This document shows, piece by piece, positions 1-64,000 of a DNA stretch of 64,000 nt. How positions within the stretch are numbered: position 1 is the stretch's first letter; each line of letters opens with the position of its first letter. The stretch is taken from positions 1 to 64,000 of IMG/VR virus record IMGVR_UViG_3300003877_000001; one strand, 5' to 3'. The notes beneath the pieces are model-generated. The model was not told the DNA's origin, did no database searches, and was given only the letters and a program-made list of their open reading frames with translations. Both the position numbers and the translations under genes were made by a program.

Positions 1-1018
1 TTGCAGTGAAATTAATTGTACCTGCGGTTATACCAACTTCTTGTATATTTGTAGTATCATCTGCAAACGTATTATCAGGTGCAACTAATGTTGGAAAAAA
101 TGTTGTTACTAACATTTCTTCAATAATATTTTCTACGGTTCTACCTGTTAAAACAGTACCTGTTGTAATTCCACCAACATCAATATTTGAAGGTGATGCA
201 CTATTATAAATTCCAGTAGCACCTGATGATGTAATTATTACAGTGTCACCAGATGTTGTTACATTTGTATTACCAGAACCTAATAATGTTCTTATTTGTG
301 CAGTTTCACCATTAATACCACTTGTTATTCCTGAAAATATTTCACCAGTACCCAAACCAATATTTTCCATACTACTAATACCTGATGTTACACCACCACC
401 TGTTGCTCCTGATGATATTACAAAACCTCTATATTGATAGATTAATGCACTATTATTATCAAAAGTTACCAATATTGGTTTTGATATTTGACCAAATACT
501 GTTGGATCTGTTGATTGTATTCCACCTGCTGTACTTGTTGAAAGATAATATGTTGTACTTGGATTTAAAACAAGTCCACTTATACTAGCACCCTCAAGAT
601 AACCAGCATATACTACAATAAATTCATCAATAGTATTAACCTGACTAACAAAACCAATTACCTCACCACCTTGTGTACCATCAGCAATTGCTTTAATATA
701 TGTACCACCAGAATATGTGATGACATCACCAATTCCAAAACCGTGTGCAACTTGATTAACAATTTTTTCAATTCTTTCACCAGAACCACTTCCACCACCA
801 GAACCCTTAATAACTAAGTTACCATTACTTACACCTAATTCATACCAATATTCAACATTAGCAATATTAACTGTCAATCCTAAATACCTTTGAGCAATAG
901 GAATCTTGGTATTAACTTCATTAGTGTCAATATATGGTGAATTAGCAGCACTAAGATATTTTTCATCTATTGGTGCACCTACATTTATCTTTAAATTATC
1001 ACTTAATTGTATTGCCAT
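1..1018 (-). CDS. Virion structural / tail-fibre-like protein, 3' end runs off the window (not in ORF track)
   Basis: ATG at 1016-1018; my translation MAIQLSDNLKINVGAPIDEKY... stays open to base 1; G/T/S-rich; shares the GxYNxASPS..VGGI..GT.LTG module with 1021..2085. Confidence 0.75.
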   Translation of the reverse strand, partial: MAIQLSDNLKINVGAPIDEKYLSAANSPYIDTNEVNTKIPIAQRYLGLTVNIANVEYWYELGVSNGNLVIKGSGGGSGSGERIEKIVNQVAHGFGIGDVITYSGGTYIKAIADGTQGGEVIGFVSQVNTIDEFIVVYAGYLEGASISGLVLNPSTTYYLSTSTAGGIQSTDPTVFGQISKPILVTFDNNSALIYQYRGFVISSGATGGGVTSGISSMENIGLGTGEIFSGITSGINGETAQIRTLLGSGNTNVTTSGDTVIITSSGATGIYNSASPSNIDVGGITTGTVLTGRTVENIIEEMLVTTFFPTLVAPDNTFADDTTNIQEVGITAGTINFTA

Positions 1019-1020
1019 AA

Positions 1021-2085
1021 TTAATTATTTCTAAATTCCATATAAGTTGAATTAACTTGTTTATTACTCAAATATATTTTATATTGTATTCCATTCCAAT
1101 ATGCACTAGGTGAATCTACATTTGGTATTGCAGGGTCTGGGAATAAATTACCTGCTGGAGAAACTGCACCACCAATAGTACCATTATCTAATCCATTTAC
1201 ATACCATTTTAGTTTTGATGTTGATGTACTTGGAATTGCAAACCATATATAATCATCTGGTGTTCCAGCGAAACTATTTACTACAATAGTTCCATTACTA
1301 TTTCCAACAACAATATTTCCATTATCTATTAATGATTGTGCTGTTACTGGATTAGTAGGATCAGGTCTATTACTACCTGAAGGTGCACCACCTGAACTTA
1401 TCTTTCCAAAAAACCAAGGATAAATTGATGTTATTGTATAATTCTTTTGTCCCATAGGATTAGCTTCAGTATTTGTACCCTTAACACCCCATGTATGTGA
1501 TATTGGAATATTATTATTTATTGTTATTCCTAATGCTAAACTTTCATTACCATCATTTGCGAGTCCAGTACCTAAAATAGCATTACCATTAGTAACATCA
1601 ATAATTTCAATACTGTTAGGTTGAACATTTCCAGAATTTGTTGTGTTCCAATTAAATGTTTTTGAACCTGACCATGAAACTGGATTACCTACTTGATTTA
1701 ATAAACTAATATTATTATTAAATAAAGTAAATGTTGGTACTTGATATACTACTAATAAATCTTCCCATAGTTGTTCTAATGGTTTACCTGTAAGTGTAGT
1801 ACCTGCTGGAATACCACCAACAGTTATTGTAGATGGTGATGCTAAATTATAAAATCCTGTTCCACCAGATGTTGATGGTTCTAAAACTATTCTACTTAAT
1901 GAATCGTTATATGTTAAAACATAACCATTAACTAATGCACTTGATCCTGTGATAGTTGCATCAATTTCTACACCTTTAGATTGAAGAATACCAACAAAAT
2001 TAGTTGTACCACTAAGCGTTAAAGTTGTGCCAGCTAATTGTTTAAATTGTTCATCAATAAGTTCTGGTCTTGTGAAAAATGGCAT
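1021..2085 (-). CDS. Virion structural / tail-fibre-like protein
   Basis: 354 aa, G/T/N/S-rich beta-type composition; GTATTTAT motif upstream at 2178-2185; paralogous module with the downstream gene. Confidence 0.65.
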   Translation of the reverse strand: MPFFTRPELIDEQFKQLAGTTLTLSGTTNFVGILQSKGVEIDATITGSSALVNGYVLTYNDSLSRIVLEPSTSGGTGFYNLASPSTITVGGIPAGTTLTGKPLEQLWEDLLVVYQVPTFTLFNNNISLLNQVGNPVSWSGSKTFNWNTTNSGNVQPNSIEIIDVTNGNAILGTGLANDGNESLALGITINNNIPISHTWGVKGTNTEANPMGQKNYTITSIYPWFFGKISSGGAPSGSNRPDPTNPVTAQSLIDNGNIVVGNSNGTIVVNSFAGTPDDYIWFAIPSTSTSKLKWYVNGLDNGTIGGAVSPAGNLFPDPAIPNVDSPSAYWNGIQYKIYLSNKQVNSTYMEFRNN

Positions 2086-2225
2086 ATTATATATTTTATT
2101 TCCTTTCTAATTAACGTAACACATTGACCGTCCAGTGAGTTACAAAAAAAATCGAAGTTTATATCGATTATTTGTATATAAATACATAATAAAAATAAAG
2201 AAAACCAGAATATTTTAGATTAAAC

Positions 2226-2260
2226 AAAAAAAAACCCATAGGAATGTCCTATGGGTTTTT
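2226..2260. terminator. Bidirectional intrinsic terminator
   Basis: A-run, CCCATAGGA-atg-TCCTATGGG 9-bp stem, T-run. Confidence 0.8.
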
Positions 2261-2321
2261 AAATCAAACTATTAACTAATTTCGGGAGAACCTAATCACC
2301 ATTTTTACAAGCAGGGCTTTC

Positions 2322-2362
2322 TAGCTGACAAAACCACCTCTCATAGGTGGTTTTGTCAACTA
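2322..2362 (-). terminator. Hairpin downstream of the tRNA (terminator or processing stem)
   Basis: TGACAAAACCACCT-ctcat-AGGTGGTTTTGTCA, 14-bp perfect stem. Confidence 0.6.
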
Positions 2363-2371
2363 TTTTATATG

Positions 2372-2458
2372 TTGCGAGTGCTGGACTCGAACCAGCGTAA
2401 ACCCAAAAGGGACTCCGTGCTTATGAGACAGGCGAGATACCAACTTCTCCAACTCGCT
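2372..2458 (-). tRNA. tRNA with CAU anticodon (Met-like), atypical long variable arm, CCA not encoded
   Basis: Cloverleaf by eye: acceptor GCGAGT/ACTCGC with a 1:72 mismatch, D arm GAGA-AGTTGGTA-TCTC, loop CT-CAT-AA, T arm GCTGG-TTCGAGT-CCAGC; 87 nt. Confidence 0.9.
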
Positions 2459-2559
2459 AATCTTAAATATTTTTAGTAGGTTACGTTTCAGGGACTAAAG
2501 GGAATATTTTCACCCAATAGTTTGAAAGAGGTTTTTACCTACTATAATTTCTTTTTAAA

Positions 2560-3380
2560 TAAAACTCTGAGACTACAAGTTTAACAATAGGTCTTGAGAG
2601 CATTATCTTATTCTCTCATTGTCCAATGCAGTTGCCCACATTATCCTATCATCGCAAGTTAATTACGTTAACCAATCGTATCGTTACATTTTCTACTGCT
2701 GTTTCATATCTATCTCACCCGTTTCAGAGCAAACTAACTAGATCGACTAGAATAAACATCCACAACAAATATTCGGATTGGCTACCGACTTACCCCACCT
2801 CAATGGCGAGTTATGCGACTTTCTAATGCAACGCCTAAACACTTGTGCTTTTATATTGATATAAAATCTGTTTTGATCTAAATTCAAAAGATTATAAAAT
2901 TTACAGCTAATTCGGAGTTTTGAAGTCGTGGTTTAGGATGCAGTTGCCCGTCTTTTGAACGATCAATGCTGCACGACTCCATGCGTATACCAATCCGCAA
3001 TTAATAACCTTCCTGACTTATTTCCCCACCCGAAGATGGTTGTGTTCGCCTTACGGTTTAAGTTACCAACTGGTTGCTTGCCCTTCATCCTTGGTAGGAA
3101 TTATGAACATCAACCCTACATTTACATTTATTGTATTTTCATACTCAACTATGCAGTCCTTTCTGCATAATCTATGTCTTCATCTGGTTAGACCGTTAGG
3201 CACTCCCCAAAAGAAGGAAGATGTATTGTAGTGCTTATTTGAGGTCGCAAGCGACCCGATAGAGTGGACAATTAGCATTTCCACCTAACCCTTATCCCGA
3301 TTTCTCGGTTTATCTTTTCAATACCCGAAGGTAATGAACTTACTATCCGAAGACAGCAGGGAGCATAAGCACCCCCAAAA
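2560..3380 (-). ncRNA. Large structured non-coding RNA (GOLLD-class candidate), boundaries approximate
   Basis: No credible ORF; GC-richer than flanks; many stems capped by UUCG/GNRA loops (TAC-CTTCGG-GTA, CCGA-GAAA-TCGG, CC-GTAA-GG, GTAT-GAAA-ATAC, TATGCAG/CTGCATA); long-range helices GTGCTTAT/ATAAGCAC and AGTCGTG/CACGACT; directly upstream of a tRNA. Confidence 0.75.
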
Positions 3381-3390
3381 GTTTTCAATA

Positions 3391-3402
3391 TATTAAAGAA
3401 CG
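3391..3402 (-). promoter_or_regulatory. boxA-like antitermination element
   Basis: CGTTCTTTAATA resembles the rrn boxA TGCTCTTTAACA and lies between the promoter and the ncRNA. Confidence 0.55.
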
Positions 3403-3516
3403 TTTTCTTAATAAGTGGAGTTGATAGGTCTTACACCTATACCTGCACCTCACAGGTGCTATACTAATTTATACTACATCCCCATAATTTATTACCTTTA
3501 CTTCTTAAAGGTGTTG

Positions 3517-3547
3517 CAAATGTAAAATACTTAAATTTAATATGCAA
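3517..3547 (-). promoter_or_regulatory. Bacteroidota primary-sigma promoter for the ncRNA-tRNA unit
   Basis: TTG-N20-TACATTTG matches the -33/-7 consensus TTTG-N19-21-TAnnTTTG. Confidence 0.7.
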
Positions 3548-3600
3548 GTATTTTGTAAAATATTTTAAAACTTTTATTTTTTGTTTTTGTGTGATAATAA

Positions 3601-3627
3601 ATACGGATTTATTCCTCAAAGGTTACA
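3601..3627 (-). promoter_or_regulatory. ECF-like promoter motif
   Basis: TGTAAC-N16-CGTAT; the motif recurs at 9856, 33906, 57295, 57347 and 57867. Confidence 0.5.
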
Positions 3628-3653
3628 AAAAATTCCATTTTTTTATAAATAAT

Positions 3654-5276
3654 TTAATTATTTTTCATAACATTTTGACTTTCACGTTGTTGTCTTAATA
3701 TTTCAGTTAAATCTGTTTTAGATTTATCTCCAATATCTTCTCCTTCGTGAAGATTTTTCAATATTTCTTTACCATTTTCAATAGCAATAGGTTTAATGTG
3801 TTCAATATTTTCATTACTATTATTTATTTCATCTGCTTCATTTTCACTACGTGCTTTATATCTTTCACTTATTTCTTGATTTAAATTATCTATTTTTTCT
3901 TCAGTAATTGTAGGTAAATTAATTCTAGTAGGATCATTAACTGGATCAGTCAATGCTATTTCCATAGTATCATTATTAAATATACAATCTTTAAATACAT
4001 GTCCATCACTTGCCATTCTTGCTTTTAGAATAGCAATATTAGCTTGTCCTATTAATTTTTGTTCTTGAGTTTTTGCAACAGACATCAAAAAATGTGTTTT
4101 TTGTGCACGTTTTATATTACCACCCATTTGACCTGTATCTACTAATTCAGAACCAAATCCACTTCTATTAGTTTGAAGTGCAGTCCAACATGGAATATCT
4201 AATTCATGTGCCATACCTTCAAATGATTTAACTATTTGAAGTTCACCAGCATTTTGATCTAAACCTCTTGTATGTGGTTCTAGGACATCCAAATAATCTA
4301 ATATTATAATATCAAACGATAACCCAAATTTCTTTTTATATCTATTAACATATTGTCTAACTTTAGGCATTGTGGTATCTTCCTGCGAAAATTTCTTTAT
4401 TATTAATTTACCAAATATATTTTCTTTGTGCCAATCAATAATTTTATCATTTACCTTAACTAGATTATCATCCATTTCAGATAGTGGGATTTTAGACCAT
4501 TTAGCAAAATGTTTTCTCCTAATATCATCTTCTTTATCTTCAAAAATAATTTGTAAAACATTTAACCCTAAATTATATGCAGTATTTGCAATATATGTTA
4601 ATATTGTTGATTTACCAACACCTGATGGTGCTAATATAATTCCAATCTCACCACCACCGAGACCACCATTAGTTAACGTATCAATACCTTTAATACCTGT
4701 TGGTATTGGTTTACGAAATTCTTTAGTAAGTGCTCGACTAATATTATCCATAATTTCGATACCCATATCATCTTCATCACCAATCTCACCGATTTTCTTT
4801 AAGTCATTTTCAACATTAAATAAAAATTCATCACTATTATTACCTTGTTTAACTTCACCTTGAATATAGGATGCTATTTTTCTATATTCTTGTTGTTTAA
4901 TAAAATTTAATGTTTCCTTTTGAATTGTATCACCATCATGTTGAAGTTCTTTATTTAAAACTCTTTCGTTCCAATTATTTAATTGGATTGCAACTGCATC
5001 CAATAAATCAATTTCAATAGGGTCATTTTTTTTACTGAATTTTCTAATTGCATGTAAAATACTTTTATTTTGTAAATTAGGTGGTTTACCATTTAATTCA
5101 AAATATTGTTGTATTATAGAAAAAAATCTTTTAAATGTAGCATCATCAAAATACGATATTTCTAATAATGGAATTGATTTTTCTGCAAATTCTGGTTCAC
5201 TTACTAATTGCCATAAAATTTTTAATTGAAATTCAGCACCTAAATATTGTGAAATAGTATATTCATCTCCCATCAT
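3654..5276 (-). CDS. dnaB: Replicative DNA helicase (DnaB / T4 gp41-like)
   Basis: IPTGIKGIDTLTNGG, Walker A APSGVGKS, IIILDYL, TALQTNR. Confidence 0.9.
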   Translation of the reverse strand: MMGDEYTISQYLGAEFQLKILWQLVSEPEFAEKSIPLLEISYFDDATFKRFFSIIQQYFELNGKPPNLQNKSILHAIRKFSKKNDPIEIDLLDAVAIQLNNWNERVLNKELQHDGDTIQKETLNFIKQQEYRKIASYIQGEVKQGNNSDEFLFNVENDLKKIGEIGDEDDMGIEIMDNISRALTKEFRKPIPTGIKGIDTLTNGGLGGGEIGIILAPSGVGKSTILTYIANTAYNLGLNVLQIIFEDKEDDIRRKHFAKWSKIPLSEMDDNLVKVNDKIIDWHKENIFGKLIIKKFSQEDTTMPKVRQYVNRYKKKFGLSFDIIILDYLDVLEPHTRGLDQNAGELQIVKSFEGMAHELDIPCWTALQTNRSGFGSELVDTGQMGGNIKRAQKTHFLMSVAKTQEQKLIGQANIAILKARMASDGHVFKDCIFNNDTMEIALTDPVNDPTRINLPTITEEKIDNLNQEISERYKARSENEADEINNSNENIEHIKPIAIENGKEILKNLHEGEDIGDKSKTDLTEILRQQRESQNVMKNN

Positions 5277-5278
5277 TA

Positions 5279-5308
5279 TTGTTTACTTGTTTTTACTTGT
5301 TTTTACTT
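5279..5308 (-). repeat. Short 10-bp tandem repeat in the helicase leader
   Basis: AAGTAAAAAC x2 plus AAGTAAAC directly before the ATG. Confidence 0.6.
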
Positions 5309-5407
5309 CTAGAATAATACATCTAGTACATTAGTCTACGTATATATTCAAAACGCTAGAGTTAACTTTCCAACTATAGGTTTATAAAAATATAACAGGA
5401 ATTTGTG

Positions 5408-6073
5408 TTAATTATTTAATTGTTGATGAGTTTGATTACAATAATGAGATTTAATCATTTTAATATAGCTTCTATCAGTTGATTTTTCAATCATTTCACT
5501 TCTTCTATTTTTGGATAGTTCTCTTATTTGATTTACATATAATCCATATATGTTAATCAAAGTGTAATCATCCCACATATGATTAACATCTAACTCTTTT
5601 AAAGATTCATGTATATCATCAATAATTTCATTAATAATTTCTCTTATTTCAATAGAAAATCTCGAAGCAGGGTTATAATTATCAACATAAAATTTCCTCT
5701 CAACAATAGGATTATCATTAATATATAAACCAAATTTACATTCAATACCTTTTATGGTTTTATTACCATATTTATATTTAATAAAATTTGGTTTAGATAG
5801 TTTATTTTCATCAATACAATATAAATCTATTAATTTCTTATAATTTTCTAAGAAATCATACCCATAATCCTTATAATTTAAATTTCTTCCTGACATAACT
5901 CTTTGTAGATTTTGAATTATTTCAGGAATGGAATCCCGAATGTCAACCGAATATCTAATTATGGGATTAAAAACATCTGCATTGAATATTCTTTCAATTA
6001 TTATGTCTTTACCTTGATAAAGGACAAATTTGAATTTATTTGTATGTGATTTTTCTTGTACTTTTTCAGTCAT
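5408..6073 (-). CDS. Hypothetical protein in the replication block
   Basis: 221-aa ORF with its own host-type promoter. Confidence 0.7.
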   Translation of the reverse strand: MTEKVQEKSHTNKFKFVLYQGKDIIIERIFNADVFNPIIRYSVDIRDSIPEIIQNLQRVMSGRNLNYKDYGYDFLENYKKLIDLYCIDENKLSKPNFIKYKYGNKTIKGIECKFGLYINDNPIVERKFYVDNYNPASRFSIEIREIINEIIDDIHESLKELDVNHMWDDYTLINIYGLYVNQIRELSKNRRSEMIEKSTDRSYIKMIKSHYCNQTHQQLNN

Positions 6074-6108
6074 TTTATGTGTGTGTTATTGTTATAAATT
6101 GTTTAATA

Positions 6109-6140
6109 CAAATATACGTTAAATTTGTCTAATATGTCAA
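6109..6140 (-). promoter_or_regulatory. Bacteroidota primary-sigma promoter
   Basis: TTG-N21-TATATTTG. Confidence 0.65.
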
Positions 6141-7186
6141 CCATTTACATGTGATTTCTTGTAATCTTTTAACATTTTTTTCTCACTCATTATAATAGGA
6201 TAAAATGGTTCTATATAATTAACAAAGTTACCATTATATACTGTTAAAAATTCGTCTTCAATCATCATATTAATTAAATTTTTAGAATTTCTATTTTCAT
6301 CATTTAGTGGTAGTGATAGTTGTTCTAATTCTTCTTCAGCATCATCATTTAAAAATGGATCATCTAGATTAATAAGTTGATAATTTAATTTTAATCTATC
6401 TACATTTTCGGTTAAATTTGTAAGTGCTTTTAGTGGTTTCATTTTCTTACTAACACGTTCTTCATTAATCTTATCTGCATTAGTACATATTTCTTTTACA
6501 GATACATATCTATTTGCTAATTCTGGGAAATGTTTTAATAATGTTTTTATTTTTAATCCCTGAATACCTTGAATATTATCCGAGACATCACCTTCAATTA
6601 TTTTCAAAGTTAATCCGTTTTTATAATCATATGGAAAATGTAAGAAGAAATTATGTTTATCTATAATCATATCAATATTATCAAACATAATTTTAATATT
6701 TAATTTTAATAATTGAACAAAATCTCTATCATTGGTATAAATTATAATATCTTCTTTATTATGATTTTCATTGCAATATTCTGCAATTAAATCATCAGCT
6801 TCTACATTAAATACCTCAATTTGTCTTAGAAAAAGTTCTTCTGCATATGCTTGAATTCTCTTACGTTGTTTTAAAACAGATTCGTCTTTTTCTTTCTCTT
6901 TCTTAATATCGTAATCAGACATTACTATTCTATCACCCCAAGTCTTATCTTTTCTATTTGCTTTATATGCAGGATCAATATTGTGTCTATATATACCACC
7001 ATTTTCACCATCCCATGCAAGAACAACTTTATTAATTTGATTCTCTTTAACCAATTTCCTAAGTTTGGTCATAAATTGGTATAACCCACCAATATGACCA
7101 AACTTTGGTGTATAAACATCTTTAGCACCATGAATCGATCTCTTTAATAGAAATGATGAATCAACTAATAATGTTTTTATTTTCAT
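6137..7186 (-). CDS. 5'-3' exonuclease (T4 RNase H / PolA N-terminal FEN family)
   Basis: LLVDSS, LAWDG, YKANR, EADDLIA, TNDRDFVQL, GDVSDNIQGI. Confidence 0.9.
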   Translation of the reverse strand: MKIKTLLVDSSFLLKRSIHGAKDVYTPKFGHIGGLYQFMTKLRKLVKENQINKVVLAWDGENGGIYRHNIDPAYKANRKDKTWGDRIVMSDYDIKKEKEKDESVLKQRKRIQAYAEELFLRQIEVFNVEADDLIAEYCNENHNKEDIIIYTNDRDFVQLLKLNIKIMFDNIDMIIDKHNFFLHFPYDYKNGLTLKIIEGDVSDNIQGIQGLKIKTLLKHFPELANRYVSVKEICTNADKINEERVSKKMKPLKALTNLTENVDRLKLNYQLINLDDPFLNDDAEEELEQLSLPLNDENRNSKNLINMMIEDEFLTVYNGNFVNYIEPFYPIIMSEKKMLKDYKKSHVNG

Positions 7187-8295
7187 GTAACTTCACCTGT
7201 TTCAGTATCTACATTTTCTAGAAAAGATAAATCCTCATCATTTCTTATTGATACAAATTTAGTTGCAATATCATTTAAATCAACATCACCACCTAATGCA
7301 TCTCTAAAGAATTTTAAATTATTTTTCTTATAAGTATCAATATCATCCTTATCTGTACCAATAAATCCATGTTTAGTTGAAATAAGTTTACCTTCCATAT
7401 TTATACCACCTAAAGCACCGTCTATCTGATTCTTCACAATTGCTACTTTTGATTCAATTCCATAGGCAACATCTCTTCCTTTGCTAGTAGCCGTTACTTT
7501 TCTAGTTCCATGTGATTGAATACCACCATGATGATATATTAATCTTGCTCCAAAGAAAAACGCTTCACCACCTTTATGTTTTACAACACCAGCACCTTGC
7601 ATTGAATCTAACCATATTTTTTGTACACCAATAATTGTATTTATATATGGTTTATTTTCTTTTCTTGAAGATGGTATTCTACTATTTAATAGATATTTAA
7701 ATGATCTTTCAAAAGCACCTGCATTCCACATATTATTATCAGAAGTCCCTTTATCTGCTGCATTAATACTTCTAACACAATCTAAACTACCAAGAGAATC
7801 TATAATAATACATAAGTTGTTTTGTAATTCACCTGAATCTTGTAAATTAAGAAAATGTGTTATACAATCAGCCATATCTTCTATTGCTGCTTCTGATCTG
7901 TTTTTATCTTTTACTTTTCCAAAATGTTTTAACAAATAATCATTTCTAATCATTATTACTTCATTAACATCTAACCCCATTGCTGTTAATCTATCTTCAC
8001 CAATATTATTCTCAGTGTCAATAAATATAACTAAATCACCTTCCTTTTGTGCTGCAACTGCTGCTTCTGATACTGATGTTGATTTACCTGTATTTGAAAA
8101 ACCACGTGCAAGTGATACGTATCCTTTAGGAAAACCGGGTAATCCTGTTGCTTTTTGTAAAGCACTAGATGTTTTATACCAATTTAATTGTTTATCTTTA
8201 ATTATTTCAGTTCCTGTTTTTTTTCTAAAATCATCTAATGAAAATGATTTTTTATTGGTAGGTTTTCTTTTACCACCTTTAGGTATATCGCTCAT
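7183..8295 (-). CDS. RecA/UvsX-like recombinase
   Basis: Walker A GFSNTGKS, FIDTEN, IIIDSLG, GGEAFFF. Confidence 0.88.
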   Translation of the reverse strand: MSDIPKGGKRKPTNKKSFSLDDFRKKTGTEIIKDKQLNWYKTSSALQKATGLPGFPKGYVSLARGFSNTGKSTSVSEAAVAAQKEGDLVIFIDTENNIGEDRLTAMGLDVNEVIMIRNDYLLKHFGKVKDKNRSEAAIEDMADCITHFLNLQDSGELQNNLCIIIDSLGSLDCVRSINAADKGTSDNNMWNAGAFERSFKYLLNSRIPSSRKENKPYINTIIGVQKIWLDSMQGAGVVKHKGGEAFFFGARLIYHHGGIQSHGTRKVTATSKGRDVAYGIESKVAIVKNQIDGALGGINMEGKLISTKHGFIGTDKDDIDTYKKNNLKFFRDALGGDVDLNDIATKFVSIRNDEDLSFLENVDTETGEVT

Positions 8296-8330
8296 ATTAA
8301 TGTTTTTTTATTTGTGTGTTTTAGTGTAAT

Positions 8331-8369
8331 AAAAAAAGGGGGAAGATCTAATTCCCACTCTCCCCTTTT
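8331..8369. terminator. Probable terminator between SSB and recombinase
   Basis: AAAAGGGG...CCCCTTTT imperfect stem. Confidence 0.45.
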
Positions 8370-8382
8370 ATGTTCATCCTAT

Positions 8383-9678
8383 TTAGAATGGTAGATCATC
8401 GTACTCTTCACTTTCTACATCATCTTCAACTGATGGTGTAAATATATGTGGTGCTTGTTCTACAACAGGTTGCGGTGCAACTTGTTCAGTAGGTGTATTA
8501 GTAAATTCTGCACCAACATCAACTGCATCATCTTTATGTGTTCCTACATCTTCTGCTGTAACATTTGTGATGTTAACATTATAAGAATCATTTACAACAT
8601 TAGCTGCTGCTACGTCTGAAGCCATCTCATAACTTTCTGTTGAATCTGCATCAAGACTTTCTGATTTTTCATTTGCTTTTACCATTAAATCTGCATCAGC
8701 AACATCTGGAAATATATATCTCTTATTATCTTGATCTCTATCATCCCAAAATGGGTCTGTACCTTTAGCAACTCTTTCAAGATATTCTGACGAAGTTAAA
8801 ACTTTCGTCATTGTTGCTTCTTTAAATACATCTCTCCAAGTAACTTGATCACTTAACCATTGATTAACTACGATATGATCATCATATAATTTACTTGGTT
8901 GTCTTGCAGTAATTGAAGAAACATCTTTATATGTGTTACCATTTGGCATTCTAGAGTCTACTACATTAATATATAAATCAGTACCTTCATTAATATCAGT
9001 TGGATTTTTTTGTTGATCTTCGTAATATAATTTAAGAGCAGGAACTAACTTATCAAGAATACCTTGATTCTTAAAGTTGTCTTTAAATCTCCAAAATTTT
9101 ACACCATCTTTTACTTTACCTCTATCGATACCACGAACAATGTGATATTTTCTAGCTTCCCACTTACCTGCTTCCTTATAAATCATAATATTCTTTTCAC
9201 GAATTGCTAATTGTGCATCATTCATAGCATCTTTCTTAATAAACTTAACACTTGTGTCAAGACGTTGCTTAATTTGTTCTGCCTTTTCACATAAAGGGCA
9301 TTTTTCGGCAACTAATACAGGATTGCCACCCTGATCTTTAATTACCATACCTTGTGCATCTAATTTAGGAACTTTAGGAGAGTTGTGTGCAGGACAGTAG
9401 ATTTTCCTCCAACCTTTACCTGCTGTTATTGCTTTATTAACAGGTACATAGTGAAAAAATGCTGATTCAATTATTTTTCTACCTTTAAGTGGTGGTAAAA
9501 TTCTAAATTGTTCAATCCCATTACGTGGGGTGAAATATTTAGCAAGAATGTCTTCTTTTGTTTGTTTAGGCTTGTTGTCCGTTGATTTATTTTCATAATC
9601 ATCAAACATTGTCATTACATCAGAGTAATCAGCACCTTGTGCCGTTCCCTGATTCGGGTTTTCATGTGTGTTTTCCAT
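8383..9678 (-). CDS. Single-stranded DNA-binding protein (T4 gp32-like)
   Basis: FRILPP, FFHY, C..H...CPLC Zn-type motif, GVKFWRF, acidic tail ending EEYDDLPF; replication context. Confidence 0.8.
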   Translation of the reverse strand: MENTHENPNQGTAQGADYSDVMTMFDDYENKSTDNKPKQTKEDILAKYFTPRNGIEQFRILPPLKGRKIIESAFFHYVPVNKAITAGKGWRKIYCPAHNSPKVPKLDAQGMVIKDQGGNPVLVAEKCPLCEKAEQIKQRLDTSVKFIKKDAMNDAQLAIREKNIMIYKEAGKWEARKYHIVRGIDRGKVKDGVKFWRFKDNFKNQGILDKLVPALKLYYEDQQKNPTDINEGTDLYINVVDSRMPNGNTYKDVSSITARQPSKLYDDHIVVNQWLSDQVTWRDVFKEATMTKVLTSSEYLERVAKGTDPFWDDRDQDNKRYIFPDVADADLMVKANEKSESLDADSTESYEMASDVAAANVVNDSYNVNITNVTAEDVGTHKDDAVDVGAEFTNTPTEQVAPQPVVEQAPHIFTPSVEDDVESEEYDDLPF

Positions 9679-9680
9679 TT

Positions 9681-9778
9681 ATTTACATTGTTATTATTTA
9701 CATTGTTATTATTTACATTGTTATTATTTACATTGTTATTATTTACATATTTACATTGTTATTATTTACATTGTTATT
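9681..9778 (-). repeat. 15-bp tandem repeat filling the SSB 5' leader
   Basis: ATTTACATTGTTATT x6 (9681, 9696, 9711, 9726, 9749, 9764) plus one 8-bp partial copy at 9741. Confidence 0.95.
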
Positions 9779-9797
9779 ACAATTTTAAATACATTTA

Positions 9798-9828
9798 CAA
9801 ATCTACAATTTTTTTCAGTGTTCTACAA
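9798..9828 (-). promoter_or_regulatory. Bacteroidota primary-sigma promoter for the SSB gene
   Basis: TTG-N20-TAGATTTG. Confidence 0.65.
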
Positions 9829-9887
9829 GTGTTTTTGAAAATAAATTAATATTTTCGTAACCTTTACTAATATAAATACGTATAACT

Positions 9888-11309
9888 TTAGTTTTGTGCA
9901 CCAGTAACACCATCGGAAACAACAGAAAATTTAATTTTTTCTTTTACATAAAAAATGTCTCCTTCTACCATTCTAACTTGAAGAGAATAGTCTTGTGGAA
10001 TTAACCACGAAGTATCTAATGTGAATTCATAACCTTTGGATGTTCTATCTACTTTAGTCCAAGGAATTACATCAAATTCATAATTATTATTCTGTGTTGA
10101 AAATAATCTATATTCGATATCAAATGTTTGATTATTATCTTGATTAGGATAAAATGCTTTAGTTTCAACAAAAATCTTTCTGAATCTACCTCGTTTGATA
10201 TTTTCACTTTCTTTAATACCACTATATGTAAAATAGTGATTATCTGATAATACTCTATTTGTATTTTCAAAGTTAAAATATTTATCTTGAGAAATCAAGT
10301 AAAATTCTTGATCAACATCTTTATTTTTTCCATTTTGTGTAATATTCCAACGATCAGTAAATAATACAGCATCTGGATATTCATCGGAATTAATATTAAG
10401 TGTTATTCTATTAACACCTTTTCTTATATTTTCAATTGATGTACCACTTACAACTGCTACTTCAATATCATTATAATCAATAATCGTAACACTGTTAACG
10501 GTAACATCTTGTAGTGTTCCACCAACATTAGAATATAAATATAATTCATTATCCTTATCTAGGTAGAAGTAATTTCTATCATCTGTAATTCTATTATCGT
10601 ATATGGTTTCAATATATGGTTCAAAAAATGTTGTTGTATCTTTAACATGGAAAGCTACAGCTTGTCTATTTAACGTTTCAAGTATTTCTAAATTATCAGG
10701 AAATTTTAAACCTAAACCATAAGTAACACCTGATGTTGTTGCTGTATATCCTGTTGAACCACTGAATAATATATCATTAATATAATCAGTTACATCAATT
10801 TCAATATCTTCATTTCCGACTTCAAAATGTTGTGATGCTAATATGTTAGTTGAACCACTAATATAACCACCTTCAACAGTCCAAGGTACATCTGTTTTTC
10901 TATCGAACCAATTAACTGCTTGATGTGGTATTTGTGGAAATTGTTCATCTATATAAACAAAATCATATCCATTTCCTTCATCCCAATCTTCATCTATATT
11001 ATATAAATCCAAATCAAAAGAAGTTGTTCTATCAGTAATGAAATCATTAAACTTTCCACCTATTCTATCTTCACTAAATCTTATTGTATTAACCATTTTA
11101 AGAACGTGTCCTACAATCATTTCTGGTTTGATAGTACCATTATCAATATAGGTTTTAAGTCCTTCTAAGTCAATATTAAATATGAATCTACTTACATCAG
11201 AATTTGGTGTACCGTAAGAAATTTCGGTAACAGGATTTTGAGAATTGTTAGTTCTATTATTCTCTATCAGCGTATTGTTTTTAAGAAAATATGATCGATA
11301 TATACTCAT
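9888..11309 (-). CDS. Putative virion structural protein
   Basis: Long ORF; start revised to MSIYRSY (11309) to avoid overlap with the upstream gene. Confidence 0.6.
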   Translation of the reverse strand: MSIYRSYFLKNNTLIENNRTNNSQNPVTEISYGTPNSDVSRFIFNIDLEGLKTYIDNGTIKPEMIVGHVLKMVNTIRFSEDRIGGKFNDFITDRTTSFDLDLYNIDEDWDEGNGYDFVYIDEQFPQIPHQAVNWFDRKTDVPWTVEGGYISGSTNILASQHFEVGNEDIEIDVTDYINDILFSGSTGYTATTSGVTYGLGLKFPDNLEILETLNRQAVAFHVKDTTTFFEPYIETIYDNRITDDRNYFYLDKDNELYLYSNVGGTLQDVTVNSVTIIDYNDIEVAVVSGTSIENIRKGVNRITLNINSDEYPDAVLFTDRWNITQNGKNKDVDQEFYLISQDKYFNFENTNRVLSDNHYFTYSGIKESENIKRGRFRKIFVETKAFYPNQDNNQTFDIEYRLFSTQNNNYEFDVIPWTKVDRTSKGYEFTLDTSWLIPQDYSLQVRMVEGDIFYVKEKIKFSVVSDGVTGAQN

Positions 11310-11341
11310 TACCTTGTATGTGATTAAGAATATTTTATTAA

Positions 11342-12520
11342 TTATGTGATTGATGTATGTAGTGCATTCTTTCCTTCTTCCCAACTATCAGTAACTTTAA
11401 TAATATCATCAAGTTCACCATTAATATCTAAAGTAACTACTACAACTTTCCAATTATCACTACCTAATGGTTGTTCTAATGATCTTAAAGCAATTTTTTT
11501 ATCTTCATAACCTTCAGGTATCCAATTACCCTTTTGATCATATTTAAATTTAATCCCTTCCATCTTGTCAACAACACCTGTTTTTTTATTTAAGTCATAG
11601 TACGATGTTTCAAACATATTTCTTTGATTTGGGTCTTTAGTTTTTTTATCCCAAGCTAATTTAACATCTCCTTTACTCCAATCACCACCAGAAATTGCAT
11701 ATTCATGATTCATTATATCATAAAGAGTATTAAAATCATGTTGTGTATAATCAATATTTTTTTCATCTAAATCTTTCAAAAATCTATTAAAAATATCATC
11801 TAATTCTTCTTCATTTTCAGTATTTACCATATTATTAATATCTGCAATTACATTTGCAGCAACATTAATAATATATTCATCATCTACATTATACATTTGA
11901 GAAACATCAGTAATGTCGTTATGTGGTATTGTTTTTAATGAATTTGAATATCTCATTTCTAATTCATTATAAATTTCTTGATGTAATTCTTCATCTGATT
12001 GTTCTTCTTTAATTATACCTTCATTTTCTAAACTATCTTTACGAGCAAAATCAGCACGACTATATTCATCTTCTCCATCAACATTAATTGCTTTTTCTGT
12101 AATATCTTCTAATACTTTACCATCAAACTGTACCTTTTGATTTAATTTTTGTAATGCATCACTTGATAATTTATATTCATTATCATTCCTATCCCATATT
12201 ACAATATCTGAAATTTCACCTTGAACATTTTCAGGATATCCACCTTCTTCAGGTTGTATTTGTGTTGCTGCTTGATATGATGGTTCATCCCATGTTATAG
12301 GATTTGCTTCAATTTGAACTGTTAATTCACCTACTTGAAATTCCTCTTCAGTAATAGTATTTTTAGAAATATAAGTAAATAATATTTTGAAAATTACACT
12401 ATCAGTTCCTACTTCATTACTTAATGTATCAACATATGATTCATTTAGATTTACCTTATTAACATTTTCGAACATCTCGAAAAGTCTTTCTTTAGTCCCT
12501 ATTTTTTTATGTATTCTCAT
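11342..12520 (-). CDS. Acidic hypothetical protein (putative head/internal protein)
   Basis: 392 aa, D/E-rich; N-terminus shared with 12524..13984. Confidence 0.6.
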   Translation of the reverse strand: MRIHKKIGTKERLFEMFENVNKVNLNESYVDTLSNEVGTDSVIFKILFTYISKNTITEEEFQVGELTVQIEANPITWDEPSYQAATQIQPEEGGYPENVQGEISDIVIWDRNDNEYKLSSDALQKLNQKVQFDGKVLEDITEKAINVDGEDEYSRADFARKDSLENEGIIKEEQSDEELHQEIYNELEMRYSNSLKTIPHNDITDVSQMYNVDDEYIINVAANVIADINNMVNTENEEELDDIFNRFLKDLDEKNIDYTQHDFNTLYDIMNHEYAISGGDWSKGDVKLAWDKKTKDPNQRNMFETSYYDLNKKTGVVDKMEGIKFKYDQKGNWIPEGYEDKKIALRSLEQPLGSDNWKVVVVTLDINGELDDIIKVTDSWEEGKNALHTSIT

Positions 12521-12523
12521 AGT

Positions 12524-13984
12524 TTAAATATCCATTACACTTTCAATTGTTACTGTTAATCTATAATAATCACCAACATCTTCAATATCCTTTCTTTCTT
12601 TAGTAACCCAACCACCAGCATTTCCCTCAACACCAGCATCACTATAACCCATATATTGTTTCATGGAATTGTACCAATTTTCGTCAAATTTTGATTTAGG
12701 AAAATCAAAAACCCAAACATCAGTACCCCCTTCAAATTTATTACTAGATGGATTACTTAATTCATTATTAAGATATTTTTCATATTTATTAATAGGGACA
12801 CCATTAATATCAATACCATTAATAGAATCTACATTTTCATCTATTGTTTTTTCATCATCATCTTCAAACTCACCATTTTTAGCTTTTTCATAAAATTCAT
12901 ATTCTTCTTCACCAGCTTCAGGGTCACCACCTTCAAGTGGATAATCCTCTTCTAGTTCTTCATCTCTCATTGAAACATTTTGTGGTGTATAATCATCAAC
13001 CCAATGCTTAGAAGGGTCTAATAGACTATCTTCAGGAGCACCCATATCTGTTTCCATTCCTTTAGCTTCAGCTTCCATAGCTTCTAATCTATCGTAGTAA
13101 TCAGAAATTTCGGTTAAATGATCCATTGCAATTTCTAATGCTTTGTGAGGATCATCCGTATGTTCCATTTCTACTTGAATACCTTTAGCAATTTGAACAG
13201 GACAAAAATCACTAGGTTGTGCATCATCTGCTAAACCACCTTCGATTTGATCAACATGTGGTTCTTCCATAGTATTTGTCATTTGTTCAACACCACCATT
13301 TTCAATTTCACCACCTAATTCTGGTGCATCTTCTGCTGCTTCATCTGGTGGGAGTGTATCCATTTCCATATCATCAGGTTCTGGTTCATCACCAAAATTT
13401 TCATCCCACGCTGGTTTTTCTTCAGCACTTTCACCATCATCATTATCTACTGGTTCTTCATCAGGATTTACATCTAATTGTGTTTCTTCAGAATTTTTAT
13501 CTACAACATCTTGATCATCTTCATCAAACGCTTCTTTAATTGGAGCATCATCACCTTTAAGTTTTTCTAATGATGGGTCTTTAACTTTTAACCTATCTTC
13601 TACTGGATAACGTATACCATCATCATATTTAGAAACTTGTGAACTTTCATCACCAACAGTCTTATCTAAATATTTTTTATCTTTTTCCTTTGGAGAATCA
13701 AATGATTCATTTGTATCAAATTTACCTATTGATGGTCTTTTTTTATAATACTTTAACTCATTATTTGCAATAAATTTACCTCCCCTATCACCCCTTACAT
13801 TAACATGACCATCTTCAAAACTTTGTATTGAAAATTGATTTCCTTCAGAATCTTCAAGTCTATCATATTGTTTTAAATCATCAATCGAAGTATTGTGGAT
13901 TTCCTCATTTAATTTAATCTTATTAACGTTTTCGAACATTTCAAAAAGTTTTTCTTTAGTGCCTATTTTTTTATGTACTCTCAT
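12524..13984 (-). CDS. Acidic protein with a DUF5661-like segment (putative head/internal protein)
   Basis: KGIQVEMEHTDDPHKALEIAMDHLTEISDYYDRL motif; very acidic linkers. Confidence 0.65.
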   Translation of the reverse strand: MRVHKKIGTKEKLFEMFENVNKIKLNEEIHNTSIDDLKQYDRLEDSEGNQFSIQSFEDGHVNVRGDRGGKFIANNELKYYKKRPSIGKFDTNESFDSPKEKDKKYLDKTVGDESSQVSKYDDGIRYPVEDRLKVKDPSLEKLKGDDAPIKEAFDEDDQDVVDKNSEETQLDVNPDEEPVDNDDGESAEEKPAWDENFGDEPEPDDMEMDTLPPDEAAEDAPELGGEIENGGVEQMTNTMEEPHVDQIEGGLADDAQPSDFCPVQIAKGIQVEMEHTDDPHKALEIAMDHLTEISDYYDRLEAMEAEAKGMETDMGAPEDSLLDPSKHWVDDYTPQNVSMRDEELEEDYPLEGGDPEAGEEEYEFYEKAKNGEFEDDDEKTIDENVDSINGIDINGVPINKYEKYLNNELSNPSSNKFEGGTDVWVFDFPKSKFDENWYNSMKQYMGYSDAGVEGNAGGWVTKERKDIEDVGDYYRLTVTIESVMDI

Positions 13985-13986
13985 AA

Positions 13987-14697
13987 TTAAAAACTGTCAG
14001 TTACTTCTTGATCTGTGTATTTAGGTAGTGTATCAAAATCAGCAACAAATGAACCATCATCAGTTTGTTTCATACCTTCACTATTTTCAACTTGTCTTCT
14101 TGCTTGAAATGAATTACCATCCCACATATCATTTAAATTATAATAAAAGGGATGTGAATCTTCCTTTTTTGACATTAATTTTTCAACATTAGTTGGTTCT
14201 CTAACTTCTTCAACTTCTTTGTTTAATCCATCAATCTTTGAATTCAACATACCTAATGTTGATTCTAAACTATTTAATTCATCATTCATTTTCTGCATTG
14301 CAGATATGCTTGACTTTAATATATTATTTTGTATTTCATCTGCTGATGGTGGTGCTGGTTCTTCTGGTATTGGTTCTTCCATACTCATTTCACCATCCAT
14401 AGCCATAGGGTCTTCAACTCCCATTTCTTCTTTTGGAAATTCACCTTCAGCAGGTACAGGTTCTTCAACAGGCAATCCTTCGTTATCCATTTGTGGTTCT
14501 TCATCTTCCATAACATTAGAATTGTTAGGAGATACAGGTGATACCGATGATGGTTCTGTCCAGATTTCTTCTGGAATACTATCATCTTCCTCTATTCCAT
14601 CAATAAGGGTATAACTAGCCTCATTCAACGTATATTTGAACAAGTATTTCATTCTATCAACGGTTTCGTTCATAGATTTCTTTTTCTCTATTGCCAT
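13987..14697 (-). CDS. Acidic coiled-coil protein (putative scaffold/head protein)
   Basis: E/P-rich linker followed by a heptad region LESTLGMLNSKIDGLNKEVEEV. Confidence 0.55.
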   Translation of the reverse strand: MAIEKKKSMNETVDRMKYLFKYTLNEASYTLIDGIEEDDSIPEEIWTEPSSVSPVSPNNSNVMEDEEPQMDNEGLPVEEPVPAEGEFPKEEMGVEDPMAMDGEMSMEEPIPEEPAPPSADEIQNNILKSSISAMQKMNDELNSLESTLGMLNSKIDGLNKEVEEVREPTNVEKLMSKKEDSHPFYYNLNDMWDGNSFQARRQVENSEGMKQTDDGSFVADFDTLPKYTDQEVTDSF

Positions 14698-14709
14698 ATT
14701 TTAAAAGTT

Positions 14710-14889
14710 TTAGTATTGCTCTCTTAATAATTGACGACCTTTACTATCTACAAATGTACGATCAATTCTCTCAATCAATCCCTCACGTTCATCTAGGATT
14801 ATTTTTTTTTCGTTCTTAATCTTTTCATCAACAACCTCTTCTTCAGTACCAAGAAAATCATTTAATACTTTTTCATTATTATCTTTCAT
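14710..14889 (-). CDS. Small hypothetical protein, 59 aa (not in ORF track)
   Basis: My translation: MKDNNEKVLNDFLGTEEE...GRQLLREQY*; AGTATTTAT motif at 14920-14928. Confidence 0.7.
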   Translation of the reverse strand: MKDNNEKVLNDFLGTEEEVVDEKIKNEKKIILDEREGLIERIDRTFVDSKGRQLLREQY

Positions 14890-14934
14890 TATTTTTTTTT
14901 TAAAATAAAGTTATTTTATATAAATACTTACAAA

Positions 14935-15251
14935 TTCATTAAATCTTCACAAACAAATAAACAATTAACTCAACCACTTCTTTTTGCAATGTTATATAGT
15001 TCAATGTCATCATTTTTAAATTCATCCAAACAATCATATTTTCTAATCAATTTATTCATTCTATTAAAATCCAATACAGTAGAACAACTCCCAATTCCAC
15101 CTGTTTTTCTTCTATTTAATTTTATTCATTTATTTTTATTACAAACTTTATATACTCTTTCAGAATTTTTTCTAAATTCATGTAAAAATTCATATTTTAG
15201 TGCTTCTAATTTACTATTTTCATACGTCCATTTTTTTATGTTATTATAGAC
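14935..15251 (-). pseudogene. Relic of a repeat-type homing endonuclease
   Basis: The frame reads KKWTYENSKLEALKYEFLHEFRKNSERVYKVCNKNK*I...YDCLDEFKNDDIELYNIAKRSG*V, resembling the repeats of 28145..29215; no ATG; two in-frame TGA codons. Confidence 0.7.
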
Positions 15252-15264
15252 TTAAACTAAAAAA

Positions 15265-15909
15265 CTAAGGTTTTAACATTAAAACTACTAGGTATCTTTT
15301 TAATTCTTCGAAAAAAGGAAAAATTTTATATTGTTTTTGATAGATAGAACCATCTATATCGTGTTTTGTTGTAATACTTCTATCAATAAGAATAGATGTT
15401 AATTTATCTAGATTAAAATTAAAATATTCATACATTTTTAAATCAATACCAAATATATTATTATTATTATCTAATATGTAAATCATTTCATCCTTATATT
15501 GAAATGTATTAAATTTTTCATTAGGTAGTATATTTTTAAAATTTTCTAAATTAGATATTTTATCAAATATGGGATCAATATTTTTATATGTATATTTACC
15601 TCTAAAATAATAATACGGTGCATTTCTAACAAACATTTCTATTCCACCTACATGTTGTGCTTTATTTTCATTGAAAGAAAATTCCCAATATAATTGATTT
15701 GATTTGATTTCTTTATTTAGAATTGATATTTTATCATGGAAATCATTGAGTGTTACTTTAAACTGATTCCACCCTACAAACAATATTGGTATATCTGTTG
15801 GTATATTTAAATCATTACCACCATTTTTCATATCAATATAATTAATATAATCAACCTTAGTATGATTAACTAATTCATCTTCATATATAATATTACCTAT
15901 TTTGAACAT
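15265..15909 (-). CDS. Hypothetical protein
   Basis: 214-aa ORF, translationally coupled to the end of the glycan operon. Confidence 0.65.
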   Translation of the reverse strand: MFKIGNIIYEDELVNHTKVDYINYIDMKNGGNDLNIPTDIPILFVGWNQFKVTLNDFHDKISILNKEIKSNQLYWEFSFNENKAQHVGGIEMFVRNAPYYYFRGKYTYKNIDPIFDKISNLENFKNILPNEKFNTFQYKDEMIYILDNNNNIFGIDLKMYEYFNFNLDKLTSILIDRSITTKHDIDGSIYQKQYKIFPFFEELKRYLVVLMLKP

Positions 15910-16688
15910 TAAATTTTATCATTATCTACAACAACAACCCCCTTTTGTGTAACAACATATGATGCACATCTGTTTGCAAAATTAATTGCAGATGCAATAT
16001 CGTTATTTTCTAGATAATCCGCAACAAAACTAGCTAAAAATGTATCACCAGCTCCTGATAAATCTCGAACTTCTGATTTGTTTTTAATTGGGTGTATTAT
16101 AGTTGTTCCTAATGTCTTATCATAATGTTTAGCACCCTCTTTTCCTAGTGTTGTTATAAGATGATTTTTAAACCCATATAACTCATCTTCATTTTCCAAA
16201 TATTCTTTTTCATTAATTTTAATGAAATTAATATCATTTGCCCAACTACCTATTTTTTTCTTAGTATCTAGAAATGTTGGTATTTTATGTCCCTTACAAT
16301 ATGTAACTATTTTAAATATAATTTCTTCATCTAAAAACCCTTTATTATAGTCAGAGATAACAACACCATCCCAATGCGTTAGTTTTAATTTACCCCAAAA
16401 ACTTTTTAATGGTTTAACTTTATCTTCAGTATCTATACGTAAAAGCATTTGATTTGATACTTCATCAACATATCTTACTTTTGTAGGTTTATCTGAATCG
16501 TTTGTAATAATATCAACATGAACATTCAATGCTAATAAATTATTTAATACATTTTCAGCCATACCTACATTACTTTCCGTATTTGTTGGTTCAAATATTG
16601 GTACTGGTGCTTCAGGACTTATTCTATTACATTTTCCATATTGGAATACATCCAAACAACTATCTCCTATTACTAATACTTTTTTCAT
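15909..16688 (-). CDS. PfkB-family sugar kinase, heptose-7-phosphate kinase (RfaE/HldE domain I)-like
   Basis: VIGDSCLD, RISPEAPVP, SDYNKG, DLSGAGDTFLA. Confidence 0.85.
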   Translation of the reverse strand: MKKVLVIGDSCLDVFQYGKCNRISPEAPVPIFEPTNTESNVGMAENVLNNLLALNVHVDIITNDSDKPTKVRYVDEVSNQMLLRIDTEDKVKPLKSFWGKLKLTHWDGVVISDYNKGFLDEEIIFKIVTYCKGHKIPTFLDTKKKIGSWANDINFIKINEKEYLENEDELYGFKNHLITTLGKEGAKHYDKTLGTTIIHPIKNKSEVRDLSGAGDTFLASFVADYLENNDIASAINFANRCASYVVTQKGVVVVDNDKI

Positions 16689-17701
16689 AATTCTTTTAGT
16701 ATTTTTACTATCTTTTCTGAAGCATGTCCATCACCAAATGGTGATTCATATTTAATAATTGAATTGTTTATATATTTTTCAAATATATCTGGTAATTCTA
16801 ATGGTGATTTAACCATTCTTGTAGAATATCCTATTGCTTCGGGTCTTTCCGTTACTTTTCTGCAAGTTAAACAAATTTTATTTAAAAAGCTACATTCTTC
16901 TTGTATCCCACCTGAATCAGTTATAACTAATCTTGAATTTACTAAAACATCTAATAGTTCATCATGATCTAATGGTTCAATTATTTTAATGTTTGGTGCA
17001 TCAATGAATACTTTATTTATTTGAACTTTTGGGTTTGGATGCATTGGAAATATAAAATTAAGATAATTATGTTTTTTTGCTATTTCATTTATTAATAAAA
17101 ACCACTCTTTCATCCAATGATGATTTTCTCTTCTATGGAGTGTAATTAAAATATCGTTGCTACCTGTAAATGTTTTTAATTTTTCTTTCCAAGGTAATAG
17201 ATTATCTAATCCTGTATTTCCCACAACATATATATCACCTTCTGTTTTTTCTCTTTCTAAGTACGTTTTAGATAAATCTGTTGGACATAAATGTATATCA
17301 GCAATTGATGACACTATACGTCTATTTGTTTCTTCTGGATATGGGTTTTTCTTATCAAATGTTCTTAATCCAGCTTCAAGATGAATTACTTTTATTTGAT
17401 GATGAAATGCAGACAATGCAACGGCTAATACTGATGTCGTATCGCCTTGTACTAAAACATATTTTAATGTTGGTTCTAATCTAATTATAGATGTTAATTC
17501 ATTCATTATTGAACTAACTATTGAATCTAAACGATTTTCACCATCTTTAATTGATATTACATAATCTGATTTAAAATCAGCAATATTTAAATGTTGACCA
17601 GTAAATAGTATTTTATAATCAATATTATTTTTTATAAACTCTTTAATTAAAGGTTTAATTTTCAAATATTCTGGTCTTGTTCCAAATGTTAATAGTATCA
17701 T
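16685..17701 (-). CDS. wecB: UDP-N-acetylglucosamine 2-epimerase
   Basis: FGTRPEYLK, TGQH, VQGDT, HLEAGLRT, PYPEE, TLHRREN, TDSGGIQEE, PFGDG. Confidence 0.93.
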   Translation of the reverse strand: MILLTFGTRPEYLKIKPLIKEFIKNNIDYKILFTGQHLNIADFKSDYVISIKDGENRLDSIVSSIMNELTSIIRLEPTLKYVLVQGDTTSVLAVALSAFHHQIKVIHLEAGLRTFDKKNPYPEETNRRIVSSIADIHLCPTDLSKTYLEREKTEGDIYVVGNTGLDNLLPWKEKLKTFTGSNDILITLHRRENHHWMKEWFLLINEIAKKHNYLNFIFPMHPNPKVQINKVFIDAPNIKIIEPLDHDELLDVLVNSRLVITDSGGIQEECSFLNKICLTCRKVTERPEAIGYSTRMVKSPLELPDIFEKYINNSIIKYESPFGDGHASEKIVKILKEL

Positions 17702-18399
17702 AAGTTTTCAATTATTTTTTTTACATATTGAATATCATCATCATTTAATTGTTTATTGGTATATAATGATTTATACCATGTTTCCGTTATCATACCACCC
17801 CTTCTAAGTATATGCCCAAAATCTAAAACATGTTTTTTATCAGTACCTAATATGATAGCACCATCATTTTTTGCAACATCTCTTAATTCCCATTCCCAAG
17901 GAGAAATTCCTAATTCAAAATATTTCATAAAATATGATGTTCTCCATACACCATAATGTAACGATAATCTATATTCCCCATTATTAGGTAATTTAATAAA
18001 ATTATAATCATTCCCATTTTTATAAATATCATTACCATATACACTTGGTGCAGCAGATGTTAAACAGATTTTTACTACTTTGTCATCATTATCCATTAAT
18101 TTTTTAAATTCATTTATCATTTCAATATTTAATTCATCAACTGCAACAATATCATCATTACCATATATAAAATATTCATCTTTAAAATCTTTAAAAAAAT
18201 TATATATATCATTAGTGAAATTATCTGCACCATTATCATTACCCAAACAAAAAAACTTCCAATTACCCATATCAAATTCAGGTTTTTTATATCCTAAAAT
18301 AGTAATGTCTAAATTTGAACCGCCAAATTTATCCATTGTATATTTATTAGCTTCTAATATATTACGATATTTATCACATGTAGGTATTATTATTTTCAT
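17698..18399 (-). CDS. Putative glycosyltransferase (GT-A-like)
   Basis: IIIPTCDKY N-terminus, YGNDD, SPWEWE; glycan-cluster context. Confidence 0.55.
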   Translation of the reverse strand: MKIIIPTCDKYRNILEANKYTMDKFGGSNLDITILGYKKPEFDMGNWKFFCLGNDNGADNFTNDIYNFFKDFKDEYFIYGNDDIVAVDELNIEMINEFKKLMDNDDKVVKICLTSAAPSVYGNDIYKNGNDYNFIKLPNNGEYRLSLHYGVWRTSYFMKYFELGISPWEWELRDVAKNDGAIILGTDKKHVLDFGHILRRGGMITETWYKSLYTNKQLNDDDIQYVKKIIENL

Positions 18400-19391
18400 T
18401 ATCTATTCGATTTAATACCCTGTAATTCATCCATCCAATGATCAACCATTTCATGCATCATTATCTCAAATGAATATTCTGGTTTCCAACCTAAAACATT
18501 TCTTGCTTTTGTTGAATCACCCTTTAGATATGGTAACTCTTCTGGTCTAATAAATTTAGGGTTTTGTACTACATAATCTTTATAATTCATATCTAAATAA
18601 CTAAAAACAACATCACACATTTCACGAACTGAATGTGTTTCCATTGTTGATATAACAAAATCGTCTGCAATATCATGATTAATTACTTTATGCATTGCAC
18701 GAACATAATCTTTTGAATGCCCCCAATCTCTATAAGAATCAATATTCCCTAATTCTAGTTTATCTGCCTTTCCTAATTTAATCATACATGCAATTTTAAC
18801 TACTTTATTTGTAACAAAATTACTTCCTCTTCTTGGTGATTCATGATTAAATAATATTCCGTTGGTTGCGTGTAAATTATAAGCACGTCTATAATGACGA
18901 ACCATATTATATGAGAATACTTTAGCACAACCATAAGGAGATACTGGATTCATTAATGTAGTTTCTCTTTGAAACTTATCATTCTCAACAGTTAAACCAA
19001 ACATTTCAGATGAACTTGCTTGATAAAATTTAGCATCAGGGCAAAGTCTTTTATACGCTTCTAATATATTAACAACACCCAACGCATTTGTTTGTACTGT
19101 AAATTGTGGTATATCAAAACTAATTCTAACGTGTGACTGAGCACCTAAATTATATATTTCATCGGGCATTATTTCGGTTAATAGACGTTCTATTGATGTT
19201 TGATCTAATAAATCACCATAATGTACGTACATATTTTTATTACTTCTTAAACCTTCAATCCTATATTGTTGGTTTTCAGCAACAGAGTTTCTTCTAATCA
19301 TTCCATGTACTTCATATCCTAGTGATAATAAATATTCACTAAGATAACTACCATCTTGACCACTAATTCCTGTTATAAACGCTTTTTTCAT
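18399..19391 (-). CDS. gmd: GDP-mannose 4,6-dehydratase
   Basis: ITGISGQDGSYL, AQSHVRISF, YQASSSEMFG, SPYGCAK, GILFNHESPRRG, RDWG. Confidence 0.95.
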   Translation of the reverse strand: MKKAFITGISGQDGSYLSEYLLSLGYEVHGMIRRNSVAENQQYRIEGLRSNKNMYVHYGDLLDQTSIERLLTEIMPDEIYNLGAQSHVRISFDIPQFTVQTNALGVVNILEAYKRLCPDAKFYQASSSEMFGLTVENDKFQRETTLMNPVSPYGCAKVFSYNMVRHYRRAYNLHATNGILFNHESPRRGSNFVTNKVVKIACMIKLGKADKLELGNIDSYRDWGHSKDYVRAMHKVINHDIADDFVISTMETHSVREMCDVVFSYLDMNYKDYVVQNPKFIRPEELPYLKGDSTKARNVLGWKPEYSFEIMMHEMVDHWMDELQGIKSNR

Positions 19392-19408
19392 ATTTTATAT
19401 TTATTTTA

Positions 19409-20140
19409 CTATATTCTTATATTTTTTATCATTTCTTCAATATCTGGATACATCGTACTATTTCCACTATCTTCATTTTCTTCAGGTACACTATCCATTA
19501 ATATTATTCCTCTTGCTGCATCTTCAGGTGTCATATACATATGATATCCCTTTGTTTTTATATGATTACAATCATTATATGATACTGTCAGATCTCTACC
19601 ATCATAACTCATTAATTTTAACATCTTTGCTGCTTCCTTATCATCAGTTAAAATAATACCACCCTTACCAATTGGTATTCTTTTCTTTATTTGAAAAGAT
19701 ACAACCTGTAATGCATTATTTCCAACATACATGTCTTTAGTCCAACGTACTGCACCATCATATACTCTAGTAGGATTTAATCGATAAATTCCACTCCATT
19801 CATAATCTTTAAACTCATAATCTAATCCTACTTGATTAATTAACATAGGTAATGAAACATATGTTCTATTAGGTATGGTTATTTTAGGATGAATATTCCA
19901 TTCAACCATTATTTCACCAATATTCATTAGATATTTTAATGATAAAAACATACCATTTGTACAACAATCAGTTAAAATACCATATTTTGCACCTGCAAAT
20001 TCAGCAACTTTTTGTTCAAACATGTCAATCACTTCTCTTGGGTCGTTCCAATAATAACCCATTTCTTTTATTATGTCAAGTTCTGGACGTTGTAAATGTT
20101 TGGGTATTTGACCTAAAGGATAACTATCATATTTTTCCAT
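19409..20140 (-). CDS. DegT/DnrJ/EryC1/StrS-family aminotransferase (short)
   Basis: FEQKVAEFAGAKY, SFQIKK, GKGGIILTDD, MTPEDAARG. Confidence 0.8.
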   Translation of the reverse strand: MEKYDSYPLGQIPKHLQRPELDIIKEMGYYWNDPREVIDMFEQKVAEFAGAKYGILTDCCTNGMFLSLKYLMNIGEIMVEWNIHPKITIPNRTYVSLPMLINQVGLDYEFKDYEWSGIYRLNPTRVYDGAVRWTKDMYVGNNALQVVSFQIKKRIPIGKGGIILTDDKEAAKMLKLMSYDGRDLTVSYNDCNHIKTKGYHMYMTPEDAARGIILMDSVPEENEDSGNSTMYPDIEEMIKNIRI

Positions 20141-20990
20141 TCTTTATATTTTTTATTTCATTTTTTAATATCCAATCATTCATTTTAATATGTCTCATTT
20201 TAGGATAAACTACAATACCATTACATAATAGTGCAGATGCATAACTAAAAGAACTTATAGATAATACTAATAATTTAGCATTTATCATTCTAATAAACAT
20301 TTCATTTGAACTAATTTCATCATCATATATTATTTTATATTTATTATATGGTTTTGGATTAAAATTCAATCTTTGTGTGGTTATTATTATGTTTTCATTT
20401 CCATTTTTTGTTAATGTATCTAATATATTTAAATAATAATCATCGTTTAATATTCTATTTTGATATTTTACAATGTCTGATCTTCTAATATGTATGATTA
20501 TTTCGTTTGACATTTCATGTTTAAATTGAAATAATGAAAATATCTTACTTCTATATTTTTTCATTATTTCAATACTTAAATCTTTTCTATCTAAATGTTT
20601 ATGTAATGTTGATATTAAATATATTTTATTTTTATGTTCATTATTTTTTATTTCTCTAACTACTTGGGTCATATCACCTTTAACAATAGTAAAATCATTT
20701 AAAATTATATTATTAACATCAACACCCACATAATTTAATGTTTTATCCCATTCATTAGCACTCTTAATATACCCTTCTCTATTCCATGTACTATAATTTT
20801 TTGATCTTGTTTTTTCACCAGCAAGAAAATTAACACCAAACCCTTCATATGATAGTGGAACATTTAAGTATTCAATATCTTTAGAATATTCTTCATTTAA
20901 ATAATATGCAAACGCACAAACATTGAAAATTCTTTGAACTCTAGCACCCATTCCATCTTGTGCTATATTACATGCAATATATGTTTTCAT
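20127..20990 (-). CDS. GT11 (alpha-1,2-fucosyltransferase)-like glycosyltransferase
   Basis: IHIRRSD (cf. HVRRGD) and SISSFSYASA (cf. SNSTFSWWAA). Confidence 0.6.
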   Translation of the reverse strand: MKTYIACNIAQDGMGARVQRIFNVCAFAYYLNEEYSKDIEYLNVPLSYEGFGVNFLAGEKTRSKNYSTWNREGYIKSANEWDKTLNYVGVDVNNIILNDFTIVKGDMTQVVREIKNNEHKNKIYLISTLHKHLDRKDLSIEIMKKYRSKIFSLFQFKHEMSNEIIIHIRRSDIVKYQNRILNDDYYLNILDTLTKNGNENIIITTQRLNFNPKPYNKYKIIYDDEISSNEMFIRMINAKLLVLSISSFSYASALLCNGIVVYPKMRHIKMNDWILKNEIKNIKNGKI

Positions 20991-21691
20991 ATTAATATGT
21001 TTACATTTCTTTCTAAAGCAATTGTATTATACATTTGAATATCTTCTCTATACATATTCATTATTTTCATTTTAATATTAAAATTTGTTTTAATATAATT
21101 TGAAATTAATTTTTTCTTTTCCTCATTACCAACATTATCGTTTGGGAAATCTAAATCATTTTTAATCTTATATTTCTCTTTAAATTCTTTATATTCCCAT
21201 GATAAATTCTTCTCTAACATTATTTCGTCAATATCATTAATATTTAAACCTCTATCTTCTATAAATTTAATTTGTGGATATGTAACAGCATCATAATAAT
21301 TATTATCACTAATAGCATTCAAAAAATATTTAAAACTTTCAATAACATCATCTTGATTCTTATAAAAACAAGATTTTTTTGTTTCTTCTATTGGATGTTG
21401 ATTTGGATATCCATTATCTTCAAGTCTTAATAAATAAAGATACATTGAAATTACTCTATCAATTGGATTTCTTAATATACAAACAGTAACTAATCCTTTA
21501 TCTTTAACATCAATATATTTAAAATATCTACCACGCATATTTAATGCATTTCTAAATGAAATTGATGCGTTTTTATATATATGAATAAATGCAAACCTTT
21601 CTTCTGGGTCTACAAAACAACCATCAATTTTATAATTATATTTATTATATGGTTTATGTATACACATATCCCAATTTTTTCGCATTTTCAA
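20987..21691 (-). CDS. Sulfotransferase family 2 protein
   Basis: FIHIYKNASIS (5'-PSB) and ILRNPIDRVISMY (3'-PB) motifs. Confidence 0.8.
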   Translation of the reverse strand: MKMRKNWDMCIHKPYNKYNYKIDGCFVDPEERFAFIHIYKNASISFRNALNMRGRYFKYIDVKDKGLVTVCILRNPIDRVISMYLYLLRLEDNGYPNQHPIEETKKSCFYKNQDDVIESFKYFLNAISDNNYYDAVTYPQIKFIEDRGLNINDIDEIMLEKNLSWEYKEFKEKYKIKNDLDFPNDNVGNEEKKKLISNYIKTNFNIKMKIMNMYREDIQMYNTIALERNVNILI

Positions 21692-22202
21692 TTATTTTAT
21701 TACCATCAATCTTTTTTATCAACTTTGCAGGATTACCCTTATATATACCCCATTCTTCAGTATCACCATATATTAAACTTCCTGCTGTAACTAAAACACC
21801 TTTTCTTAGTATTGTACCCGGTAATATAATTGCATTTGAACCAACATTTGAAAATTCTTTCATTATGATTGGTTTTATTATTTGACTACCAACCAGTTCT
21901 TTAGGTATTAAAGCACCAAATAAACCAGAATCATCAAACCTATCTGAACCACATACAATTCTAGCACCAGCCATAATATTATTAAATCCTTTTAATGTTA
22001 ACATTCCATCAATACCGCCAATAGATGTCACATGTGGTGCAATATGGATATAATCACCTGTTTTCATTCCAGTTGTACAATAAAAACCATAATCAATTGC
22101 AATATGATTACCCAGTTCAATTAATTCTGGTCTTTTAAATTCAACATTTGAATGTATAAATATATCTTTACCTTGTTTAATTTTCATATTTGTTACATTC
22201 AA
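21654..22202 (-). CDS. Hexapeptide-repeat O/N-acyltransferase
   Basis: Left-handed beta-helix repeats, VGSNAIILPG, IYKGNPAKLIK; real start may be the second Met (22187). Confidence 0.85.
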   Translation of the reverse strand: MNVTNMKIKQGKDIFIHSNVEFKRPELIELGNHIAIDYGFYCTTGMKTGDYIHIAPHVTSIGGIDGMLTLKGFNNIMAGARIVCGSDRFDDSGLFGALIPKELVGSQIIKPIIMKEFSNVGSNAIILPGTILRKGVLVTAGSLIYGDTEEWGIYKGNPAKLIKKIDGNKIIENAKKLGYVYT

Positions 22203-22734
22203 TATTTAAACTTATTAGTTGTCCATTTTTTTTATTCATATGTGGTAAATACGATTGTGAATGATCATCAAATTGTGAATGGTCTGTATTTCTCCAATCA
22301 TATTTCTTAACATTTTTAAAATTAATACCATTTAATATATTTTTTAATGAATCAAAATCATATATTGTTTTATGATAAATTATATTATTACCCATTTTCA
22401 TTTTGCCGAAAATAGGACCTAAAAAATTTTCTATTTGATAATTTTTATTATTATATAGGTTAGATATTGATTCAATATCAGGTGTTGCAATTCTTAACAC
22501 ACCGTTTGGTTTTAATACTCTATACCATTCTTTAAATACATCAATAATTTCATCTCTATCAAAATATCCAATCACATGTGATGCATAAATTATATCAGCA
22601 AAATTATTATTAAAGGGTAATAATGAGACATTACAATTATAATCTAAATGATTATAATCACCATTATCAACATGAATCCAATCTTTACCAAAATTTCTCC
22701 AACCACAACCTAAATGTAATTTAATTTCTTCCAT
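22177..22734 (-). CDS. Class I SAM-dependent methyltransferase
   Basis: LHLGCG, IYASHV, WYRVLKPNGVLRIATPD. Confidence 0.85.
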   Translation of the reverse strand: MEEIKLHLGCGWRNFGKDWIHVDNGDYNHLDYNCNVSLLPFNNNFADIIYASHVIGYFDRDEIIDVFKEWYRVLKPNGVLRIATPDIESISNLYNNKNYQIENFLGPIFGKMKMGNNIIYHKTIYDFDSLKNILNGINFKNVKKYDWRNTDHSQFDDHSQSYLPHMNKKNGQLISLNIECNKYEN

Positions 22735-23153
22735 TATATAAACCTTTTATCTAATTCTTGACCCTCATAAGGACCTGTCTTATATTCATATACTATGGTA
22801 TTATCTTCCAATATTTCATATGTATGACCACCATACAATGTAAATGAAGCATCCCCAACTTTAAGTGTTGGTGTTGCAATAACATTATCATTAATATCAT
22901 AAAAAGTACATTTAACACTACCATTAATAATCACCCAAGATTCTTGTGCAATTTGATTTTCATATGTTCTTTTCTTCTTAATATGTTTATGTGGTTTAAA
23001 TTTCTTACCTTTTTTCATTTTTAGTGAAGAACACTGAATAAAATTATCTTCAGGTACTAATTCAACTCTAGTTTCTTGTTTTTTTATATCATCTAATCTT
23101 CTTATAATATGAAGAAGTAATTTTGGATCTACTTTTGAATATATTTTTTCCAT
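22734..23153 (-). CDS. WbuC-like cupin-fold protein
   Basis: FKPHKH, QESW, GGHTYE, KTGPY. Confidence 0.75.
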   Translation of the reverse strand: MEKIYSKVDPKLLLHIIRRLDDIKKQETRVELVPEDNFIQCSSLKMKKGKKFKPHKHIKKKRTYENQIAQESWVIINGSVKCTFYDINDNVIATPTLKVGDASFTLYGGHTYEILEDNTIVYEYKTGPYEGQELDKRFI

Positions 23154-23791
23154 TATATTTTTTTATTTTTAAATGTCATTTCTTTATGCATTGTTATACC
23201 ATCATTTAAATCGATTAATACATCAAAATATTTTTTTAAATAATCAATTAATTTTGATAATTTTTCTTTTAATTGAATATGAATTTCTACTGATATATAT
23301 TTAATTTTAGATAAATCCTTATTCATTAATAGATTATATTCACTCCCCTCACAATCAACCTTCAAGTAATCAATTTCTTTAGTTCCAATTATTTCATAAA
23401 TATCTTCAATAGTAATTGTTTCAACCATTTCATAGTTATTATCATCCCATCTATCATCATCATATGTAGATGCATTTCCTGAATAATTAGATGCTTTATA
23501 TGCTTTTAATTTAATTTTATCACCAGATTTATTTGAAACAGCATATTTATAAAGTTTAACATTATCAAACATTTCAATATTTTTTAAGCATTCATTATAT
23601 GTATATTCTGCTGGTTCAAAACAATATATTTTTTCAAATTTATTATGATTAACAATTGGAAACCCACCAACATTTGCACCAACATCTACTGCAACACCAA
23701 AACCATTAAATTCATCAGGCACATAATATGCCTTTTTTACACCATTTATTCTTGTTGTTAACCAATTTGTAGGGTCGTTAAATTCTATCAT
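23153..23791 (-). CDS. FkbM-family methyltransferase
   Basis: VDVGANVG, FEP, LKVDCEGSEY. Confidence 0.88.
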   Translation of the reverse strand: MIEFNDPTNWLTTRINGVKKAYYVPDEFNGFGVAVDVGANVGGFPIVNHNKFEKIYCFEPAEYTYNECLKNIEMFDNVKLYKYAVSNKSGDKIKLKAYKASNYSGNASTYDDDRWDDNNYEMVETITIEDIYEIIGTKEIDYLKVDCEGSEYNLLMNKDLSKIKYISVEIHIQLKEKLSKLIDYLKKYFDVLIDLNDGITMHKEMTFKNKKI

Positions 23792-24840
23792 ATTTGTTTA
23801 AATTTATTAAATACATCATTAGTTTTTAAATCTTTATATCCACCGTTTTCACCTAAATCAGCAACATTTTGTGGATAATTTTGCATTAATGCAAGACCAT
23901 GTGCTGCTTCTTGTGGTGTCATATACATATTCCAACCAAGTGTTTTTATATTATCATCTTTATAACCAATTGCTGATCTTCCTTCATATCTTGCTTTCTT
24001 AAACCATTCAACAGCTTCAGGGTTGTCGGTTAATATCATACCACCCTTACCCATTGGTAGTGTTTTTTTTATATGAAATGACAAACATATAAATTTACCT
24101 TTCATATACATATTAGATGTAAATCTTTTAGCAGCATCAATTACAGGTAAAGGTTCTAATGAATACATACCAGACCATTCATAATTTCTAAATTTTACAT
24201 CATAACCAGCATGAATTGCAGACATTGGTACTGATAAATATGTTTTATTTGGAATAATAACATATTCATTATCATAATCTTCTAGTTCTTTCATATACAT
24301 TAAAGAAAGAAATATTGCATTAGTACAACTATCAATAGCTACCGCATAAGGTGCACCAGTATATTTAGCAACTTCTTCTTCAAACATTTCAACAATTTTA
24401 AATGGATTATGTAAATTTGTTTTATATTCTACAAATTCTTTTTTATAATATTTGAATTTTGAATCTTCCATTACAAACTTAAACCCACATGAAATAAAAA
24501 GTTTATTACTAGACTCATTATCATGTTTAACTTTAGCAAAAGATGTTGGGGCTAATCTCATTAGTTCGTTAATCATTAATTTACCATATCCTTTCTTTTG
24601 GTGATCAGGATGTGTACAAACCCTAATATCATTATCAACAGAACCAACAAAACCTACTGGAATATCATTAACCAAACAAATCCAATATTCGTCATTATGC
24701 TTTTCCATATACTTTTCCTGTTGTTTTGATGTAATTTGAACATTTTCAATAAACCCATCTTGAACTTGATCATTAGATCTTAGTTTTCTAATAAATTCCC
24801 AATACCTTTTCTCGTTCTTTACTAACTTTACCATATACAA
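23788..24840 (-). CDS. GNAT acetyltransferase fused to a DegT-family aminotransferase
   Basis: N-terminal THPDHQKKGYGK GNAT motif; C-terminal FEEEVAKYTGAPYAVAIDSCT, LSFHIKK, GKGGMILTD. Confidence 0.8.
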   Translation of the reverse strand: MYMVKLVKNEKRYWEFIRKLRSNDQVQDGFIENVQITSKQQEKYMEKHNDEYWICLVNDIPVGFVGSVDNDIRVCTHPDHQKKGYGKLMINELMRLAPTSFAKVKHDNESSNKLFISCGFKFVMEDSKFKYYKKEFVEYKTNLHNPFKIVEMFEEEVAKYTGAPYAVAIDSCTNAIFLSLMYMKELEDYDNEYVIIPNKTYLSVPMSAIHAGYDVKFRNYEWSGMYSLEPLPVIDAAKRFTSNMYMKGKFICLSFHIKKTLPMGKGGMILTDNPEAVEWFKKARYEGRSAIGYKDDNIKTLGWNMYMTPQEAAHGLALMQNYPQNVADLGENGGYKDLKTNDVFNKFKQI

Positions 24841-25589
24841 ATTTTTCTATTTCCTCCTTTTAAATACCCCCTTATACCTTTCATACCTAAATAATCATTC
24901 ATTGTAGTACCAACATCTATATATGTATTATTTGGGTATTTCTTATATAAATGATGTATTAAAAAATTACTTAGTGATGATGCCGAAAATAAAAATACAT
25001 GATTTTCAATTAAATTTTCACTAATCCAATTGTCCATATGTTCAATTAATTCATAATCATTAATAATACAATTTTTACCAACTCTAAAATCTTTTTCAAC
25101 CTTAAATGGTAGTCCATCAATATGTCCAATTTCATTTAGAACGTAAACAATTTTCTTATTTGAAAATTCTGGAATCATATATTCTTTAAATAATGGGAAA
25201 TTACCATTAACCCATAAATTAGACCATGTTAATAAATCACTATTTGGATTACCATCATACCAATCAACCATTTCATCAAAATCTGCTTGACCAACACAAC
25301 AACGACAAGATAATCCCACATAATAGTTATTTTGAAGATGTTGATAAGCATCCATTAATTCTTGTCTATAAAATTGGTGTTTATTTGGATCAAAATGTTT
25401 ATAATCCTCTGGATGATAAAATCCTGCTGTTTTTTTATTACCTATTTTAAAATAATCATTAGCAAGAATAAGTTCTTTATTTTGCATTATACGTAATTCA
25501 CCATCTGAAAATCTACTAAAGGCAAAATTTTCACCCCTTTTAAATTTATCAAATAACATAAAAAAATGTTCTTTAAATATTTTACTCAT
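24828..25589 (-). CDS. GT-D fold (DUF1792-like) glycosyltransferase
   Basis: FAFSRFSDGE motif and C-terminal IDVGT. Confidence 0.65.
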   Translation of the reverse strand: MSKIFKEHFFMLFDKFKRGENFAFSRFSDGELRIMQNKELILANDYFKIGNKKTAGFYHPEDYKHFDPNKHQFYRQELMDAYQHLQNNYYVGLSCRCCVGQADFDEMVDWYDGNPNSDLLTWSNLWVNGNFPLFKEYMIPEFSNKKIVYVLNEIGHIDGLPFKVEKDFRVGKNCIINDYELIEHMDNWISENLIENHVFLFSASSLSNFLIHHLYKKYPNNTYIDVGTTMNDYLGMKGIRGYLKGGNRKICIW

Positions 25590-26323
25590 TTTATTTTATG
25601 TACAGTATTCCAACCTTTATCAATACATTTAGAACAAACCAAATCTCTTAATCCATAATGATCTGCATTTATCTTAAATGATGCAACATTATCATTTCCT
25701 AACCCACCATCTCTTTCTGGGAGATTACCCCACATTTCTCTATCACTTTCAGGATGTGGTGGTACAAATGTATTTATTCCACCATATTTTTGTGCTAAAT
25801 ATGAAAACATAATATCTTCACCATTATCCCATGATACTGGTTTTTCATACCACATATATTTTGCCCATTCTTGTTTAAAAAACCACCCATGACCAACTAA
25901 ATCAACTCTCATTGTCCCATCACTATGTGTTCCTGTCCACCCAGCCTTAGAGTGTGGTCTATACGCTTTACTATTAATTATAACACCACTAGACCCTAAT
26001 ATACCATTATGTTTTTTCATCGTAGTTAAACAATTTTCAAACCATTTATTACCCGGAATAGTATCATCATCAAACATTGCAATATAGGGTGTTCTTATTA
26101 ATAATGGAATTGTAAATCTTCCATGGAATTTACTATTCCAATTAGTCACATATGTTTTTACGTTTTTATTTATTGGTAAATTTTGTCGAATATCTGATTT
26201 ATTAAACCAAACATGAATATTTTCTGGTTTAATTTTAACTGTTTGATTTAAAACAGCCTCAATTTGTTTATCTAAACTATGTGGTCTTTTATATACGTTT
26301 AATATAACTGATATTTCTTCCAT
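25586..26323 (-). CDS. GT2-like glycosyltransferase
   Basis: VILNVYKRP, AMFDDDTIPG, GEDIMFS. Confidence 0.75.
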   Translation of the reverse strand: MEEISVILNVYKRPHSLDKQIEAVLNQTVKIKPENIHVWFNKSDIRQNLPINKNVKTYVTNWNSKFHGRFTIPLLIRTPYIAMFDDDTIPGNKWFENCLTTMKKHNGILGSSGVIINSKAYRPHSKAGWTGTHSDGTMRVDLVGHGWFFKQEWAKYMWYEKPVSWDNGEDIMFSYLAQKYGGINTFVPPHPESDREMWGNLPERDGGLGNDNVASFKINADHYGLRDLVCSKCIDKGWNTVHKIK

Positions 26324-26325
26324 AT

Positions 26326-27312
26326 TTATTTGTTTTTATCATCAATAAATCTCCATGTATGTATTGGTTGTTTATCTCTTTGTAATTTATTCATTTTAGA
26401 ATCTTCATTTCCATTATGTTTAACTAATGAGAATTCGGTTTTATGTACTAATAATTTCATTTGATGAATTTTTTGACTTACTTGTCTCCAAACACCTGAA
26501 CTTAATTCTTTATCATTTTTCCATCTACTTTCTGATATTTCATCAATATTAAATTTTATTTTTTCTATAAATTTATAATCAAAAAGAGTTCCACCATCAA
26601 CCCAATGTTTAAAACCCCATGCTAATTGATTTGAATTATGTGTAATATGATATGAAATTCCAACATATCTATTATTTATTTCTTTCAATTCAAAAAATTT
26701 ATCTAGTAAAATATCTAAATAATTTTCACATAAAATATAATCATCATCAATTTGTAATATTGCATGGGATTTATTTTCTGAACTAACTTTAAATAATTCA
26801 TTAATTGTTTTCCAATATCTATATTTCCCACCATTTTTAACATTTTCAATATATTCTAATTTAGGAAAATAATCTTTTATTGTTTTATATTTATAATACG
26901 TTGAACCGTCATTCAATAATACTATTTTAAATTTATATTTACTGTCTTGTGTATATAATTGACTAATTAATCTTTTAACTTTGGCATATCTATTAAATGA
27001 TGATATTAAAATTACAACATCATATTTTATATTTAATTCTTTTAAATAATCAACATCAAAAATATCATCATAAACACCTCTTCTAATAAGCCCTCTTTGC
27101 TCATGTTTAGTTAATCCTTTTTTTATTTCTATTCTTTCTTTTCCTTTTGTTTGAGAAGCATCAATTTTTATATAACTCTGTTTTGGTTTTGGTGTACTAA
27201 TTAATTTTGGTTGTTTTTTTGATATTAATTTATTATTAATACGACTTTCTCTATTATTATTAATAACAATCCTTTTTTTTATAATATTTTTTATTGTTCT
27301 ATTTTTAGCCAT
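26326..27312 (-). CDS. GT2-like glycosyltransferase with a basic N-terminal extension
   Basis: ISSFNR, LNDGS, QIDDD; first ~80 aa K/R/I-rich. Confidence 0.75.
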   Translation of the reverse strand: MAKNRTIKNIIKKRIVINNNRESRINNKLISKKQPKLISTPKPKQSYIKIDASQTKGKERIEIKKGLTKHEQRGLIRRGVYDDIFDVDYLKELNIKYDVVILISSFNRYAKVKRLISQLYTQDSKYKFKIVLLNDGSTYYKYKTIKDYFPKLEYIENVKNGGKYRYWKTINELFKVSSENKSHAILQIDDDYILCENYLDILLDKFFELKEINNRYVGISYHITHNSNQLAWGFKHWVDGGTLFDYKFIEKIKFNIDEISESRWKNDKELSSGVWRQVSQKIHQMKLLVHKTEFSLVKHNGNEDSKMNKLQRDKQPIHTWRFIDDKNK

Positions 27313-27337
27313 TTCTTTTATATTTTTTTTATAAATA

Positions 27338-27997
27338 CTACCATGACCCTAATTTATGTTTATTAATTATTTTTAGTAAATTTTCTCTTTCATTATTAGT
27401 GTTTGATGTTATTCCTTCATCTAGATAATATGCAAAGAATTCAATATCTTGTACTGCAATACCCTCTATTCCTTGTTTCAATAATGTCAACCAAATATCC
27501 CAATCTTGTAATCTTTTTAATGATTCATCAAACATAGGAAAAATATCACTTCTTATTAATGACATTGTTGATATATAATTTTCTCTTTTTAATACTCTAC
27601 CATCAAATGGTCTTGTTGATATTCTAAAATTCGTTTTTATTGGGTGATTAATTTTATCTTGTACTATACCAAAATATCCTCCATATGCATATCCTTTATC
27701 TGGATTTTTTTCTAAAACATCAATTGCTTTTTCTAAAAAACTAGATGGAAATATAATATCATTATCACTAAATAAAACATATTTTTGTGTAGATTTTTTA
27801 AATCCGTCATTACGTTTTTTAGGTGCACCACCATCATCAGTATTTATAATAATTTCATTTGGTAGCATTCCTTCTATTGATGGGTAACAAAAATCTTTAA
27901 AGAATTTGTCTCTTATTGGTGTTACTTTATGTGGTATTATTACTGATACTGGATATCCATCATCATATTTTTCTATGTTTATCATATATGTGTCCAA
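27338..27997 (-). CDS. GT2 glycosyltransferase
   Basis: PVSVIIP, GAPKKRNDG, FSDND, FDESLKRLQDWDIW. Confidence 0.85.
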   Translation of the reverse strand: MDTYMINIEKYDDGYPVSVIIPHKVTPIRDKFFKDFCYPSIEGMLPNEIIINTDDGGAPKKRNDGFKKSTQKYVLFSDNDIIFPSSFLEKAIDVLEKNPDKGYAYGGYFGIVQDKINHPIKTNFRISTRPFDGRVLKRENYISTMSLIRSDIFPMFDESLKRLQDWDIWLTLLKQGIEGIAVQDIEFFAYYLDEGITSNTNNERENLLKIINKHKLGSW

Positions 27998-28144
27998 CTT
28001 ATATTTCTAATTATTCTTGATATGGTTAATAGTGATACTTTATATTTTTTACCAATACTCATATCTATTTATTTATATTTTTTTGAACTTCCAATATAAC
28101 AATTTCCACTAATTTTATTTAATATATATTGAATAATTCTACTT

Positions 28145-29215
28145 TTATCGGTAATTCCGATTTATATTTTTAAATTCATTGTACCATTTATTTTTTGTTA
28201 TTGCATCATGTGCACCAAGTTGATTTTTTTTAAAATCATTATATGATTTATATTTTTTTACTTCAATTAAACAATTCTCCAATGTCCAATAATTATTTGG
28301 TTTTTTTAAAAGAATCATATGTTTGGTAATATCAATATACCAATTATTTCTATGTGCTGCTTGATAGGCATTAGAACTATTTTTTTTAAATTCACTTTTT
28401 GTTTTATATTTTTTTGCCTCAATTAAACATTTTTCTTTTGTCCATTTTATTTTTTGTTTTTTCATATGTTTACAACATTCTTTTAACCACCCATTATTTA
28501 ATGTACTATTATATGCTGTTCTATTATTTTTTATAAATTCAGTTTTTGTTTTATATTTTTTTGCCTCAATTAAACATTTTTCTTTTGTCCATTTTAAATG
28601 ACTATTTTTTGGCATATGATTATAACATTCTTTTAACCATCCATTTCTTTTTGCGGAATTATATGCACCACCAAATTTTATTTTAAATTCTGATTTTGTA
28701 TTACATAATAATCCAGCTTCAACACATTTTTTTTTCGTCCAAAAGATAATACCACAACCCAAAGCACCACATTTATTTTTATTTAAAATATTCCAACCTT
28801 TCTTATTATAGTGTTCTAGAATATCACCCACAACAATTGAAGCAAGTTTTTTATCTAATAATTTAGTTTTTTGAATAAAAATTGGTACTAATTCAGTTTT
28901 TTTTATATATTTATATACAGTACTTTTTTTAGATGTTAAATGTTCATTTTTCCTTCTACTAAGATCATATGTTAAACCAACATATATTGATTTATCTAAA
29001 AATTCAAATACATAAATAAATCTTTTAAACCTAGAACCTAAAATCTCCATATGTTTAATAGAGTCTTCAAAACAATTTAATTTTTTAGATGCTTTATATG
29101 AACTATTCGATTTTATTGCCCATTCGGTCTTCGAATTAAATTTTAATGCTTCTATTTTAATATTCTCAATATTCCATTTTTTATTTTTTCTTTTAAATTT
29201 CCCTTGGTAATTCAT
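28145..29215 (-). CDS. GIY-YIG-type homing endonuclease with tandem repeats of about 44 aa
   Basis: FIYVFEF..KSIYVGLT...RRKNEH; several KWTxExCxxEAKKY...AY....NGW repeats; start revised to MNYQG (29215). Confidence 0.75.
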   Translation of the reverse strand: MNYQGKFKRKNKKWNIENIKIEALKFNSKTEWAIKSNSSYKASKKLNCFEDSIKHMEILGSRFKRFIYVFEFLDKSIYVGLTYDLSRRKNEHLTSKKSTVYKYIKKTELVPIFIQKTKLLDKKLASIVVGDILEHYNKKGWNILNKNKCGALGCGIIFWTKKKCVEAGLLCNTKSEFKIKFGGAYNSAKRNGWLKECYNHMPKNSHLKWTKEKCLIEAKKYKTKTEFIKNNRTAYNSTLNNGWLKECCKHMKKQKIKWTKEKCLIEAKKYKTKSEFKKNSSNAYQAAHRNNWYIDITKHMILLKKPNNYWTLENCLIEVKKYKSYNDFKKNQLGAHDAITKNKWYNEFKNINRNYR

Positions 29216-29900
29216 CTTTATATAATTCACTAAAGATTTTTTTATTATTATCCCATTCAATGTTTGTTTGACCAATAGAATTATGAATTATTGAGATTTT
29301 ATCTATAACACCAATATTACATCCATCTAAATAGTTTGGAAATATCATTCCTAGATCGTAATAGTGAAACCCTTTAAATCTTTCATCAAATCTATTTATA
29401 ATAGTTTCACCATTAACACAAATAAAAACACCATCAACAACAACAACTTCTTTAATATTTTTTATTTCTCTACTATAAATACTCTCAAAAATTCTAATTC
29501 CATTATTATGATAAACTCTACCATACATTTTTTTTCTGTTCATTTCTTTACCGTCTTCGGTTAACCACCAACATCCATGTTTAGGCAATTCCGTACTACC
29601 TGCCAAACCAATAATATCATAATCATTTTTATTAAATATATTTACTATTTTTTTGCTCCAATCTTTTGTTCTAATTAATATATCATTATGTAGAAATACA
29701 ATTATATCCTTACCAAGACCTAATTTATCTAAAGTTTTCCATCCCATATTATATGCTTCAGATAGTGAAAATTCATTCATATTTACAATACATTCTACAT
29801 GAATAGGTATACCAGCAGTATTTTTTAAATGAGATATAAATTTATTATTATCTTCTTCAGAATAATGACTACTAAAAATTACTGATAAATTTTTTTTCAT
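29193..29900 (-). CDS. Glycosyltransferase-like protein (GT-A)
   Basis: SLSEAYN, VFLHNDI, IIGLAG, VDGVFI, FHYYD. Confidence 0.8.
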   Translation of the reverse strand: MKKNLSVIFSSHYSEEDNNKFISHLKNTAGIPIHVECIVNMNEFSLSEAYNMGWKTLDKLGLGKDIIVFLHNDILIRTKDWSKKIVNIFNKNDYDIIGLAGSTELPKHGCWWLTEDGKEMNRKKMYGRVYHNNGIRIFESIYSREIKNIKEVVVVDGVFICVNGETIINRFDERFKGFHYYDLGMIFPNYLDGCNIGVIDKISIIHNSIGQTNIEWDNNKKIFSELYKDELPREI

Positions 29901-30103
29901 AAAATATAATTAGTTATCGCATCTTCACTAGAAGATAGAGAAATGGTTTTATTATAAATATCATGAAGCAAATACTGATTATGATTAACAAAAGCATGTA
30001 CGATATGAGGTATTTCACATGTATCATTAATATATTGTATAAACATATCGTTTTCATATGTAGTTAGATGTGAACTAAAGACTACTATTATCCTTTTTTT
30101 CAT
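29897..30103 (-). pseudogene. Truncated paralogue of the N-terminus of 29193..29900
   Basis: MKKRIIVVFSSH...YN aligns with MKKNLSVIFSSH...AYN and stops after 68 aa. Confidence 0.6.
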
Positions 30104-30156
30104 ATGTATTTGCTATAATATACAAATGTAGTAAATAAAATTCAAAAAGTAAAGTA

Positions 30157-30468
30157 TTATCTATCTCTTATTTTTTTTAATTCAGTTTCGTAATCTGTTT
30201 TAACTTTTTCAAGAGGAAAGGGTATTCTAATAAGATCACCATCTTCAATATCAAACTCAGATATATATTGTGGATTTCCCCATAGAATCAAAAAATCAAA
30301 AAATTCATTACCATAATATCTTTTAGCAACTTTATCTAATCTACTAAAACCTGCTTTCCAAGTTTCATATTTATCAGAACTATTTGCAGGTAATGTTACA
30401 TATGGTAATTGATCAGTTGTACCATTCTGATTTTTAAAAATTTCATATCTATTATAATCTATTCTCAT
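30157..30468 (-). CDS. Baseplate wedge protein (T4 gp53 / LysM-like)
   Basis: RLDKVAKRYYGN..FDFLILWGNP...GDLIRIP. Confidence 0.75.
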   Translation of the reverse strand: MRIDYNRYEIFKNQNGTTDQLPYVTLPANSSDKYETWKAGFSRLDKVAKRYYGNEFFDFLILWGNPQYISEFDIEDGDLIRIPFPLEKVKTDYETELKKIRDR

Positions 30469-33400
30469 TATGCTGATGTTGGTTGTTTAACTTTTCTAGC
30501 TATTTCTTGTGTATTATTTCTTACTTCTCTCACTTCATTACCATCAACATCTTTACTACCAAAAAGTTCAGTCATTTGTGCTTTTTCCATTTCACTTGCT
30601 CTTTCATAAATACCCGTATTATAAAATGTTGAATTAGCATAGTAATTAAATGATACCGCATTTTGTAGTGCATTAATTGGTGTTTGAAGTGATTGACCAC
30701 CAACAAGTTTTAATTGTAATTTTATATCAGCTATCATAAATTGCATACCCATACCTTCAGGATTCATATCCCAAGGAGCATCAGTATAATCTATTTGTAA
30801 ATTATCAATAACAACTTTAGTATGGAACATATCTCCAATTCTTAATATTTGAACTGGTTGTCTACCAAATACTGAATTACTAGCACTAAATGTATTATTT
30901 TTACCTCTTTGTTTTCGTATTGCATTACCTTGACGTGTACATTGATGTAAAAATGTTAATCTTCTATGAAAATCTTCTGGTGTTTGAGAATGAAAAATTG
31001 GTTTATATTTATTCTTTTGACTTGATTCAAATCCTTTTAAAACACCATCTTCGATTGTATATGTATTATATGTACAATTAGCATTATTTTTTGCTTTTTG
31101 AGTTGAAATATTTGTTTCTAAAACTTGAATTTCTTCATTTAATGAATCTATATTTTCTTGATCTGTTGTTGTTATTGGAACTTCTTTATTAATTGTTACA
31201 TTATTTTGTCCAAACGTTACAAATGCTCTTCTAGCTTCTTTAGCAGGTTGACTAGCTATTTCACTTATTTCATCAGTTGCAGTACCACCAACTTCACCAA
31301 TAGGGGTTTTTGGTATTACTACCTTTATACCTGCTTGTTCTAATGATTGACCTGTAAGTGTTTTAAATTTTTCATCAATAAATGCTACAACAGCATTAAT
31401 TCTTCTTCTACTTAATCTTACATTATAATCATCATCATTACCAAGAAATAAAACTGATGCAGATCCATTAATACGTAATTCAGTATATTCCCTAACTTTT
31501 TCATCAACAAGATATTTGGTAATATTTTCTTCAATATCTTGAATAAATGATTCATTCAATCCAAAATTTGCACCATCGACATCACTTGTATGTGCAGCAA
31601 TATCATGATTTTTATCTATTTCATAATATCTACTGATATGATCTCCAATTGATGTTGATTCACCACCAATTTTAGGTTCATCATTAATAAAGAAAAAATT
31701 ATTTGTTAATTCAATAAAATCAGGTCTAGCTTGTTTTATTTTAGGTTGAATACTTTCTCTTTCCTCAATTAATTTCTCTTTTTTTCTAATTTTATCACCT
31801 AAATTACTACCTTGAAGTGGTGCTTCACCACCAAAAGCAAAAAATCTATTAGCCTCTACATGACTCATCCCTTTTATTTGTGGTGGATAATCAATTAATA
31901 ATTTAAAAGATAAGTTTGCAATTCTTTCAGTATTATTATATGTATAAATTGGTTCACCTCTACCAATAAAATTTGTACTTTCATGATTAACTACAACATT
32001 TTCAGTTACACTTATATCATATGGTGGAAACCACATAAGACGACCACCAAATTTACCAACTTCACATAATGGTAGTTCAGTACCTTTTTCATCTTGAACT
32101 AAACCATAATTCATTGTTTCATCTGGATATACTTCAAATGCTAAATTTTCAATAGAAAACATCATATTCCTATTATTAATATCATTACCATCAATAATTG
32201 GATGTATTTTAGGTATAACATTTTTATAAACTACTGAATTTTCATTACCATTATAAATTTTATTTCCATTAAATCTTATTGCTTTAACAAACGTATTATA
32301 TGGGTCAAGAACAGTATGTTGACGGTTTTTATCTATTTCACCATCTAATCTAACTCTCAATGGTGAACCGTTAAAATGTAATTGTTCATCATTATCAATA
32401 AATTTCTTTCTCGTTAAATCAAAACTACTATTTTTACCTTTAGAGTTTAATAATTCTCTAGTATAGCTTAATAATCCACCATTTTTTATATTAAATTTAT
32501 CAATCTCACTAATATTACCAAATCTATCTAATTTACTTTCAACACCACCATTATCACTTGGTTGTATACCATCAACAGGATTATCAAAACCACCTACTTC
32601 GTCCTTATATGATGTATTATCAGTATCACGACCCCAAACTAATTGTTGTTTAGGATCATCAACTAAACCATAATCATCACCATCTAGTGAATATATTCCT
32701 GTACTAATAATTTGACCATTTAAACCAATATCAATATTATTACTATCTAATTCAGCATTACCCATTCCATCAATGAATATTTGTGATGCACCATATTCTA
32801 AATAACCAGAACTATCTTGATTTTGGTTTATGAATGTTATTCTTTCTTGATAAAGTTTATTGTTAAGTGCTGTTATATCAGCAGTTGTTTTATATTGATT
32901 ATATGGATTGAATACTTCATCTCTACCTAAGAAATATTTATTATTAAATTGAACATCAACATTCATTCCATAATTAAATCCTTCTGCATTTGATAAATCT
33001 ACAAATGGTCTTGATGAAGGTTGGTATAGATTTTTGCTTAATTCTTTATAAAATAATTGAAGTTGTCCTTTTCCTGAATTTCTAATAAAATCAAGATTAT
33101 TTGTTTCTTTAGTAAATGGATTTCCTTTTAATGGATAATTACCACTAACTTCTTCTAATATTTTTCCTACATTACCTTGGGTTTCTCTTCTTGTTATTTG
33201 AAAATCTTCCTTTTTCATTATAAATTTAGTATCAGGATTACCATCAAATAAATTTTCAAACTTTATTGCTGGAAGATATTCAGCAGCAGCATTAGATGCA
33301 GCAGTATAACCTAATTGTATTGCAAGCATTTTTAAACCTATTGCTGTTAATGGTGTTTGACCTTCAGCTAATCTACCTACGATAGTTGTAACAGTAGTAC

Positions 33401-33545
33401 CAAAAGGATTTATAACATTAGCTATATTTCCAATTACATTAATAGTTTCAGTACCACTAACATTATATGGATCATTAGGAGTATATAAATTTCTTGTTTC
33501 TAAAAACTCTCTGGTTTGAACACTATTATCTTCTAATCTTGACAT
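30468..33545 (-). CDS. Large baseplate/tail protein with an OmpA-like insertion
   Basis: 1025 aa between the tape-measure and gp53-like genes; NFIGRGEPIYTYNNTER; GSAS...YNVRLSRRRINAV. Confidence 0.6.
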   Translation of the reverse strand: MSRLEDNSVQTREFLETRNLYTPNDPYNVSGTETINVIGNIANVINPFGTTVTTIVGRLAEGQTPLTAIGLKMLAIQLGYTAASNAAAEYLPAIKFENLFDGNPDTKFIMKKEDFQITRRETQGNVGKILEEVSGNYPLKGNPFTKETNNLDFIRNSGKGQLQLFYKELSKNLYQPSSRPFVDLSNAEGFNYGMNVDVQFNNKYFLGRDEVFNPYNQYKTTADITALNNKLYQERITFINQNQDSSGYLEYGASQIFIDGMGNAELDSNNIDIGLNGQIISTGIYSLDGDDYGLVDDPKQQLVWGRDTDNTSYKDEVGGFDNPVDGIQPSDNGGVESKLDRFGNISEIDKFNIKNGGLLSYTRELLNSKGKNSSFDLTRKKFIDNDEQLHFNGSPLRVRLDGEIDKNRQHTVLDPYNTFVKAIRFNGNKIYNGNENSVVYKNVIPKIHPIIDGNDINNRNMMFSIENLAFEVYPDETMNYGLVQDEKGTELPLCEVGKFGGRLMWFPPYDISVTENVVVNHESTNFIGRGEPIYTYNNTERIANLSFKLLIDYPPQIKGMSHVEANRFFAFGGEAPLQGSNLGDKIRKKEKLIEERESIQPKIKQARPDFIELTNNFFFINDEPKIGGESTSIGDHISRYYEIDKNHDIAAHTSDVDGANFGLNESFIQDIEENITKYLVDEKVREYTELRINGSASVLFLGNDDDYNVRLSRRRINAVVAFIDEKFKTLTGQSLEQAGIKVVIPKTPIGEVGGTATDEISEIASQPAKEARRAFVTFGQNNVTINKEVPITTTDQENIDSLNEEIQVLETNISTQKAKNNANCTYNTYTIEDGVLKGFESSQKNKYKPIFHSQTPEDFHRRLTFLHQCTRQGNAIRKQRGKNNTFSASNSVFGRQPVQILRIGDMFHTKVVIDNLQIDYTDAPWDMNPEGMGMQFMIADIKLQLKLVGGQSLQTPINALQNAVSFNYYANSTFYNTGIYERASEMEKAQMTELFGSKDVDGNEVREVRNNTQEIARKVKQPTSA

Positions 33546-33841
33546 TAATATAAAATATTTATTATAAATACTTGTATTTGAAATTAGAATTTATTAGATT
33601 TACATTGAATTACTATGTACTATCGCTAAATACTATATATTTTTTTTCTAAAATCTAGTTGAGTTGTATATAATAGAAATTATTAAATAATCTAAATCTT
33701 ATCCATATAACCATAGACCTAAAAATAAAAGCAAAAGGGTTGCCCTGTATAATTTCGAAATGCTTTTAAATATTTGTTGTTTTTGTTTTGTGTTATTTCT
33801 CTTTTTGTTTCTTGTTATTAAGTTCTAAAAGCAAAGTTTTG

Positions 33842-33872
33842 CAAATTTACCGTTTTTATTTGATAAAGTCAA
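33842..33872 (-). promoter_or_regulatory. Bacteroidota primary-sigma promoter
   Basis: TTG-N20-TAAATTTG. Confidence 0.6.
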
Positions 33873-33938
33873 GTCTTTTTAATAAAAAATGAAAATAAAT
33901 ATTTATGTAACCTTTTTTATTTATATACGTATATTCTA

Positions 33939-34310
33939 TTGTCACAAGTTTGACAAATATACAAAAAATATTGAATATGAGGAAGTTAATTAAAAAAATT
34001 AACCCAAATGAATATCTAAAATTATCAACATATGCTAAAAAATATAGTATAGTTAAAAGAAAGATATATCGTTATGTTGATGATGATTTAGTAGATAATG
34101 TTAAAATAGATGGAATCCCATTTATTAAAGATATTCATTTTCCTATCCTAGAACGTGATAATCGTGAATCTATTGTCCCAAGTTTGTCAATAGATACTTC
34201 TATTGTCCCAACTGTGACATTAAAAAGTGGTGAAAGTACTGATAATCAAGTAGATAATCCTATTGTCCCAACTGTGACATTAGATAAGTATATTGTCCCA
34301 AGTGTGACAA
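33939..34310. repeat. Array of five palindromic TTGTCM-N6-TGWCAW sites
   Basis: Copies at 33939, 34173, 34203, 34263 and 34293; a sixth at 38244. Confidence 0.85.
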
Positions 34311-34417
34311 TAGAAGAAAATGAAAAAATAGAATTAAATAATCTTTTAAATAAGCCTGAAAGTGATACAACTATTAGTGATTATAAAAGAATTGAAGAAT
34401 TAAAAAATAAATATTAA
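33977..34417 (+). CDS. Putative HTH DNA-binding protein
   Basis: YLKLSTYAKKYSIVKRKIYRYV (excisionase/MerR-like); start revised to the ATG at 33977; IVP(S/T)(L/V) repeats encoded by the DNA palindromes. Confidence 0.55.
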   Translation: MRKLIKKINPNEYLKLSTYAKKYSIVKRKIYRYVDDDLVDNVKIDGIPFIKDIHFPILERDNRESIVPSLSIDTSIVPTVTLKSGESTDNQVDNPIVPTVTLDKYIVPSVTIEENEKIELNNLLNKPESDTTISDYKRIEELKNKY

Positions 34418-34420
34418 ATA

Positions 34421-36928
34421 TTAAACACTACCACCTTGTACATGTACCAATTGTGCAGGTACTTTCTTAGCAATATTTGTGTAGAATGAACTATCACCAA
34501 CATTAACATCAATATTAGCCACAAGTGCTACTTCTTGTTCACTGAATTGAACTTTAAGCGGTTTAGATAACATATTAACTAATTGACCAATTCCACTATT
34601 ACTACTTACATCTGTTGATGCAATAGATTGTATTGTATTTTTAACATCTGCAAGCTGTCCTACCGATCCACTCATAACAGCTCCAATACTTGTAAATGCA
34701 TCACCTACAATTTTCATACCATTAGAACTTGAAGCTATTGCCATTACTGAAGCTGCCATACCAGCAACACCTAACATTGTAATAGGGTTTGCAAATAATA
34801 AAGTTGCAGCACCAATAGCTGCTAAATCACCACCAATTCCAGATAAATCTGCACCACTTAACATTGCTAAACCTTCTCCCATATATCCAATACCAGCAGC
34901 AGCAATACCAATACCTGCTCCAATACCTAATACAGCTAATGTCAGAATTCCTATACCAATTGCTGATACTTCTGCTGCTTTACCGAATATTAACATACCA
35001 GCAGCCATAAGTGGAACAGCAATAGCTAATCCTAGTGCAACTCTTTCGAAACTTTCTAATTGTTCTACACTTAATTTAGACATGGAATCTGCTAAAGCAG
35101 CAACACCTTTAGCTGCAATCATTATACCAGTACCCATACCAACAGCAGCAACACCAACACCAGCACCTTTACCTAAAGCAGCCATTCCACCACCTCTTGC
35201 AGCACCACTAGCACCTTTAGCAAGACCACCAACACCTTTAGTTGCAGTACGTGCAATACCTTTACCAGCACCACCAATCAGACCACCAATACTTGGTAAT
35301 ATACCTTTTAATATTCTGATCATTGGAGATGCCATCATTAAAACAGCACCAATTGCACCAGCACCTGAAAGTATATCTTTATTTGTTTTAGATAAATCAC
35401 CAAACCATTCCGATATATTTGTAACAATAGGTCTTATAAATTCTAATACTGAATTAATACCATTAAGCATAGGAAGTAATGTTGATTTTAATTCCATTAT
35501 AGTATTTTTCATTGCATCATCAAATGTTTGAGAATCTAATGCACGTTGTTTTAAACTAGCACTTTGTTCTTTTAAACCACTTAATTGATCAGAACCAATA
35601 TTTGATACATCAGTAGCAATACCACCTATTTCAACAAACATTCTACCTGTAGTTTTATCAAATTTAGCAAGACCCTCAATAATATCTTTTTCGTCTTTAG
35701 TAAATCCTTTAGAATTCATTTGTGAACGAGTTTGTTGAATTTCTCTCATTCTAAATGCTTGTTTAGTAAGTTCTTCAGTAGTCATACCAAGTGCTTTAGC
35801 TGCTTGTGAAAGCTGATCTTTAGCCATAGGAGAAGCTAATGCAAAATCAAATCCATCAGCAGTCTTATTCAACGTAACCATACCTTGTGTCATTTCGTTA
35901 ATACGTTTCATATATGCTTCAGGATCATTTCTAGATTCAAAAAGCATAGACATAGGATCTGCTAAACTAGCAAATTTACCACCAAGTACTTGTAATTGTG
36001 CACTCATTTCAATTACTGAATCTAATCTTCTACCCTTTTCCATAGGTTCAAAAACAGAATTCATATCTATTTTAAATTTTTCAGCATAAATAGCCATATC
36101 AGCCATAGATTTTACACCATTTCTAAATGAATATTTTTGAAGTTTTTTGAAGTTCGAATTAACAGCTTTTAATACTTTACCAGTATTAACACCCATTCTT
36201 TCAGTAGTATCAACAATTCTTTGTACTTCACCAGCAGTATCAGTAGCATTGAAACCCATCATTTCATATTGACCAGCCATACGAGCAGCACCTTCAATAC
36301 CTAAAGAAGTACCTTTAGCTATTAAAGTCATTGATTCTAAATTTTCTTGATTAAATTGTCTAACTCTACCTGTTTCATCAGCATATGTACTAACCATTTG
36401 AGTAAGACCTTTCATATCAATACCCATACGAGCAGCAAACATGGAAGAATCTTCTAAATTATTTCGCATCATTGCTGAACGATCACCAGATAATCCCATT
36501 TCAAGATTAAGATTTTTAATACTTGCATCAGCATCCATTAAAAATGTTTTCATAATACCAGCATTTTTACTAATTGCAGTGCCTAATGAACTAACTGTTT
36601 TAAGGAGTAATTTTTGTGTATCTAATGTTTTTTCTGATTTTGATAATATTTTATCTTGAGCATCGGATTGATTTTTATATTTTTTTAGTAAATATTTACT
36701 AATTTTATCTTGATTAGATAGATGTTTAGTTATGGTTTCATCAATATTAGCTTGTTTATTTCTTTTTTGATTAATAATTTCTTCCTCTACTGCTTGTTTT
36801 CTTCTTAGGTTATAGATATTATCTAATTTTGATAATTCCCTTTCAAGTAAACGAATATTTTCATTAGCAATAGCATTAGCTGCTTCTGTTTCTTCTTTTA
36901 ATTGTTTAGCCGATATTTTTTTTGCCAT
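34421..36928 (-). CDS. Tail tape measure protein
   Basis: 835 aa, helical, with an A/G-rich hydrophobic C-terminal half; downstream of the chaperone frameshift pair. Confidence 0.8.
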   Translation of the reverse strand: MAKKISAKQLKEETEAANAIANENIRLLERELSKLDNIYNLRRKQAVEEEIINQKRNKQANIDETITKHLSNQDKISKYLLKKYKNQSDAQDKILSKSEKTLDTQKLLLKTVSSLGTAISKNAGIMKTFLMDADASIKNLNLEMGLSGDRSAMMRNNLEDSSMFAARMGIDMKGLTQMVSTYADETGRVRQFNQENLESMTLIAKGTSLGIEGAARMAGQYEMMGFNATDTAGEVQRIVDTTERMGVNTGKVLKAVNSNFKKLQKYSFRNGVKSMADMAIYAEKFKIDMNSVFEPMEKGRRLDSVIEMSAQLQVLGGKFASLADPMSMLFESRNDPEAYMKRINEMTQGMVTLNKTADGFDFALASPMAKDQLSQAAKALGMTTEELTKQAFRMREIQQTRSQMNSKGFTKDEKDIIEGLAKFDKTTGRMFVEIGGIATDVSNIGSDQLSGLKEQSASLKQRALDSQTFDDAMKNTIMELKSTLLPMLNGINSVLEFIRPIVTNISEWFGDLSKTNKDILSGAGAIGAVLMMASPMIRILKGILPSIGGLIGGAGKGIARTATKGVGGLAKGASGAARGGGMAALGKGAGVGVAAVGMGTGIMIAAKGVAALADSMSKLSVEQLESFERVALGLAIAVPLMAAGMLIFGKAAEVSAIGIGILTLAVLGIGAGIGIAAAGIGYMGEGLAMLSGADLSGIGGDLAAIGAATLLFANPITMLGVAGMAASVMAIASSSNGMKIVGDAFTSIGAVMSGSVGQLADVKNTIQSIASTDVSSNSGIGQLVNMLSKPLKVQFSEQEVALVANIDVNVGDSSFYTNIAKKVPAQLVHVQGGSV

Positions 36929-36972
36929 TTTTTCAGAATAATTTTACTAATTATAAATACATTTAAATATAA

Positions 36973-37155
36973 TTACTTTCTTCTGGCTTGTTGACTTGCT
37001 TTTGCATTTGCTTTTTCATGAGCTTTTTTAGTACTCTCAAGTTCTTCCTTTAAAAGATTAAGATAAAATCTTCTTTTATATACAGGAATCCCTTCAACAT
37101 ATTCAGCATTAAATTTTGCATGTTTTGTAAGGAGATAAATCTCTTCCATTATCAT
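36973..37155 (-). CDS. Tail assembly chaperone C-terminal ('T') segment, probably reached by frameshift
   Basis: The -1 frame of 37173..38144 is open from the T9 run into this ORF. Confidence 0.7.
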   Translation of the reverse strand: MIMEEIYLLTKHAKFNAEYVEGIPVYKRRFYLNLLKEELESTKKAHEKANAKASQQARRK

Positions 37156-37172
37156 CTTTTTATATTCACCTG

Positions 37173-38144
37173 CTAGTGACTTGGGAAAAAAAAATCAATA
37201 CCCATACTTAACGGTGCTTCGAATTTATAACCGTCTGGTGCTGTAAACATATATTTCATTTCAACTTCAGGAGATACATCTAATAATTTTCTTCTTATAG
37301 TAAATGCATCTAAGGCTGGCATAACATCAACAAAACGTTCAATATATGATCTATCTCTATTACCATTAATTTCCATAATAGATGCTTTTAATCTCATAGT
37401 ATTAAATTCTGATACTTCTTCTTGATATGCTTCTCTACGTGCTTCTGCTTGTTTAAATATAATATCTTCAGCACCTGAAGTTAAAAGTTTTACACTAACT
37501 TTTTTCTTTCTCATAGGTATTTCAACTACAAACTCACCAGCAGCATTAGGTTTTTCATTAACTTCTTTATATTTTAATGTTAATAAATCCACATCTTCTT
37601 CAAAACTATTTCCGTTTCTAGGATCAGGAACAGAAACCTTATATATATTACCATATGATGATGTTCTTAAAAATAAAATAAGTGCACTTCTATCACCACT
37701 TAATAAATTTTTAGGATTAATATTTTTATCTACAATTTTTCTAGCTAATAACTTATCTAATACCGAACCATCATCAATGAATGATGGTGTGGTTAAAAGG
37801 TCTTCATCTCTTGAAGTAAGATATTCAATTTGAACTTCTTTTAATCCATCTGGATAAAATAAACCTTTTGATGGTAATGAAACAACTTCATATGACATCA
37901 ATAAATCAGGATCATTTTCAGTTTGAATTTGATTTTGTAAATTATCTGCATTATAATTTAATGTTTGTGCAGGTATATTAATTGGTTCAGGTATTTGTGG
38001 TGTTGGTATAACTGATGGATCATCTACTGTTGGTATAGAATTATCTTTTGGTGGTTCAATTCCTTTTGATTTATAATATTCTTCCATAGCGTTTTTCATT
38101 GCTATTCCTTCTAATTCTTTTTCTGTTTTTTTTTCTGTTGCCAT
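37173..38144 (-). CDS. Tail/baseplate assembly chaperone (T4 gp26-like)
   Basis: VSLPSKGLFY, LTSRDEDLL, LLSGDRSALILFLR; ends GIDFFF. Confidence 0.7.
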   Translation of the reverse strand: MATEKKTEKELEGIAMKNAMEEYYKSKGIEPPKDNSIPTVDDPSVIPTPQIPEPINIPAQTLNYNADNLQNQIQTENDPDLLMSYEVVSLPSKGLFYPDGLKEVQIEYLTSRDEDLLTTPSFIDDGSVLDKLLARKIVDKNINPKNLLSGDRSALILFLRTSSYGNIYKVSVPDPRNGNSFEEDVDLLTLKYKEVNEKPNAAGEFVVEIPMRKKKVSVKLLTSGAEDIIFKQAEARREAYQEEVSEFNTMRLKASIMEINGNRDRSYIERFVDVMPALDAFTIRRKLLDVSPEVEMKYMFTAPDGYKFEAPLSMGIDFFFPSH

Positions 38145-38274
38145 TTTATAATATTTTATAAAAATTTATTAGTTCTACAAATAAATAGTACATAATAAAA
38201 TTTAATTCAAGATTTTCTTTTTTCATTCGTATAATATAGTACAATGTCAAAAATTTGACAATATAAATTAATAT

Positions 38275-40116
38275 ATGGCAGTAAAAAGAGGAAACAAAAG
38301 AAAAAATTCAATTGATCCAGAATCAATTGAACGGGACGAAAATACGACAAGGATTAATGATGAAAAGAAAAGAATTAGGTCTGCTTTAAACAGGGATGTT
38401 AATATATCGGCTAAAAATGTTAGTCAAAAAGACCTAATTAAATCTATATTGAGAAATGAGATAACCATCTGTTCAGGACCTGCTGGTACTGGTAAAGCAC
38501 AACCATTAGATAGTCTTATTTTAACTGAAAATGGTTATGTTAGAATGGGAAATATAAATATTGGTGATAAAATATTTGGTAAAAACGGAAAATTAACTAA
38601 AGTTAATGGTGTTTTTTATCAAGGAAAAAGGGAAGCATATTTGGTTACATTTTCAGATGGGTCAAAAGTTGAATGTTGTGATGAACATTTATGGTTAACA
38701 TATAATGATTATGAAAGAAATTATTTAAAAAATAGTCGTGGTACAATAAAAACATTGTCTGAAATAAACATTAACTATAAGAATAAATCAAATAAATTGA
38801 AATATTCAATTCCTATTGTTGATGCAATTGAGTTTAAGAAAAAAAAATTATTAGTTGATCCATATTTATTAGGGGTATTATTAGGTGATGGTTCACTAAC
38901 AACGACAATTAGAATTAGTAGTTCTGATAAACAAATAATTAATGAATGTGATTCTAGATTACCAAATGATTATTTTATAAAAAAAATAAAATCATCTAAA
39001 TATGATTATTCTATTTTAAATAAAATATCAAACAAAAAATATTCATATAGAAAATATATTAATGAATTAAAGTTAAATGGTATTAAATCTGAAAATAAAT
39101 TTATACCGAATAATTATTTATATTCATCAATAAATGATAGAATTGAATTATTACAAGGACTAATGGATTCAGATGGTACTGTAGATAAAAAAAGTGGAAC
39201 ATTATCATTTACTAGTACATCTAAAGAATTAATTTTAAATTTAAAATTTATTATAGAATCTTTAGGTGGGGTAATAAACCCAATTAAAGAAAAGGTAAAA
39301 AAATATAAATATAAAAATGAAATTAAATTAGGAAGAATTTCATATAGTATGTCATTTAGGTTACCAAATAAAATAATTCCATTTAAATTAAATAGGAAAA
39401 AAGGTTTATTTAAAAATAAAACAAAATATTTCCCTGTTAGATATATAAAAAATATTGAATTTATTGGTAAAAAGGAAATGAAATGTATAAGTGTTGAAGC
39501 TAATGATAATTTATATATTACAAATAATTTTATTATAACACACAATACTTTTATTTCACTTGCTTTAGCATTGGGTTTGTTAAGAGCAGAAAATAATAAA
39601 TTTTTAAAAATTTATCTTGTTAAATCAGTAACAACATTAAAGGGTGAAGAAATTGGATTCTTAAAAGGTGATTTAAATGAAAAAATTGAACCATTCATTT
39701 GGAGTTTTGTATTAAATGTTGAAAAATTATTACCAGATACAAAAATTAAATCATTAATGGAAAATGATTTTATTCGCCCATTTCCTTTAGCATATGCACG
39801 TGGTGCATCAATTGATAATGCTATTATTATAGCTGATGAAGTACAAAATATTTCAATAGGTAATATGCGTACTTTAATGACTAGAATAGGTGAAGATAGT
39901 AAAATGATTTTATTAGGTGATTCTAATCAAATTGATTTAAGAAATAAAGATGAAAGTTCGTTAGATATTTTATTAAATATGTTTAAAAATGTTGAAGAAA
40001 TTGGATGTATTAGTATGAATGATAAAGATGTAAATATTAGAAATCCAATAATAAATAAAATCGAAGATAAATTTAAAGAACATAATGATGAAAAAATCAG
40101 AAGAAAATCAAAATAA
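38275..40116 (+). CDS. phoH: PhoH-like ATPase interrupted by an intein
   Basis: GPAGTGK|T P-loop, LAYARGASIDN, ADEVQN, LMTRIGE, GDSNQIDL. Confidence 0.9.
   Translation: MAVKRGNKRKNSIDPESIERDENTTRINDEKKRIRSALNRDVNISAKNVSQKDLIKSILRNEITICSGPAGTGKAQPLDSLILTENGYVRMGNINIGDKIFGKNGKLTKVNGVFYQGKREAYLVTFSDGSKVECCDEHLWLTYNDYERNYLKNSRGTIKTLSEININYKNKSNKLKYSIPIVDAIEFKKKKLLVDPYLLGVLLGDGSLTTTIRISSSDKQIINECDSRLPNDYFIKKIKSSKYDYSILNKISNKKYSYRKYINELKLNGIKSENKFIPNNYLYSSINDRIELLQGLMDSDGTVDKKSGTLSFTSTSKELILNLKFIIESLGGVINPIKEKVKKYKYKNEIKLGRISYSMSFRLPNKIIPFKLNRKKGLFKNKTKYFPVRYIKNIEFIGKKEMKCISVEANDNLYITNNFIITHNTFISLALALGLLRAENNKFLKIYLVKSVTTLKGEEIGFLKGDLNEKIEPFIWSFVLNVEKLLPDTKIKSLMENDFIRPFPLAYARGASIDNAIIIADEVQNISIGNMRTLMTRIGEDSKMILLGDSNQIDLRNKDESSLDILLNMFKNVEEIGCISMNDKDVNIRNPIINKIEDKFKEHNDEKIRRKSK
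38497..39546 (+). mobile_element. Intein with LAGLIDADG endonuclease (350 aa)
   Basis: Starts AQPL, ends ITHN, +1 residue Thr; LLGVLLGDGS and LLQGLMDSDG motifs. Confidence 0.92.
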
Positions 40117-40393
40117 ACTAATATTAGTATATTATATATCAATTGCTGATGTTGAGATTGATGCTGTTGAAGAATTTATGGAAAGAGTTATGAATAAAAT
40201 ATCTTCAAATTCTGTAAGTGAAAATAGTGAAATTATTGCTATCCCGATTTATGGTGAAAGTAGGGTAGATTGTATTAATCCTAAATATATAACTGATAGT
40301 AATTTAATAAAAAAGCATGAAAGACTAATGAGTGAACTTCATGAAAAATTAAATAATCAAATTGAAGAATTAAATAATAAAACAAATGAGTGA
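40085..40393 (+). CDS. Hypothetical protein
   Basis: 102-aa ORF, coupled in the operon. Confidence 0.65.
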   Translation: MMKKSEENQNKLILVYYISIADVEIDAVEEFMERVMNKISSNSVSENSEIIAIPIYGESRVDCINPKYITDSNLIKKHERLMSELHEKLNNQIEELNNKTNE

Positions 40394-40793
40394 TTTTAAT
40401 GATGAAGATTTTCATAAATTTATAGATAGGATTAATGATAAATTAGATAATAATCCAGAATTAAGAGAAGAAATCGAACAAAATGTTAGTAGATTATCTG
40501 AAATATTTGAAACAAATGTAAATATTGATTTAGAATATTATCCAAATGCTGAAAATTATATGGATATTTTTGGAGAATATGATGATGAAGATTTTAATGG
40601 TGTAATTATACAACCTGATTTAGAATCACCAATGACATTAAATAATTTAAAAACAATGTTAAATGACGAAGAAGGTGATTTATATTTATCTATTGATCCT
40701 CTTTACATTAAAGATGGAATAAATGACATAAATGATATGCTAATTACAACAGTAAAAGATAGAATAATATTAATACCAACAATAAAAAAATAA
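40386..40793 (+). CDS. Hypothetical acidic protein
   Basis: 135-aa ORF, coupled in the operon. Confidence 0.6.
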   Translation: MSDFNDEDFHKFIDRINDKLDNNPELREEIEQNVSRLSEIFETNVNIDLEYYPNAENYMDIFGEYDDEDFNGVIIQPDLESPMTLNNLKTMLNDEEGDLYLSIDPLYIKDGINDINDMLITTVKDRIILIPTIKK

Positions 40794-40794
40794 A

Positions 40795-41568
40795 ATGAAA
40801 AAAGTAATAGGAATAGATATTAATGAAGTATTAAGATCAAGATCAATGCAATTTGATAGATTTTATGCTATGGAATTTGGTGAAGAAGGATGTCCATCAT
40901 CAGATGACCCATATAAATTTGATTTAAGAAATGATTATGTATGGGAAGATGGTGAAGAAACAACTAAATTTTTAAATGAAGATTTACCTGATGATATTTC
41001 ACCAATAGATTATACTATTGATGAAAAAACAGGTGAAGCACCTGTTGATAGTATGGCATTTAAATCTGAAACTAAAACGGTTACTGCTGATGAAAAATAT
41101 AAAAGATTTATGTATGAAGATTTTAATTTTGAAATACATGGTTCAGCATCACCAACATATAATGGTCTAGATAAACATTTAGAATTGTTTTATAAAACAT
41201 ATAAAGATCAATTTGATATTAAAATAGTATCAAAAGAAAATTGGTTTACAATTCCACCAACATTATTTTTTCTTTCTAAATTAATGCCTAGAATAGGTCA
41301 ATACCATTTTGTTGAAACCAATAAAGAGATTTGGGATTCTGTTGATATTCTATTAACAACTGATCCTGAACTACTTAATAGACCTATAGAAAAAAAAGTT
41401 GTTAAAATAACAAGACCTTATAATGATGGATTAGAAGCTGATTTTGATGTTTTACAAATTATTGATTTAATTGAAAATGAATTTGACGAAGAAACTAAAA
41501 AAATAAAAATAAAAAAATCGTGTAGAGATTTCCAAGAATTTATTGGATTTAAAAATACAGAAGAATAA
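40795..41568 (+). CDS. HAD-superfamily 5'(3')-deoxyribonucleotidase-like protein (degenerate motif I)
   Basis: IGIDINEVL (DxN instead of DxD), KITRPYN. Confidence 0.6.
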   Translation: MKKVIGIDINEVLRSRSMQFDRFYAMEFGEEGCPSSDDPYKFDLRNDYVWEDGEETTKFLNEDLPDDISPIDYTIDEKTGEAPVDSMAFKSETKTVTADEKYKRFMYEDFNFEIHGSASPTYNGLDKHLELFYKTYKDQFDIKIVSKENWFTIPPTLFFLSKLMPRIGQYHFVETNKEIWDSVDILLTTDPELLNRPIEKKVVKITRPYNDGLEADFDVLQIIDLIENEFDEETKKIKIKKSCRDFQEFIGFKNTEE

Positions 41569-41590
41569 TATAAATTAAAAATATAAAATA

Positions 41591-42760
41591 ATGGTAAATA
41601 AAAGAGAAGAAGAAATTCAAAATGCTGAAATTTCAAAAATTAATAAAGTAGAAGTAGCACTTAATAAATTAAAAAATAAGGAATCAAGAATATTAATGTT
41701 TGTTGCAAAAGGAACAAATCCAGCTGCATCAGTATATGAAATTTATTTTCATGCTAAAACATTAAAAAATTTGGGGTATAATGTAACGATGTTAACAGAT
41801 GTTGTTGATTATGAAATTCCTAGCTGGATAGAACCAGAATTAACTAACATTACACATGAACCAATGGAAAAAGCAAAATTAACTGTTGGAACACAAGATA
41901 TGGTTATAATACCTGAAATATTTTCAAATGTTATGGAACAAACTAAAAATTTACCATGTATTAGAGTAGGTTTATTACAATCGTTAGATTATAAGTTAAA
42001 TAGTTTACTTCCTGCAACAGATTGGACATCATTTGGTATTACTGAAGTTATTACAACAACAGATGAAGTTGTTAATTTAATAAATGAATTTTATCGTAAT
42101 GCTAATTTTAATATAAATGTTTCAGCACCAGCAATTCCAGATTATTTTAATAACACTAAAAATGTGATAAAAAGACCAGTAATTTCTATTGTTGGTAGAA
42201 ATCCTAATGAAATATCTAAAATTGTAAAATTATTTTATTCAAGAAATCCACAATTTGGTTGGATAACTTTTGATTCTATGATTACAGACTCAAAACCACC
42301 TTCACCATTAAGAAGAATTGATTATGCTGAAAGACTAAAGAAAAATTTTGCAACTGTTTGGGTTGATAGAATTTCAACATTCGGTACACTACCACTTGAA
42401 GCAATGAAAGCAGGATCAATACCAATTGCATTAGTACCAGACATTACACCAGAATATTTATTAGATGATGATGGTGAATTTATTGAAAATTCTGGTGTTT
42501 GGACTAGAGATATATATTCTCTCCCAATATTAATTGGAGATTTAGTAACTAAATTTTTAGATGATACTATTGATGATAAAGTATATGAAACAATGTCAAC
42601 AATTGCAAATAAATATACTGTTGAAAAAGCAACTAAGAGATTAGAAAAAATTTATAGTGATATTTTTCAAACACGTATTGATTTACTTCAAAAAGTTGTT
42701 GATGATTATAATAAAGCACAAGAAGTTACTACATCAACTGATGAAGAAATTAAAAAATAA
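41591..42760 (+). CDS. GT-B (GT4-like) glycosyltransferase
   Basis: VIIPEIF, STFGTLPLEAMKAGSIP. Confidence 0.7.
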   Translation: MVNKREEEIQNAEISKINKVEVALNKLKNKESRILMFVAKGTNPAASVYEIYFHAKTLKNLGYNVTMLTDVVDYEIPSWIEPELTNITHEPMEKAKLTVGTQDMVIIPEIFSNVMEQTKNLPCIRVGLLQSLDYKLNSLLPATDWTSFGITEVITTTDEVVNLINEFYRNANFNINVSAPAIPDYFNNTKNVIKRPVISIVGRNPNEISKIVKLFYSRNPQFGWITFDSMITDSKPPSPLRRIDYAERLKKNFATVWVDRISTFGTLPLEAMKAGSIPIALVPDITPEYLLDDDGEFIENSGVWTRDIYSLPILIGDLVTKFLDDTIDDKVYETMSTIANKYTVEKATKRLEKIYSDIFQTRIDLLQKVVDDYNKAQEVTTSTDEEIKK

Positions 42761-42783
42761 TTTAAATTAAAAATATAAAGAAA

Positions 42784-43596
42784 ATGAATATAACAACAAT
42801 AATACCTGTTCACGAATATAGTGAAGAAATTGAAAAATTACTTACTAATGCTCTTGATAGTATTTCTAAGCAAGATAAAATTGGAAAAGAAAGACCAGTA
42901 ACATTATTAGTATTTGCTGCTAAAATTGAAAAAGAAATTAATAAATTTGTTGATAAATATGAAACAGAGGTTAATTTAGTTTTACTTAAAAACGAAGATA
43001 AAACTGATTTTCAAAGTCAAATAAATTATGGTGTTGAAAATGTTGAAACCGATTGGTTCACTATACTAGAATTTGATGATGAATTAAGTACAACATATTA
43101 TAAAAATGCTTTAGATCATATTTCTAGTGTTGATAATATTGAATTATTTCTACCCATAATAGTTGAAACTAATAATAAGGAAGAAATTCTTAAAATAACT
43201 AATGAAACTGTTTGGTCTAAACAATTTGTTGGTGAAAATGGTGAAATGGGTTATCTAAATGTAAACGCACTTAATCAATATACTGACTTCAAATTTAGTG
43301 GTGGAATTTTCAATACTGAAGACTTTAAAGCTGTTGGTGGGTTAAAATCAAATATAATATTAACATTTACATATGAATATCTATTAAGAGTTCTTAATAA
43401 TGGTGGTAATATTTATATTATTCCTAAAATAGGACTAAAACACTTTGCAACTAGAGAAGGTAGTTTATTTGATACTTATAGTACTACATTATCAATAAAT
43501 GAAAGAAAATTTTGGTTTGATACTGCAAAAAAAGAATCTAATTTTATAAGTGATAGAATTATAGATATGTCATTGCTAAAAGCAAACGAAAAATAA
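42784..43596 (+). CDS. GT2-like glycosyltransferase
   Basis: TTIIPVH, FQSQINYGV, ILEFDDE. Confidence 0.75.
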   Translation: MNITTIIPVHEYSEEIEKLLTNALDSISKQDKIGKERPVTLLVFAAKIEKEINKFVDKYETEVNLVLLKNEDKTDFQSQINYGVENVETDWFTILEFDDELSTTYYKNALDHISSVDNIELFLPIIVETNNKEEILKITNETVWSKQFVGENGEMGYLNVNALNQYTDFKFSGGIFNTEDFKAVGGLKSNIILTFTYEYLLRVLNNGGNIYIIPKIGLKHFATREGSLFDTYSTTLSINERKFWFDTAKKESNFISDRIIDMSLLKANEK

Positions 43597-43620
43597 CTCT
43601 AAATTGATAATTTATGATAT

Positions 43621-44382
43621 ATGACAACAAAAAGAAAATTAAAAGTTGGAACACTATACTTTGCAGAACGTGAAGAACAAGCAGTGGTAGATTATATTAA
43701 TGCTAATAGTTCTGATATAAGACATAAAATATATAATGATATTTTAAGAGAGCCATTCAGAAAAATGACTGAATCAATACTCCGTAGGTATCCAATACAT
43801 ATTGGAAATTATGATATTCATGAAGTAGAAGCAGATGCTTTATCACACTTAATTGTTCAAATGGTTAAATTTAATCCAAATAAAATTAATAAGGCAGGAA
43901 AGAAAGTAAAAGCTTTTAGTTATTGTCAAACAATTGTAAGAAATTTTTATAAAGATCATAGTAAAAAAAGTAATAAGGAAAAATTAACTTTATTATCGTG
44001 GGAAGATTATTCATCTGATGTAATGGGTAGAGATGAGTATCTATATGAAATAGATGGGTATTATAATGATCTTGAAATATTAATGAAACAAATAATTAAA
44101 AGTATGAGAGAAAGAATAGATACCGATGCTTCTTTAAAGAAAAATGAAATTATTGTTGGTGAAGCAATTATTGATGTATTATCCAATTGGCATATCTTAT
44201 TCATGGAAGATACTCCTGATGGTAAAGTTACTAAAAAAATAACAAATAAATATCAGAAGAATAAAATTTTACAACTCCTAAAAGAACAAACAAGGCTCAA
44301 CACTAAAGAAATTAGAATATCAATGAAGCCATTTAAAGAGATATATTATTTAGAAAAGAAAACTTTCTATGAAGACGAATAG
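43621..44382 (+). CDS. Phage sigma factor-like protein (T4 gp55-like, putative late sigma)
   Basis: KFNP....KAFSYCQTIVRNF resembles sigma region 2.3-2.4. Confidence 0.6.
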   Translation: MTTKRKLKVGTLYFAEREEQAVVDYINANSSDIRHKIYNDILREPFRKMTESILRRYPIHIGNYDIHEVEADALSHLIVQMVKFNPNKINKAGKKVKAFSYCQTIVRNFYKDHSKKSNKEKLTLLSWEDYSSDVMGRDEYLYEIDGYYNDLEILMKQIIKSMRERIDTDASLKKNEIIVGEAIIDVLSNWHILFMEDTPDGKVTKKITNKYQKNKILQLLKEQTRLNTKEIRISMKPFKEIYYLEKKTFYEDE

Positions 44383-44426
44383 TATAAAGTTTTGTTATAC
44401 TCAGTATTTATATTAAATATTGTATT

Positions 44427-44789
44427 ATGCCAAGAAAGAAAAGAACCAAGTTAAAATTTACTGAAGATGGTGTGAATCAATACATGCAAGAACTGTATGA
44501 TGATTCATTTACTTTAAAATCAAAAATTGATGTATTATTCAGAAAATGGGAAGCTAAAATTAAAGAAGGTGGTGAAATTGCTGCAATGGGCGATAGTATC
44601 GTTAAATTAATAGGTGCTATGGCAAAAAACCAAGATCAAAGAATTATGATTTTAAAATATCTTAAAGAAATTGTATTTGTTGATGGTAAAAATGGTGAAA
44701 ATACACCAGAATCTGGTAATACTGATAGAGAAGCAATTATTAAAGCTGCTCAAGATGCAATGAAAGAATTAGAAAAAAAGAAAGATTAA
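44427..44789 (+). CDS. Hypothetical protein
   Basis: 120-aa ORF; AGTATTTAT at 44403. Confidence 0.65.
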   Translation: MPRKKRTKLKFTEDGVNQYMQELYDDSFTLKSKIDVLFRKWEAKIKEGGEIAAMGDSIVKLIGAMAKNQDQRIMILKYLKEIVFVDGKNGENTPESGNTDREAIIKAAQDAMKELEKKKD

Positions 44790-44795
44790 AATGGG

Positions 44796-46103
44796 ATGGG
44801 GATTATTGATAATAAAAGAAACGTATTTAGCCAAATTGGTGCATTAACATCGGTTAAGGATAATCAAAATGTACCAAATCCAAAAGATTCTATATCATCA
44901 ATAAATAATTCAAAAGAAATTGTACCTTTTTTATTAGATCTATTAGTTGTAATGGTAGGTAGTGAAAAATTAAAAAGTACTGTTGGTGAATTAATGACAA
45001 CATTCATTAGAAATGTTGAACCGAAATTAAAAGATGAATTAAAAAATCAAACAATTGAGTTTAATTCAGATCAAACATTACCATCATCATTTAATACTAG
45101 TGGTATTGCCGTACCAGCAGGGGATATTGATACTTACGAAAAATTAAAAACCGATCCATCATCACAAACAGGTAGTTTATTATATAATAATAATCCTAAT
45201 GATTTTGATGTGAAATCACGTAGTGCACAAGTAAATGCTGGTACTGATGTAACATTTAATAATACGAAAATAAATTTTAATGCAACATCAAATGAGTTTA
45301 GATATAAACCTACTAATTCATCTCAAACAATTGGAGATTTTACTAATGATTATATAGATGGTCTTACAATTATTAATGAAAAAGAATTTACATCTAAAAT
45401 AACAAATCAAATATTTGGTACAATAGATACTAATCAAAATAAAACTCAAAATCAATTAATATTAGAAGGAAAGTTAGATAAGAGTATAAACAAATTAATT
45501 AATGAAGCAGAATCGATTGAAATATCTGATGATGAACTTCGTAAAATTGAACAAGATGCTCAAAAAAGATTAGAAGGAATTCAAGATGTTGATGTTGGTT
45601 GTGGTGTTTTAATTAATATTGTTACATTAGATTCATTAGAAAATATGATTAGTATTACAACAGGTAGTACAGATCCCCTTACCGTAGGTAATGCATATTT
45701 AGAACTTGTTGAAAGTGGTTTTGATCCTGAAGATGAATCACAAGCAAAGGAAGATGGTGAGACAATAAAAGATGGATTTTTAAAACGTTTAATTAATGCT
45801 ATTGTTAGTACGTTAGTAGGTTCTGTAATATCACCACCACAAATAAGAGCATTATTTGCAATGACATCAGCATTTAAAAATAATGGAGTACCAGATATTG
45901 GTGACCCAATTGATGATTTAGTTAAAAGAAGAAAACTTGCAGATTGTTTAGCTAAACAAGCAAAAGCAACAATAAATGAATTTTTATTCGAATTAATAAA
46001 AAATGAAATGTTAAATTTAATTATTCCAGTAAGTAAATTAATATTAAAGGAAAAAATTAATCAGTATTTACAAATACTAAGAAGTTTAATAGGATTTATA
46101 TAA
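44796..46103 (+). CDS. Putative virion protein
   Basis: 435-aa ORF in a late-motif operon upstream of the gp5-like gene. Confidence 0.55.
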   Translation: MGIIDNKRNVFSQIGALTSVKDNQNVPNPKDSISSINNSKEIVPFLLDLLVVMVGSEKLKSTVGELMTTFIRNVEPKLKDELKNQTIEFNSDQTLPSSFNTSGIAVPAGDIDTYEKLKTDPSSQTGSLLYNNNPNDFDVKSRSAQVNAGTDVTFNNTKINFNATSNEFRYKPTNSSQTIGDFTNDYIDGLTIINEKEFTSKITNQIFGTIDTNQNKTQNQLILEGKLDKSINKLINEAESIEISDDELRKIEQDAQKRLEGIQDVDVGCGVLINIVTLDSLENMISITTGSTDPLTVGNAYLELVESGFDPEDESQAKEDGETIKDGFLKRLINAIVSTLVGSVISPPQIRALFAMTSAFKNNGVPDIGDPIDDLVKRRKLADCLAKQAKATINEFLFELIKNEMLNLIIPVSKLILKEKINQYLQILRSLIGFI

Positions 46104-46112
46104 AATAAAATT

Positions 46113-46283
46113 ATGATAACAGATCAAAAAATAAACAAAATCGTAGGAGTATATTTAATAGGTAATGATATTGAGAATATGACTCAATTAGCTGTTGGAT
46201 TTAAACCTAATTGGTTTAGAAGAATATGTACACAACTTTTTCTAGGATGGAAATGGGTTAGTGTAGAAGAATTAAAAAAATAA
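46113..46283 (+). CDS. Small hypothetical protein, 56 aa (not in ORF track)
   Basis: My translation: MITDQKINK...KPNWFRRICTQLFLGWKWVSVEELKK*; fills the operon gap. Confidence 0.65.
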   Translation: MITDQKINKIVGVYLIGNDIENMTQLAVGFKPNWFRRICTQLFLGWKWVSVEELKK

Positions 46284-46284
46284 T

Positions 46285-46692
46285 ATGGCAACAGATTTCG
46301 GCAATTTAGATTCAATTATTGGTGGATTCAATAGAATATTACAAATACAAACTATTGGTGCTCCTACTAATATACCCTCACCATTAATATTGATTGGTGC
46401 ACCAAGAAGATCTGGATTATCTCCAACAGCAATAGCTTCAAGAATAATAACAAGAAAAAGTGAAGCAGGGTTACCTGTTGGTGCATTACCTTCTGGTGGT
46501 GTTGCACCTGATGAAATAATGGAAAGAATTAGAGTTGAAGAAATAATTAAAGCATTTCAAAATGAAAGTTTGATTACAGTTGTAATACCACCCGGTACTT
46601 CATTAACAGCAGCAGGTGCTTCGGTGGCAGGACCTGTTACAGTAGTAGGTTCAACAATAACATTAACAAAAGGATATGGAGTAATACAATAA
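46285..46692 (+). CDS. Putative virion/baseplate protein
   Basis: 135 aa, G/P-rich, near the gp5-like gene. Confidence 0.55.
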   Translation: MATDFGNLDSIIGGFNRILQIQTIGAPTNIPSPLILIGAPRRSGLSPTAIASRIITRKSEAGLPVGALPSGGVAPDEIMERIRVEEIIKAFQNESLITVVIPPGTSLTAAGASVAGPVTVVGSTITLTKGYGVIQ

Positions 46693-46904
46693 TGAAGGAT
46701 TTAAATGAAATGACCCCAATAGAGTTGAATATATTAGTAAATAAGATAAATGAAAATCATCAAATGGTTAGAGATGAAATATATAAATCACTAGACCAAG
46801 TTGATGATCTAAAGAAAACTATAAATTCTAAATTAATAATAATGAAAAATTTAGAAGATAAATATGTTGAAATAATGGGTGTTTTAATGTCAAAACAAGA
46901 ATAA
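46692..46904 (+). CDS. Hypothetical coiled-coil protein
   Basis: 70-aa ORF, coupled. Confidence 0.6.
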   Translation: MKDLNEMTPIELNILVNKINENHQMVRDEIYKSLDQVDDLKKTINSKLIIMKNLEDKYVEIMGVLMSKQE

Positions 46905-46905
46905 A

Positions 46906-47793
46906 ATGTACGAAAAGAAACACATACAACAAACTAACACATATAAAAAACAAACAAACCAAGAAGCAAAAATAAAAAGTGTTTATTGGGGTGAAGTTAT
47001 ATCTATTGTAGATACAACTGATGGTGGTAGAATTAAAGTACGTATTCATGATCTTGATAATCAAATAACCAATAAAAATCTAGTTGATTGTTACCCATTA
47101 ATTCCTAAATTTTTACACGTATATCCTAAAGTTGGAGAAGTTGTAAGAATTATTTTAGAAGATTTACAATATCCACAAAGAGGTAGATATTGGGTTGGTA
47201 GCGTAATATCACAACCACAAAAAATTAATTTTGATAATATTTATACGGCATTATCGACAACACATCAAGCAGTATCTACACCAGAAATAGCACCTTCAAA
47301 TGTTCCAGAAGCAACTGGTATTTATCCAGAATTAGCTGACGTTGCTTTATTAGGTAGAGATAATACTGACATTATTTTACGTGAAAGAGATATTGAACTT
47401 AGAGCAGGTAAACACGAATTAGAAAATAATCTTAAATTAAATAAATTAAATCCAGCATCAATAAGACTTAGTTTTGATATTTCTACTGGTAATAGTGAAA
47501 CTGTGAGTTCTAATGTTGTAATGGCAGATAGAATTGCCTTAATATCTCACGATGGTATTCCTAAATTTAAAGGAGTCGAATTAGATGCTGCTGACAGGAA
47601 TAAAATATTTTCTGAGGCACATCCATTAGGTCGTGGAGATGTTATTGTGGATGCGCTAGAAATACTACGTAAAGCAATAATTCAACATATACATCCATAC
47701 GCTAGTCTACCAGTTGACAAATCAGGAATAGTTATTGACCTAGAGAAAATAGACTTTACTCAATTACTACAAAAAAATATAGTTATAAATTAA
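46906..47793 (+). CDS. Baseplate hub/spike protein (T4 gp5 N-terminal OB-fold-like)
   Basis: YWGEVISIVD..DGGRIKVRI, PKVGEVV, RYWVG. Confidence 0.75.
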   Translation: MYEKKHIQQTNTYKKQTNQEAKIKSVYWGEVISIVDTTDGGRIKVRIHDLDNQITNKNLVDCYPLIPKFLHVYPKVGEVVRIILEDLQYPQRGRYWVGSVISQPQKINFDNIYTALSTTHQAVSTPEIAPSNVPEATGIYPELADVALLGRDNTDIILRERDIELRAGKHELENNLKLNKLNPASIRLSFDISTGNSETVSSNVVMADRIALISHDGIPKFKGVELDAADRNKIFSEAHPLGRGDVIVDALEILRKAIIQHIHPYASLPVDKSGIVIDLEKIDFTQLLQKNIVIN

Positions 47794-47795
47794 AT

Positions 47796-48122
47796 GAACC
47801 ACTAAAAAATAATAGATTTTTAGTTACTTTTACCGAAGGAATTAATATAGATGTAATACAAGTACAAAAACTTAAAATAACAAAAGATTTTCATACAATG
47901 GAAATAATGGAAATTGTTGGAAAACCTACAATATTTAACAATATTGAAATTAATACAGAAGTGAAATATGCAATTGATTTAGTAGACCCAACAGGTAAAT
48001 CATCAGAAACATTAAAATTTGAAGGTAAAATTGAAAATATGGAAATGAGTGAATTATCATATAATAATGATTCTATATTAACAACAAATATCCTAATTAA
48101 ACTAAAAACCTTGAAAATTTAA
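47796..48122 (+). CDS. Degenerate tail-tube paralogue; homology begins upstream of the first ATG (47898)
   Basis: EPLKNNRFLVTF resembles EPKRENRFFAEF of 49014..49502; also LVDPTG versus ALDPTG. Confidence 0.55.
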   Translation, partial: EPLKNNRFLVTFTEGINIDVIQVQKLKITKDFHTMEIMEIVGKPTIFNNIEINTEVKYAIDLVDPTGKSSETLKFEGKIENMEMSELSYNNDSILTTNILIKLKTLKI

Positions 48123-48146
48123 ATAATTAATAGTATTATTGTATTT

Positions 48147-48947
48147 ATGGTTATACCAAATATACCACAAGAACTATTCTATAAATTTAATGACATCAAA
48201 TATCATGATGAACCACATAAATATTTTTTAGATGATAAGCAGTTTACTTCTGTAACTACATTAATTAATTCCTATGAAGAAGGGTTTGAAGAAGAAAAAT
48301 GGTCTAGAATAAAAGGTAAACAATTTAATGTTCACCCTAATGATGTTAAATATGGTTGGAGATTTATTAATGAAAGGGCAACAACTAAGGGTTCTGCTAT
48401 CCACGACTATATTGAAAATTTATTCTTAAATAAAATTTTCCCATATCCTAAAGATATGATTGAAAAAAAGTTTGGATATGATCCTGTTGAAGAAGAATAT
48501 CTTAAAACAAAAAAACTTGTTGATAATTTCTATAGTACTGTTAAAAATATATTAATACCAATTAAAACTGAATTAGTTGTTTATGATGAAGAATTCATGA
48601 TTGCTGGTATGGTTGATATGTTATTTTATAATCGTAAATCTAAGAAGTTTGAAATTTGGGACTGGAAAACTAATTCTGCCGATAATGCATTTAATGAAGA
48701 TGAAAATAATATTAGATTTTTAGAATATCCACTATATTTGGTTAATAATACTGAAATAGATATTTATTCACTTCAACTTTCAACATATAAATATATTATT
48801 GAGAAAAATATTAATATTCAATTAGGTGATTCACATATTGTTTGGTTCTCACATAAGAATGAAAACTTTGAAGTAAAAAAATGTAAAAATTTTACAAACT
48901 TAGCTGATGATATGCTTAGAGATCATCGTATGAAATTAAGTATATAA
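48147..48947 (+). CDS. PD-(D/E)XK exonuclease (Cas4/lambda-exonuclease-like)
   Basis: SVTT, GSAIH, AGMVD, IWDWKT, YSLQLSTY. Confidence 0.85.
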   Translation: MVIPNIPQELFYKFNDIKYHDEPHKYFLDDKQFTSVTTLINSYEEGFEEEKWSRIKGKQFNVHPNDVKYGWRFINERATTKGSAIHDYIENLFLNKIFPYPKDMIEKKFGYDPVEEEYLKTKKLVDNFYSTVKNILIPIKTELVVYDEEFMIAGMVDMLFYNRKSKKFEIWDWKTNSADNAFNEDENNIRFLEYPLYLVNNTEIDIYSLQLSTYKYIIEKNINIQLGDSHIVWFSHKNENFEVKKCKNFTNLADDMLRDHRMKLSI

Positions 48948-48975
48948 AAAAAAGGAACAATAAGTCCCTTTTTTT
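48946..48975. terminator. Bidirectional terminator between convergent genes
   Basis: A-run-GG..CC-T-run hairpin. Confidence 0.5.
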
Positions 48976-49013
48976 AGTCTAGTTATAACATAACCAAGTC
49001 CTAAAGCGAATTT

Positions 49014-49502
49014 TTAGTAATTTAAAATACATCTCCAAGGTTGGATTGTTACAGTAATTTTCTGTAATTCATCCGAACTATGATCATTTGTACCAAAGTC
49101 AACATCTACAATTTGTGCTTGCTCTATAAACCATTTTTCAACTTCTACACCTGTTGGATCAAGTGCCTTTAAGTTAATATTTTTCTTATATCCAGCTGCG
49201 TAACCCATACGACCAGTAAGTGATTCTGCGTGTAGTCTTACCCATTCCATTAATTGATTTGAGGTCGAAGGACCTATCGTATCAATAAATGTTATATCTA
49301 ATGTTCCCCACTTATATTTACCAGCAACGTAATTGAATTCATTAAGGTATGGTATTTCCACAGAATTTATATTTAATGTTGGTCTTTTGAAAGTTTGTAC
49401 TTTCCATACTTCTATTCCTAATTCGCTTGAAAACTCCGCAAAGAATCTATTTTCTCTTTTAGGTTCAAAATCAAACGGAATTCCTCTTAACATTTCTGCC
49501 AT
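49014..49502 (-). CDS. Tail tube protein (T4 gp19-like)
   Basis: EPKRENRF, YVAGKYKW, LMEWVR, LDPTGVEVEKW. Confidence 0.85.
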   Translation of the reverse strand: MAEMLRGIPFDFEPKRENRFFAEFSSELGIEVWKVQTFKRPTLNINSVEIPYLNEFNYVAGKYKWGTLDITFIDTIGPSTSNQLMEWVRLHAESLTGRMGYAAGYKKNINLKALDPTGVEVEKWFIEQAQIVDVDFGTNDHSSDELQKITVTIQPWRCILNY

Positions 49503-49569
49503 TTCTCTAGTATTTATATTTAATTGTTATTATCTTTGTTGATAAATACTTTACAAATAAAAAAAAAAT

Positions 49570-51291
49570 ATGATTATTGAAAAATTTAAACAATATTTTA
49601 CAACTAATAATAAATCTGGATATAAAACTAGAGAAAAACACGTAGAAAAAAAATTTTCTAAATTATATAATAATATTGAAAATTATCAATTAAATCATTC
49701 TAAGATGTTATTTAATCAAAAATTATATAATTATTTATATAACATAAAAAAAATCCCAAAATGTCTAACATGTGGTAGTGAAATTAAATGGAGAGGTGTT
49801 TTTACCGAAGGATATAGAAAATATTGTAATTTACAATGTGGGGGGAAGGGTGAAAAAAGATTAAATAATATTAAAAATACTGTAAAAGAAAAATATGGTG
49901 TTGAGTATATTAGTCAATCTGATGAAATTAAGAATAAAATTAAAAGTAATAATCTAAAAAAATATGGTGTTGAACACTGTTTTCAATCTGATGAAATTAA
50001 GAATAAAATAGAAAAAACAAACCTAGAAAGATATAAAACAAAACACCCAATACAATCTGATGAAATTAAGAATAGAATTAAAAGTAATAATTTAAAAAGA
50101 TATGGTGTTGATAATCCAAGTAAATTAAAATCTGTTAAAGAAAAACTAAGACATACTAATTTAAAAAAATATGGTGTTGATAGTGTGATGAAGGTTGAAA
50201 GTATTAAAAATAAATTATTAGATAGTAAACTAAATAAATTCGTATTAAAAAATAAATTAAATTTTGGTGTTGATAATATTGTTAATAAAAGTAGTAGTCA
50301 ATACTTAATAAAAAATCAATGTACTGAACATGATGAATATTTAATTGATAAGTCATTATTTTATCATAGAGTAAAATATGGAGTAAGAAACACATGTACA
50401 ATATGTAATCCTATCTCTGAACAATCATCAATAAAAGAAAAGGAAATTAAAGATTGGTTAATATCAGATTTAAAACTTAATATCATTGAAAATGATAGAA
50501 AAATTCTTAATGGTAAAGAAATTGATATATTTCTTCCAAATTTTAATTTAGCAATTGAATTTAATGGATTATATTGGCATTCAGATTTATTTAAAGATAA
50601 AAATTATCACTTAAATAAAACAGAATTAGCAAATGCAAAGGGAATTCAACTACTACATATCTTTGAGGATGAATGGGTTTATAAATCTGATATTGTTAAA
50701 TCCATAATTAAAGCTAAATTAGGATTAATTGAAAATAAAATATTTGGTAGAAAATGTATTATTAAAGAAATAACTTCTAAAGAATCAAAAGAATTTCTTA
50801 ATAAAAATCACATACAAGGTAATGTTAATGCAAGCATTAGATTAGGTTTGTTTTATAATGAAAAATTAGTTAGTTTAATGACCTTTGGAAAATTAAGAAA
50901 AATGATGGGTGGTAAGTCTAAAGAAGGTGAATATGAAATGTATAGGTTTTGTAATAAATTAAATACAAGTATAATAGGTGGAGCAAGTAAATTATTTAAA
51001 TATTTTTTAAATAATTATAAACCAAAACAAATAATTTCATATGCCGATAGGAGATATTTTGATGGTAATTTATATGAGAAATTAAAATTTAATTTTATTC
51101 ATTCAACAAAACCAAATTTTTGGTATTTTAAACAAAATAGTTTAAATAGAGAATATAGATTTAAATATAATAAAAATATTTTAATAAAAAAAGGATATAA
51201 TAAAACTAAAACAGCAAATGAAATTATGTCTGAAATTGGTTATTTATGGATTTATGATTGTGGAAATCTAAAATTTAATTATTCATCTTAG
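49570..51291 (+). CDS. Hef-like (very-short-patch-repair/DUF559-type) endonuclease with KYGV repeats
   Basis: Many KKYGV(E/D) repeats; [19 protein letters not shown]; LLHIFEDEW; YADR; IYDCG. Confidence 0.75.
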   Translation: MIIEKFKQYFTTNNKSGYKTREKHVEKKFSKLYNNIENYQLNHSKMLFNQKLYNYLYNIKKIPKCLTCGSEIKWRGVFTEGYRKYCNLQCGGKGEKRLNNIKNTVKEKYGVEYISQSDEIKNKIKSNNLKKYGVEHCFQSDEIKNKIEKTNLERYKTKHPIQSDEIKNRIKSNNLKRYGVDNPSKLKSVKEKLRHTNLKKYGVDSVMKVESIKNKLLDSKLNKFVLKNKLNFGVDNIVNKSSSQYLIKNQCTEHDEYLIDKSLFYHRVKYGVRNTCTICNPISEQSSIKEKEIKDWLISDLKLNIIENDRKILNGKEIDIFLPNFNLAIEFNGLYWHSDLFKDKNYHLNKTELANAKGIQLLHIFEDEWVYKSDIVKSIIKAKLGLIENKIFGRKCIIKEITSKESKEFLNKNHIQGNVNASIRLGLFYNEKLVSLMTFGKLRKMMGGKSKEGEYEMYRFCNKLNTSIIGGASKLFKYFLNNYKPKQIISYADRRYFDGNLYEKLKFNFIHSTKPNFWYFKQNSLNREYRFKYNKNILIKKGYNKTKTANEIMSEIGYLWIYDCGNLKFNYSS

Positions 51292-51688
51292 GAGTTTCAT
51301 CATCAAATCTAGTATATCTATTAATTGTTATTTGTGGTAATATACCTGTTCTACGATATGCACGTTGTTCCATTGGACTTAATTTAGTAATATCAACTAC
51401 AATTTCTTCATTAATAACTTCTTCTTTTGTTTTTTCTATTTCTTGTTCTAATATTTTAATTAATTCTGCTTCAGCATCAATACCATGATTATCTTCTAAT
51501 ATTTTTATATCTTCTTCAACTACATTAACAGTAATTTCTAAATCTTCGGAAAAATCATCATCCTCATACTCGATAGAAAATCTTTCATCAAATAATTCTT
51601 GAACTTGTTCAACCTTCATTTTATTTAATTCCTTTTTAGTAAATTCACCATTTTCAATTAAATGTTTAATCATATCGTCCTTTTTCAT
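51275..51688 (-). CDS. Hypothetical acidic protein
   Basis: 137-aa ORF; AGTATTTAT at 51706-51714. Confidence 0.65.
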   Translation of the reverse strand: MKKDDMIKHLIENGEFTKKELNKMKVEQVQELFDERFSIEYEDDDFSEDLEITVNVVEEDIKILEDNHGIDAEAELIKILEQEIEKTKEEVINEEIVVDITKLSPMEQRAYRRTGILPQITINRYTRFDDETPKMNN

Positions 51689-51715
51689 AAGAATTATATT
51701 TTTTCATAAATACTG

Positions 51716-51759
51716 AACATAATCTAAAGTGGTCTAATTAGACCACTTTAGATTATGTT
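51716..51759. repeat. Perfect 44-bp palindrome (terminator or cruciform)
   Basis: AACATAATCTAAAGTGGTCTAA|TTAGACCACTTTAGATTATGTT. Confidence 0.9.
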
Positions 51760-51765
51760 TATTAA

Positions 51766-54519
51766 TTATAAATCATCAAACGATGCACCTTCAGGAGTAA
51801 TAGTGAACGTAATACCGATGAATTCAAGAGACTTGGTAGGCTTCAAGAATATTTCACCAAATAATTCGTTTCTATCTCTACTTTCAGGAGAGTTATTTGA
51901 ATCATCCATCTTAATTCTAAATTCAGTAAGACCTCTTTCTCTTCTAATAGAATCCAATACTGGATTAGCTTTAGATAAGAATTCATCTACTGTTGCTTGA
52001 TCATTTTGTTCAAATAATAACTTACTTGCTATGTTAGCAATAAGAACTTTAATTTGAAGTAATAATCTTCTTACATTAATTCTATCAAGTGCACTTTCTT
52101 TAAATTGAAGAGTCTTTTGACCAAATATTGCAGTTCCAACATCTGAAAAATCAGCCATTGGATTAATTCTACCAGCATAAAGTGTATCTCTAGAATCTTG
52201 AGACATTCTATATTTTGATCTTCTTGCATCAGTCACACCTCTTTGTAAACCAGCAGGTGCATACCAAGGGAATTTAACATTATCAGTAAATGCCATTGCT
52301 TTAAGTACCTCACCAGTAGGTGGTAACCAAATGTTAACGTTATTTTGTGTATCTGGAATTTGAATCCAAGGGAAATATGTACAAGCATAACTTGTATCAA
52401 TTGCAGTATTTTCTAGTAAATCAACAATCTCTGTTGCTGCAAGATTATCTGCTCTTTCACCTACTTCGATAGCAATATCAATATCAGGAGAATCAATAAT
52501 ATATAATGTATCAGTTCTTTGTGTTTCCATTATTTCAATAGTATCTTGAACAATTACAGTATTATCACCAAAATTAATTCCCGGTGTTGCAAATATGTTA
52601 ATTGTAACTTCTTCAGGGTTTGCAAATGTTAATATTGCAGTTTCCCATGCTTGGAAATCATTATGTGGTGTAACACCATCTTCAACACCATCAAATATTC
52701 CACCTTTTCTATAATTATCACCAAAAGTTCTTGATCCACGATGTTCATCCCAACCATCAAAACCACCAGCAGGAACTAATGTAAATTTACGTGAATTTAC
52801 TTCACCATAAACATCACCATCTTGAATATCACCTGAAGTTCTAAATCTACCAGCACCAACTTCAAATTCTCCTATTAATGTATTACCATCATAGAAAATA
52901 CCTGTAGCACCAGAATCCATATGGAAACCTTTAGATTTAGCAGGAGTACCTTTACCTCTGTAATTAAAATGATTTTGATCTATACCTATTGTATTAATAA
53001 AATTATCTGCTGAATAAGCAGTTTCAGAAATACCTAATGATACTCTATTTAATCTTTCGTCTGGTAAATAAAATGTTTTATAAAGTATTGATGGTGCAAT
53101 ACCTTCGGCAGAAGCTGTTGTAGCAGAAGCTGCCCAATCATTTTGAATATAACCCTCAAAACCAGCAGGGAAAGCATCTGGTTCAGCATTTTCATTAATC
53201 TCTAACATAATATATTCACTTTGAAGAACATATTCACCATTAGCAGTACCAATTCTATTACCAATAAAATTAGTTTCACCTTTTCTCATTACACAACGTG
53301 AAAACGATTCTAATACAATAGGATTTGCATCTGTATCATTAAAGTCACGAACTATAATATTAAATTCTTTTGAAATTGGATCAATATTAGTTATTGATAT
53401 TTTAATTTCTTTATTTGCATTATCACCATCAGATATTGATATGAATTTAAATAATTGATCAACATCATTACCTTTTAATTGTGATACAACCCAAGGGGTT
53501 TCAGGTGTTTGAAATTGCTCTTGATAATCTGTAAATATTGATGCATCTGCATCAATCATTATTGTATTTAAACCATAACCACTACCATTAGCATCTAATA
53601 ATCTTGTTAAATCTGGATAAACTCTTTCACACCAAATTTTACCATTTTTACCTTTAGGTTCGCTACCAATTACACTTGGTAAGAATTCTGCTGAATTAGG
53701 ATCTAATGATACTACAAAAGTTTCTGTTGATGGATCAGTATCAAATGCATCAGGTGCTTTGAATGCACTTAATTCAAAATTCCCAAACATATTACCAATA
53801 CCTGTATTAGTTTCATTTGCAATCATTGTTAATGTGTCAGTATCAAATCTTGTTGTAGGTACTGCATCATCATTATCCGTTACACTACCTCTTGAACGAA
53901 CTACTGCAAGTACCATATTTTCTAATTCAGTTTGAGATGTTGCACTAAAAGTTACCAATGTATCATCAACAGTACCACTTAATGAAGTTCCTGTATATGA
54001 TGTTACTACAAAATCATGTCTTACACCAGTAAAAGCTGAACCAGATTTAGTAAATCCAGTAAAAGTTGAACCAGTTTGTCCAATAGCATTTAAACCTACA
54101 CCTAAATAGCTTCCATTACTGAAAGGTACACTAACAGGTGCTGCGGTAGATACTTCTCCTATTGTTGCTTCATCAACACCTGCACTTAATGTAATTGCCC
54201 ATGCAGTACCTGCATCATATCCCGATAAACCAAGTACTCTTGTTACCCATGCTTGGTTTGATTCATTTAGATATGCATTAACTGCATAGGGTAATTGATA
54301 TCTTAATTCTAAATTCCCACTTGGAAATTTTTCAGTGTTTTGTTCACCAAAACGAGTTCTAAATTGTCCTTTGTCCTGTACGAATACTGGTTCAAAAGCA
54401 GGTCCTTTAACAGTTTCACCTACGATTCCCAATGTTGTTACACCAACATTTCTAGTAACGAAAGATAAGTCTCTTTCACGAAATTTATAACCGGGTGAGG
54501 TAAATACAAATTCAGCCAT
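51766..54519 (-). CDS. Tail sheath protein (T4 gp18-like)
   Basis: FTSPG....ERD, GETVKGPAFEP, PWYAPAG..RG, FGQKTL, LDRINVRRLL. Confidence 0.93.
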   Translation of the reverse strand: MAEFVFTSPGYKFRERDLSFVTRNVGVTTLGIVGETVKGPAFEPVFVQDKGQFRTRFGEQNTEKFPSGNLELRYQLPYAVNAYLNESNQAWVTRVLGLSGYDAGTAWAITLSAGVDEATIGEVSTAAPVSVPFSNGSYLGVGLNAIGQTGSTFTGFTKSGSAFTGVRHDFVVTSYTGTSLSGTVDDTLVTFSATSQTELENMVLAVVRSRGSVTDNDDAVPTTRFDTDTLTMIANETNTGIGNMFGNFELSAFKAPDAFDTDPSTETFVVSLDPNSAEFLPSVIGSEPKGKNGKIWCERVYPDLTRLLDANGSGYGLNTIMIDADASIFTDYQEQFQTPETPWVVSQLKGNDVDQLFKFISISDGDNANKEIKISITNIDPISKEFNIIVRDFNDTDANPIVLESFSRCVMRKGETNFIGNRIGTANGEYVLQSEYIMLEINENAEPDAFPAGFEGYIQNDWAASATTASAEGIAPSILYKTFYLPDERLNRVSLGISETAYSADNFINTIGIDQNHFNYRGKGTPAKSKGFHMDSGATGIFYDGNTLIGEFEVGAGRFRTSGDIQDGDVYGEVNSRKFTLVPAGGFDGWDEHRGSRTFGDNYRKGGIFDGVEDGVTPHNDFQAWETAILTFANPEEVTINIFATPGINFGDNTVIVQDTIEIMETQRTDTLYIIDSPDIDIAIEVGERADNLAATEIVDLLENTAIDTSYACTYFPWIQIPDTQNNVNIWLPPTGEVLKAMAFTDNVKFPWYAPAGLQRGVTDARRSKYRMSQDSRDTLYAGRINPMADFSDVGTAIFGQKTLQFKESALDRINVRRLLLQIKVLIANIASKLLFEQNDQATVDEFLSKANPVLDSIRRERGLTEFRIKMDDSNNSPESRDRNELFGEIFLKPTKSLEFIGITFTITPEGASFDDL

Positions 54520-54666
54520 ATTAATCTTGTTTTATTCTTTTATTTTTATTATTTTTGCATTCTAACACAATAGTTATACTATGTTTTTTTATAAATACTT
54601 TTTTATTTATGAAAATCAAGAATTTATAACAGAACTATTTATAAAAAACTCTAAAATTGTTATATT

Positions 54667-56757
54667 ATGAACAAATCATATAGAATAAAAACCGACATAG
54701 GTACAAATGCAGATAAGTCCATTAAATTGAAACTTGAACAAGATGTAGATACTTTTGAAATTTTATCATTAAAAATAGATCAAAAGGATATTTATGAAGC
54801 ATTTAATTGTGATTATGGTATTATTGTTGGTAGAGTTAATGCTAATGGTTCTGTTGGAATACCTAATGCTAAGATTTCAATATTTATACCTATTAGTGAA
54901 GATGATAAACAAAATGCAGAAATAAGGGCGATATATCCATATGAAAATCCACGTGATAAAAATACAACAGGTAAAAGATATAATTTATTACCACGTGTAG
55001 CGCAAATACAAACAGATGGTACTGTAAGACCAAAACAACCATTTGGGACATTTCCAACAAAAGAAGAAGTGGTAACAAATGATAGTTGGTTAGAAGTATA
55101 TGATAAATACTATAAGTTTAGTACTGTAACTAATGAATCTGGTGATTATATGTTGTTTGGAGTTCCAGTAGGTACACAAACAGTTCATATGTCAGTCGAC
55201 ATTACGGACATTGGACAATTTTCAATGACACCTGCTACAATGGTAACTAATCTAGGTTATTCACCTAATTTATTTACTGACAATGGAACTAAAATTAAAC
55301 CAAGTACTGATTTAGATGATTTACCAAATATTGAAACACAAGAAATTAGTGTGGATGTTATACCTTTTTGTGGTGATAATGAAATATTTGATATTGGCAT
55401 AACAAGACAAGATTTTAGAATACGTGCAGAATTAGTTTCAACATTTACTATGTTTGGTAGTGGATTTACTAATGGTGATGATGAAATGTGGATTGCCGAA
55501 GAAGGTGGTAGTAATAAGACAGTTAGAGAACTTTATAGAGAACATAATTTAGAAAAATTTATGGCAACTAATAGAGCAGCAGAAGTAACTGAACAAATAT
55601 TTTATTATCCTGCAAATGTTAGTGATGCAGATATTGCAAATTCTACACTTGATCCATTAGAAGAAAGAATGATTAAATTAAGTGATACTCAATATGCAAA
55701 ATTTATTAATGAAGGTGATTTTGTTTATATTATTCCATGTAATAGAAATAAAGTAGTTACAAATGAAGAAGGTGAACTAGTTCCAGTTGATGATGATAAC
55801 CCATCAGGAGTGTTTACAGAATTTAAAGGATTTTTAACATTAGAAATTAGTTCAGAAACACTACCAATGGGATTTAGTGGTGAACTAACATCTGGTAATA
55901 ATCGAGCAGTTAGACCTTTAAGATATAAATATAAATTTCCACAATCATCAACAACACTTGGTAATACTCTTAGTTCAACAGATGATGAACCAATAATTAA
56001 TGCTTGGAGAAAACAACATCATACATTTAATTTGAATAAAATATATAGTGTTGCAAGATTTCATGGTACAACATTTAATTCGAGCAGTAGTTCACAAAAT
56101 AGTGCATTAAATCAAGTTAATGGTTTTGTTAATAATGGTACTGCTTGGGATTTAAATAATATAATGACTTCAACAGAAAGTCATTGGAATGTTGGTATTT
56201 TATGGGTTCAAGATACTGCTGATATATTAAGTAGTACTAAAGAATTTCCATCAAACAAATCTGATGGTACTCAATTTGGTGGTAATTGGATGAATTTTAC
56301 TATATATTTTGTTCAAAATGGTAGATTTCAAGGTGATGTTTCAGCATATCAAGATATGAAATCAAATCCAAATTTTCAACATGCTAGTAATCATGGTTAT
56401 CATTTTATTGATTCTAACAACCAACCAATTGCGGCAAATGTTTTAAATACACAATGGTTTCCTAGAATTGATTTACACTTTACAGATATAATTGAAGTAC
56501 CGAAGGAAGATATATTATTATTTAACAACATATCATCAAAAGGATTTAAAAAATCAACATTACTAGATCCTCTGATTGGTAGTGATTATAAAAATGGTTT
56601 GAGTCTCGTTCCTATTGCAGGTAGTAGTGATAAAACAATGGGTAGTGGTAAAATAGATGGTAGTACAACAGGTACACAAGACACTGATATATATTTCTAT
56701 AAAGGATTAAATGGATCAAATTGTACACAATTTTTAGCAGACTTAGGATTGGTATAA
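54667..56757 (+). CDS. Putative virion structural protein
   Basis: 696 aa; GRVNANGSVGIPNAKISIF and TNESGDYMLFGVPVG (prealbumin-like fold motif). Confidence 0.6.
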   Translation: MNKSYRIKTDIGTNADKSIKLKLEQDVDTFEILSLKIDQKDIYEAFNCDYGIIVGRVNANGSVGIPNAKISIFIPISEDDKQNAEIRAIYPYENPRDKNTTGKRYNLLPRVAQIQTDGTVRPKQPFGTFPTKEEVVTNDSWLEVYDKYYKFSTVTNESGDYMLFGVPVGTQTVHMSVDITDIGQFSMTPATMVTNLGYSPNLFTDNGTKIKPSTDLDDLPNIETQEISVDVIPFCGDNEIFDIGITRQDFRIRAELVSTFTMFGSGFTNGDDEMWIAEEGGSNKTVRELYREHNLEKFMATNRAAEVTEQIFYYPANVSDADIANSTLDPLEERMIKLSDTQYAKFINEGDFVYIIPCNRNKVVTNEEGELVPVDDDNPSGVFTEFKGFLTLEISSETLPMGFSGELTSGNNRAVRPLRYKYKFPQSSTTLGNTLSSTDDEPIINAWRKQHHTFNLNKIYSVARFHGTTFNSSSSSQNSALNQVNGFVNNGTAWDLNNIMTSTESHWNVGILWVQDTADILSSTKEFPSNKSDGTQFGGNWMNFTIYFVQNGRFQGDVSAYQDMKSNPNFQHASNHGYHFIDSNNQPIAANVLNTQWFPRIDLHFTDIIEVPKEDILLFNNISSKGFKKSTLLDPLIGSDYKNGLSLVPIAGSSDKTMGSGKIDGSTTGTQDTDIYFYKGLNGSNCTQFLADLGLV

Positions 56758-56788
56758 AAAAACCCATCGAATTCGATGGGTTTTTTTT
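56756..56788. terminator. Bidirectional terminator
   Basis: A7-CCCATCGAATTCGATGGG-T8. Confidence 0.85.
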
Positions 56789-56789
56789 A

Positions 56790-57269
56790 TTATTTCACAA
56801 CGTGATAGTAAATACCAATTGTGACATTATTAATGGTTATACTATCATGAATTAATCTAATAGTCGCTGTTTTTTGAGTTAAATCATATTCAGTAATTTG
56901 CCATTGAATATTATCAGTACTATTTTGAATAGTGTATTTTATTATTAATGTTTCAGGATCAAATGTAACAACCCAATTTCTTTCAAAATTATTTCGACAT
57001 ACATCAGTAAATATAATTAAATTATCTGCTGATTTAATGTTGAAATCTGTTAATTGCCAAGTAAGATGACTTAAATTACCACAAACAGAATTTCTATCAT
57101 AGGTTTCATTTTGATATGTAACAGACTCACTCAACCAAACACCATCAAAATCTGCTAATGTAATACCATTACTAGGATTATCTGGTGTAACTTCATTTGG
57201 GTCGCATGACATAACACCTAGTGCTAGTACTACTGCGAAAATCGACATTAAATTTTTCATTTTTTTCAT
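56790..57269 (-). CDS. Lipoprotein 1 (lipocalin-like)
   Basis: Signal peptide II with lipobox LGVMS-C; FDGVWL motif. Confidence 0.8.
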   Translation of the reverse strand: MKKMKNLMSIFAVVLALGVMSCDPNEVTPDNPSNGITLADFDGVWLSESVTYQNETYDRNSVCGNLSHLTWQLTDFNIKSADNLIIFTDVCRNNFERNWVVTFDPETLIIKYTIQNSTDNIQWQITEYDLTQKTATIRLIHDSITINNVTIGIYYHVVK

Positions 57270-57373
57270 AATTTTTAATAGTTTTATTTTGTTATACGGA
57301 AAAATTCTTATAAAGGTTACAAATTTTTAATATTTTTTTTTATAATTGTAACCTTTTTATTGATAATGGGTAT

Positions 57374-57405
57374 AAAAAAACCCATAGTATATACTATGGG
57401 TTTTT
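57374..57405. terminator. Bidirectional terminator
   Basis: A7-CCCATAGTATATACTATGGG-T5. Confidence 0.85.
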
Positions 57406-57421
57406 AATTAAATTTCATCTA

Positions 57422-57835
57422 CTATATATTAAGATTATCACTATATGTAGCAACTAATCCACTATCTGTTAATGACGTAACATTTAGATTATAAACAGTC
57501 CCATAATATTTTATCAGAATATTTTTACCCCTTAAATCCCAAGTTGCTAGTTGTGGATTATGACTACCAGTGTATTTTGGATTTACGGCAAATGCAGTTC
57601 CATCTGCATTAAGAATAAAAACAAAATGTTTCCAAGATTGATCAAAATCATTACCAGTATCGAATGGTGGGTTTATTGGTGATGTTTCATCAGTACAACA
57701 CATTGAACTTGTCTGTGTGTAAGTTTCAATATATTCCTCTAATGAATTATCAGGTGTAATAGAATTTTCATTTGGGTCGCATGACATAACACCTAGTGCT
57801 AGTACTACTGCGAAAATCGACATTAAATTTTTCAT
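57422..57835 (-). CDS. Lipoprotein 2
   Basis: Same signal peptide and lipobox, different mature domain. Confidence 0.8.
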   Translation of the reverse strand: MKNLMSIFAVVLALGVMSCDPNENSITPDNSLEEYIETYTQTSSMCCTDETSPINPPFDTGNDFDQSWKHFVFILNADGTAFAVNPKYTGSHNPQLATWDLRGKNILIKYYGTVYNLNVTSLTDSGLVATYSDNLNI

Positions 57836-57912
57836 TTTTTTTATTTTTATATTTTATATTAACATATACGTAATAAAATAAATAAAGGTTACATTTTTTT
57901 ATAATCGTATTT

Positions 57913-59103
57913 ATGATTAGAATGGATATAAAGGAAAAAATACAATTAGGAGAGGATAGTTATATTGATAGTGTAAATGTGAATACAACAATTAAATTTC
58001 CATTACAATCAAATAATGACCTTAATTTTGAATATGATATACAAAACGTATTAGATGTTACTCAAGTATTTGATACAGAAAGACAAGAATCTAAAAAATA
58101 TAGGCTTCATGGCGAATTTGAATACCTTTCAATATTAAATGGATTACCTAAAGATTATACATTGTTAAGTGATTTTTTTAGTTTAATACCATTATCTGCT
58201 GATACAAAAAATATATATAGCGATTTAAATATATATTTAGTTAAACCATCAATAGAATTTACTGAATTAATTACAAATGAAAGATATATAAAAAACTATG
58301 AAATTATTGCAAACATAAATAATGTAGAAATATTTAATTCTGGATTTGCAAAAAATATTTATAGTGAACAACAATATACATATGTTATTAATTTAGATAT
58401 TGATATTGCTGATCAATACGATGGATTAAACTTTCCAATTACAGAATTAGCATTATATATTGAATACCAACCACAACAAAACGGTAATGGTGTTTTAGAA
58501 ACAATGGAGAGAAAAAATTATAATTCTACTGGTGGAACAATCACACAAAATTTTACACCAATATCTTTAAATGTTGGTGATATAATTGTTGGGGATGTAA
58601 TTAATTACAATAAATTACAATATGAACAAACTGATTTTATATATAATAATGAACCACAAACAATGGAACATTATATTAATACAACATATAAGGATACACC
58701 AACATCAGGAAATAAAATTTTAAAATATAAATATAAACCATTTATACCAATTACATTAAAATTTCTTGAATCTAATATAACAAGAGGAAACACTGGTAGT
58801 ACATCCTATGAAGTGACTAGTACAATACCACCATTTGCAACTCAAATTGATAATGATGGTAATTTTATATGGAGAAAATTATTACCTAATGGATTTTTTG
58901 ATCCAATTGAAGAAATAGGTGTTAATTTTCCTTTTATAAATCAAAGACATTATGTATTTTCAAATATAATATTTAAAATGCAACCAGATTTAAGTGATTT
59001 TAATACATCAAACGTATTTAATCAAATATTATTTGATCAAAATAATTTAATCAATGCTGAACCTAATAGTTCATTAGATAATATAGGAGAAATATGCAAT
59101 TAA
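57913..59103 (+). CDS. Putative virion structural protein
   Basis: 396 aa; FDTERQES..YR, WRKLLPNGF..G..FPF.N..HY; CGTATTTAT motif at the start. Confidence 0.55.
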   Translation: MIRMDIKEKIQLGEDSYIDSVNVNTTIKFPLQSNNDLNFEYDIQNVLDVTQVFDTERQESKKYRLHGEFEYLSILNGLPKDYTLLSDFFSLIPLSADTKNIYSDLNIYLVKPSIEFTELITNERYIKNYEIIANINNVEIFNSGFAKNIYSEQQYTYVINLDIDIADQYDGLNFPITELALYIEYQPQQNGNGVLETMERKNYNSTGGTITQNFTPISLNVGDIIVGDVINYNKLQYEQTDFIYNNEPQTMEHYINTTYKDTPTSGNKILKYKYKPFIPITLKFLESNITRGNTGSTSYEVTSTIPPFATQIDNDGNFIWRKLLPNGFFDPIEEIGVNFPFINQRHYVFSNIIFKMQPDLSDFNTSNVFNQILFDQNNLINAEPNSSLDNIGEICN

Positions 59104-59873
59104 TAAAAGAAAAGACTAGATTTACGGGTAGAGATATTAAAATAAAAATACCTCTAGATTCCACCAATAATTTAGGTGGTCTTCAACAATCTATTAATGA
59201 TTATATAGAAAGAGAAACTGGTTTATCTATTAATCCTATTACTGATGGTGAAACGTTTAAATATAAATCAACAACTAATAGAAGTATTACTCCATACTTT
59301 TATAATGGCATAGGTCTTGGTAATAGCTTAGAATATGCAGGATTTACTCCTGATGAAATTAATAATAGTAACGATGTGGTTACAAATAGTTTTTACATAT
59401 TACAAGTTTATGATACTATTGTAGGTGAAAATCAAACATTATTACATAATTCATATCATAACGGATATGAAATCGAGCATATTTCAACTACTTTTCTTTT
59501 AAAAGAAGGGAATGAAGATTCAAATTTTTACATACCTGAATGGTATATAAATGAAAATTTAAATGGTGGTGAAATCAAATTTGTTATTAAATTATTGTTT
59601 TATAATGCTAAAACAGGTAAATTACAAATATTTTATAATAGAAATAAAGCTATTAATACTACTGAAGATAAAATATATTACGATGGTACACTATTTTTAG
59701 ATGATAAAACATATACCTTAGAAACCAATGCAATGAGATACAATGAATTTGAAAACGCTGATTATGCTAATAAAATTAATGAAAGTTTAGATTCGTTTGA
59801 TAATGAAGCACCAGTATTTCCTGATGGTAAACAATTTAACAATGATGGTACATATACTGAAGTTACTACTTAA
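59094..59873 (+). CDS. Putative virion structural protein
   Basis: 259-aa ORF coupled to the previous gene. Confidence 0.5.
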   Translation: MQLIKEKTRFTGRDIKIKIPLDSTNNLGGLQQSINDYIERETGLSINPITDGETFKYKSTTNRSITPYFYNGIGLGNSLEYAGFTPDEINNSNDVVTNSFYILQVYDTIVGENQTLLHNSYHNGYEIEHISTTFLLKEGNEDSNFYIPEWYINENLNGGEIKFVIKLLFYNAKTGKLQIFYNRNKAINTTEDKIYYDGTLFLDDKTYTLETNAMRYNEFENADYANKINESLDSFDNEAPVFPDGKQFNNDGTYTEVTT

Positions 59874-60570
59874 ATAAACCGTTTAGAATGTTAGGTAGCA
59901 TTGTTCTTGCAGCAGTAGCTACTTCAGCACCTTTTACACCACTAAGTCCACCTTCAATTGCTGATAATCCAATATTACCTGCTTTTGCAGCACTAGCAAA
60001 TCCACTTAATGATGCTATACCAGCAGCAACGGTAAGACCTAATATAATACCACTAGCAATTTTTCTAAGTTGTGCATCTTCAACTTTACCATATTTAGGT
60101 AGTTTTCTTAAACCATTTATAATTACATTTTGATATGCATGTTCTAATTTATGACTTGCTTCATAGGCAGCTTCACCAGCACTTCTAATCCATTCTGATT
60201 TTGTCTTAATACCTAATTGACGAACACCTTTACCGATCATACTCATAATCTTAGGTGCTGCAATTAAAGTACCGCCAACAAGTGCAAGTCCAGATTCATT
60301 AACATCAACAGGTTCACCTTGAACAGTTAATACACCATCTCTATCACCTACAATATTACCTAATCTATTTATATCATCAACATCAACATCATCTACCAAA
60401 TCTTTAATTAAAGATTCTATTCTATGAGCAAATTCAGGGGATTCAACAGCATCATCTAATGGACTGTCACCTGTATTAGGATTGTCTTTATTTGGATCGA
60501 TAAATTCATCTTCAGTAATGAGAGATAATTTTTTTATTCTAGCAATATGTTCTTCGTAAGTTTTTCTCAT
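59866..60570 (-). CDS. Hypothetical protein with A/G-rich hydrophobic helices
   Basis: IILGLTVAAGIASLSGFASAAKAG segment; acidic N-terminal half. Confidence 0.6.
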   Translation of the reverse strand: MRKTYEEHIARIKKLSLITEDEFIDPNKDNPNTGDSPLDDAVESPEFAHRIESLIKDLVDDVDVDDINRLGNIVGDRDGVLTVQGEPVDVNESGLALVGGTLIAAPKIMSMIGKGVRQLGIKTKSEWIRSAGEAAYEASHKLEHAYQNVIINGLRKLPKYGKVEDAQLRKIASGIILGLTVAAGIASLSGFASAAKAGNIGLSAIEGGLSGVKGAEVATAARTMLPNILNGLFK

Positions 60571-61334
60571 TACATTAAATTTATACCAAATCTTGGTAGT
60601 CTTGACGTTTTAGTTATCTCAAATTCTTCCTCTTTTTGAATATAACCCAAAACCTTTAAAACATATTTAGATACATAAAATCTATCACCATCGATATTTT
60701 CAATTGTATTAGCTTCTTCTACTGATTCTAAATGTACAGGCATTGGATGTCCTTTAGGGAATATATACCCTTGTCTTGATGCAAAATTAGGAAATATGGT
60801 TTCATCAAAACTGTTTACATCTACACGAAATTTAGTGAATAATCTTACTTCATATGTAAAATCAATATTCGTTGGTTCAGGTATTTTAAATCTTAAATTA
60901 ATTATTTGACCTTCATCTAAAATGGGAACATCTAAATACATAAATGTTTTACCTTGTGGTATTCTCCATTGTGTACCTAATCTAGTACCTGCTTCTTTAT
61001 TTGTTCTTCTAACTGTAATATATGGAGTTGGAATGTTTTTATCACCGTCCATAAATTTCCATGTTTTAGAAAATTCACCCCATCTTTCATTTTCAAGATA
61101 AAATACAGGTACATTTTTACCATCAATAATCAATTTTAATTCACCATTATCAACATAATCATTAATTGATTGATCTATATTATGAAATTCAATTGTTCTA
61201 GGAAGGAAATTGGTATTAGTATCTGTATCACGCATTAACTGCTCAATTCTATCAAATCCATATTTGAGATATTCTGAACCTACTTTAGGTGGTTCTAAAT
61301 TTATATCAAATTTGCTTTTCTTAGGTAATCCCAT
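60570..61334 (-). CDS. Putative neck / tail-completion protein
   Basis: 254 aa; IDQSI...VPVFY..ERW...PYITVRR pattern; late motif upstream. Confidence 0.45.
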   Translation of the reverse strand: MGLPKKSKFDINLEPPKVGSEYLKYGFDRIEQLMRDTDTNTNFLPRTIEFHNIDQSINDYVDNGELKLIIDGKNVPVFYLENERWGEFSKTWKFMDGDKNIPTPYITVRRTNKEAGTRLGTQWRIPQGKTFMYLDVPILDEGQIINLRFKIPEPTNIDFTYEVRLFTKFRVDVNSFDETIFPNFASRQGYIFPKGHPMPVHLESVEEANTIENIDGDRFYVSKYVLKVLGYIQKEEEFEITKTSRLPRFGINLM

Positions 61335-61421
61335 ATTAATTCTTTTTTATAAATACTCTTTACATTATTGTTTTTTATTATTATCTTAGTATTTATATTT
61401 GTACGGCAAAATACAGCACTT

Positions 61422-61556
61422 ATGAAAGAAAAGAAAATAACAATCAGAATCGATGAAAATTTAAGAAAAAAATATAGAGAATTTTGTAATAAAAATGGAT
61501 ATTCATTATCTAAAAGATTAAGATTAATAATAAAAAGAGATATGAATGAAGAATAA
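61422..61556 (+). CDS. Ribbon-helix-helix (CopG/Arc-like) protein, 44 aa
   Basis: [34 protein letters not shown]; start revised to the ATG at 61422; TATATTTG at 61394. Confidence 0.75.
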
Positions 61557-63318
61557 ATATAAAATACATCAAATATTAAGTTACGTTTTTTTATTAAGAA
61601 AAAATGAAATTAAATTCATAAATATGATAAATGAATTTAATGTGAATTTTCCTAATTCAATAAGATGGTCAAATAAAATATTTAATTATTATAATAATAT
61701 CATCACCCAAGTAAAATGTAAAGAATGTAATAGTAAAAATGTTAAATATTTATCATACAATAGAGGATATGGTAAATATTGTTCCACTAAATGTAGTGCT
61801 TGTTCTAACGAAACAAAAGAAATGAAAATAATAACGTCCATCAAAAATTATGGTACTACACATCGTTTAAAAAACAAAAAAGAATATCAAAAACAAATAA
61901 AAAATAATTTAAATAAATATGGTGTAGAAAATATATCACAAAATGAAGAAACTAAAAAAAAGAGAAAAAACACCTTTTTAAAAAAATATGGGGTGGAACA
62001 TCCTCTTCAATCTAAAAAAATAAAAGAAAAACAAAGAAATACGATTTATAATAAATACGGAGTAAAAAATCTATCCAATTCAAAAATAATCCAAGAAAAG
62101 AAAAAAGAAACTTCATTAAAAAAATATGGTGTTGAACACCCCTTCCAAAATAAAGAAATAAAAGAAAAAATAAGAGAAACAAATTTAAAAAAATATGGTG
62201 TTGAATATTATGTTTCTTCAGAAAAAAATAAAATCTATTTAAAAGAAAAATTAGAATTAAATAAAAAATTAATATGGAAAAATAAACTAAACATTAGTGA
62301 AAAAGATATAATAACACTAAAAGATAATTCTTTTCAAATTAAAAACAATTGTAATAATCATTTAGATGGATTTGAAATTAATAAATATAATTTATATAAT
62401 AGAATAAAATATGGTGTAAAAAATATTTGTACGATCTGTAACCCAATTTCCGAACAATCATCAATTAAAGAAAATGAAATTAAGGATTGGTTGAAAAACG
62501 ATTTAAAATTAAATATTATTGAAAATGATAGAGAAATCCTTAATGGTAAAGAATTAGATATTTATCTTCCTGATTTTAACTTAGCAATTGAATTTAATGG
62601 TCTTTATTATCATTCAGATAAGTTTTTACCTAATAATTATCATTTAGATAAAACTGAATTATGTGAAGAAAAGGGAATACAGTTACTTCATATCTTCGAA
62701 GACGAATGGATATATAAATCTGACATTGTTAAAAGTATAATTAAGGCTAAATTAGGATTAATAGGAAATAAAATATTTGGTAGGAAAACGGAATTAAAAG
62801 AAATAACTTCTAAAGAAAGTAGAGAATTTCTTAATAATAATCATATACAAGGTAATGTAAATTCAAGCATTAGAATTGGTTTATTTCATGAAAATGAATT
62901 AGTTAGTTTAATGACTTTTGGTAAAAAAAGGGTTATAATGAAATCTAAATCAAAAGAAGGTGAATATGAAATGTATAGATTTTGTAATAAACTAAATACT
63001 TCAGTCATTGGTGGTGCAAGTAAATTATTTAAATATTTTATTAATAATTATAAACCAGAAGAAGTAATATCATATGCAGATAGAAGATATTTTGATGGTA
63101 AAATGTACAAAAAATTGGGTTTTAATTTAGAAACTATTACCAAACCTAATTTTTGGTATGTTAAGGGGTTAAATAGATTTTATAGGTTTAACTTTAGAAA
63201 AGATAAATTAGTTTCAGAGGGCTATAACCCCAATAAAACAGCAGAAGAAATAATGATTCAAAGGAACTATTTTAAAATATATGATTCTGGAAATTTAAAA
63301 TATAGTCTTTATTTTTAA
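61546..63318 (+). CDS. Hef-like endonuclease with KYGV repeats (paralogue of 49570..51291)
   Basis: [19 protein letters not shown]; LLHIFEDEW; near-identical C-terminal half. Confidence 0.75.
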
Positions 63319-63423
63319 GCTTTATTCATTCCACATGGGTATATGATACAACCAATCATAATATTAATTCTTTTTTATAAATACTCTTTACTTTTATGTT
63401 TTTTTATATTATATTTGTAAAAT

Positions 63424-63753
63424 ATGATAGTACAAACGAAAACACACACAGAAGAAGATGGAACTACGGGATATATAGAATGTATTTTTGATTCATCAAA
63501 TATCCTAATGAGTACATATTTCCCAAAAACAGAAACTCTATATATTTCATTTAATAGAGGTGGTGTCTATTCGTATGGTGGTGTTGATCAAGAAAAATAT
63601 GATCAATTCGAATCATCGGATTCACAAGGTAAATTTTTTGTAAAAGAAATAAAAGGTGGTGATCATCCATTTAGAAAAGAATTTAAACTGTTTGAATCAG
63701 AAATAACAGCAGCGAAAGATATATTAAACGAATGGAAAGAAAACCAGAAGTAG
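63424..63753 (+). CDS. KTSC-domain protein
   Basis: SSNI...Y......LYISF..GGVYSY.GV....Y..F..S.S.GKFF...IK; TATATTTG at 63410. Confidence 0.85.
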   Translation: MIVQTKTHTEEDGTTGYIECIFDSSNILMSTYFPKTETLYISFNRGGVYSYGGVDQEKYDQFESSDSQGKFFVKEIKGGDHPFRKEFKLFESEITAAKDILNEWKENQK

Positions 63754-64000
63754 AAGATTTATTAAGTCAAATAAAATTATTAGAAATAACATTAGATTTT
63801 TACGGAAATGAAATGAATTATCCAGAAATGGTTAATAAAGACTTGGGAAATCAAGCTAGGTTTGCATTAAAACAAATTAAAAATACAAATAAATATACTG
63901 ATGATTTAATTGTTAATTTTAATAAAGCAATTGAAGGAAGAGATGATATTGACCAAGATCAAATTGATAAGGCAATGGAAATAATTAATAAGATTAAAAT
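63732..64000 (+). CDS. Hypothetical protein, 3' end runs off the window (not in ORF track)
   Basis: My translation: MERKPEVEDLLSQIKLLE..., open to the end of the window. Confidence 0.65.
   Translation, partial: MERKPEVEDLLSQIKLLEITLDFYGNEMNYPEMVNKDLGNQARFALKQIKNTNKYTDDLIVNFNKAIEGRDDIDQDQIDKAMEIINKIK

Follow-up and report, generated by a model that had tools for sequence, protein, structure and literature searches.

A phage-encoded initiator-like tRNA carrying an extra hairpin arm in its variable loop

The locus described here lies near one end of the first 64 kb (64,000 nucleotides, hereafter the window) of IMG/VR virus record IMGVR_UViG_3300003877_000001, a 325,854-bp jumbo phage genome that is rated 100% complete by CheckV, has a G+C content of about 27%, and derives from a hydrothermal-vent metagenome, the only run found to hold the whole stretch. 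Reading along the minus strand, a DnaB-like replicative helicase gene (3654-5276; Pfam DnaB_C, phrog_19) is followed by a GOLLD RNA whose conserved 3' domain occupies 2564-2981 (Rfam RF02032, 171.8 bits against a gathering score of 150) and whose variable 5' domain extends upstream to about 3409, as judged by nhmmer matches to L006 and L008, two of the loci fetched for comparison. A 105-nt spacer with only a weak local fold (2459-2563, z = -2.0) and no terminator separates the GOLLD RNA from a tRNA(CAU) gene at 2372-2458. The tRNA is followed by a perfect 18-bp hairpin (2313-2362, -29.9 kcal/mol, z = -7.6) that begins 10 nt after the discriminator base, and by an intrinsic-terminator-like hairpin with a T run (2230-2260) that is the likely end of the GOLLD-tRNA transcription unit. 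A 354-aa open reading frame with no Pfam or PHROG match lies downstream of the tRNA. The genome carries 46 tRNA genes called by ARAGORN, nearly all of them in an island at 105-158 kb, and the tRNA of the window lies far outside this island.

The tRNA was called as tRNA-Met(cat) by ARAGORN (2371-2458, minus strand) and was matched by the Rfam tRNA model RF00005 at 2372-2458 on the minus strand with 42.5 bits, against a gathering score of 29. It is 87 nt long and no CCA is encoded. The acceptor stem (AGCGAGU at 2452-2458 and ACUCGCA, with pairing to 2373-2379) leaves A1·A72 unpaired and continues with G2:C71, C3:G70, and G4:C69, while the discriminator is A73 (2372). The D arm (2434-2449) has a 4-bp stem, GAGA/UCUC, with A11:U24 and an 8-nt loop containing GG, as in E. 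coli tRNAfMet, and is of the class I or initiator type. The core letters are of the G15/C48 type. The anticodon stem-loop (2415-2432; CCUGU / CUCAUAA / GCA-C-GG) presents CAU at 2423-2425 in the 7-nt loop CUCAUAA, on a stem composed of C-G, C-G, a bulged C (2417), U29-A41, G30-C40, and U31·G39. In place of a class I variable loop of 4-5 nt, an 18-nt variable region (2397-2414; AG-U-CCC / UUUU / GGG-U-UU, then AC) folds as a hairpin with a 3-6 bp stem (A-U, G·U, U·U, C-G, C-G, C-G) and a UUUU loop. The T arm (2380-2396; GCUGG / UUCGAGU / CCAGC) is normal. The observation made in an earlier note from the sequence alone, namely a tRNA(CAU) with an initiator-like 1:72 mismatch and D arm, a bulged C, and an 18-nt variable arm, is thus confirmed, with one correction: the three G:C pairs typical of initiators are not all missing, as the note had stated, because the middle pair G30:C40 is kept. 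The upstream giant RNA mentioned in the note is the GOLLD RNA.

Two paralogs of this tRNA, t19 and t20, are found in the same genome at 116501-116587 and 118720-118804. They share the D arm, the anticodon loop, and the arm sequence, but differ by compensatory changes in the T stem (GCUGG/CCAGC, GGGGG/CCCUC, and GAAGG/CCUUC across the three genes) and in the anticodon stem. Each of the three genes has a different unpaired 1:72, A·A in the window and U·U and C·U in the paralogs, which argues that the mismatch itself is selected. All three deviate from the three consecutive G:C pairs at 29:41, 30:40, and 31:39 (the 3GC motif), and t20 also lacks G30:C40. The only other CAU tRNA in the genome (111651-111723) has G1·U72 and C11:G24 and is elongator-like, so that the phage has three long-arm initiator-like genes and no conventional, class I initiator-like one. 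The 584-aa open reading frame between t19 and t20 has no Pfam or PHROG match.

Relatives of the neighboring helicase in IMG/VR (29 loci) carry an initiator-like tRNA(CAU) in the same downstream position, which is 73-76 nt long in some and 84-90 nt long, with a long arm, in others. A search of phage tRNA sets for CAU combined with a long arm had been proposed in the earlier note, and was carried out here as a pattern scan of IMG/VR. A pattern that included the full D arm returned no hits, whereas one requiring only A21-U24 of the D arm, the loop YUCAUAA, a spacer of 20-30 nt, and the T-loop returned 97 stretches. From the loci fetched up to that point ARAGORN called 72 unique long-arm CAU tRNAs, and a separate parser found 73 across all fetched loci and the window's genome. 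Among these 73, position 1:72 is a mismatch in 50, a weak A-U or U-A pair in 23, and never G:C, C:G, or G·U; A73 is present in 59 and G30:C40 in 68. None of these features was conditioned on by the scan, although the pattern fixed U22-C23-U24, such that A11:U24 in the family is partly a matter of ascertainment. The arms range from 12 to 22 nt and differ greatly in sequence between subtypes, with 45 distinct, self-complementary arm stems across the 73 members, and the helix is kept by covariation across the family.

In an alignment of 14 sequences of the window's subtype (subtype A, alignment A3), 94.5% of cells form pairs, 11 pairs change on both sides, including 4 of 5 in the T stem, and none of 500 shuffles does as well. 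G2:C71 and G4:C69 are each present in 14 of 14 sequences and C3:G70 in 12 of 14, the other two having U·G. An extra base in the anticodon stem is present in 12 of the 14 (C in 10, A in 2) and the pair next to it covaries (C-G in 12, U-A in 2), which settles the bulge reading over a C·C mismatch. The base of the arm (AGUCC...GGUUUAC, including the U·U and G·U) is as invariant as the D arm, while the acceptor and T stems drift with compensation. Assembly error and a pseudo-tRNA had been named in advance as outcomes that would overturn the observation. Both chance and assembly error are excluded by the two paralogs, by the many homologs, and by a contig of a relative from an independent marine metagenome that spans 2380-2559 with 17 differences and keeps the arm, its single indel being a 1-nt insertion inside the arm's loop; the source reads themselves were not used to confirm the arm. 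The identical sequence also occurs in a second IMG/VR contig (L005), and the paired, compensating stems do not resemble those of a pseudogene. Absence of transcription had been named as a further refuting outcome, and on this point there is no expression evidence, since the two RNA libraries examined cover only the GOLLD part (contigs of relatives at 2714-3317) and short tRNAs are poorly captured in such libraries. Selection on the gene is nevertheless evident from the compensatory changes described above.

Isotype scoring with tRNAscan-SE, suggested in the earlier note, was replaced by pairwise alignment against every tRNA in the genome and in the fetched loci. The window's tRNA is closest to other long-arm CAU tRNAs, followed by class I initiator-like CAU tRNAs of related phages (score 32.5, even though they lack the arm), and only then by Leu, Ser, and Tyr tRNAs (at most 24); the nearest relatives outside the long-arm group are the same with or without the arm. 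The 4-bp D stem contrasts with the 3-bp D stem of the genome's own tRNA-Leu(CAA). The tRNA therefore has the long, stem-forming variable region of class II tRNAs but neither an anticodon for Leu, Ser, Tyr, or Sec nor a class II backbone, and is read as an initiator that gained an arm rather than a class II tRNA that changed its anticodon. It is also unlike tRNA-Ile2, in which 1:72 is paired and position 11 is a pyrimidine opposite a purine at 24, and the phage has a separate tRNA-Ile(UAU) for AUA; modification of the CAU anticodon was not examined. The incomplete 3GC motif is a trait of the whole phage initiator-like group: among 78 unique class I tRNAs found with the same pattern, 77 lack a G:C pair at 1:72, 72 have A73, and only 2 have GGG/CCC. 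The class I form of the pattern is at least as common, with at least 120 stretches, so that the long-arm form is a large minority.

The family is widespread in the tRNA islands of uncultured, mostly large phages, and also occurs in tRNA arrays on contigs of bacterial and archaeal genome records. In one genome per species of GTDB the pattern hits only 16 places, of which 14 hold an ARAGORN-called CAU tRNA, nearly all inside a cluster of tRNA genes, while the other two (L138 and L148) gave no tRNA call. Several of these places are on single 360-425-kb contigs labelled as Pacearchaeota or Paceibacterota MAGs, and one of these contigs, at 425,361 bp exactly as long as an IMG/VR phage contig, is probably a misbinned phage. 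BLAST of the GOLLD-tRNA region and of two family subtypes against 50,697 GenBank phage records found no long-arm relative, the only hit being one 71-nt class I tRNA-Met. No published description of initiator tRNAs with long arms was found in full-text searches, only some of which targeted long arms directly and which did not reach most subscription journals, so that prior description is not excluded.

The phage genome encodes a peptide deformylase (134982-135431), a full-length IF3 with both IF3_N and IF3_C domains (122407-122901, in the tRNA island and 3.6 kb from t20), and a CCA-adding-type nucleotidyltransferase. No formyltransferase (Fmt), MetRS, or RtcB was found in the genome, so charging and formylation must rely on host enzymes. 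Stop-codon recoding was examined because of a tRNA(CUA), but reading TAG as sense adds little, the standard code covers 86-97% of the first 100 kb, and no other code is claimed.

The explanation considered somewhat more probable than not is that this is a functional phage-encoded initiator tRNA of the tRNA-fMet type, into whose 5-nt class I variable loop a stable hairpin has been inserted. In this view, the tRNA is transcribed on the minus strand, probably together with the upstream GOLLD RNA, is cut out by host RNase P and 3' processing, and receives CCA from the phage's or the host's CCA-adding enzyme. Host MetRS would then charge it through CAU and A73, host Fmt would formylate it through the unpaired 1:72, G2:C71, C3:G70, and A11:U24, and it would start phage proteins at AUG in the ribosomal P site. 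The mismatch at 1:72 together with 2:71 and 3:70 are the determinants given for Fmt (PMC5389676), CAU and A73 are the MetRS determinants, and all known MetRS and Fmt determinants are kept in the window's tRNA. Its A11:U24 contrasts with elongators, which have a pyrimidine at 11 and a purine at 24. Class I synthetases such as MetRS leave the variable region facing solvent, and the arm should therefore not block charging. The analysis itself establishes the gene, its fold, its family, its initiator determinants, and the lack of an obligatory tie to GOLLD or a general one to IF3, whereas charging, formylation, use in initiation, and the purpose of the arm are inferences, none of them having been assayed biochemically. 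Initiator function is considered likely, although two of the three canonical G:C pairs are missing, 31:39 is U·G in the pyrimidine:purine orientation, and in E. coli such stems initiate poorly.

The purpose of the arm is unproven. The leading, and still tentative, hypothesis is that the arm, together with the remodeled anticodon stem (bulged C, U31·G39), makes the molecule structurally unlike the host's initiator and lets initiation continue when host defence nucleases cut or deplete the host's own tRNAs. Resistance to host anticodon nucleases was one of three readings offered in the earlier note, whose interpretation as a whole is only partly supported, and this is the reading that stays plausible. 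It fits the presence of a long-arm tRNA-Lys(UUU), next to a normal copy, and of a long-arm tRNA-Thr(UGU) in the same genome; of 47 further long-arm tRNAs in the fetched loci with Asn, Ile, Asp, Cys, His, Lys, Thr, Gln, Glu, Trp, or Ala anticodons (and two left unassigned by ARAGORN); and of about four structurally different initiator-like CAU tRNAs in one array of a 425-kb phage. Defence nucleases that cut tRNA-fMet, tRNA-Met(CAU), and tRNA-Lys(UUU) are documented (PMC10264068; PMC13056530). Nuclease resistance was not measured, the host is unidentified so that its initiator and nucleases were not compared, and in human cells Schlafen 11 prefers long-arm (type II) tRNAs, such that an arm could even be a liability. 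The invariance of the base of the arm within subtype A, in turn, hints at sequence-specific recognition by something unknown.

Other accounts of the arm are considered less likely. A neutral or stabilizing expansion, in which the hairpin adds folding stability to a tRNA that may lack host modifications at positions 46 and 47, has no recognition role, and persists because MetRS, Fmt, and the ribosome tolerate it, would suit the varied length and sequence of the arms between subtypes, the long arms on many other isoacceptors in the same phages, and the interchange of class I and long-arm versions at one syntenic site, but is doubtful given the invariant arm base within subtype A and the retention of three copies in one genome. 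It is also unlikely that the incomplete 3GC motif, the bulge, and the arm near the elbow are matched to the phage's own IF3 in a partly private initiation system. IF3 proofreads the anticodon stem and its N-domain touches the tRNA elbow, and the phage IF3, the peptide deformylase, and the deviant stems of all three genes make this attractive for the present genome. However, IF3 was found in only 2 of 45 other phage records that carry long-arm initiators or are helicase relatives, and in none of the 11 records that are at least 90% complete, while the scarcity of GGG/CCC among class I phage initiator-like tRNAs shows that the stem deviation is tied neither to the arm nor to IF3.

The two remaining readings of the earlier note are held to be very unlikely. 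A chimeric tRNA with altered synthetase identity is not supported. A long arm is the main SerRS determinant and A73 is a LeuRS and TyrRS determinant, so that LeuRS, SerRS, or TyrRS could be attracted and AUG started or decoded with another amino acid, and nematode nev-tRNAs with class I anticodons are indeed charged with Leu (PMC3333845); no charging was assayed here, but the backbone is that of an initiator, and the conservation of MetRS and Fmt determinants across the family would be pointless if Met were not attached. A structural partnership with the GOLLD RNA is likewise not supported as an obligatory relation, whether as partner or cargo of the GOLLD nanocage or as a processing signal in which RNase P cleavage defines the GOLLD 3' end. 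GOLLD flanks subtype-A tRNAs, on either side, in four lineages (the window and the fetched loci L041, L038/L049/L122, and L110), GOLLD env-38 lies downstream of a Met-tRNA, and tRNAs occur in GOLLD linkers (10.1101/2024.12.08.627333). Against this, t19 and t20 lie about 114 kb from the genome's only GOLLD match, with BLAST of the GOLLD region against the rest of the genome finding only the tRNA paralogs and Rfam finding no second GOLLD-like RNA beside them. A complete 321-kb and a 97%-complete 425-kb phage genome with the same tRNA subtype gave no GOLLD match, helicase-related phages have the tRNA at the same site without GOLLD, and L006 has GOLLD but no such tRNA. Co-transcription, and use of the tRNA as a processing mark for the GOLLD 3' end, are still possible as local extras.

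Initiator tRNA is among the most conserved RNAs, and a long variable arm is a textbook identity mark of only Leu, Ser, Tyr, and Sec tRNAs, so that a family of at least 70 distinct initiator-like tRNAs with such an arm is unexpected. Together with the long-armed versions of many other class I tRNAs in the same loci, it suggests that large phages remodel tRNA architecture in ways that annotation pipelines hide behind the label tRNA-Met. A broader and more tentative possibility is that phage tRNA islands hold an as yet undescribed architectural class, comprising initiator tRNAs and alongside them Lys, Thr, Asn, Ile, Asp, His, Cys, Gln, Glu, and Trp tRNAs, that gained a class-II-like arm while keeping class I identity elements and that act as defence-proof or factor-specific replacements for host tRNAs. 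This would signify that the rule restricting long arms to four tRNA types fails systematically in large phages. The family raises the questions of whether MetRS, Fmt, IF3, and the P site tolerate the arm and whether it protects against tRNA-cutting defence systems, could supply natural scaffolds for orthogonal initiator tRNAs, and sharpens the known but unexplained link between GOLLD RNAs and Met-type tRNAs.

Several known systems resemble this tRNA in part. GOLLD RNAs lie in phage tRNA islands, sometimes next to a Met-tRNA (10.1101/2024.12.08.627333; PMC6582537), although the architecture of the adjacent tRNA is not described in the literature read and the present subtype also occurs without GOLLD. 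Phage tRNAs proposed to evade host anticodon nucleases (PMC10264068; PMC11555353) are likewise copies of targeted tRNAs that differ from the host versions, but the differences described there are point changes in the anticodon loop, whereas here a whole arm is added and the anticodon stem is bulged. The allo-tRNAs and other odd cloverleaves from metagenomes are non-canonical architectures from uncultured bacteria and their phages, with 8/4 or 9/3 acceptor/T branches and Ser identity (Mukai et al. 2017), while this tRNA has the ordinary 7/5 branch. The nematode nev-tRNAs, class II tRNAs with Gly or Ile anticodons, share a long variable arm on a tRNA whose anticodon belongs to a class I amino acid, but are Leu-type backbones with a changed anticodon (PMC3333845), whereas here the backbone is an initiator and the arm is the novelty. 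Natural initiators with an incomplete 3GC motif in mycoplasmas and alpha-proteobacteria (PMC5389676) also keep strictly only G30:C40, with the first and third pairs replaced by A-U-type and G·U-type pairs, yet they retain the purine:pyrimidine orientation (au/GC/gu), where 29:41 and 31:39 are here pyrimidine:purine (U-A, U·G), and have neither bulge nor long arm. With the bacterial initiator tRNAfMet, exemplified by E. coli metZWV/metY, the phage tRNA shares CAU in the loop CUCAUAA, the lack of a strong 1:72 pair, G2:C71, C3:G70, G4:C69, A11:U24 in a GAGx/xCUC D stem, A73, and G30:C40, and it differs in the 18-nt hairpin arm that replaces the 5-nt variable loop, in an anticodon stem of UA/GC/UG with a bulged C instead of GC/GC/GC, and in A·A rather than C·A at 1:72.

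Long variable arms in this phage are not confined to tRNAs with a CAU anticodon. Elsewhere in the phage genome, outside the window, a long-arm tRNA-Lys(UUU) of 84 nt (126399-126482) lies next to a normal 74-nt copy, and a long-arm tRNA-Thr(UGU) of 86 nt is found at 147062-147147. In the other loci retrieved, 47 further long-arm tRNAs carry Asn, Ile(UAU/GAU), Asp, Cys, His, Lys, Thr, Gln, Glu, Trp, or Ala anticodons, two of them left unassigned by ARAGORN. The long-arm CAU family itself includes a second subtype (e.g., in retrieved loci L037, L042, L063, and L134-L147), which has a short arm of the GC-GAAA-GC type, 12 nt in length, and three rather than two nucleotides between the acceptor and D stems. 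This second subtype is the form found in tRNA arrays on Cytophagales and Sphingobacteriales contigs, including one of 7.7 Mb. Dense phage-type tRNA arrays are also carried by the single-contig metagenome-assembled genomes L139 (labelled Candidatus Pacearchaeota, 425,361 bp) and L143 (labelled Paceibacterota, 362,763 bp). L139, which holds seven CAU tRNAs, about four of them initiator-like with different structures, has exactly the length of the IMG/VR phage contig L102, and both L139 and L143 are probably jumbo phages binned as cellular genomes.

The phage genome additionally encodes a full-length IF3 with both domains (122407-122901), a peptide deformylase (134982-135431), and a CCA-adding-type nucleotidyltransferase (290985-291368, in a 596-aa frame), although IF3 is rare among the other phages that were checked (2 of 45). 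A tRNA with the anticodon CUA at 157717-157787, labelled ‘Pyl’ by ARAGORN, is a possible amber suppressor. Reading TAG as sense raises the cover by long open frames only slightly, and cover by frames of at least 120 aa dips to 0.38 at 200-225 kb. A tmRNA-like match at 113656-114012 of the phage genome (9656-10012 of retrieved locus L002) scores 43 bits, just under the gathering score of 47, while in another retrieved locus, L067, a clear tmRNA (69 bits) lies 190 nt after a long-arm tRNA(CAU).

Within the window, a perfect 18-bp hairpin at 2313-2362 starts 10 nt after the discriminator base of the long-arm tRNA(CAU) (-29.9 kcal/mol, z = -7.6). No T run follows this hairpin on the strand of the tRNA, and it may serve as a processing or RNase III site, or as a terminator for the opposite strand. 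Across positions 2714-3317, contigs from two marine-sediment metatranscriptome libraries match the GOLLD region at 90-99% identity. This suggests that relatives of this GOLLD RNA are transcribed in those sediments, though it does not prove it, as an RNA library can hold DNA and no silent stretch was included as a control.

In retrieved locus L008, a tRNA-like element at 5940-6080, downstream of a GOLLD homolog, has a good acceptor stem (GGGGGAG/CUCCCCC) and T arm but contains about 85 nt of inserted sequence in the middle, and is not called by ARAGORN. In the window, a cloverleaf-like element on the minus strand at 3413-3483 sits at the 5′ edge of the GOLLD region, between the helicase stop and the GOLLD 5′ domain. 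Neither ARAGORN nor Rfam calls this element (E > 1), and its fold is not distinct from those of shuffled sequences (z = -1.29). It is composed of a 5-pair closing stem (7 positions if A·A and G·U are counted) and three hairpins, one of them a triloop, and may be one of the degenerate tRNAs that have been reported in GOLLD loci.

What the first reader, a model, noticed from the sequence alone, without database searches (positions are those of the whole stretch)
2560..3380. Giant ornate non-coding RNA (~820 nt) co-transcribed with a tRNA
Seen: an ORF-free, GC-richer block dense in hairpins with UUCG/GNRA loops, nested multibranch closing helices (GTGCTTAT/ATAAGCAC around ~130 nt; AGTCGTG/CACGACT), and an 11-nt motif GGGCAACTGCA present twice (~2627 and ~2939). 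It has its own promoter and ends next to a tRNA. Established: GOLLD RNAs are ~800-nt phage-associated RNAs often next to tRNA genes, and GOLLD and ROOL RNAs assemble into multimeric RNA cages of unknown function. Inference: a GOLLD member or a new class in a large Bacteroidota phage.
Basis: partly seen in the sequence, partly recalled or inferred. Interest (0 to 1): 0.85.

Follow-up and report, generated by a model that had tools for sequence, protein, structure and literature searches.

The report
Divergent GOLLD RNA in jumbo phage
The ORF-free block is a real but unusually divergent copy of GOLLD, a known ~800-nt phage RNA that self-assembles into hollow RNA cages of unknown function, and here it sits in one transcription unit with an odd initiator-like tRNA in a 326-kb phage.

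Summary
Observation confirmed.

- **Identity.** Rfam's GOLLD model (RF02032, 3' domain only) matches window 2981..2564 (-) at 171.8 bits (cut-off 150, E 1.6e-46). No intron, RNase P or ROOL model matches.
- **5' domain.** The upstream 400 nt (3380..2982) carries a 24-nt motif also present in the cryo-EM GOLLD env-38. All 28 IMG/VR loci tested that have both this motif and a GOLLD 3' domain scored 241-324 bits.
- **Covariation.** In an 18-sequence alignment, 69 of 89 predicted pairs show compensatory changes. 95.6% of cells are paired, against 34-45% when partners are slid.
- **Divergent clade.** The window RNA and its only two close relatives (L003, L005) score 160-181 bits. They have extra 5' hairpins, a shorter distal 5' region and a changed P21b loop.
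- **Transcription unit (inferred).** A conserved Bacteroidota-type promoter (TTG-N20-TAnnTTTG), a degenerate tRNA-His-like element, GOLLD, an 88-nt initiator-derived tRNA(CAU) with a long variable arm, then a terminator.
- **Not supported.** The 11-nt repeat is real but not conserved.
- **Side finding.** GOLLDs in related loci almost always flank a CAU tRNA, often an initiator type.

Verdict: new member of a known kind. Function remains unknown.

The parts
3517..3547 (-). Putative promoter: -33 TTG (3545-3547) and -7 TACATTTG (3517-3524), 20 nt apart
   Evidence: TTG-N20-TAnnTTTG is kept at the same place in window, L003 and L005 while the surrounding intergenic sequence diverges. The match to the Bacteroidota sigma-A consensus is from my own knowledge. 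TAnnTTTGC is not enriched window-wide.
3415..3483 (-). Degenerate tRNA-His(GUG)-like element in the 5' leader
   Evidence: Called only at ARAGORN's relaxed threshold. It has an A-A mismatch in the acceptor stem, a weak D stem and a non-canonical T loop. ARAGORN's default run and Rfam did not call it. It is absent from L003 and L005.
3382..3406 (-). Invariant 25-nt box just 5' of the GOLLD P1 helix (role unknown)
   Evidence: Identical in window, L003 and L005 and present once in the window. Related GUUCUUUGAAU boxes precede P1 in other GOLLD clades.
2982..3380 (-). GOLLD 5' domain (not covered by the Rfam model)
   Evidence: In the three-sequence alifold, 34 of 109 pairs are compensatory. It shares a 24-nt motif (3128-3151) with env-38 and 44 IMG/VR stretches. 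nhmmer aligns both domains to 25 loci. In the 18-sequence alignment, 69 of 89 pairs are compensatory, with 95.6% of cells paired against 34-45% when partners are slid.
2564..2981 (-). GOLLD 3' domain (Rfam RF02032, full model 1-416)
   Evidence: 171.8 bits against a gathering score of 150, E 1.6e-46. The three-sequence alifold gives 122 pairs, 25 of them compensatory.
2851..2921 (-). Internal A/U-rich linker of the 3' domain (the disordered, cage-interior linker in env-38)
   Evidence: Aligned to the unpaired linker of the Rfam model. Positions 2864-2923 are 97-100% identical between window and L003. It contains UCUUUUGAA (2883-2891), complementary to the first-hairpin loop UUCAAAAGA (2951-2959). 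It can also form a local hairpin.
2459..2563 (-). Spacer between GOLLD and the tRNA, with a long hairpin at about 2478-2544 (read by eye, not folded)
   Evidence: Sequence read. It is not conserved in L003 or L005. No terminator-like site lies here on the minus strand.
2371..2458 (-). 88-nt tRNA, anticodon CAU, with initiator-like acceptor and D stems and a long variable arm
   Evidence: ARAGORN and Rfam tRNA, 42.5 bits. Features: A1xA72 mismatch, G2-C71, C3-G70, G4-C69, A11:U24 and A73. Only one G-C pair is kept at 29-31:39-41, and there is a C28xC42 mismatch. Long-arm homologues are in L010, L019, L028 and L024; normal-length homologues are in L004, L008, L011, L012, L016, L025 and L030.
2222..2260 (-). 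Intrinsic terminator (14-bp stem followed by a U run)
   Evidence: It is the only terminator-like site on the minus strand between 3700 and 2100.

Best explanation
Window 3380..2564 (minus strand) encodes an ~817-nt GOLLD RNA that belongs to a small, divergent clade of that family.

**Shown**
- The 3' half matches the curated GOLLD model.
- The 5' half is homologous to canonical GOLLD 5' domains, and its helices are kept by compensatory substitutions.
- The gene lies in a 326-kb myovirus-like phage, directly downstream of the replicative helicase gene and next to a CAU tRNA.

**Inferred from the layout**
- A host-type (Bacteroidota-like) promoter at 3547-3517 drives one transcript.
- That transcript carries a degenerate tRNA-His-like element, GOLLD, a 105-nt spacer and an initiator-derived tRNA(CAU), and ends at the terminator at 2260-2222.
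- RNase P and 3'-end tRNA processing at the flanking tRNA(-like) structures would free the GOLLD RNA.

**Inferred from the solved GOLLD structures (Kretsch 2025; review PMC12990946)**
- The RNA folds into a 5' 'cap' domain and a 3' 'ring' domain and self-assembles, without protein, into a dihedral hollow cage of about 10-14 copies, with the A/U-rich linker inside.
- The self-complementary dinucleotide of the P21a loop is kept (CG here, GC in relatives). This is the known signature of one contact between the two half-shells.
- The P21b self-kissing loop is replaced, so the copy number may differ from env-38's 14.

**Biological role**
- It is unknown for the whole family.
- My best guess is a scaffold or compartment that serves the phage's translation-support module (tRNAs, initiator tRNA, tmRNA) during infection.
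For: - **Rfam.** GOLLD at 171.8 bits against a gathering score of 150, full-length model; no other large-RNA family matches.
- **Close homologues.** L003 and L005 score 181 and 160 bits at the same position after the helicase gene.
- **5' domain.** 34 of 109 pairs are compensatory in three sequences. The 24-nt motif is shared with env-38 and found in 44 IMG/VR stretches. Of the 32 tested, 28 carry a GOLLD 3' domain at 241-324 bits. nhmmer aligns both domains. In 18 sequences, 69 of 89 pairs are compensatory; 95.6% of cells are paired against 34-45% slid and 76% permuted.
- **3' domain.** 25 of 122 pairs are compensatory within the clade.
- **P21a loop.** CG in the window, GC in L003, L005 and the canonical loci. 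This matches the GC/CG switch reported for bridge B8 (PMC12286853).
- **Promoter, terminator and tRNA.**
- **Phage context.**
- **Family knowledge.** Cage assembly and variable stoichiometry within the family: PMC12286853 and PMC12990946.
Against: - The score is only 22 bits above Rfam's cut-off, against 241-324 bits for typical members.
- The P18/P19 region aligns poorly.
- The conserved P21b loop CUCGGCAG is replaced by UGAAAC/UGAAAG.
- The distal 5' domain is about 45 nt shorter, and two hairpins are added near the 5' end. Cage formation and copy number therefore cannot be taken for granted.
- Only three members of the clade were found in IMG/VR, JGI metagenomes and GTDB genomes.
- No expression data exist.
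- The transcript ends, the processing steps and the function are all inference.
Confidence: 0.72

Rival explanations
1. It is a GOLLD homologue that no longer builds a closed cage. In this view it acts as a monomer or small oligomer, for example as a structured spacer or processing scaffold of a tRNA operon, or through base-pairing of its conserved linker.
For: - The P21b self-kissing loop is lost.
- The Rfam score is low.
- The linker is nearly invariant between window and L003.
- The linker carries a 9-nt complement to the first-hairpin loop; about 0.1% of linker shuffles reach this.
- tRNA(-like) elements lie on both sides.
Against: - Most helices and the A-rich loops of the 3' domain are kept, as is the palindromic P21a dinucleotide.
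- S. agalactiae GOLLD lacks P21b entirely and still forms a dodecamer (PMC12990946).
- The linker complement can equally be satisfied by a local hairpin.
Confidence: 0.15
2. It is a decaying relic of a GOLLD gene with no present function, left over in a phage lineage whose relatives carry only tRNAs at this position.
For: - In about 25 helicase relatives the same position holds tRNAs and no GOLLD.
- The score is close to the threshold.
- The neighbouring tRNA-like elements look degenerate.
Against: - Three contigs from different samples keep the whole ~820 nt with compensatory changes in both domains.
- They also keep a conserved promoter.
- Indels fall in loops and hairpin tips, not at random.
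Confidence: 0.06
3. It is not GOLLD but a different class of large RNA (group I or II intron, RNase P, ROOL, tmRNA) or a protein-coding region.
For: None found. The only support is that the block is large and structured.
Against: - No Rfam hit to any of these families, even at E up to 5.
- The full-length GOLLD model matches.
- No ORF exceeds 71 aa.
- Indels of 1, 11 and 15 nt between homologues are incompatible with a conserved reading frame.
Confidence: 0.01

Closest known systems
GOLLD RNA (Rfam RF02032; Weinberg et al. 2009), in particular env-38, whose 14-mer cage was solved by cryo-EM (PDB 9MEE; Kretsch et al. 2025)
   Same: - Length of about 820 nt and a two-domain architecture.
- Full-length match to the 3'-domain model.
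- A shared 5'-domain core: the P1-type closing helix, the GAAA hairpin followed by GGAUAARG, the UAGUUGAG-GNRA hairpin-CAAUAA motif and the CUUAAAC element.
- A UCAAAAG loop on the first 3'-domain hairpin.
- A palindromic dinucleotide in the P21a loop.
- The terminal GUAGUCUCAG motif.
- A phage setting beside a CAU tRNA.
   Different: - It scores 172 bits against 241-324 for canonical members.
- Two extra UUCG hairpins follow the P1 5' strand.
- The motif lies about 170 nt from the 3' domain rather than about 215 nt.
- The P18 and P21a hairpins are shorter.
- The P21b loop is UGAAAC instead of the self-complementary CUCGGCAG.
- The tRNA lies 106 nt away rather than 14-46 nt, and it is an aberrant long-arm form.
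- The host is probably a Bacteroidota member.
Streptococcus agalactiae GOLLD (700 nt; dodecamer, PDB 9L0R; the 3' domain alone forms a decamer, 9LMF)
   Same: It shows that GOLLDs with reduced or altered 5' elements, and without P21b, still form cages, and that the copy number follows such differences (PMC12990946). The window RNA likewise departs at P21b and in the distal 5' domain.
   Different: The window RNA keeps a P21b hairpin (with a different loop) and a full-size ~400-nt 5' domain.
ROOL RNA (phage and prophage cage-forming RNA, octamer)
   Same: It is a large ornate RNA encoded by phages, located near tRNA genes, that forms an RNA-only cage.
   Different: Its sequence and fold are unrelated, and no Rfam ROOL match was found in the window.
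Bacterial initiator tRNA-fMet (compared with the neighbouring tRNA)
   Same: CAU anticodon, no Watson-Crick 1:72 pair, G2-C71/C3-G70/G4-C69, A11:U24 and discriminator A73 (the criteria are from my knowledge of RajBhandary's work).
   Different: It has a 17-19-nt variable arm. Only one of the three G-C pairs of the anticodon stem is kept, and there is a C28xC42 mismatch.

Membership tests
GOLLD RNA (RF02032) | Covariance-model score at or above Rfam's gathering score for the conserved 3' domain | tested here: met
   171.8 bits against 150, model positions 1-416 of 416, E 1.6e-46. This is 22 bits above the cut-off; typical members score 241-324 bits.
GOLLD RNA (RF02032) | Helices of the 3' domain maintained by covariation | tested here: met
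   Within the three-member clade, 25 of 122 alifold pairs change on both sides and stay paired. There are few non-canonical pairs in the Rfam alignment, apart from the weakly aligned P18/P19 region.
GOLLD RNA (RF02032) | A ~400-nt structured 5' domain joined to the 3' domain (variable between subgroups) | tested here: met
   - It shares a motif with env-38 and with 28 Rfam-confirmed GOLLD loci.
- nhmmer alignments span both domains.
- 69 of 89 consensus pairs are compensatory in 18 sequences; the window keeps 65 of them, 11 fall in gaps and 13 are non-canonical.
- A direct computed alignment to env-38 was not possible, because no reference for that sequence was available.
GOLLD RNA (RF02032) | Total length around 700-850 nt with an internal unstructured A/U-rich linker | tested here: met
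   About 817 nt (3380..2564), with a 71-nt linker at 2921..2851 aligned to the model's unpaired linker.
GOLLD RNA (RF02032) | Phage or prophage location, next to tRNA genes | tested here: met
   A 326-kb phage contig with phage genes. A tRNA(CAU) lies 106 nt downstream and a tRNA-like element upstream.
GOLLD RNA (RF02032) | Self-complementary dinucleotide (GC or CG) in the P21a loop (inter-shell bridge B8 of env-38) | tested here: met
   The window loop is UCGAU (CG). L003 and L005 have GCAU (GC), and the canonical loci have CGCAA (GC). The criterion comes from PMC12286853. I mapped env-38 residues 656-657 to this loop by inference, because the stored copy of the env-38 sequence is about 17 nt short.
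GOLLD RNA (RF02032) | Conserved self-kissing P21b loop (bridge B9 of env-38) | tested here: not met
   The canonical loop GCUCGGCAG is replaced by CUCUGAAACGGG (window, L003) or UAUGAAAGGAA (L005). This feature is not defining for the family as a whole, because S. agalactiae GOLLD lacks P21b. It bears on copy number, not on membership.
GOLLD RNA (RF02032) | RNA-only homo-oligomeric cage (10-, 12- or 14-mer) | not testable with these tools
   This needs mass photometry or cryo-EM of the transcript.
GOLLD RNA (RF02032) | Expression rising during phage lytic growth | not testable with these tools
   No transcript data are available. Only a conserved promoter-like element and a terminator were found.
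ROOL, group I/II introns, RNase P RNA, tmRNA | Match to the family's covariance model | tested here: not met
   No hit at gathering thresholds in the whole window, nor at E up to 5 in 1800-4200.
Bacterial initiator tRNA (for the neighbouring tRNA) | CAU anticodon, 1:72 mismatch, A11:U24 and three consecutive G-C pairs at 29-31:39-41, on a normal short variable loop | tested here: inconclusive
   The first three features are met (A1xA72, A11:U24, CAU). Only G30-C40 is kept of the three G-C pairs. The variable arm is 17-19 nt. Normal-length homologues in related phages have two of the three G-C pairs. It is derived from an initiator-type gene, but its present function is uncertain.

The most novel reading that the evidence does not exclude
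The window clade would be a remodelled GOLLD that builds a cage of different geometry or copy number than the solved 12- and 14-mers. Its differences are a changed 5' cap, a new P21b loop and a conserved linker that can pair with the first-hairpin loop. More broadly, GOLLD and an initiator-type tRNA(CAU) would form a conserved functional module. GOLLD would then act on translation initiation or on the storage or protection of initiator tRNA during infection. That would give the first concrete functional lead for this RNA family.
Probability: 0.15. Interest if true: 0.75.

Novelty: new member of a known kind. Interest (0 to 1): 0.4.

Why it matters
GOLLD is one of the few natural RNAs known to form protein-free cages, and what it does is unknown.

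- **A natural variant near the detection limit.** This copy scores just above the curated model's cut-off. It has a remodelled 5' cap and one replaced inter-shell loop, so it can be used to test how sequence sets cage geometry.
- **Under-counting of the family.** This clade, together with a sister group that falls below the Rfam threshold (L041, L045-L048), shows that the family is wider than current annotation finds.
- **A testable link to tRNA.** A CAU tRNA, often of initiator type, sits next to GOLLD in many related loci, and an aberrant initiator-derived tRNA sits next to it here. This can be tested, but it does not by itself reveal a function.

Otherwise the finding is an annotation of a known RNA family.

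Tried and rejected
- **Phage database search.** blastn of 2200-3650 against 50,697 phage records gave no match. The phage is distant from all isolates; its helicase reaches at most 27% identity.
- **P14 helix pattern.** Searching IMG/VR for the outer-helix pattern found L031, L033 and L036, which carry no GOLLD even at E 0.001. I treated these as chance matches.
- **Clade-specific 5' motif.** A 17- or 20-mer from the clade's 5' domain found only the same three contigs in IMG/VR, JGI metagenomes and GTDB genomes. No deeper alignment of the clade could be built.
- **Gaps in helicase relatives.** The 850-950-nt gaps between tRNAs in L013, L019 and L020 have no GOLLD hit.
- **11-nt repeat.** It is real but not conserved in L003 or L005. 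I rejected it as a functional repeat.
- **Loop-linker complement.** The 9-nt complement between the first-hairpin loop and the linker beats shuffles in window and L003. It is weak in L005, weaker (4-5 nt, not above shuffles) in canonical GOLLDs, and explained equally well by a local linker hairpin. I left it as a lead only.
- **GOLLD-tRNA complement.** GOLLD GUGCUUAUG is complementary to the tRNA's CAUAAGCAC, which includes the anticodon. About 0.25 such matches are expected by chance and it is not conserved, so I rejected it.
- **Promoter motif.** TAnnTTTGC is not enriched across the window, so the promoter call rests on positional conservation only.
- **Window 1-1017.** I suspected a second structured RNA here. 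It is the start of a minus-strand ORF that runs off the contig end.
- **env-38 alignment.** The comparison was made by eye and through the shared motif.
- **Custom covariance model.** A whole-domain model was not built because the calibration limits exclude models of about 400 positions.

Full report
**What is there**

Window 2564-3380 has no ORF above 71 aa. Its G+C is 0.398 in a window that averages 0.27. Rfam's GOLLD model (RF02032) matches 2981..2564 on the minus strand over its full length at 171.8 bits (gathering score 150, E 1.6e-46). The only other curated hit in the 64 kb is a tRNA at 2458..2372 on the same strand (ARAGORN: 2458..2371). A permissive scan of 1800-4200 found no intron, RNase P, ROOL or tmRNA match. 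The Rfam model covers only the conserved 3' domain, so the 400 nt upstream (3380..2982) had to be judged separately.

- three CUUCGG loops and GAAA loops;
- the GUGCUUAU/AUAAGCAC closing helix (3365-3372 / 3231-3238);
- the AGUCGUG/CACGACU helix (2972-2978 / 2924-2930, the outer helix of the first 3'-domain hairpin);
- the twice-occurring GGGCAACTGCA (2627-2637 and 2939-2949; 0 of 100 shuffles gave any copy).

**Origin and context**

The helicase protein next door places the window on IMG/VR contig 3300003877_000001, which is 325,854 bp. The helicase coordinates coincide (3654-5276), so the window is that contig's first 64 kb. A second assembly of the same phage, 3300003876_000001, ends at the same point. 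The genes are those of a large myovirus-like phage:
- DnaB-like helicase, 5'-3' exonuclease and UvsX-like recombinase;
- tail sheath and T4-type baseplate protein;
- PhoH with an intein-like insert;
- a sugar-nucleotide cluster.

No isolate is close: blastn found nothing, and the helicase reaches at most 27% identity.

**Close homologues and the 5' domain**

Among 30 helicase relatives in IMG/VR, only L003 and L005 carry a GOLLD at the same position, at 181 and 160 bits. The rest carry tRNAs there, and none of the three re-scanned at E up to 0.001 (L013, L019, L020) shows a GOLLD.

Alignment of the three loci shows continuous conservation from a 25-nt box (3406..3382), through the 5' half, to the terminal GUAGUCUCAG motif. 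The flanks diverge. In the 5' half, 34 of 109 predicted pairs change on both sides and stay paired. In the 3' half, 25 of 122 do so. Indels of 1, 11 and 15 nt sit in hairpin tips.

**Relation to canonical GOLLD**

By eye, the env-38 sequence printed in the supplement of Kretsch et al. shares several 5'-domain elements with the window RNA. One of them, UAGUUGAG-NNN-GRAA-NNN-CAAUAA (window 3128-3151), was used as a search pattern.
- The pattern hit 44 IMG/VR stretches.
- Of the 32 tested with Rfam, 28 carry a GOLLD 3' domain at 241-324 bits, which starts about 215 nt downstream of the motif where I measured it.
- The other four (L045-L048) are discussed below.
- nhmmer with a profile of the three clade members aligns both domains to 25 loci.

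An 18-sequence alignment of 5' domains gives a consensus of 89 pairs.
- 69 pairs have compensatory changes, against 14-25 when partners are slid and 37 +/- 3 (maximum 48) in column permutations.
- 95.6% of cells are canonical pairs, against 34-45% when slid and 76% when permuted.
- The window sequence keeps 65 of the 89 pairs; 11 fall in gaps and 13 are non-canonical, mostly in regions where the clade differs.

The 5' half is therefore a GOLLD 5' domain, not a separate RNA.

**How the clade differs**

- **Score.** 160-181 bits against 241-324 for canonical members.
- **5' end.** Two extra UUCG-capped hairpins follow the P1 5' strand.
- **Distal 5' region.** The distance from the motif to the 3' domain is about 170 nt instead of about 215 nt, so the distal 5' region is shorter.
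- **P18 and P21a.** Both hairpins are shorter.
- **P21a loop.** It keeps a self-complementary dinucleotide: CG in the window, GC in L003, L005 and the canonical loci. This is the GC/CG switch that Kretsch et al. used as evidence for the symmetric kissing contact B8 between half-shells. I mapped their residues 656-657 to this loop by inference, because the stored copy of env-38 is about 17 nt short of 833.
- **P21b loop.** The conserved CUCGGCAG, which forms bridge B9, is replaced by UGAAAC or UGAAAG.

The 2026 review records that S. agalactiae GOLLD lacks P21b and several 5' elements and forms a 12-mer. The 3' domain alone forms a 10-mer, and env-38 forms a 14-mer. Differences of this kind are therefore expected to change copy number rather than abolish assembly.

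**Transcription unit**

This section is inference. Reading 5' to 3' on the minus strand:
- **Promoter.** TTG (3547-3545), 20 nt, then TACATTTG (3524-3517). TTG-N20-TAnnTTTG is kept in all three loci. The match to the Bacteroidota promoter consensus is from my own knowledge. The motif is not enriched window-wide.
- **tRNA-His-like element (3483-3415).** This 69-nt element with a GUG anticodon is called only at ARAGORN's relaxed threshold and is absent from L003 and L005.
- **Invariant 25-nt box**, then GOLLD.
- **Spacer.** 105 nt, with a long hairpin.
- **tRNA (2458-2371).**
- **Terminator (2260-2222).** It is the only minus-strand terminator-like site in the region.

Co-transcription and release by tRNA-processing enzymes is the simplest reading, but it is untested.

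**The tRNA**

It is 88 nt with anticodon CAU and a 17-19-nt variable arm. Its acceptor and D stems have initiator hallmarks: no 1:72 pair (AxA), G2-C71, C3-G70, G4-C69, A11:U24 and A73. Only one of the three anticodon-stem G-C pairs is kept, and there is a C28xC42 mismatch. Related phages have the same gene after the helicase. It has normal length in L004, L008, L011, L012, L016, L025 and L030, and a long arm in L010, L019, L028 and L024. It is therefore an initiator-derived gene that gained a variable arm. What it does now is unknown.

**A wider pattern**

Twenty-nine canonical GOLLD loci have a flanking same-strand tRNA. In 27 of them, the first tRNA on one side has anticodon CAU. The arrangements fall into four groups:
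- **Initiator type, downstream.** In 14 loci of several clades, a textbook initiator-type tRNA (GGG/CCC anticodon stem, mostly A11:U24, and a mismatched or weak U-A 1:72 pair) lies 14-46 nt 3' of the GOLLD.
- **Initiator-like, upstream.** In six loci, an initiator-like tRNA lies 167-416 nt upstream, often after a tmRNA.
- **Ile2-like, upstream.** In six loci of four kinds, the upstream CAU tRNA looks like tRNA-Ile2.
- **Exceptions.** L039 and L064 have tRNA-Leu(UAA).

Env-38 itself is described as lying next to a Met-tRNA gene. The loci are related to each other, so these counts are not independent events. I found no paper in the held library that links GOLLD to initiator tRNA.

**Host**

Support for a Bacteroidota host is indirect. 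It rests on the promoter type and on the phage's GDP-mannose dehydratase. That protein is 72% identical to a gene on a 9-kb contig binned with a Prolixibacteraceae MAG; the next best matches are at or below 51%.

**Verdict**

This is a new, divergent member of a known RNA family, in a new and probably Bacteroidota-infecting jumbo phage. For function I can only adopt the family's current hypothesis of a self-assembling RNA cage. I add the testable notes that this clade alters one inter-shell contact, and that GOLLD and CAU/initiator tRNAs travel together.

Noticed in passing
L039-L080 (e.g. L042 1372-1877, L051 1292-1836, L061 3357-3911, L078 7457-8780); window 2371-3380: GOLLD genes almost always flank a tRNA with anticodon CAU: in 27 of 29 loci that have a flanking same-strand tRNA. 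In 14 loci an initiator-type tRNA starts 14-46 nt after the GOLLD 3' end. In other loci an initiator-like or Ile2-like CAU tRNA lies 167-423 nt upstream. The loci are related to each other, so these are not independent events.
   Followed up: partly
window 2371-2458 (-); L010 7997-8086, L019 7114-7202, L028 4522-4611, L024 8045-8128: These are initiator-derived tRNA(CAU) genes with a long variable arm and a weakened anticodon stem. The same gene has normal length in L004, L008, L011, L012, L016, L025 and L030. To my knowledge an initiator-like tRNA with a class II variable arm has not been described; I did not search for it.
   Followed up: partly
window 3415-3483 (-): A degenerate tRNA-His(GUG)-like element lies in the GOLLD leader. 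It is detected only with relaxed ARAGORN settings and is absent from the two homologous loci.
   Followed up: partly
window 3382-3406 (-); L005 (second copy, by eye, downstream of its tRNA-like element); L051 854-872: A 25-nt box immediately 5' of GOLLD P1 is invariant in the three clade members. Related GUUCUUUGAAU boxes sit at the same place in other GOLLD clades. Its role (processing site, promoter element or part of the RNA) is unknown.
   Followed up: partly
window 2864-2923 (-): The internal linker, which is variable and disordered in canonical GOLLDs, is 97-100% identical between window and L003, while the neighbouring helices are 57-93% identical. It holds a 9-nt complement (2883-2891) to the first-hairpin loop (2951-2959).
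   Followed up: partly
L041 437-670; L045 about 3540-4330; L046 about 3210-4000; L047 about 4720-5500 (-); L048 about 7070-7860: This is a ~790-nt GOLLD-like RNA with the 5' motif, a CUCAAAAGG first hairpin and a terminal GUGUAAUCUCAACC. Rfam does not report it at the gathering threshold in the four loci scanned (L045-L048; L041 was not scanned), and nhmmer matches only its 5' half. The four aligned copies (L045-L048) are 97% identical, and no tRNA lies nearby. It is probably a GOLLD clade below the curated cut-off.
   Followed up: partly
L005 6004-6136; L011 7696-7831: These are tRNA-like genes of about 133-136 nt with normal acceptor and T arms and an internal insert of about 60 nt. ARAGORN does not call them.
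   Followed up: no
L019 6086-6161: ARAGORN calls a 'tRNA-SeC' with anticodon UCA in a related phage. It may be an opal (UGA) suppressor tRNA.
   Followed up: no
L042 463-806, L044 5910-6253, L067 8044-8414, L076 1729-2095, L066 930-1290: Phage-encoded tmRNA genes lie a few hundred nt upstream of many canonical GOLLDs. Freshwater-1 RNA (L061, L050, L069) and a group I intron (L060 4337-4553) also occur in these tRNA islands.
   Followed up: no
window 38275-40116 (+): The PhoH-like ATPase is interrupted by a LAGLIDADG/Hom_end homing-endonuclease segment, which looks like an intein.
   Followed up: no
window 15909-27312 (-): A phage-borne sugar-nucleotide and glycan cluster: PfkB kinase, UDP-GlcNAc 2-epimerase, GDP-mannose 4,6-dehydratase, a DegT-type aminotransferase fused to a GNAT domain, and a GT2 glycosyltransferase.
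   Followed up: no
window 1-1017 (-): A Gly/Thr-rich ORF starts at 1017 and runs off the window start. Two independent assemblies of this phage (139 kb and 326 kb) both end within 5 nt of window position 1, which suggests a genome end or an assembly-breaking repeat there.
   Followed up: partly
window 3364-3372 and 2416-2424 (-): GOLLD's GUGCUUAUG is complementary to CAUAAGCAC of the neighbouring tRNA, that is, the anticodon plus the 3' side of the anticodon arm. About 0.25 such matches are expected by chance, and it is not conserved in relatives.
   Followed up: yes

What the first reader, a model, noticed from the sequence alone, without database searches (positions are those of the whole stretch)
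15909..30103. 14-kb phage glycan-synthesis island with no export machinery: candidate virion glycosylation system
Seen: Gmd, WecB, an HldE-type kinase, two DegT aminotransferases, GNAT and hexapeptide acyltransferases, two methyltransferases, a sulfotransferase, a cupin and about seven glycosyltransferases (GT2, GT11-like, GT-D-like), all on one strand between head-type and baseplate genes. No flippase, Wzy, ABC exporter or undecaprenyl-priming transferase is recognisable. The recurrent late-type motif AGTATTTAT (27331-27339) heads the main run. Inference: late cytoplasmic synthesis of a sulfated, methylated and acylated amino-deoxy glycan attached to virion proteins (as a shield or to mimic the host surface) rather than a host O-antigen.
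Basis: partly seen in the sequence, partly recalled or inferred. Interest (0 to 1): 0.78.

Follow-up and report, generated by a model that had tools for sequence, protein, structure and literature searches.

The report
Jumbo-phage late-operon glycan synthesis island
A 326-kb T4-like phage from a hydrothermal-vent metagenome carries, directly behind its baseplate genes, a 14-kb block of soluble sugar-building enzymes with no export machinery; the block's core is conserved across the phage lineage, and it most likely decorates the phage's own particle proteins, although this is not proven.

Summary
Window 15909-30103 is one co-directional, tightly packed run of 20 minus-strand ORFs. It encodes Gmd, non-hydrolysing WecB, an HldA/HldE-type kinase, two C-terminally short DegT-like PLP enzymes (one fused to a GNAT), a hexapeptide acyltransferase, a WbuC cupin, two methyltransferases, a PAPS-type carbohydrate sulfotransferase and seven glycosyltransferases (GTs). 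Four GTs are called by Pfam and three by Atlas leads.

The 326-kb genome has no protein with six or more hydrophobic segments. It also has no Bac_transf, Wzy_C, ABC ATPase, integrase, ThyA-type hydroxymethylase or sugar nucleotidyltransferase.

GTATTTAT is the most enriched upstream 8-mer in the genome. It heads the portal, TerL, sheath, tail-fibre and baseplate genes, so "late-type" is reasonable.

New here: related uncultured jumbo-phage contigs carry the island at the same site, after a ~1000-aa baseplate protein and a 103-aa protein. They share a lineage-specific GT core and differ in the sugar-nucleotide genes. One subgroup has only a single two-domain GT.

Virion-protein glycosylation is the best reading (about 0.45). 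Remodelling of the host envelope through host carriers remains a real rival. The "head-type" left flank is not supported.

The parts
29897..30103 (-). 68-aa ORF. It is a duplicated N-terminal fragment (residues 1-67) of the adjacent Glyco_tranf_2_5 GT and is probably a relic.
   Evidence: blastp against relatives' full-length GTs gives 30-38% identity over residues 1-67.
29193..29900 (-). Core GT 1 (Glyco_tranf_2_5, GT-A fold). It is the only GT present in every relative and is a candidate initiating transferase.
   Evidence: PF13712 at 87 bits. About 34 homologue clusters, all metagenomic, many on jumbo contigs. Model pLDDT 95.5. Best PDB match is the UDP-binding majastridin 2qgi at TM 0.68, followed by generic GT-A hits including ppGalNAc-Ts.
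28145..29275 (-). GIY-YIG homing endonuclease inserted inside the island. The likely ATG is at 29215.
   Evidence: PF01541. A GIY-YIG gene sits at the same place in relative L046.
27338..27997 (-). Core GT 2 (GT2). The likely ATG is at 27985.
   Evidence: PF00535 at 35 bits. 51-63% identical in L011-L014 and L020.
27331..27339 (-). Late-type promoter-like motif AGTATTTAT, starting 27 nt upstream of the ATG at 27312.
   Evidence: The same motif heads the portal, TerL, sheath, tail-fibre, 1025-aa and 835-aa genes.
26326..27312 (-). GT2 of 328 aa, semi-core (present in L012, L013 and L020).
   Evidence: PF00535 at 33 bits.
25586..26323 (-). Core GT 3 (GT2).
   Evidence: PF00535 at 24.6 bits. 53-62% identical in six relatives.
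24828..25589 (-). Core GT 4, GT-D-like (a lead only).
   Evidence: No Pfam hit on the protein itself. Atlas feature and structure neighbours carry PF08759 or PF22882. Faint GT-D hits on homologues in L046 and L047. A profile search found no PDB match.
23788..24840 (-). Fusion of a GNAT acetyltransferase with a short DegT-like PLP enzyme. The two are separate genes in relative L011.
23153..23791 (-). FkbM-family methyltransferase.
   Evidence: PF05050 at 57 bits and TIGR01444 at 82 bits.
22734..23153 (-). WbuC-family cupin.
   Evidence: TIGR04366 at 39.6 bits, just under its cut-off of 42. 58% identical to the cupin next to Gmd on a Prolixibacteraceae MAG contig.
22177..22734 (-). Class I SAM methyltransferase.
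   Evidence: PF08241 at 35 bits.
21654..22202 (-). Left-handed beta-helix (hexapeptide) sugar acyltransferase.
   Evidence: NeuD/PglB/VioB, WbbJ and WcaF family hits at about 1e-8 to 1e-9.
20987..21691 (-). PAPS-type carbohydrate sulfotransferase. The gene as called elsewhere is 226 aa.
20127..20990 (-). GT11-like (fucosyltransferase-like) GT (a lead only).
   Evidence: Atlas score 0.97 to a cluster carrying PF01531; structural TM 0.63-0.81. No Pfam hit.
19409..20140 (-). Short DegT-like PLP enzyme (243 aa), a paralogue of the domain in 23788-24840.
18399..19391 (-). GDP-mannose 4,6-dehydratase.
   Evidence: PF16363 at 378 bits and TIGR01472 at 380 bits. 72% identical to a Bacteroidota MAG homologue and 46-47% to cyanophage Gmd.
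17698..18399 (-). GT-A-fold GT (a lead only), linked to Gmd in relative L014.
   Evidence: Atlas structural TM 0.62-0.66 to GT2 clusters. The nearest clusters are viral.
16685..17701 (-). Non-hydrolysing UDP-GlcNAc 2-epimerase (WecB). It is semi-core, sitting at the distal end of the island in L015, L020, L046 and L047.
15909..16688 (-). HldA/HldE-type (heptose-7-phosphate kinase-like) PfkB kinase, short at 259 aa.
15265..15909 (-). Conserved 214-aa protein of unknown function. It marks the distal border of the island in all relatives.
30157..33545 (-). Upstream baseplate genes (1025 aa and 103 aa), with the late-type motif at 33564-33572. The island follows them with no terminator-like site on the gene strand.
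   Evidence: PHROG 7145, baseplate wedge, for the 103-aa protein. Motif. No minus-strand terminator-like site. Synteny in all relatives.

Best explanation
The island is a phage-lineage-specific, cytoplasmic glycan-assembly module that is transcribed with the late baseplate genes.

Inferred mechanism:
- Host GDP-mannose and UDP-GlcNAc are converted by the phage's Gmd, DegT-like/GNAT/hexapeptide enzymes and WecB into 6-deoxy-amino-(N-acyl) sugars and UDP-ManNAc.
- A conserved set of four or five soluble GTs (GT2_5, two or three GT2, one GT-D-like) builds a core oligosaccharide directly on phage-encoded acceptor proteins before or during assembly.
- Variable, horizontally acquired genes (further GTs, two methyltransferases, a sulfotransferase, the Gmd branch) decorate the core.
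- Candidate acceptors are the mucin-like poly-Thr linkers of two late tail or baseplate-region proteins elsewhere in the genome (G000:271173-275594, 1473 aa; G000:267711-268763, 350 aa), and possibly capsid proteins.

Shown: enzyme identities, solubility, lack of any export or priming gene, synteny and the core-plus-variable architecture, and the association of the motif with structural genes.

Inferred: late timing, the sugar structures, the acceptor, and any shielding role.
For: 1. None of the 20 island products has a hydrophobic segment at the 1.6 threshold; one has a single weak segment at 1.4. No ORF in the 326-kb genome has six or more. No Bac_transf, Wzy_C or ABC ATPase is present. No ORF with a hydrophobic segment occurs in seven related islands, and no exporter family is listed in two more.
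2. The location is fixed, directly after the ~1000-aa and 103-aa baseplate genes, in L011-L020, L046 and L047. The shared core is GT2_5, GT2, GT2 and GT-D-like. Island length varies from 1.5 kb (a single GT2_5+GT2 fusion in the L016 group) through 6, 8 and at least 10 kb to 14 kb.
3. The core GTs are phage-specific. GT2_5 occurs only in about 34 metagenomic clusters. The nearest Atlas clusters are 79-100% viral. tblastn finds nothing in 50,697 GenBank phage records.
4. The motif GTATTTAT is 10.8-fold enriched upstream of genes, mostly 20-30 nt before the ATG. It heads the portal, TerL, sheath, tail-fibre, tape-measure-like and 1025-aa genes. It is conserved before the same genes in relatives. 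The island has one internal copy, no gene-strand terminator-like site, and overlapping or abutting ORFs.
5. No integrase and no ThyA-type hydroxymethylase are present, which weakens the seroconversion and DNA-sugar readings.
6. Poly-Thr tracts with mixed synonymous codons occur in late proteins of G000. They also occur next to or in the orthologue in G001, G003 and G005.
7. Precedents exist. GT-D (DUF1792) elongates O-glycans on a Ser-rich adhesin in the cytoplasm (PMC5063993, PMC5207161). Chloroviruses and Megavirinae use virus-encoded sugar-nucleotide enzymes and GTs, with a conserved core and clade-specific clusters, to glycosylate capsid or fibrils (PMC7826918, PMC10117803, PMC9614988). 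Mycobacteriophage capsid and tail-tube glycans are cited in PMC12619734.
Against: - There is no direct evidence that any virion protein is glycosylated.
- No RNA data exist, so "late" rests on a motif that also precedes some homing-endonuclease genes and genes of unknown function.
- The sugar-nucleotide genes are typical O-antigen or capsule genes. Gmd and the cupin are 72% and 58% identical to a Bacteroidota-type cluster.
- An HldE-type kinase points to heptose, a sugar best known from the LPS core.
- A conserved first GT could equally act on a universal lipid-linked primer such as Und-PP-GlcNAc made by the host.
- The co-fold of GT2_5 with a poly-Thr segment gave no answer.
- The GT-D, GT11 and one of the GT-A assignments are Atlas leads only.
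Confidence: 0.45

Rival explanations
1. Host-envelope remodelling. The soluble phage enzymes build a glycan on a host lipid carrier. The host's WecA-type priming enzyme makes the primer, and the host's flippase or ABC transporter and ligase export it. The result changes LPS, capsule or another surface polymer of the infected cell, for example to block superinfection or to stop progeny adsorbing to debris. This is the usual reading of LPS or cell-wall gene islands in large T4-like cyanophages.
For: The sugar-nucleotide set (Gmd, WbuC cupin, hexapeptide acyltransferase, DegT, WecB, FkbM, HldE-type kinase) is the standard content of bacterial surface-polysaccharide loci. Gmd and the cupin are closest to a Bacteroidota MAG cluster. 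Large cyanomyoviruses carry comparable GT and epimerase sets that are read as cell-surface modification (PMC12801897). Gmd occurs in many cyanophages. Lack of phage exporters does not exclude use of host ones.
Against: No priming transferase, flippase, polymerase, ligase or ABC component occurs in any of about ten islands or in the complete genome. The core GTs are lineage-specific, syntenic with baseplate genes and conserved at 34-40% structural-protein divergence, which is unexpected if the acceptor were a host-specific intermediate. The only promoter-like signals are of the late type, leaving little time for surface remodelling. No integrase is present.
Confidence: 0.28
2. DNA hypermodification. 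The GTs attach sugars to modified bases of phage DNA to evade restriction, as in T4 hmC glucosylation and the multi-sugar DNA glycans reported for other viruses.
For: The backbone is T4-like (gp23-type MCP). Virus GTs that build diverse glycans on DNA are reported (Pyle et al. 2024, as cited in PMC12619734).
Against: No ThyA-family dCMP/dUMP hydroxymethylase is present in a genome rated 100% complete. Seven GTs plus aminotransferases, acyl-, methyl- and sulfotransferases far exceed known DNA-sugar systems. The island is placed with the late baseplate genes, not with nucleotide-metabolism or replication genes.
Confidence: 0.05
3. Another cytoplasmic acceptor or product: glycosylation of host proteins, a lipid or small molecule, or synthesis of a soluble or stored oligosaccharide. 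A variant is a sink that diverts host nucleotide sugars away from envelope synthesis.
For: All enzymes are soluble and no acceptor is identified. The best structural match of the core GT, majastridin, itself has no acceptor named in its PDB entry titles.
Against: A multi-step decorated glycan (amino, acyl, methyl, sulfate) with lineage-wide conservation in a structural operon is hard to explain as a sink or as a host-protein effector. There is no precedent in phages.
Confidence: 0.1

Closest known systems
LPS / cell-wall synthesis and modification gene islands of large T4-like cyanophages (P-SSM2, S-SCSM1, S-SCSM2R; PMC12801897)
   Same: The backbone is a T4-like myovirus of more than 200 kb. 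Both have clusters of many small GTs (GT2, GT11 and others) plus nucleotide-sugar dehydratases and epimerases including Gmd (46-47% identical). Neither has dedicated exporters, and the function is unresolved in both.
   Different: The core GTs here have no tblastn match in any GenBank phage. The island is anchored at one site behind the baseplate genes across a whole lineage, with a conserved GT core, instead of being a free hypervariable island. It adds a sulfotransferase, short DegT-like enzymes and an HldE-type kinase.
Autonomous virion glycosylation of giant viruses (chlorovirus PBCV-1 capsid glycans; Megavirinae fibril glycans; PMC7826918, PMC10117803, PMC9614988, PMC4691112)
   Same: Both use virus-encoded Gmd or 4,6-dehydratase, DegT-type aminotransferase, N-acetyltransferase, methyltransferase domains and cytoplasmic GT-A-type GTs. 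Both show a conserved glycan core with clade-specific variable gene clusters. Several nearest structural clusters of the island GTs are from Nucleocytoviricota.
   Different: The host here is a bacterium and the virion is tailed. No sequence-level orthology was shown. Attachment of the glycan to virion proteins is demonstrated there and only inferred here.
Mycobacteriophage virion glycosylation (Freeman et al. 2023, as summarised in PMC12619734)
   Same: Phage-encoded GTs modify structural proteins (capsid and tail tube) in the cytoplasm without export machinery.
   Different: Those systems have one or two GTs and no sugar-nucleotide pathway. They belong to unrelated siphoviruses of high-GC hosts. 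The present island has seven GTs and about eleven tailoring or precursor enzymes.
Cytoplasmic O-glycosylation of serine-rich repeat adhesins (Fap1; GT-D/DUF1792 plus GT-A enzymes; PMC5063993, PMC5207161)
   Same: A series of soluble GTs, including a GT-D-fold enzyme, acts sequentially on Ser/Thr-rich low-complexity tracts in the cytoplasm. The phage has a GT-D-like core GT and poly-Thr tracts in late proteins.
   Different: No GtfA/GtfB-type initiating pair and no accessory Sec system were seen in the island annotation. GT-D membership here is only a structural and feature lead.
Bacterial O-antigen / capsule loci (for example the cupin-Gmd-acetyltransferase-DegT cluster on a Prolixibacteraceae MAG contig, L054)
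   Same: The precursor genes are the same. Gmd is 72% and the cupin 58% identical.
   Different: The phage island lacks a priming transferase, Wzx, Wzy or Wzm/Wzt. It lies in a phage late operon. Its DegT-like enzymes are truncated paralogues only 22% identical to the bacterial DegT.
Moraphage core glycosyltransferase orthogroups (PMC12619734)
   Same: This is another uncultured aquatic jumbo-phage lineage in which four GT orthogroups belong to the core genome, with the function left open between DNA, host and virion.
   Different: Moraphages are reported as distinct from the T4 group and reach at most 307 kb. The present genome has a gp23-type MCP. Relatedness of the GTs was not tested.

Membership tests
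Bacterial Wzx/Wzy- or ABC-dependent surface polysaccharide locus | Clustered nucleotide-sugar synthesis genes and glycosyltransferases | tested here: met
Bacterial Wzx/Wzy- or ABC-dependent surface polysaccharide locus | Initiating phosphoglycosyl transferase (Bac_transf, or a polytopic WecA/MraY-type enzyme) | tested here: not met
   PF02397 has no match in the genome, while the control rings in 10 of 14 genomes. No ORF has six or more hydrophobic segments.
Bacterial Wzx/Wzy- or ABC-dependent surface polysaccharide locus | Flippase, polymerase or ligase, or a Wzm/Wzt ABC exporter | tested here: not met
   PF04932 and PF00005 have no match. The hydrophobicity scan gives a maximum of five segments, in a Gly/Ala-rich tape-measure-like protein. 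None occurs in related islands.
Temperate-phage seroconversion modules (GtrABC / O-acetyltransferase type) | Membrane proteins GtrA, GtrB and GtrC or Oac, and a temperate lifestyle | tested here: not met
   No polytopic membrane protein. No tyrosine integrase.
Phage DNA sugar hypermodification (hmC/hmU-based) | ThyA-family pyrimidine hydroxymethylase supplying the acceptor base | tested here: not met
   PF00303 has no match in a record rated 100% complete.
Phage DNA sugar hypermodification (hmC/hmU-based) | Glycosylated bases in virion DNA | not testable with these tools
   This needs nucleoside LC-MS or native-read analysis.
Virus-encoded autonomous virion glycosylation (giant-virus / mycobacteriophage type) | Virus-encoded soluble GTs and nucleotide-sugar tailoring enzymes, independent of membrane machinery | tested here: met
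Virus-encoded autonomous virion glycosylation (giant-virus / mycobacteriophage type) | Clade-conserved core with clade-specific variable genes | tested here: met
Virus-encoded autonomous virion glycosylation (giant-virus / mycobacteriophage type) | Expression together with structural (late) genes | tested here: inconclusive
   There is motif and operon evidence only. No RNA run holds the sequence.
Virus-encoded autonomous virion glycosylation (giant-virus / mycobacteriophage type) | Glycan covalently attached to virion proteins | not testable with these tools
   The co-fold of GT2_5 with a poly-Thr segment gave no answer. Glycoproteomics is needed.
T4-like cyanophage LPS/CWSM islands | T4-like myovirus backbone with a GT and sugar-nucleotide gene cluster including Gmd | tested here: met
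   gp23 MCP at 209 bits. Sheath and baseplate. Gmd shared with cyanophages.
T4-like cyanophage LPS/CWSM islands | Homology of the GTs to those of cultured cyanophages | tested here: not met
   tblastn of the GT2 (245 aa) and the GT-D-like (253 aa) proteins against 50,697 phage records gave no match.
GT-D (DUF1792) glycosyltransferases (for 24828-25589) | Match to PF08759 or PF22882, or to a solved GT-D structure | tested here: inconclusive
   No Pfam hit on the protein. Faint hits on two homologues. Atlas structural TM 0.65-0.85 to clusters carrying these families. The profile search found no PDB sequence.
PAPS-dependent carbohydrate sulfotransferases (Sulfotransfer_2) (for 20987-21691) | Family match, sulfotransferase fold and conserved PAPS-binding stretches | tested here: met
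   PF03567 at 24.5 bits, cut-off 22, and present on most of 43 homologues. Z 10.9 and 9.9 to heparan sulfate 6-O- and 2-O-sulfotransferases, with all 50 listed entries being sulfotransferases. Invariant IHIYKNASIS, and invariant P68 and R71 with nearly invariant S74; reading these as the 5'-PSB and 3'-PB motifs rests on my own knowledge.
DegT/DnrJ/EryC1 sugar aminotransferases (for 19409-20140 and the C-terminal part of 23788-24840) | Full-length fold-type I domain of about 360 aa with the PLP-binding lysine | tested here: inconclusive
   The lysine-containing SF-x-x-x-K stretch aligns. Only profile positions ~24-260 are covered, and the proteins end about 100 residues early. The same short form occurs in relatives.

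The most novel reading that the evidence does not exclude
A lineage of T4-like jumbo phages carries, as part of its baseplate late operon, a self-contained cytoplasmic O-glycosylation system. Phage-specific GTs lay down a conserved core glycan on poly-Thr (mucin-like) linkers of tail or baseplate receptor-binding proteins. Horizontally captured sugar-nucleotide, methyl-, acyl- and sulfotransferase genes diversify it from phage to phage. This would be a bacterial-virus counterpart of giant-virus glycosylation and would include the first sulfated phage glycan.
Probability: 0.2. Interest if true: 0.8.

Novelty: new variant of a known kind. Interest (0 to 1): 0.55.

Why it matters
Glycan-gene islands in large phages are widespread, but their target is unknown. 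The usual assumption, host-surface remodelling, has little evidence behind it.

This lineage gives a cleaner test case:
- The core GTs are phage-specific.
- They sit at a fixed site in a structural operon.
- In one subgroup they are reduced to a single two-domain enzyme, which is an easy construct to test.
- Candidate acceptors can be named.

If virion proteins are the target, complex and even sulfated glycans on tailed-phage particles would matter in several ways. They could affect adsorption, protease and defence resistance, particle stickiness in the environment and antigenicity. The finding would also extend "autonomous viral glycosylation" from giant eukaryotic viruses and mycobacteriophages to T4-like jumbo phages.

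Tried and rejected
- DNA (megablast) and tblastn searches of GenBank phages with the island, the 1025-aa protein, a core GT2 and the GT-D-like protein found nothing. There is no cultured relative.
- A co-fold of GT2_5 with the poly-Thr segment of the 350-aa protein gave "no answer". It is not used as evidence.
- A profile of the GT-D-like family against PDB sequences gave no match.
- phmmer of the sulfotransferase against PDB gave no match. The assignment had to come from the fold.
- The sigma-70 promoter scan found fewer sites than in shuffled sequence, and no gene-strand terminators, so no separate early promoter is indicated.
- The search for RNA runs found only DNA runs of a hydrothermal-vent metagenome.
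- The neighbourhood of the second GT (G000:283122-284498) turned out to be mixed (HNH endonuclease, tRNA nucleotidyltransferase, DNA polymerase). It adds nothing to the argument.
- I asked whether poly-Thr tracts are unusual. They are common, so I make no statistical claim.
- A chimera with a bacterial locus is rejected. GC is even at 0.23-0.28 across the island against 0.275 for the genome. The same layout occurs in independent contigs. An identical 139-kb contig exists.
- Membership of the moraphages was considered and left open. They are described as outside the T4 group, whereas this genome has a gp23-type MCP.

Full report
**Context.** The window is the first 64 kb of a 325,854-bp IMG/VR virus record that CheckV rates 100% complete. 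Its GC content is 27.5%. The only sequencing runs holding the sequence are DNA runs of a hydrothermal-vent metagenome. The phage is a T4-like myovirus: it has a gp23-type major capsid protein (209 bits), a tail sheath, baseplate hub and wedge proteins, and a portal and large terminase. No record in a 50,697-record GenBank phage collection matches the island DNA or three of its flanking or core proteins. The lineage is therefore uncultured.

**Observation.** Window 15909-30103 holds 20 consecutive minus-strand ORFs. Of the 21 gene junctions between 30468 and 15265, 17 overlap or are separated by no more than 2 nt. Pfam and NCBIfam support:
- Gmd;
- non-hydrolysing WecB, above its curated cut-off;
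- a PfkB kinase whose best family and best solved relative are heptose-7-phosphate kinases;
- an FkbM and a class I methyltransferase;
- a hexapeptide acyltransferase;
- a WbuC cupin, just under its cut-off;
- a GNAT;
- four GT-A glycosyltransferases.

Three further ORFs without Pfam hits have Atlas neighbours of GT-D, GT11 and GT-A type. These three are leads, not family memberships.

The two "DegT aminotransferases" are real but unusual. Both are ~220-aa domains covering only the first two-thirds of the family. Both keep the lysine-containing SF-x-x-x-K stretch. They are paralogous, and the same short form occurs in relatives. In relative L011 the GNAT and the short DegT are separate genes.

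The sulfotransferase call started weak, at 24.5 bits. I tested it further:
- Most of its 43 homologue clusters carry PF03567.
- An alignment-based model (pLDDT 91) aligns to heparan sulfate 6-O- and 2-O-sulfotransferases at Z 10.9 and 9.9.
- All 50 listed entries are PAPS-dependent sulfotransferases.

One is a GIY-YIG homing endonuclease at 28145-29275; a GIY-YIG gene sits at the same place in relative L046. The other is that the 68-aa ORF at the island's upstream end is a duplicated N-terminal fragment of the adjacent GT.

**Flanks.** The upstream (right) flank is baseplate-type. It holds a 103-aa PHROG baseplate-wedge protein, a 1025-aa protein, and an 835-aa protein whose five Gly/Ala-rich hydrophobic segments look like a tape measure. 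A PF12322 / PHROG baseplate-hub protein follows. The downstream (left) flank holds acidic proteins of unknown function, then UvsX, an exonuclease and DnaB. "Head-type" is not supported.

**No export machinery.** A Kyte-Doolittle scan of 472 ORFs found none with six or more hydrophobic segments, and none in any island product at the standard threshold. Searches of the whole genome, each with positive controls, found no:
- Bac_transf;
- Wzy_C;
- ABC ATPase;
- sugar nucleotidyltransferase;
- APS kinase;
- tyrosine integrase;
- ThyA-family enzyme.

The phage therefore depends on host GDP-mannose, UDP-GlcNAc and PAPS. It encodes no way to prime or export a lipid-linked glycan.

**The motif.** AGTATTTAT at 27331-27339 lies on the gene strand, and its first base is 27 nt before the ATG at 27312. 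The full 9-mer occurs 67 times on both strands together against about 27 expected. Its core GTATTTAT is the most enriched 8-mer in upstream regions: 60 genes against 5.6 expected. It usually lies 20-30 nt before the start codon. It precedes the portal, the large terminase, the sheath, a tail-fibre protein, the tape-measure-like protein, the 1025-aa baseplate protein and the gene ahead of the capsid gene.

A second motif, GTAACCTT, heads mostly small genes. In relatives, GTATTTAT lies roughly 20-60 nt before the homologues of the 1025-aa and tape-measure-like genes, while their islands mostly lack an internal copy. No terminator-like site lies on the gene strand between 33545 and 15265, and sigma-70-like sites are fewer than in shuffled sequence. 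The simplest reading is late transcription starting at 33564 and again at 27331. This is an inference from sequence; there are no transcript data.

**Comparative anatomy (new).** Relatives were found through the 1025-aa protein (34-39% identity) and through the first GT. All have the same order: baseplate hub, tape-measure-like protein, ~1000-aa protein, 103-aa protein, then a Glyco_tranf_2_5 GT.
- In six contigs (L011-L015, L020) and two further ones (L046, L047), a shared core follows: GT2, sometimes a second GT2, another GT2, and the GT-D-like protein. After the core comes a variable set of methyltransferases, short DegT with or without GNAT, WecB, Gmd and others.
- The island ends at the homologue of the 214-aa protein (15265-15909) where the flank reaches that far.
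- Island length is 1.5, about 6, about 8, at least 10 and 14 kb.
- In the L016-L019 group, the whole island is one 498-aa protein with Glyco_tranf_2_5 and GT2 domains.
- No ORF with a hydrophobic segment occurs in any of these islands.

The first GT occurs only in about 34 metagenomic protein clusters, several on contigs of 290-370 kb. The nearest Atlas clusters of the unnamed GTs are 79-100% viral. By contrast, Gmd and the cupin are 72% and 58% identical to a cupin-Gmd-acetyltransferase-DegT cluster on a contig binned to a Prolixibacteraceae MAG. The architecture is thus a phage-specific GT core plus captured bacterial precursor genes. This also rules out a chimeric assembly.

**Acceptor.** This cannot be settled by computation. 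Three lines of evidence bear on it.

1. The first GT folds confidently (pLDDT 95.5). It is closest to the UDP-binding protein majastridin (TM 0.68), followed by many GT-A enzymes including polypeptide GalNAc-transferases. I treat this as generic GT-A similarity.
2. The only biochemically studied role of the GT-D fold that I found in the literature is cytoplasmic elongation of O-glycans on a Ser-rich adhesin (PMC5063993, PMC5207161).
3. A scan of all ORFs for Ser/Thr-rich windows picked out two late-region proteins outside the window.
   - One is a 1473-aa protein headed by the late motif, in a module that includes a baseplate wedge subunit. It carries the tract TTTTTTTTTAPTTTTIAPTTTTTTTTTAAPTTT between a large N-terminal part and a C-terminal BNR-like domain (weak Pfam hits).
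   - The other is a nearby 350-aa protein with a run of more than 25 Thr.
   - The tracts use interleaved ACA, ACT, ACC and ACG codons, with the rare ACC and ACG over-represented. This argues for selection on the residue and against codon slippage.
   - Thr tracts occur in or next to the orthologue in G003, G001 and G005; G005 belongs to the single-GT group.

Poly-Thr tracts are common in viral contigs generally, so this is a lead and not a test. A co-fold of the GT with one tract gave no answer.

**Explanation and rivals.** I rate virion-protein glycosylation at about 0.45. It best fits five things together:
- soluble enzymes only;
- no priming or export function anywhere;
- a lineage-conserved, phage-specific GT core anchored in a late baseplate operon;
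- variable captured decoration genes;
- the precedents in chloroviruses, Megavirinae and mycobacteriophages (PMC7826918, PMC10117803, PMC9614988; Freeman et al. as cited in PMC12619734).

Host-envelope remodelling through host carriers is rated 0.28. It is the conventional reading for similar cyanophage islands (PMC12801897), and the O-antigen-like precursor genes and the heptose-type kinase favour it. A universal primer such as Und-PP-GlcNAc would also allow a conserved first GT. Against it are the late-type signals, the absence of any membrane component in about ten islands, and the lack of lysogeny genes.

DNA glycosylation is rated 0.05. It is disfavoured by the absence of a hydroxymethylase and by the sheer complexity of the enzyme set. 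Another cytoplasmic acceptor or product is rated 0.10.

**Novelty and score.** Glycan-gene islands in large T4-like phages, and virus-encoded virion glycosylation, are both known kinds. This one is a new variant. It has an uncultured-lineage-specific GT core fixed behind the baseplate genes and a minimal two-domain form in one subgroup. It also has a well-supported carbohydrate sulfotransferase, truncated DegT-like enzymes, and nameable candidate acceptors. Interest is moderate (0.55).

Noticed in passing
window 38275-40116 (+): The PhoH gene is 613 aa, against about 260 aa in relatives. It carries LAGLIDADG, Hom_end and Intein_splicing hits between its N- and C-terminal PhoH parts, so it is an intein-containing PhoH.
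   Followed up: partly
window 28145-29275 (-); L046:11143-11685: A GIY-YIG homing endonuclease sits between the first and second core GTs. A GIY-YIG gene occupies the same intergenic position in a 321-kb relative. Next to it, the 68-aa ORF 29897-30103 is a duplicated N-terminal GT fragment, possibly a scar of homing.
   Followed up: partly
window 11342-12520 and 12524-13984 (-): Two adjacent, very acidic paralogues share the N-terminus MR(V/I)HKKIGTKE(K/R)LFEMFENVNK. One carries DUF5661, and that short domain recurs in unrelated viral contigs. Their function is unknown.
   Followed up: no
upstream of window 33950-34417 (+), 56790-57269 (-) and 57422-57835 (-), and 18 further genes genome-wide: A second promoter-like motif, GTAACCTT(TA), lies 35-59 nt before mostly small genes and is 10-fold enriched. 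It is likely a different temporal class from GTATTTAT.
   Followed up: partly
G000:271173-275594 (-) and G000:267711-268763 (-), outside the window (loci L028, L082): These late-region proteins carry mucin-like poly-Thr linkers written in mixed synonymous codons. The 1473-aa protein ends in a BNR/Asp-box-like domain. Similar tracts occur in relatives G001, G003 and G005.
   Followed up: partly
window 42784-43596 (+); G000:283122-284498 (-): There are two further GT-like genes outside the island. One is a weak GT2 (20.5 bits) conserved in all relatives beside the baseplate block. The other is a 458-aa protein (PHROG 7162 glycosyltransferase, weak Glyco_trans_1_4) headed by the late motif.
   Followed up: partly
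window 49570-51291 (+); G000:75826-77463 (-); G000:285908-286852 (-): The genome holds several large HNH-type homing endonuclease genes. Two of them are preceded by the late-type motif, and one lies directly beside the capsid gene.
   Followed up: no
L054 (Prolixibacteraceae MAG contig JAQIBQ010000435.1): A short 9.4-kb contig (the fetched locus has 36% GC) carries an epimerase-cupin-Gmd-hexapeptide-DegT cluster that is the closest cellular relative of the phage Gmd and cupin. It is a hint of a Bacteroidota donor or host, although the contig could be misbinned.
   Followed up: partly
L002 / L010 (IMGVR_UViG_3300003876_000001, 138,979 bp): A second IMG/VR record is 100% identical over the two queried proteins. 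It is probably a shorter assembly of the same phage, so it is not independent support.
   Followed up: no
L047:10001-10693: In one 75-kb relative, the first GT (Glyco_tranf_2_5) is inverted relative to the rest of the island and to the baseplate genes.
   Followed up: no
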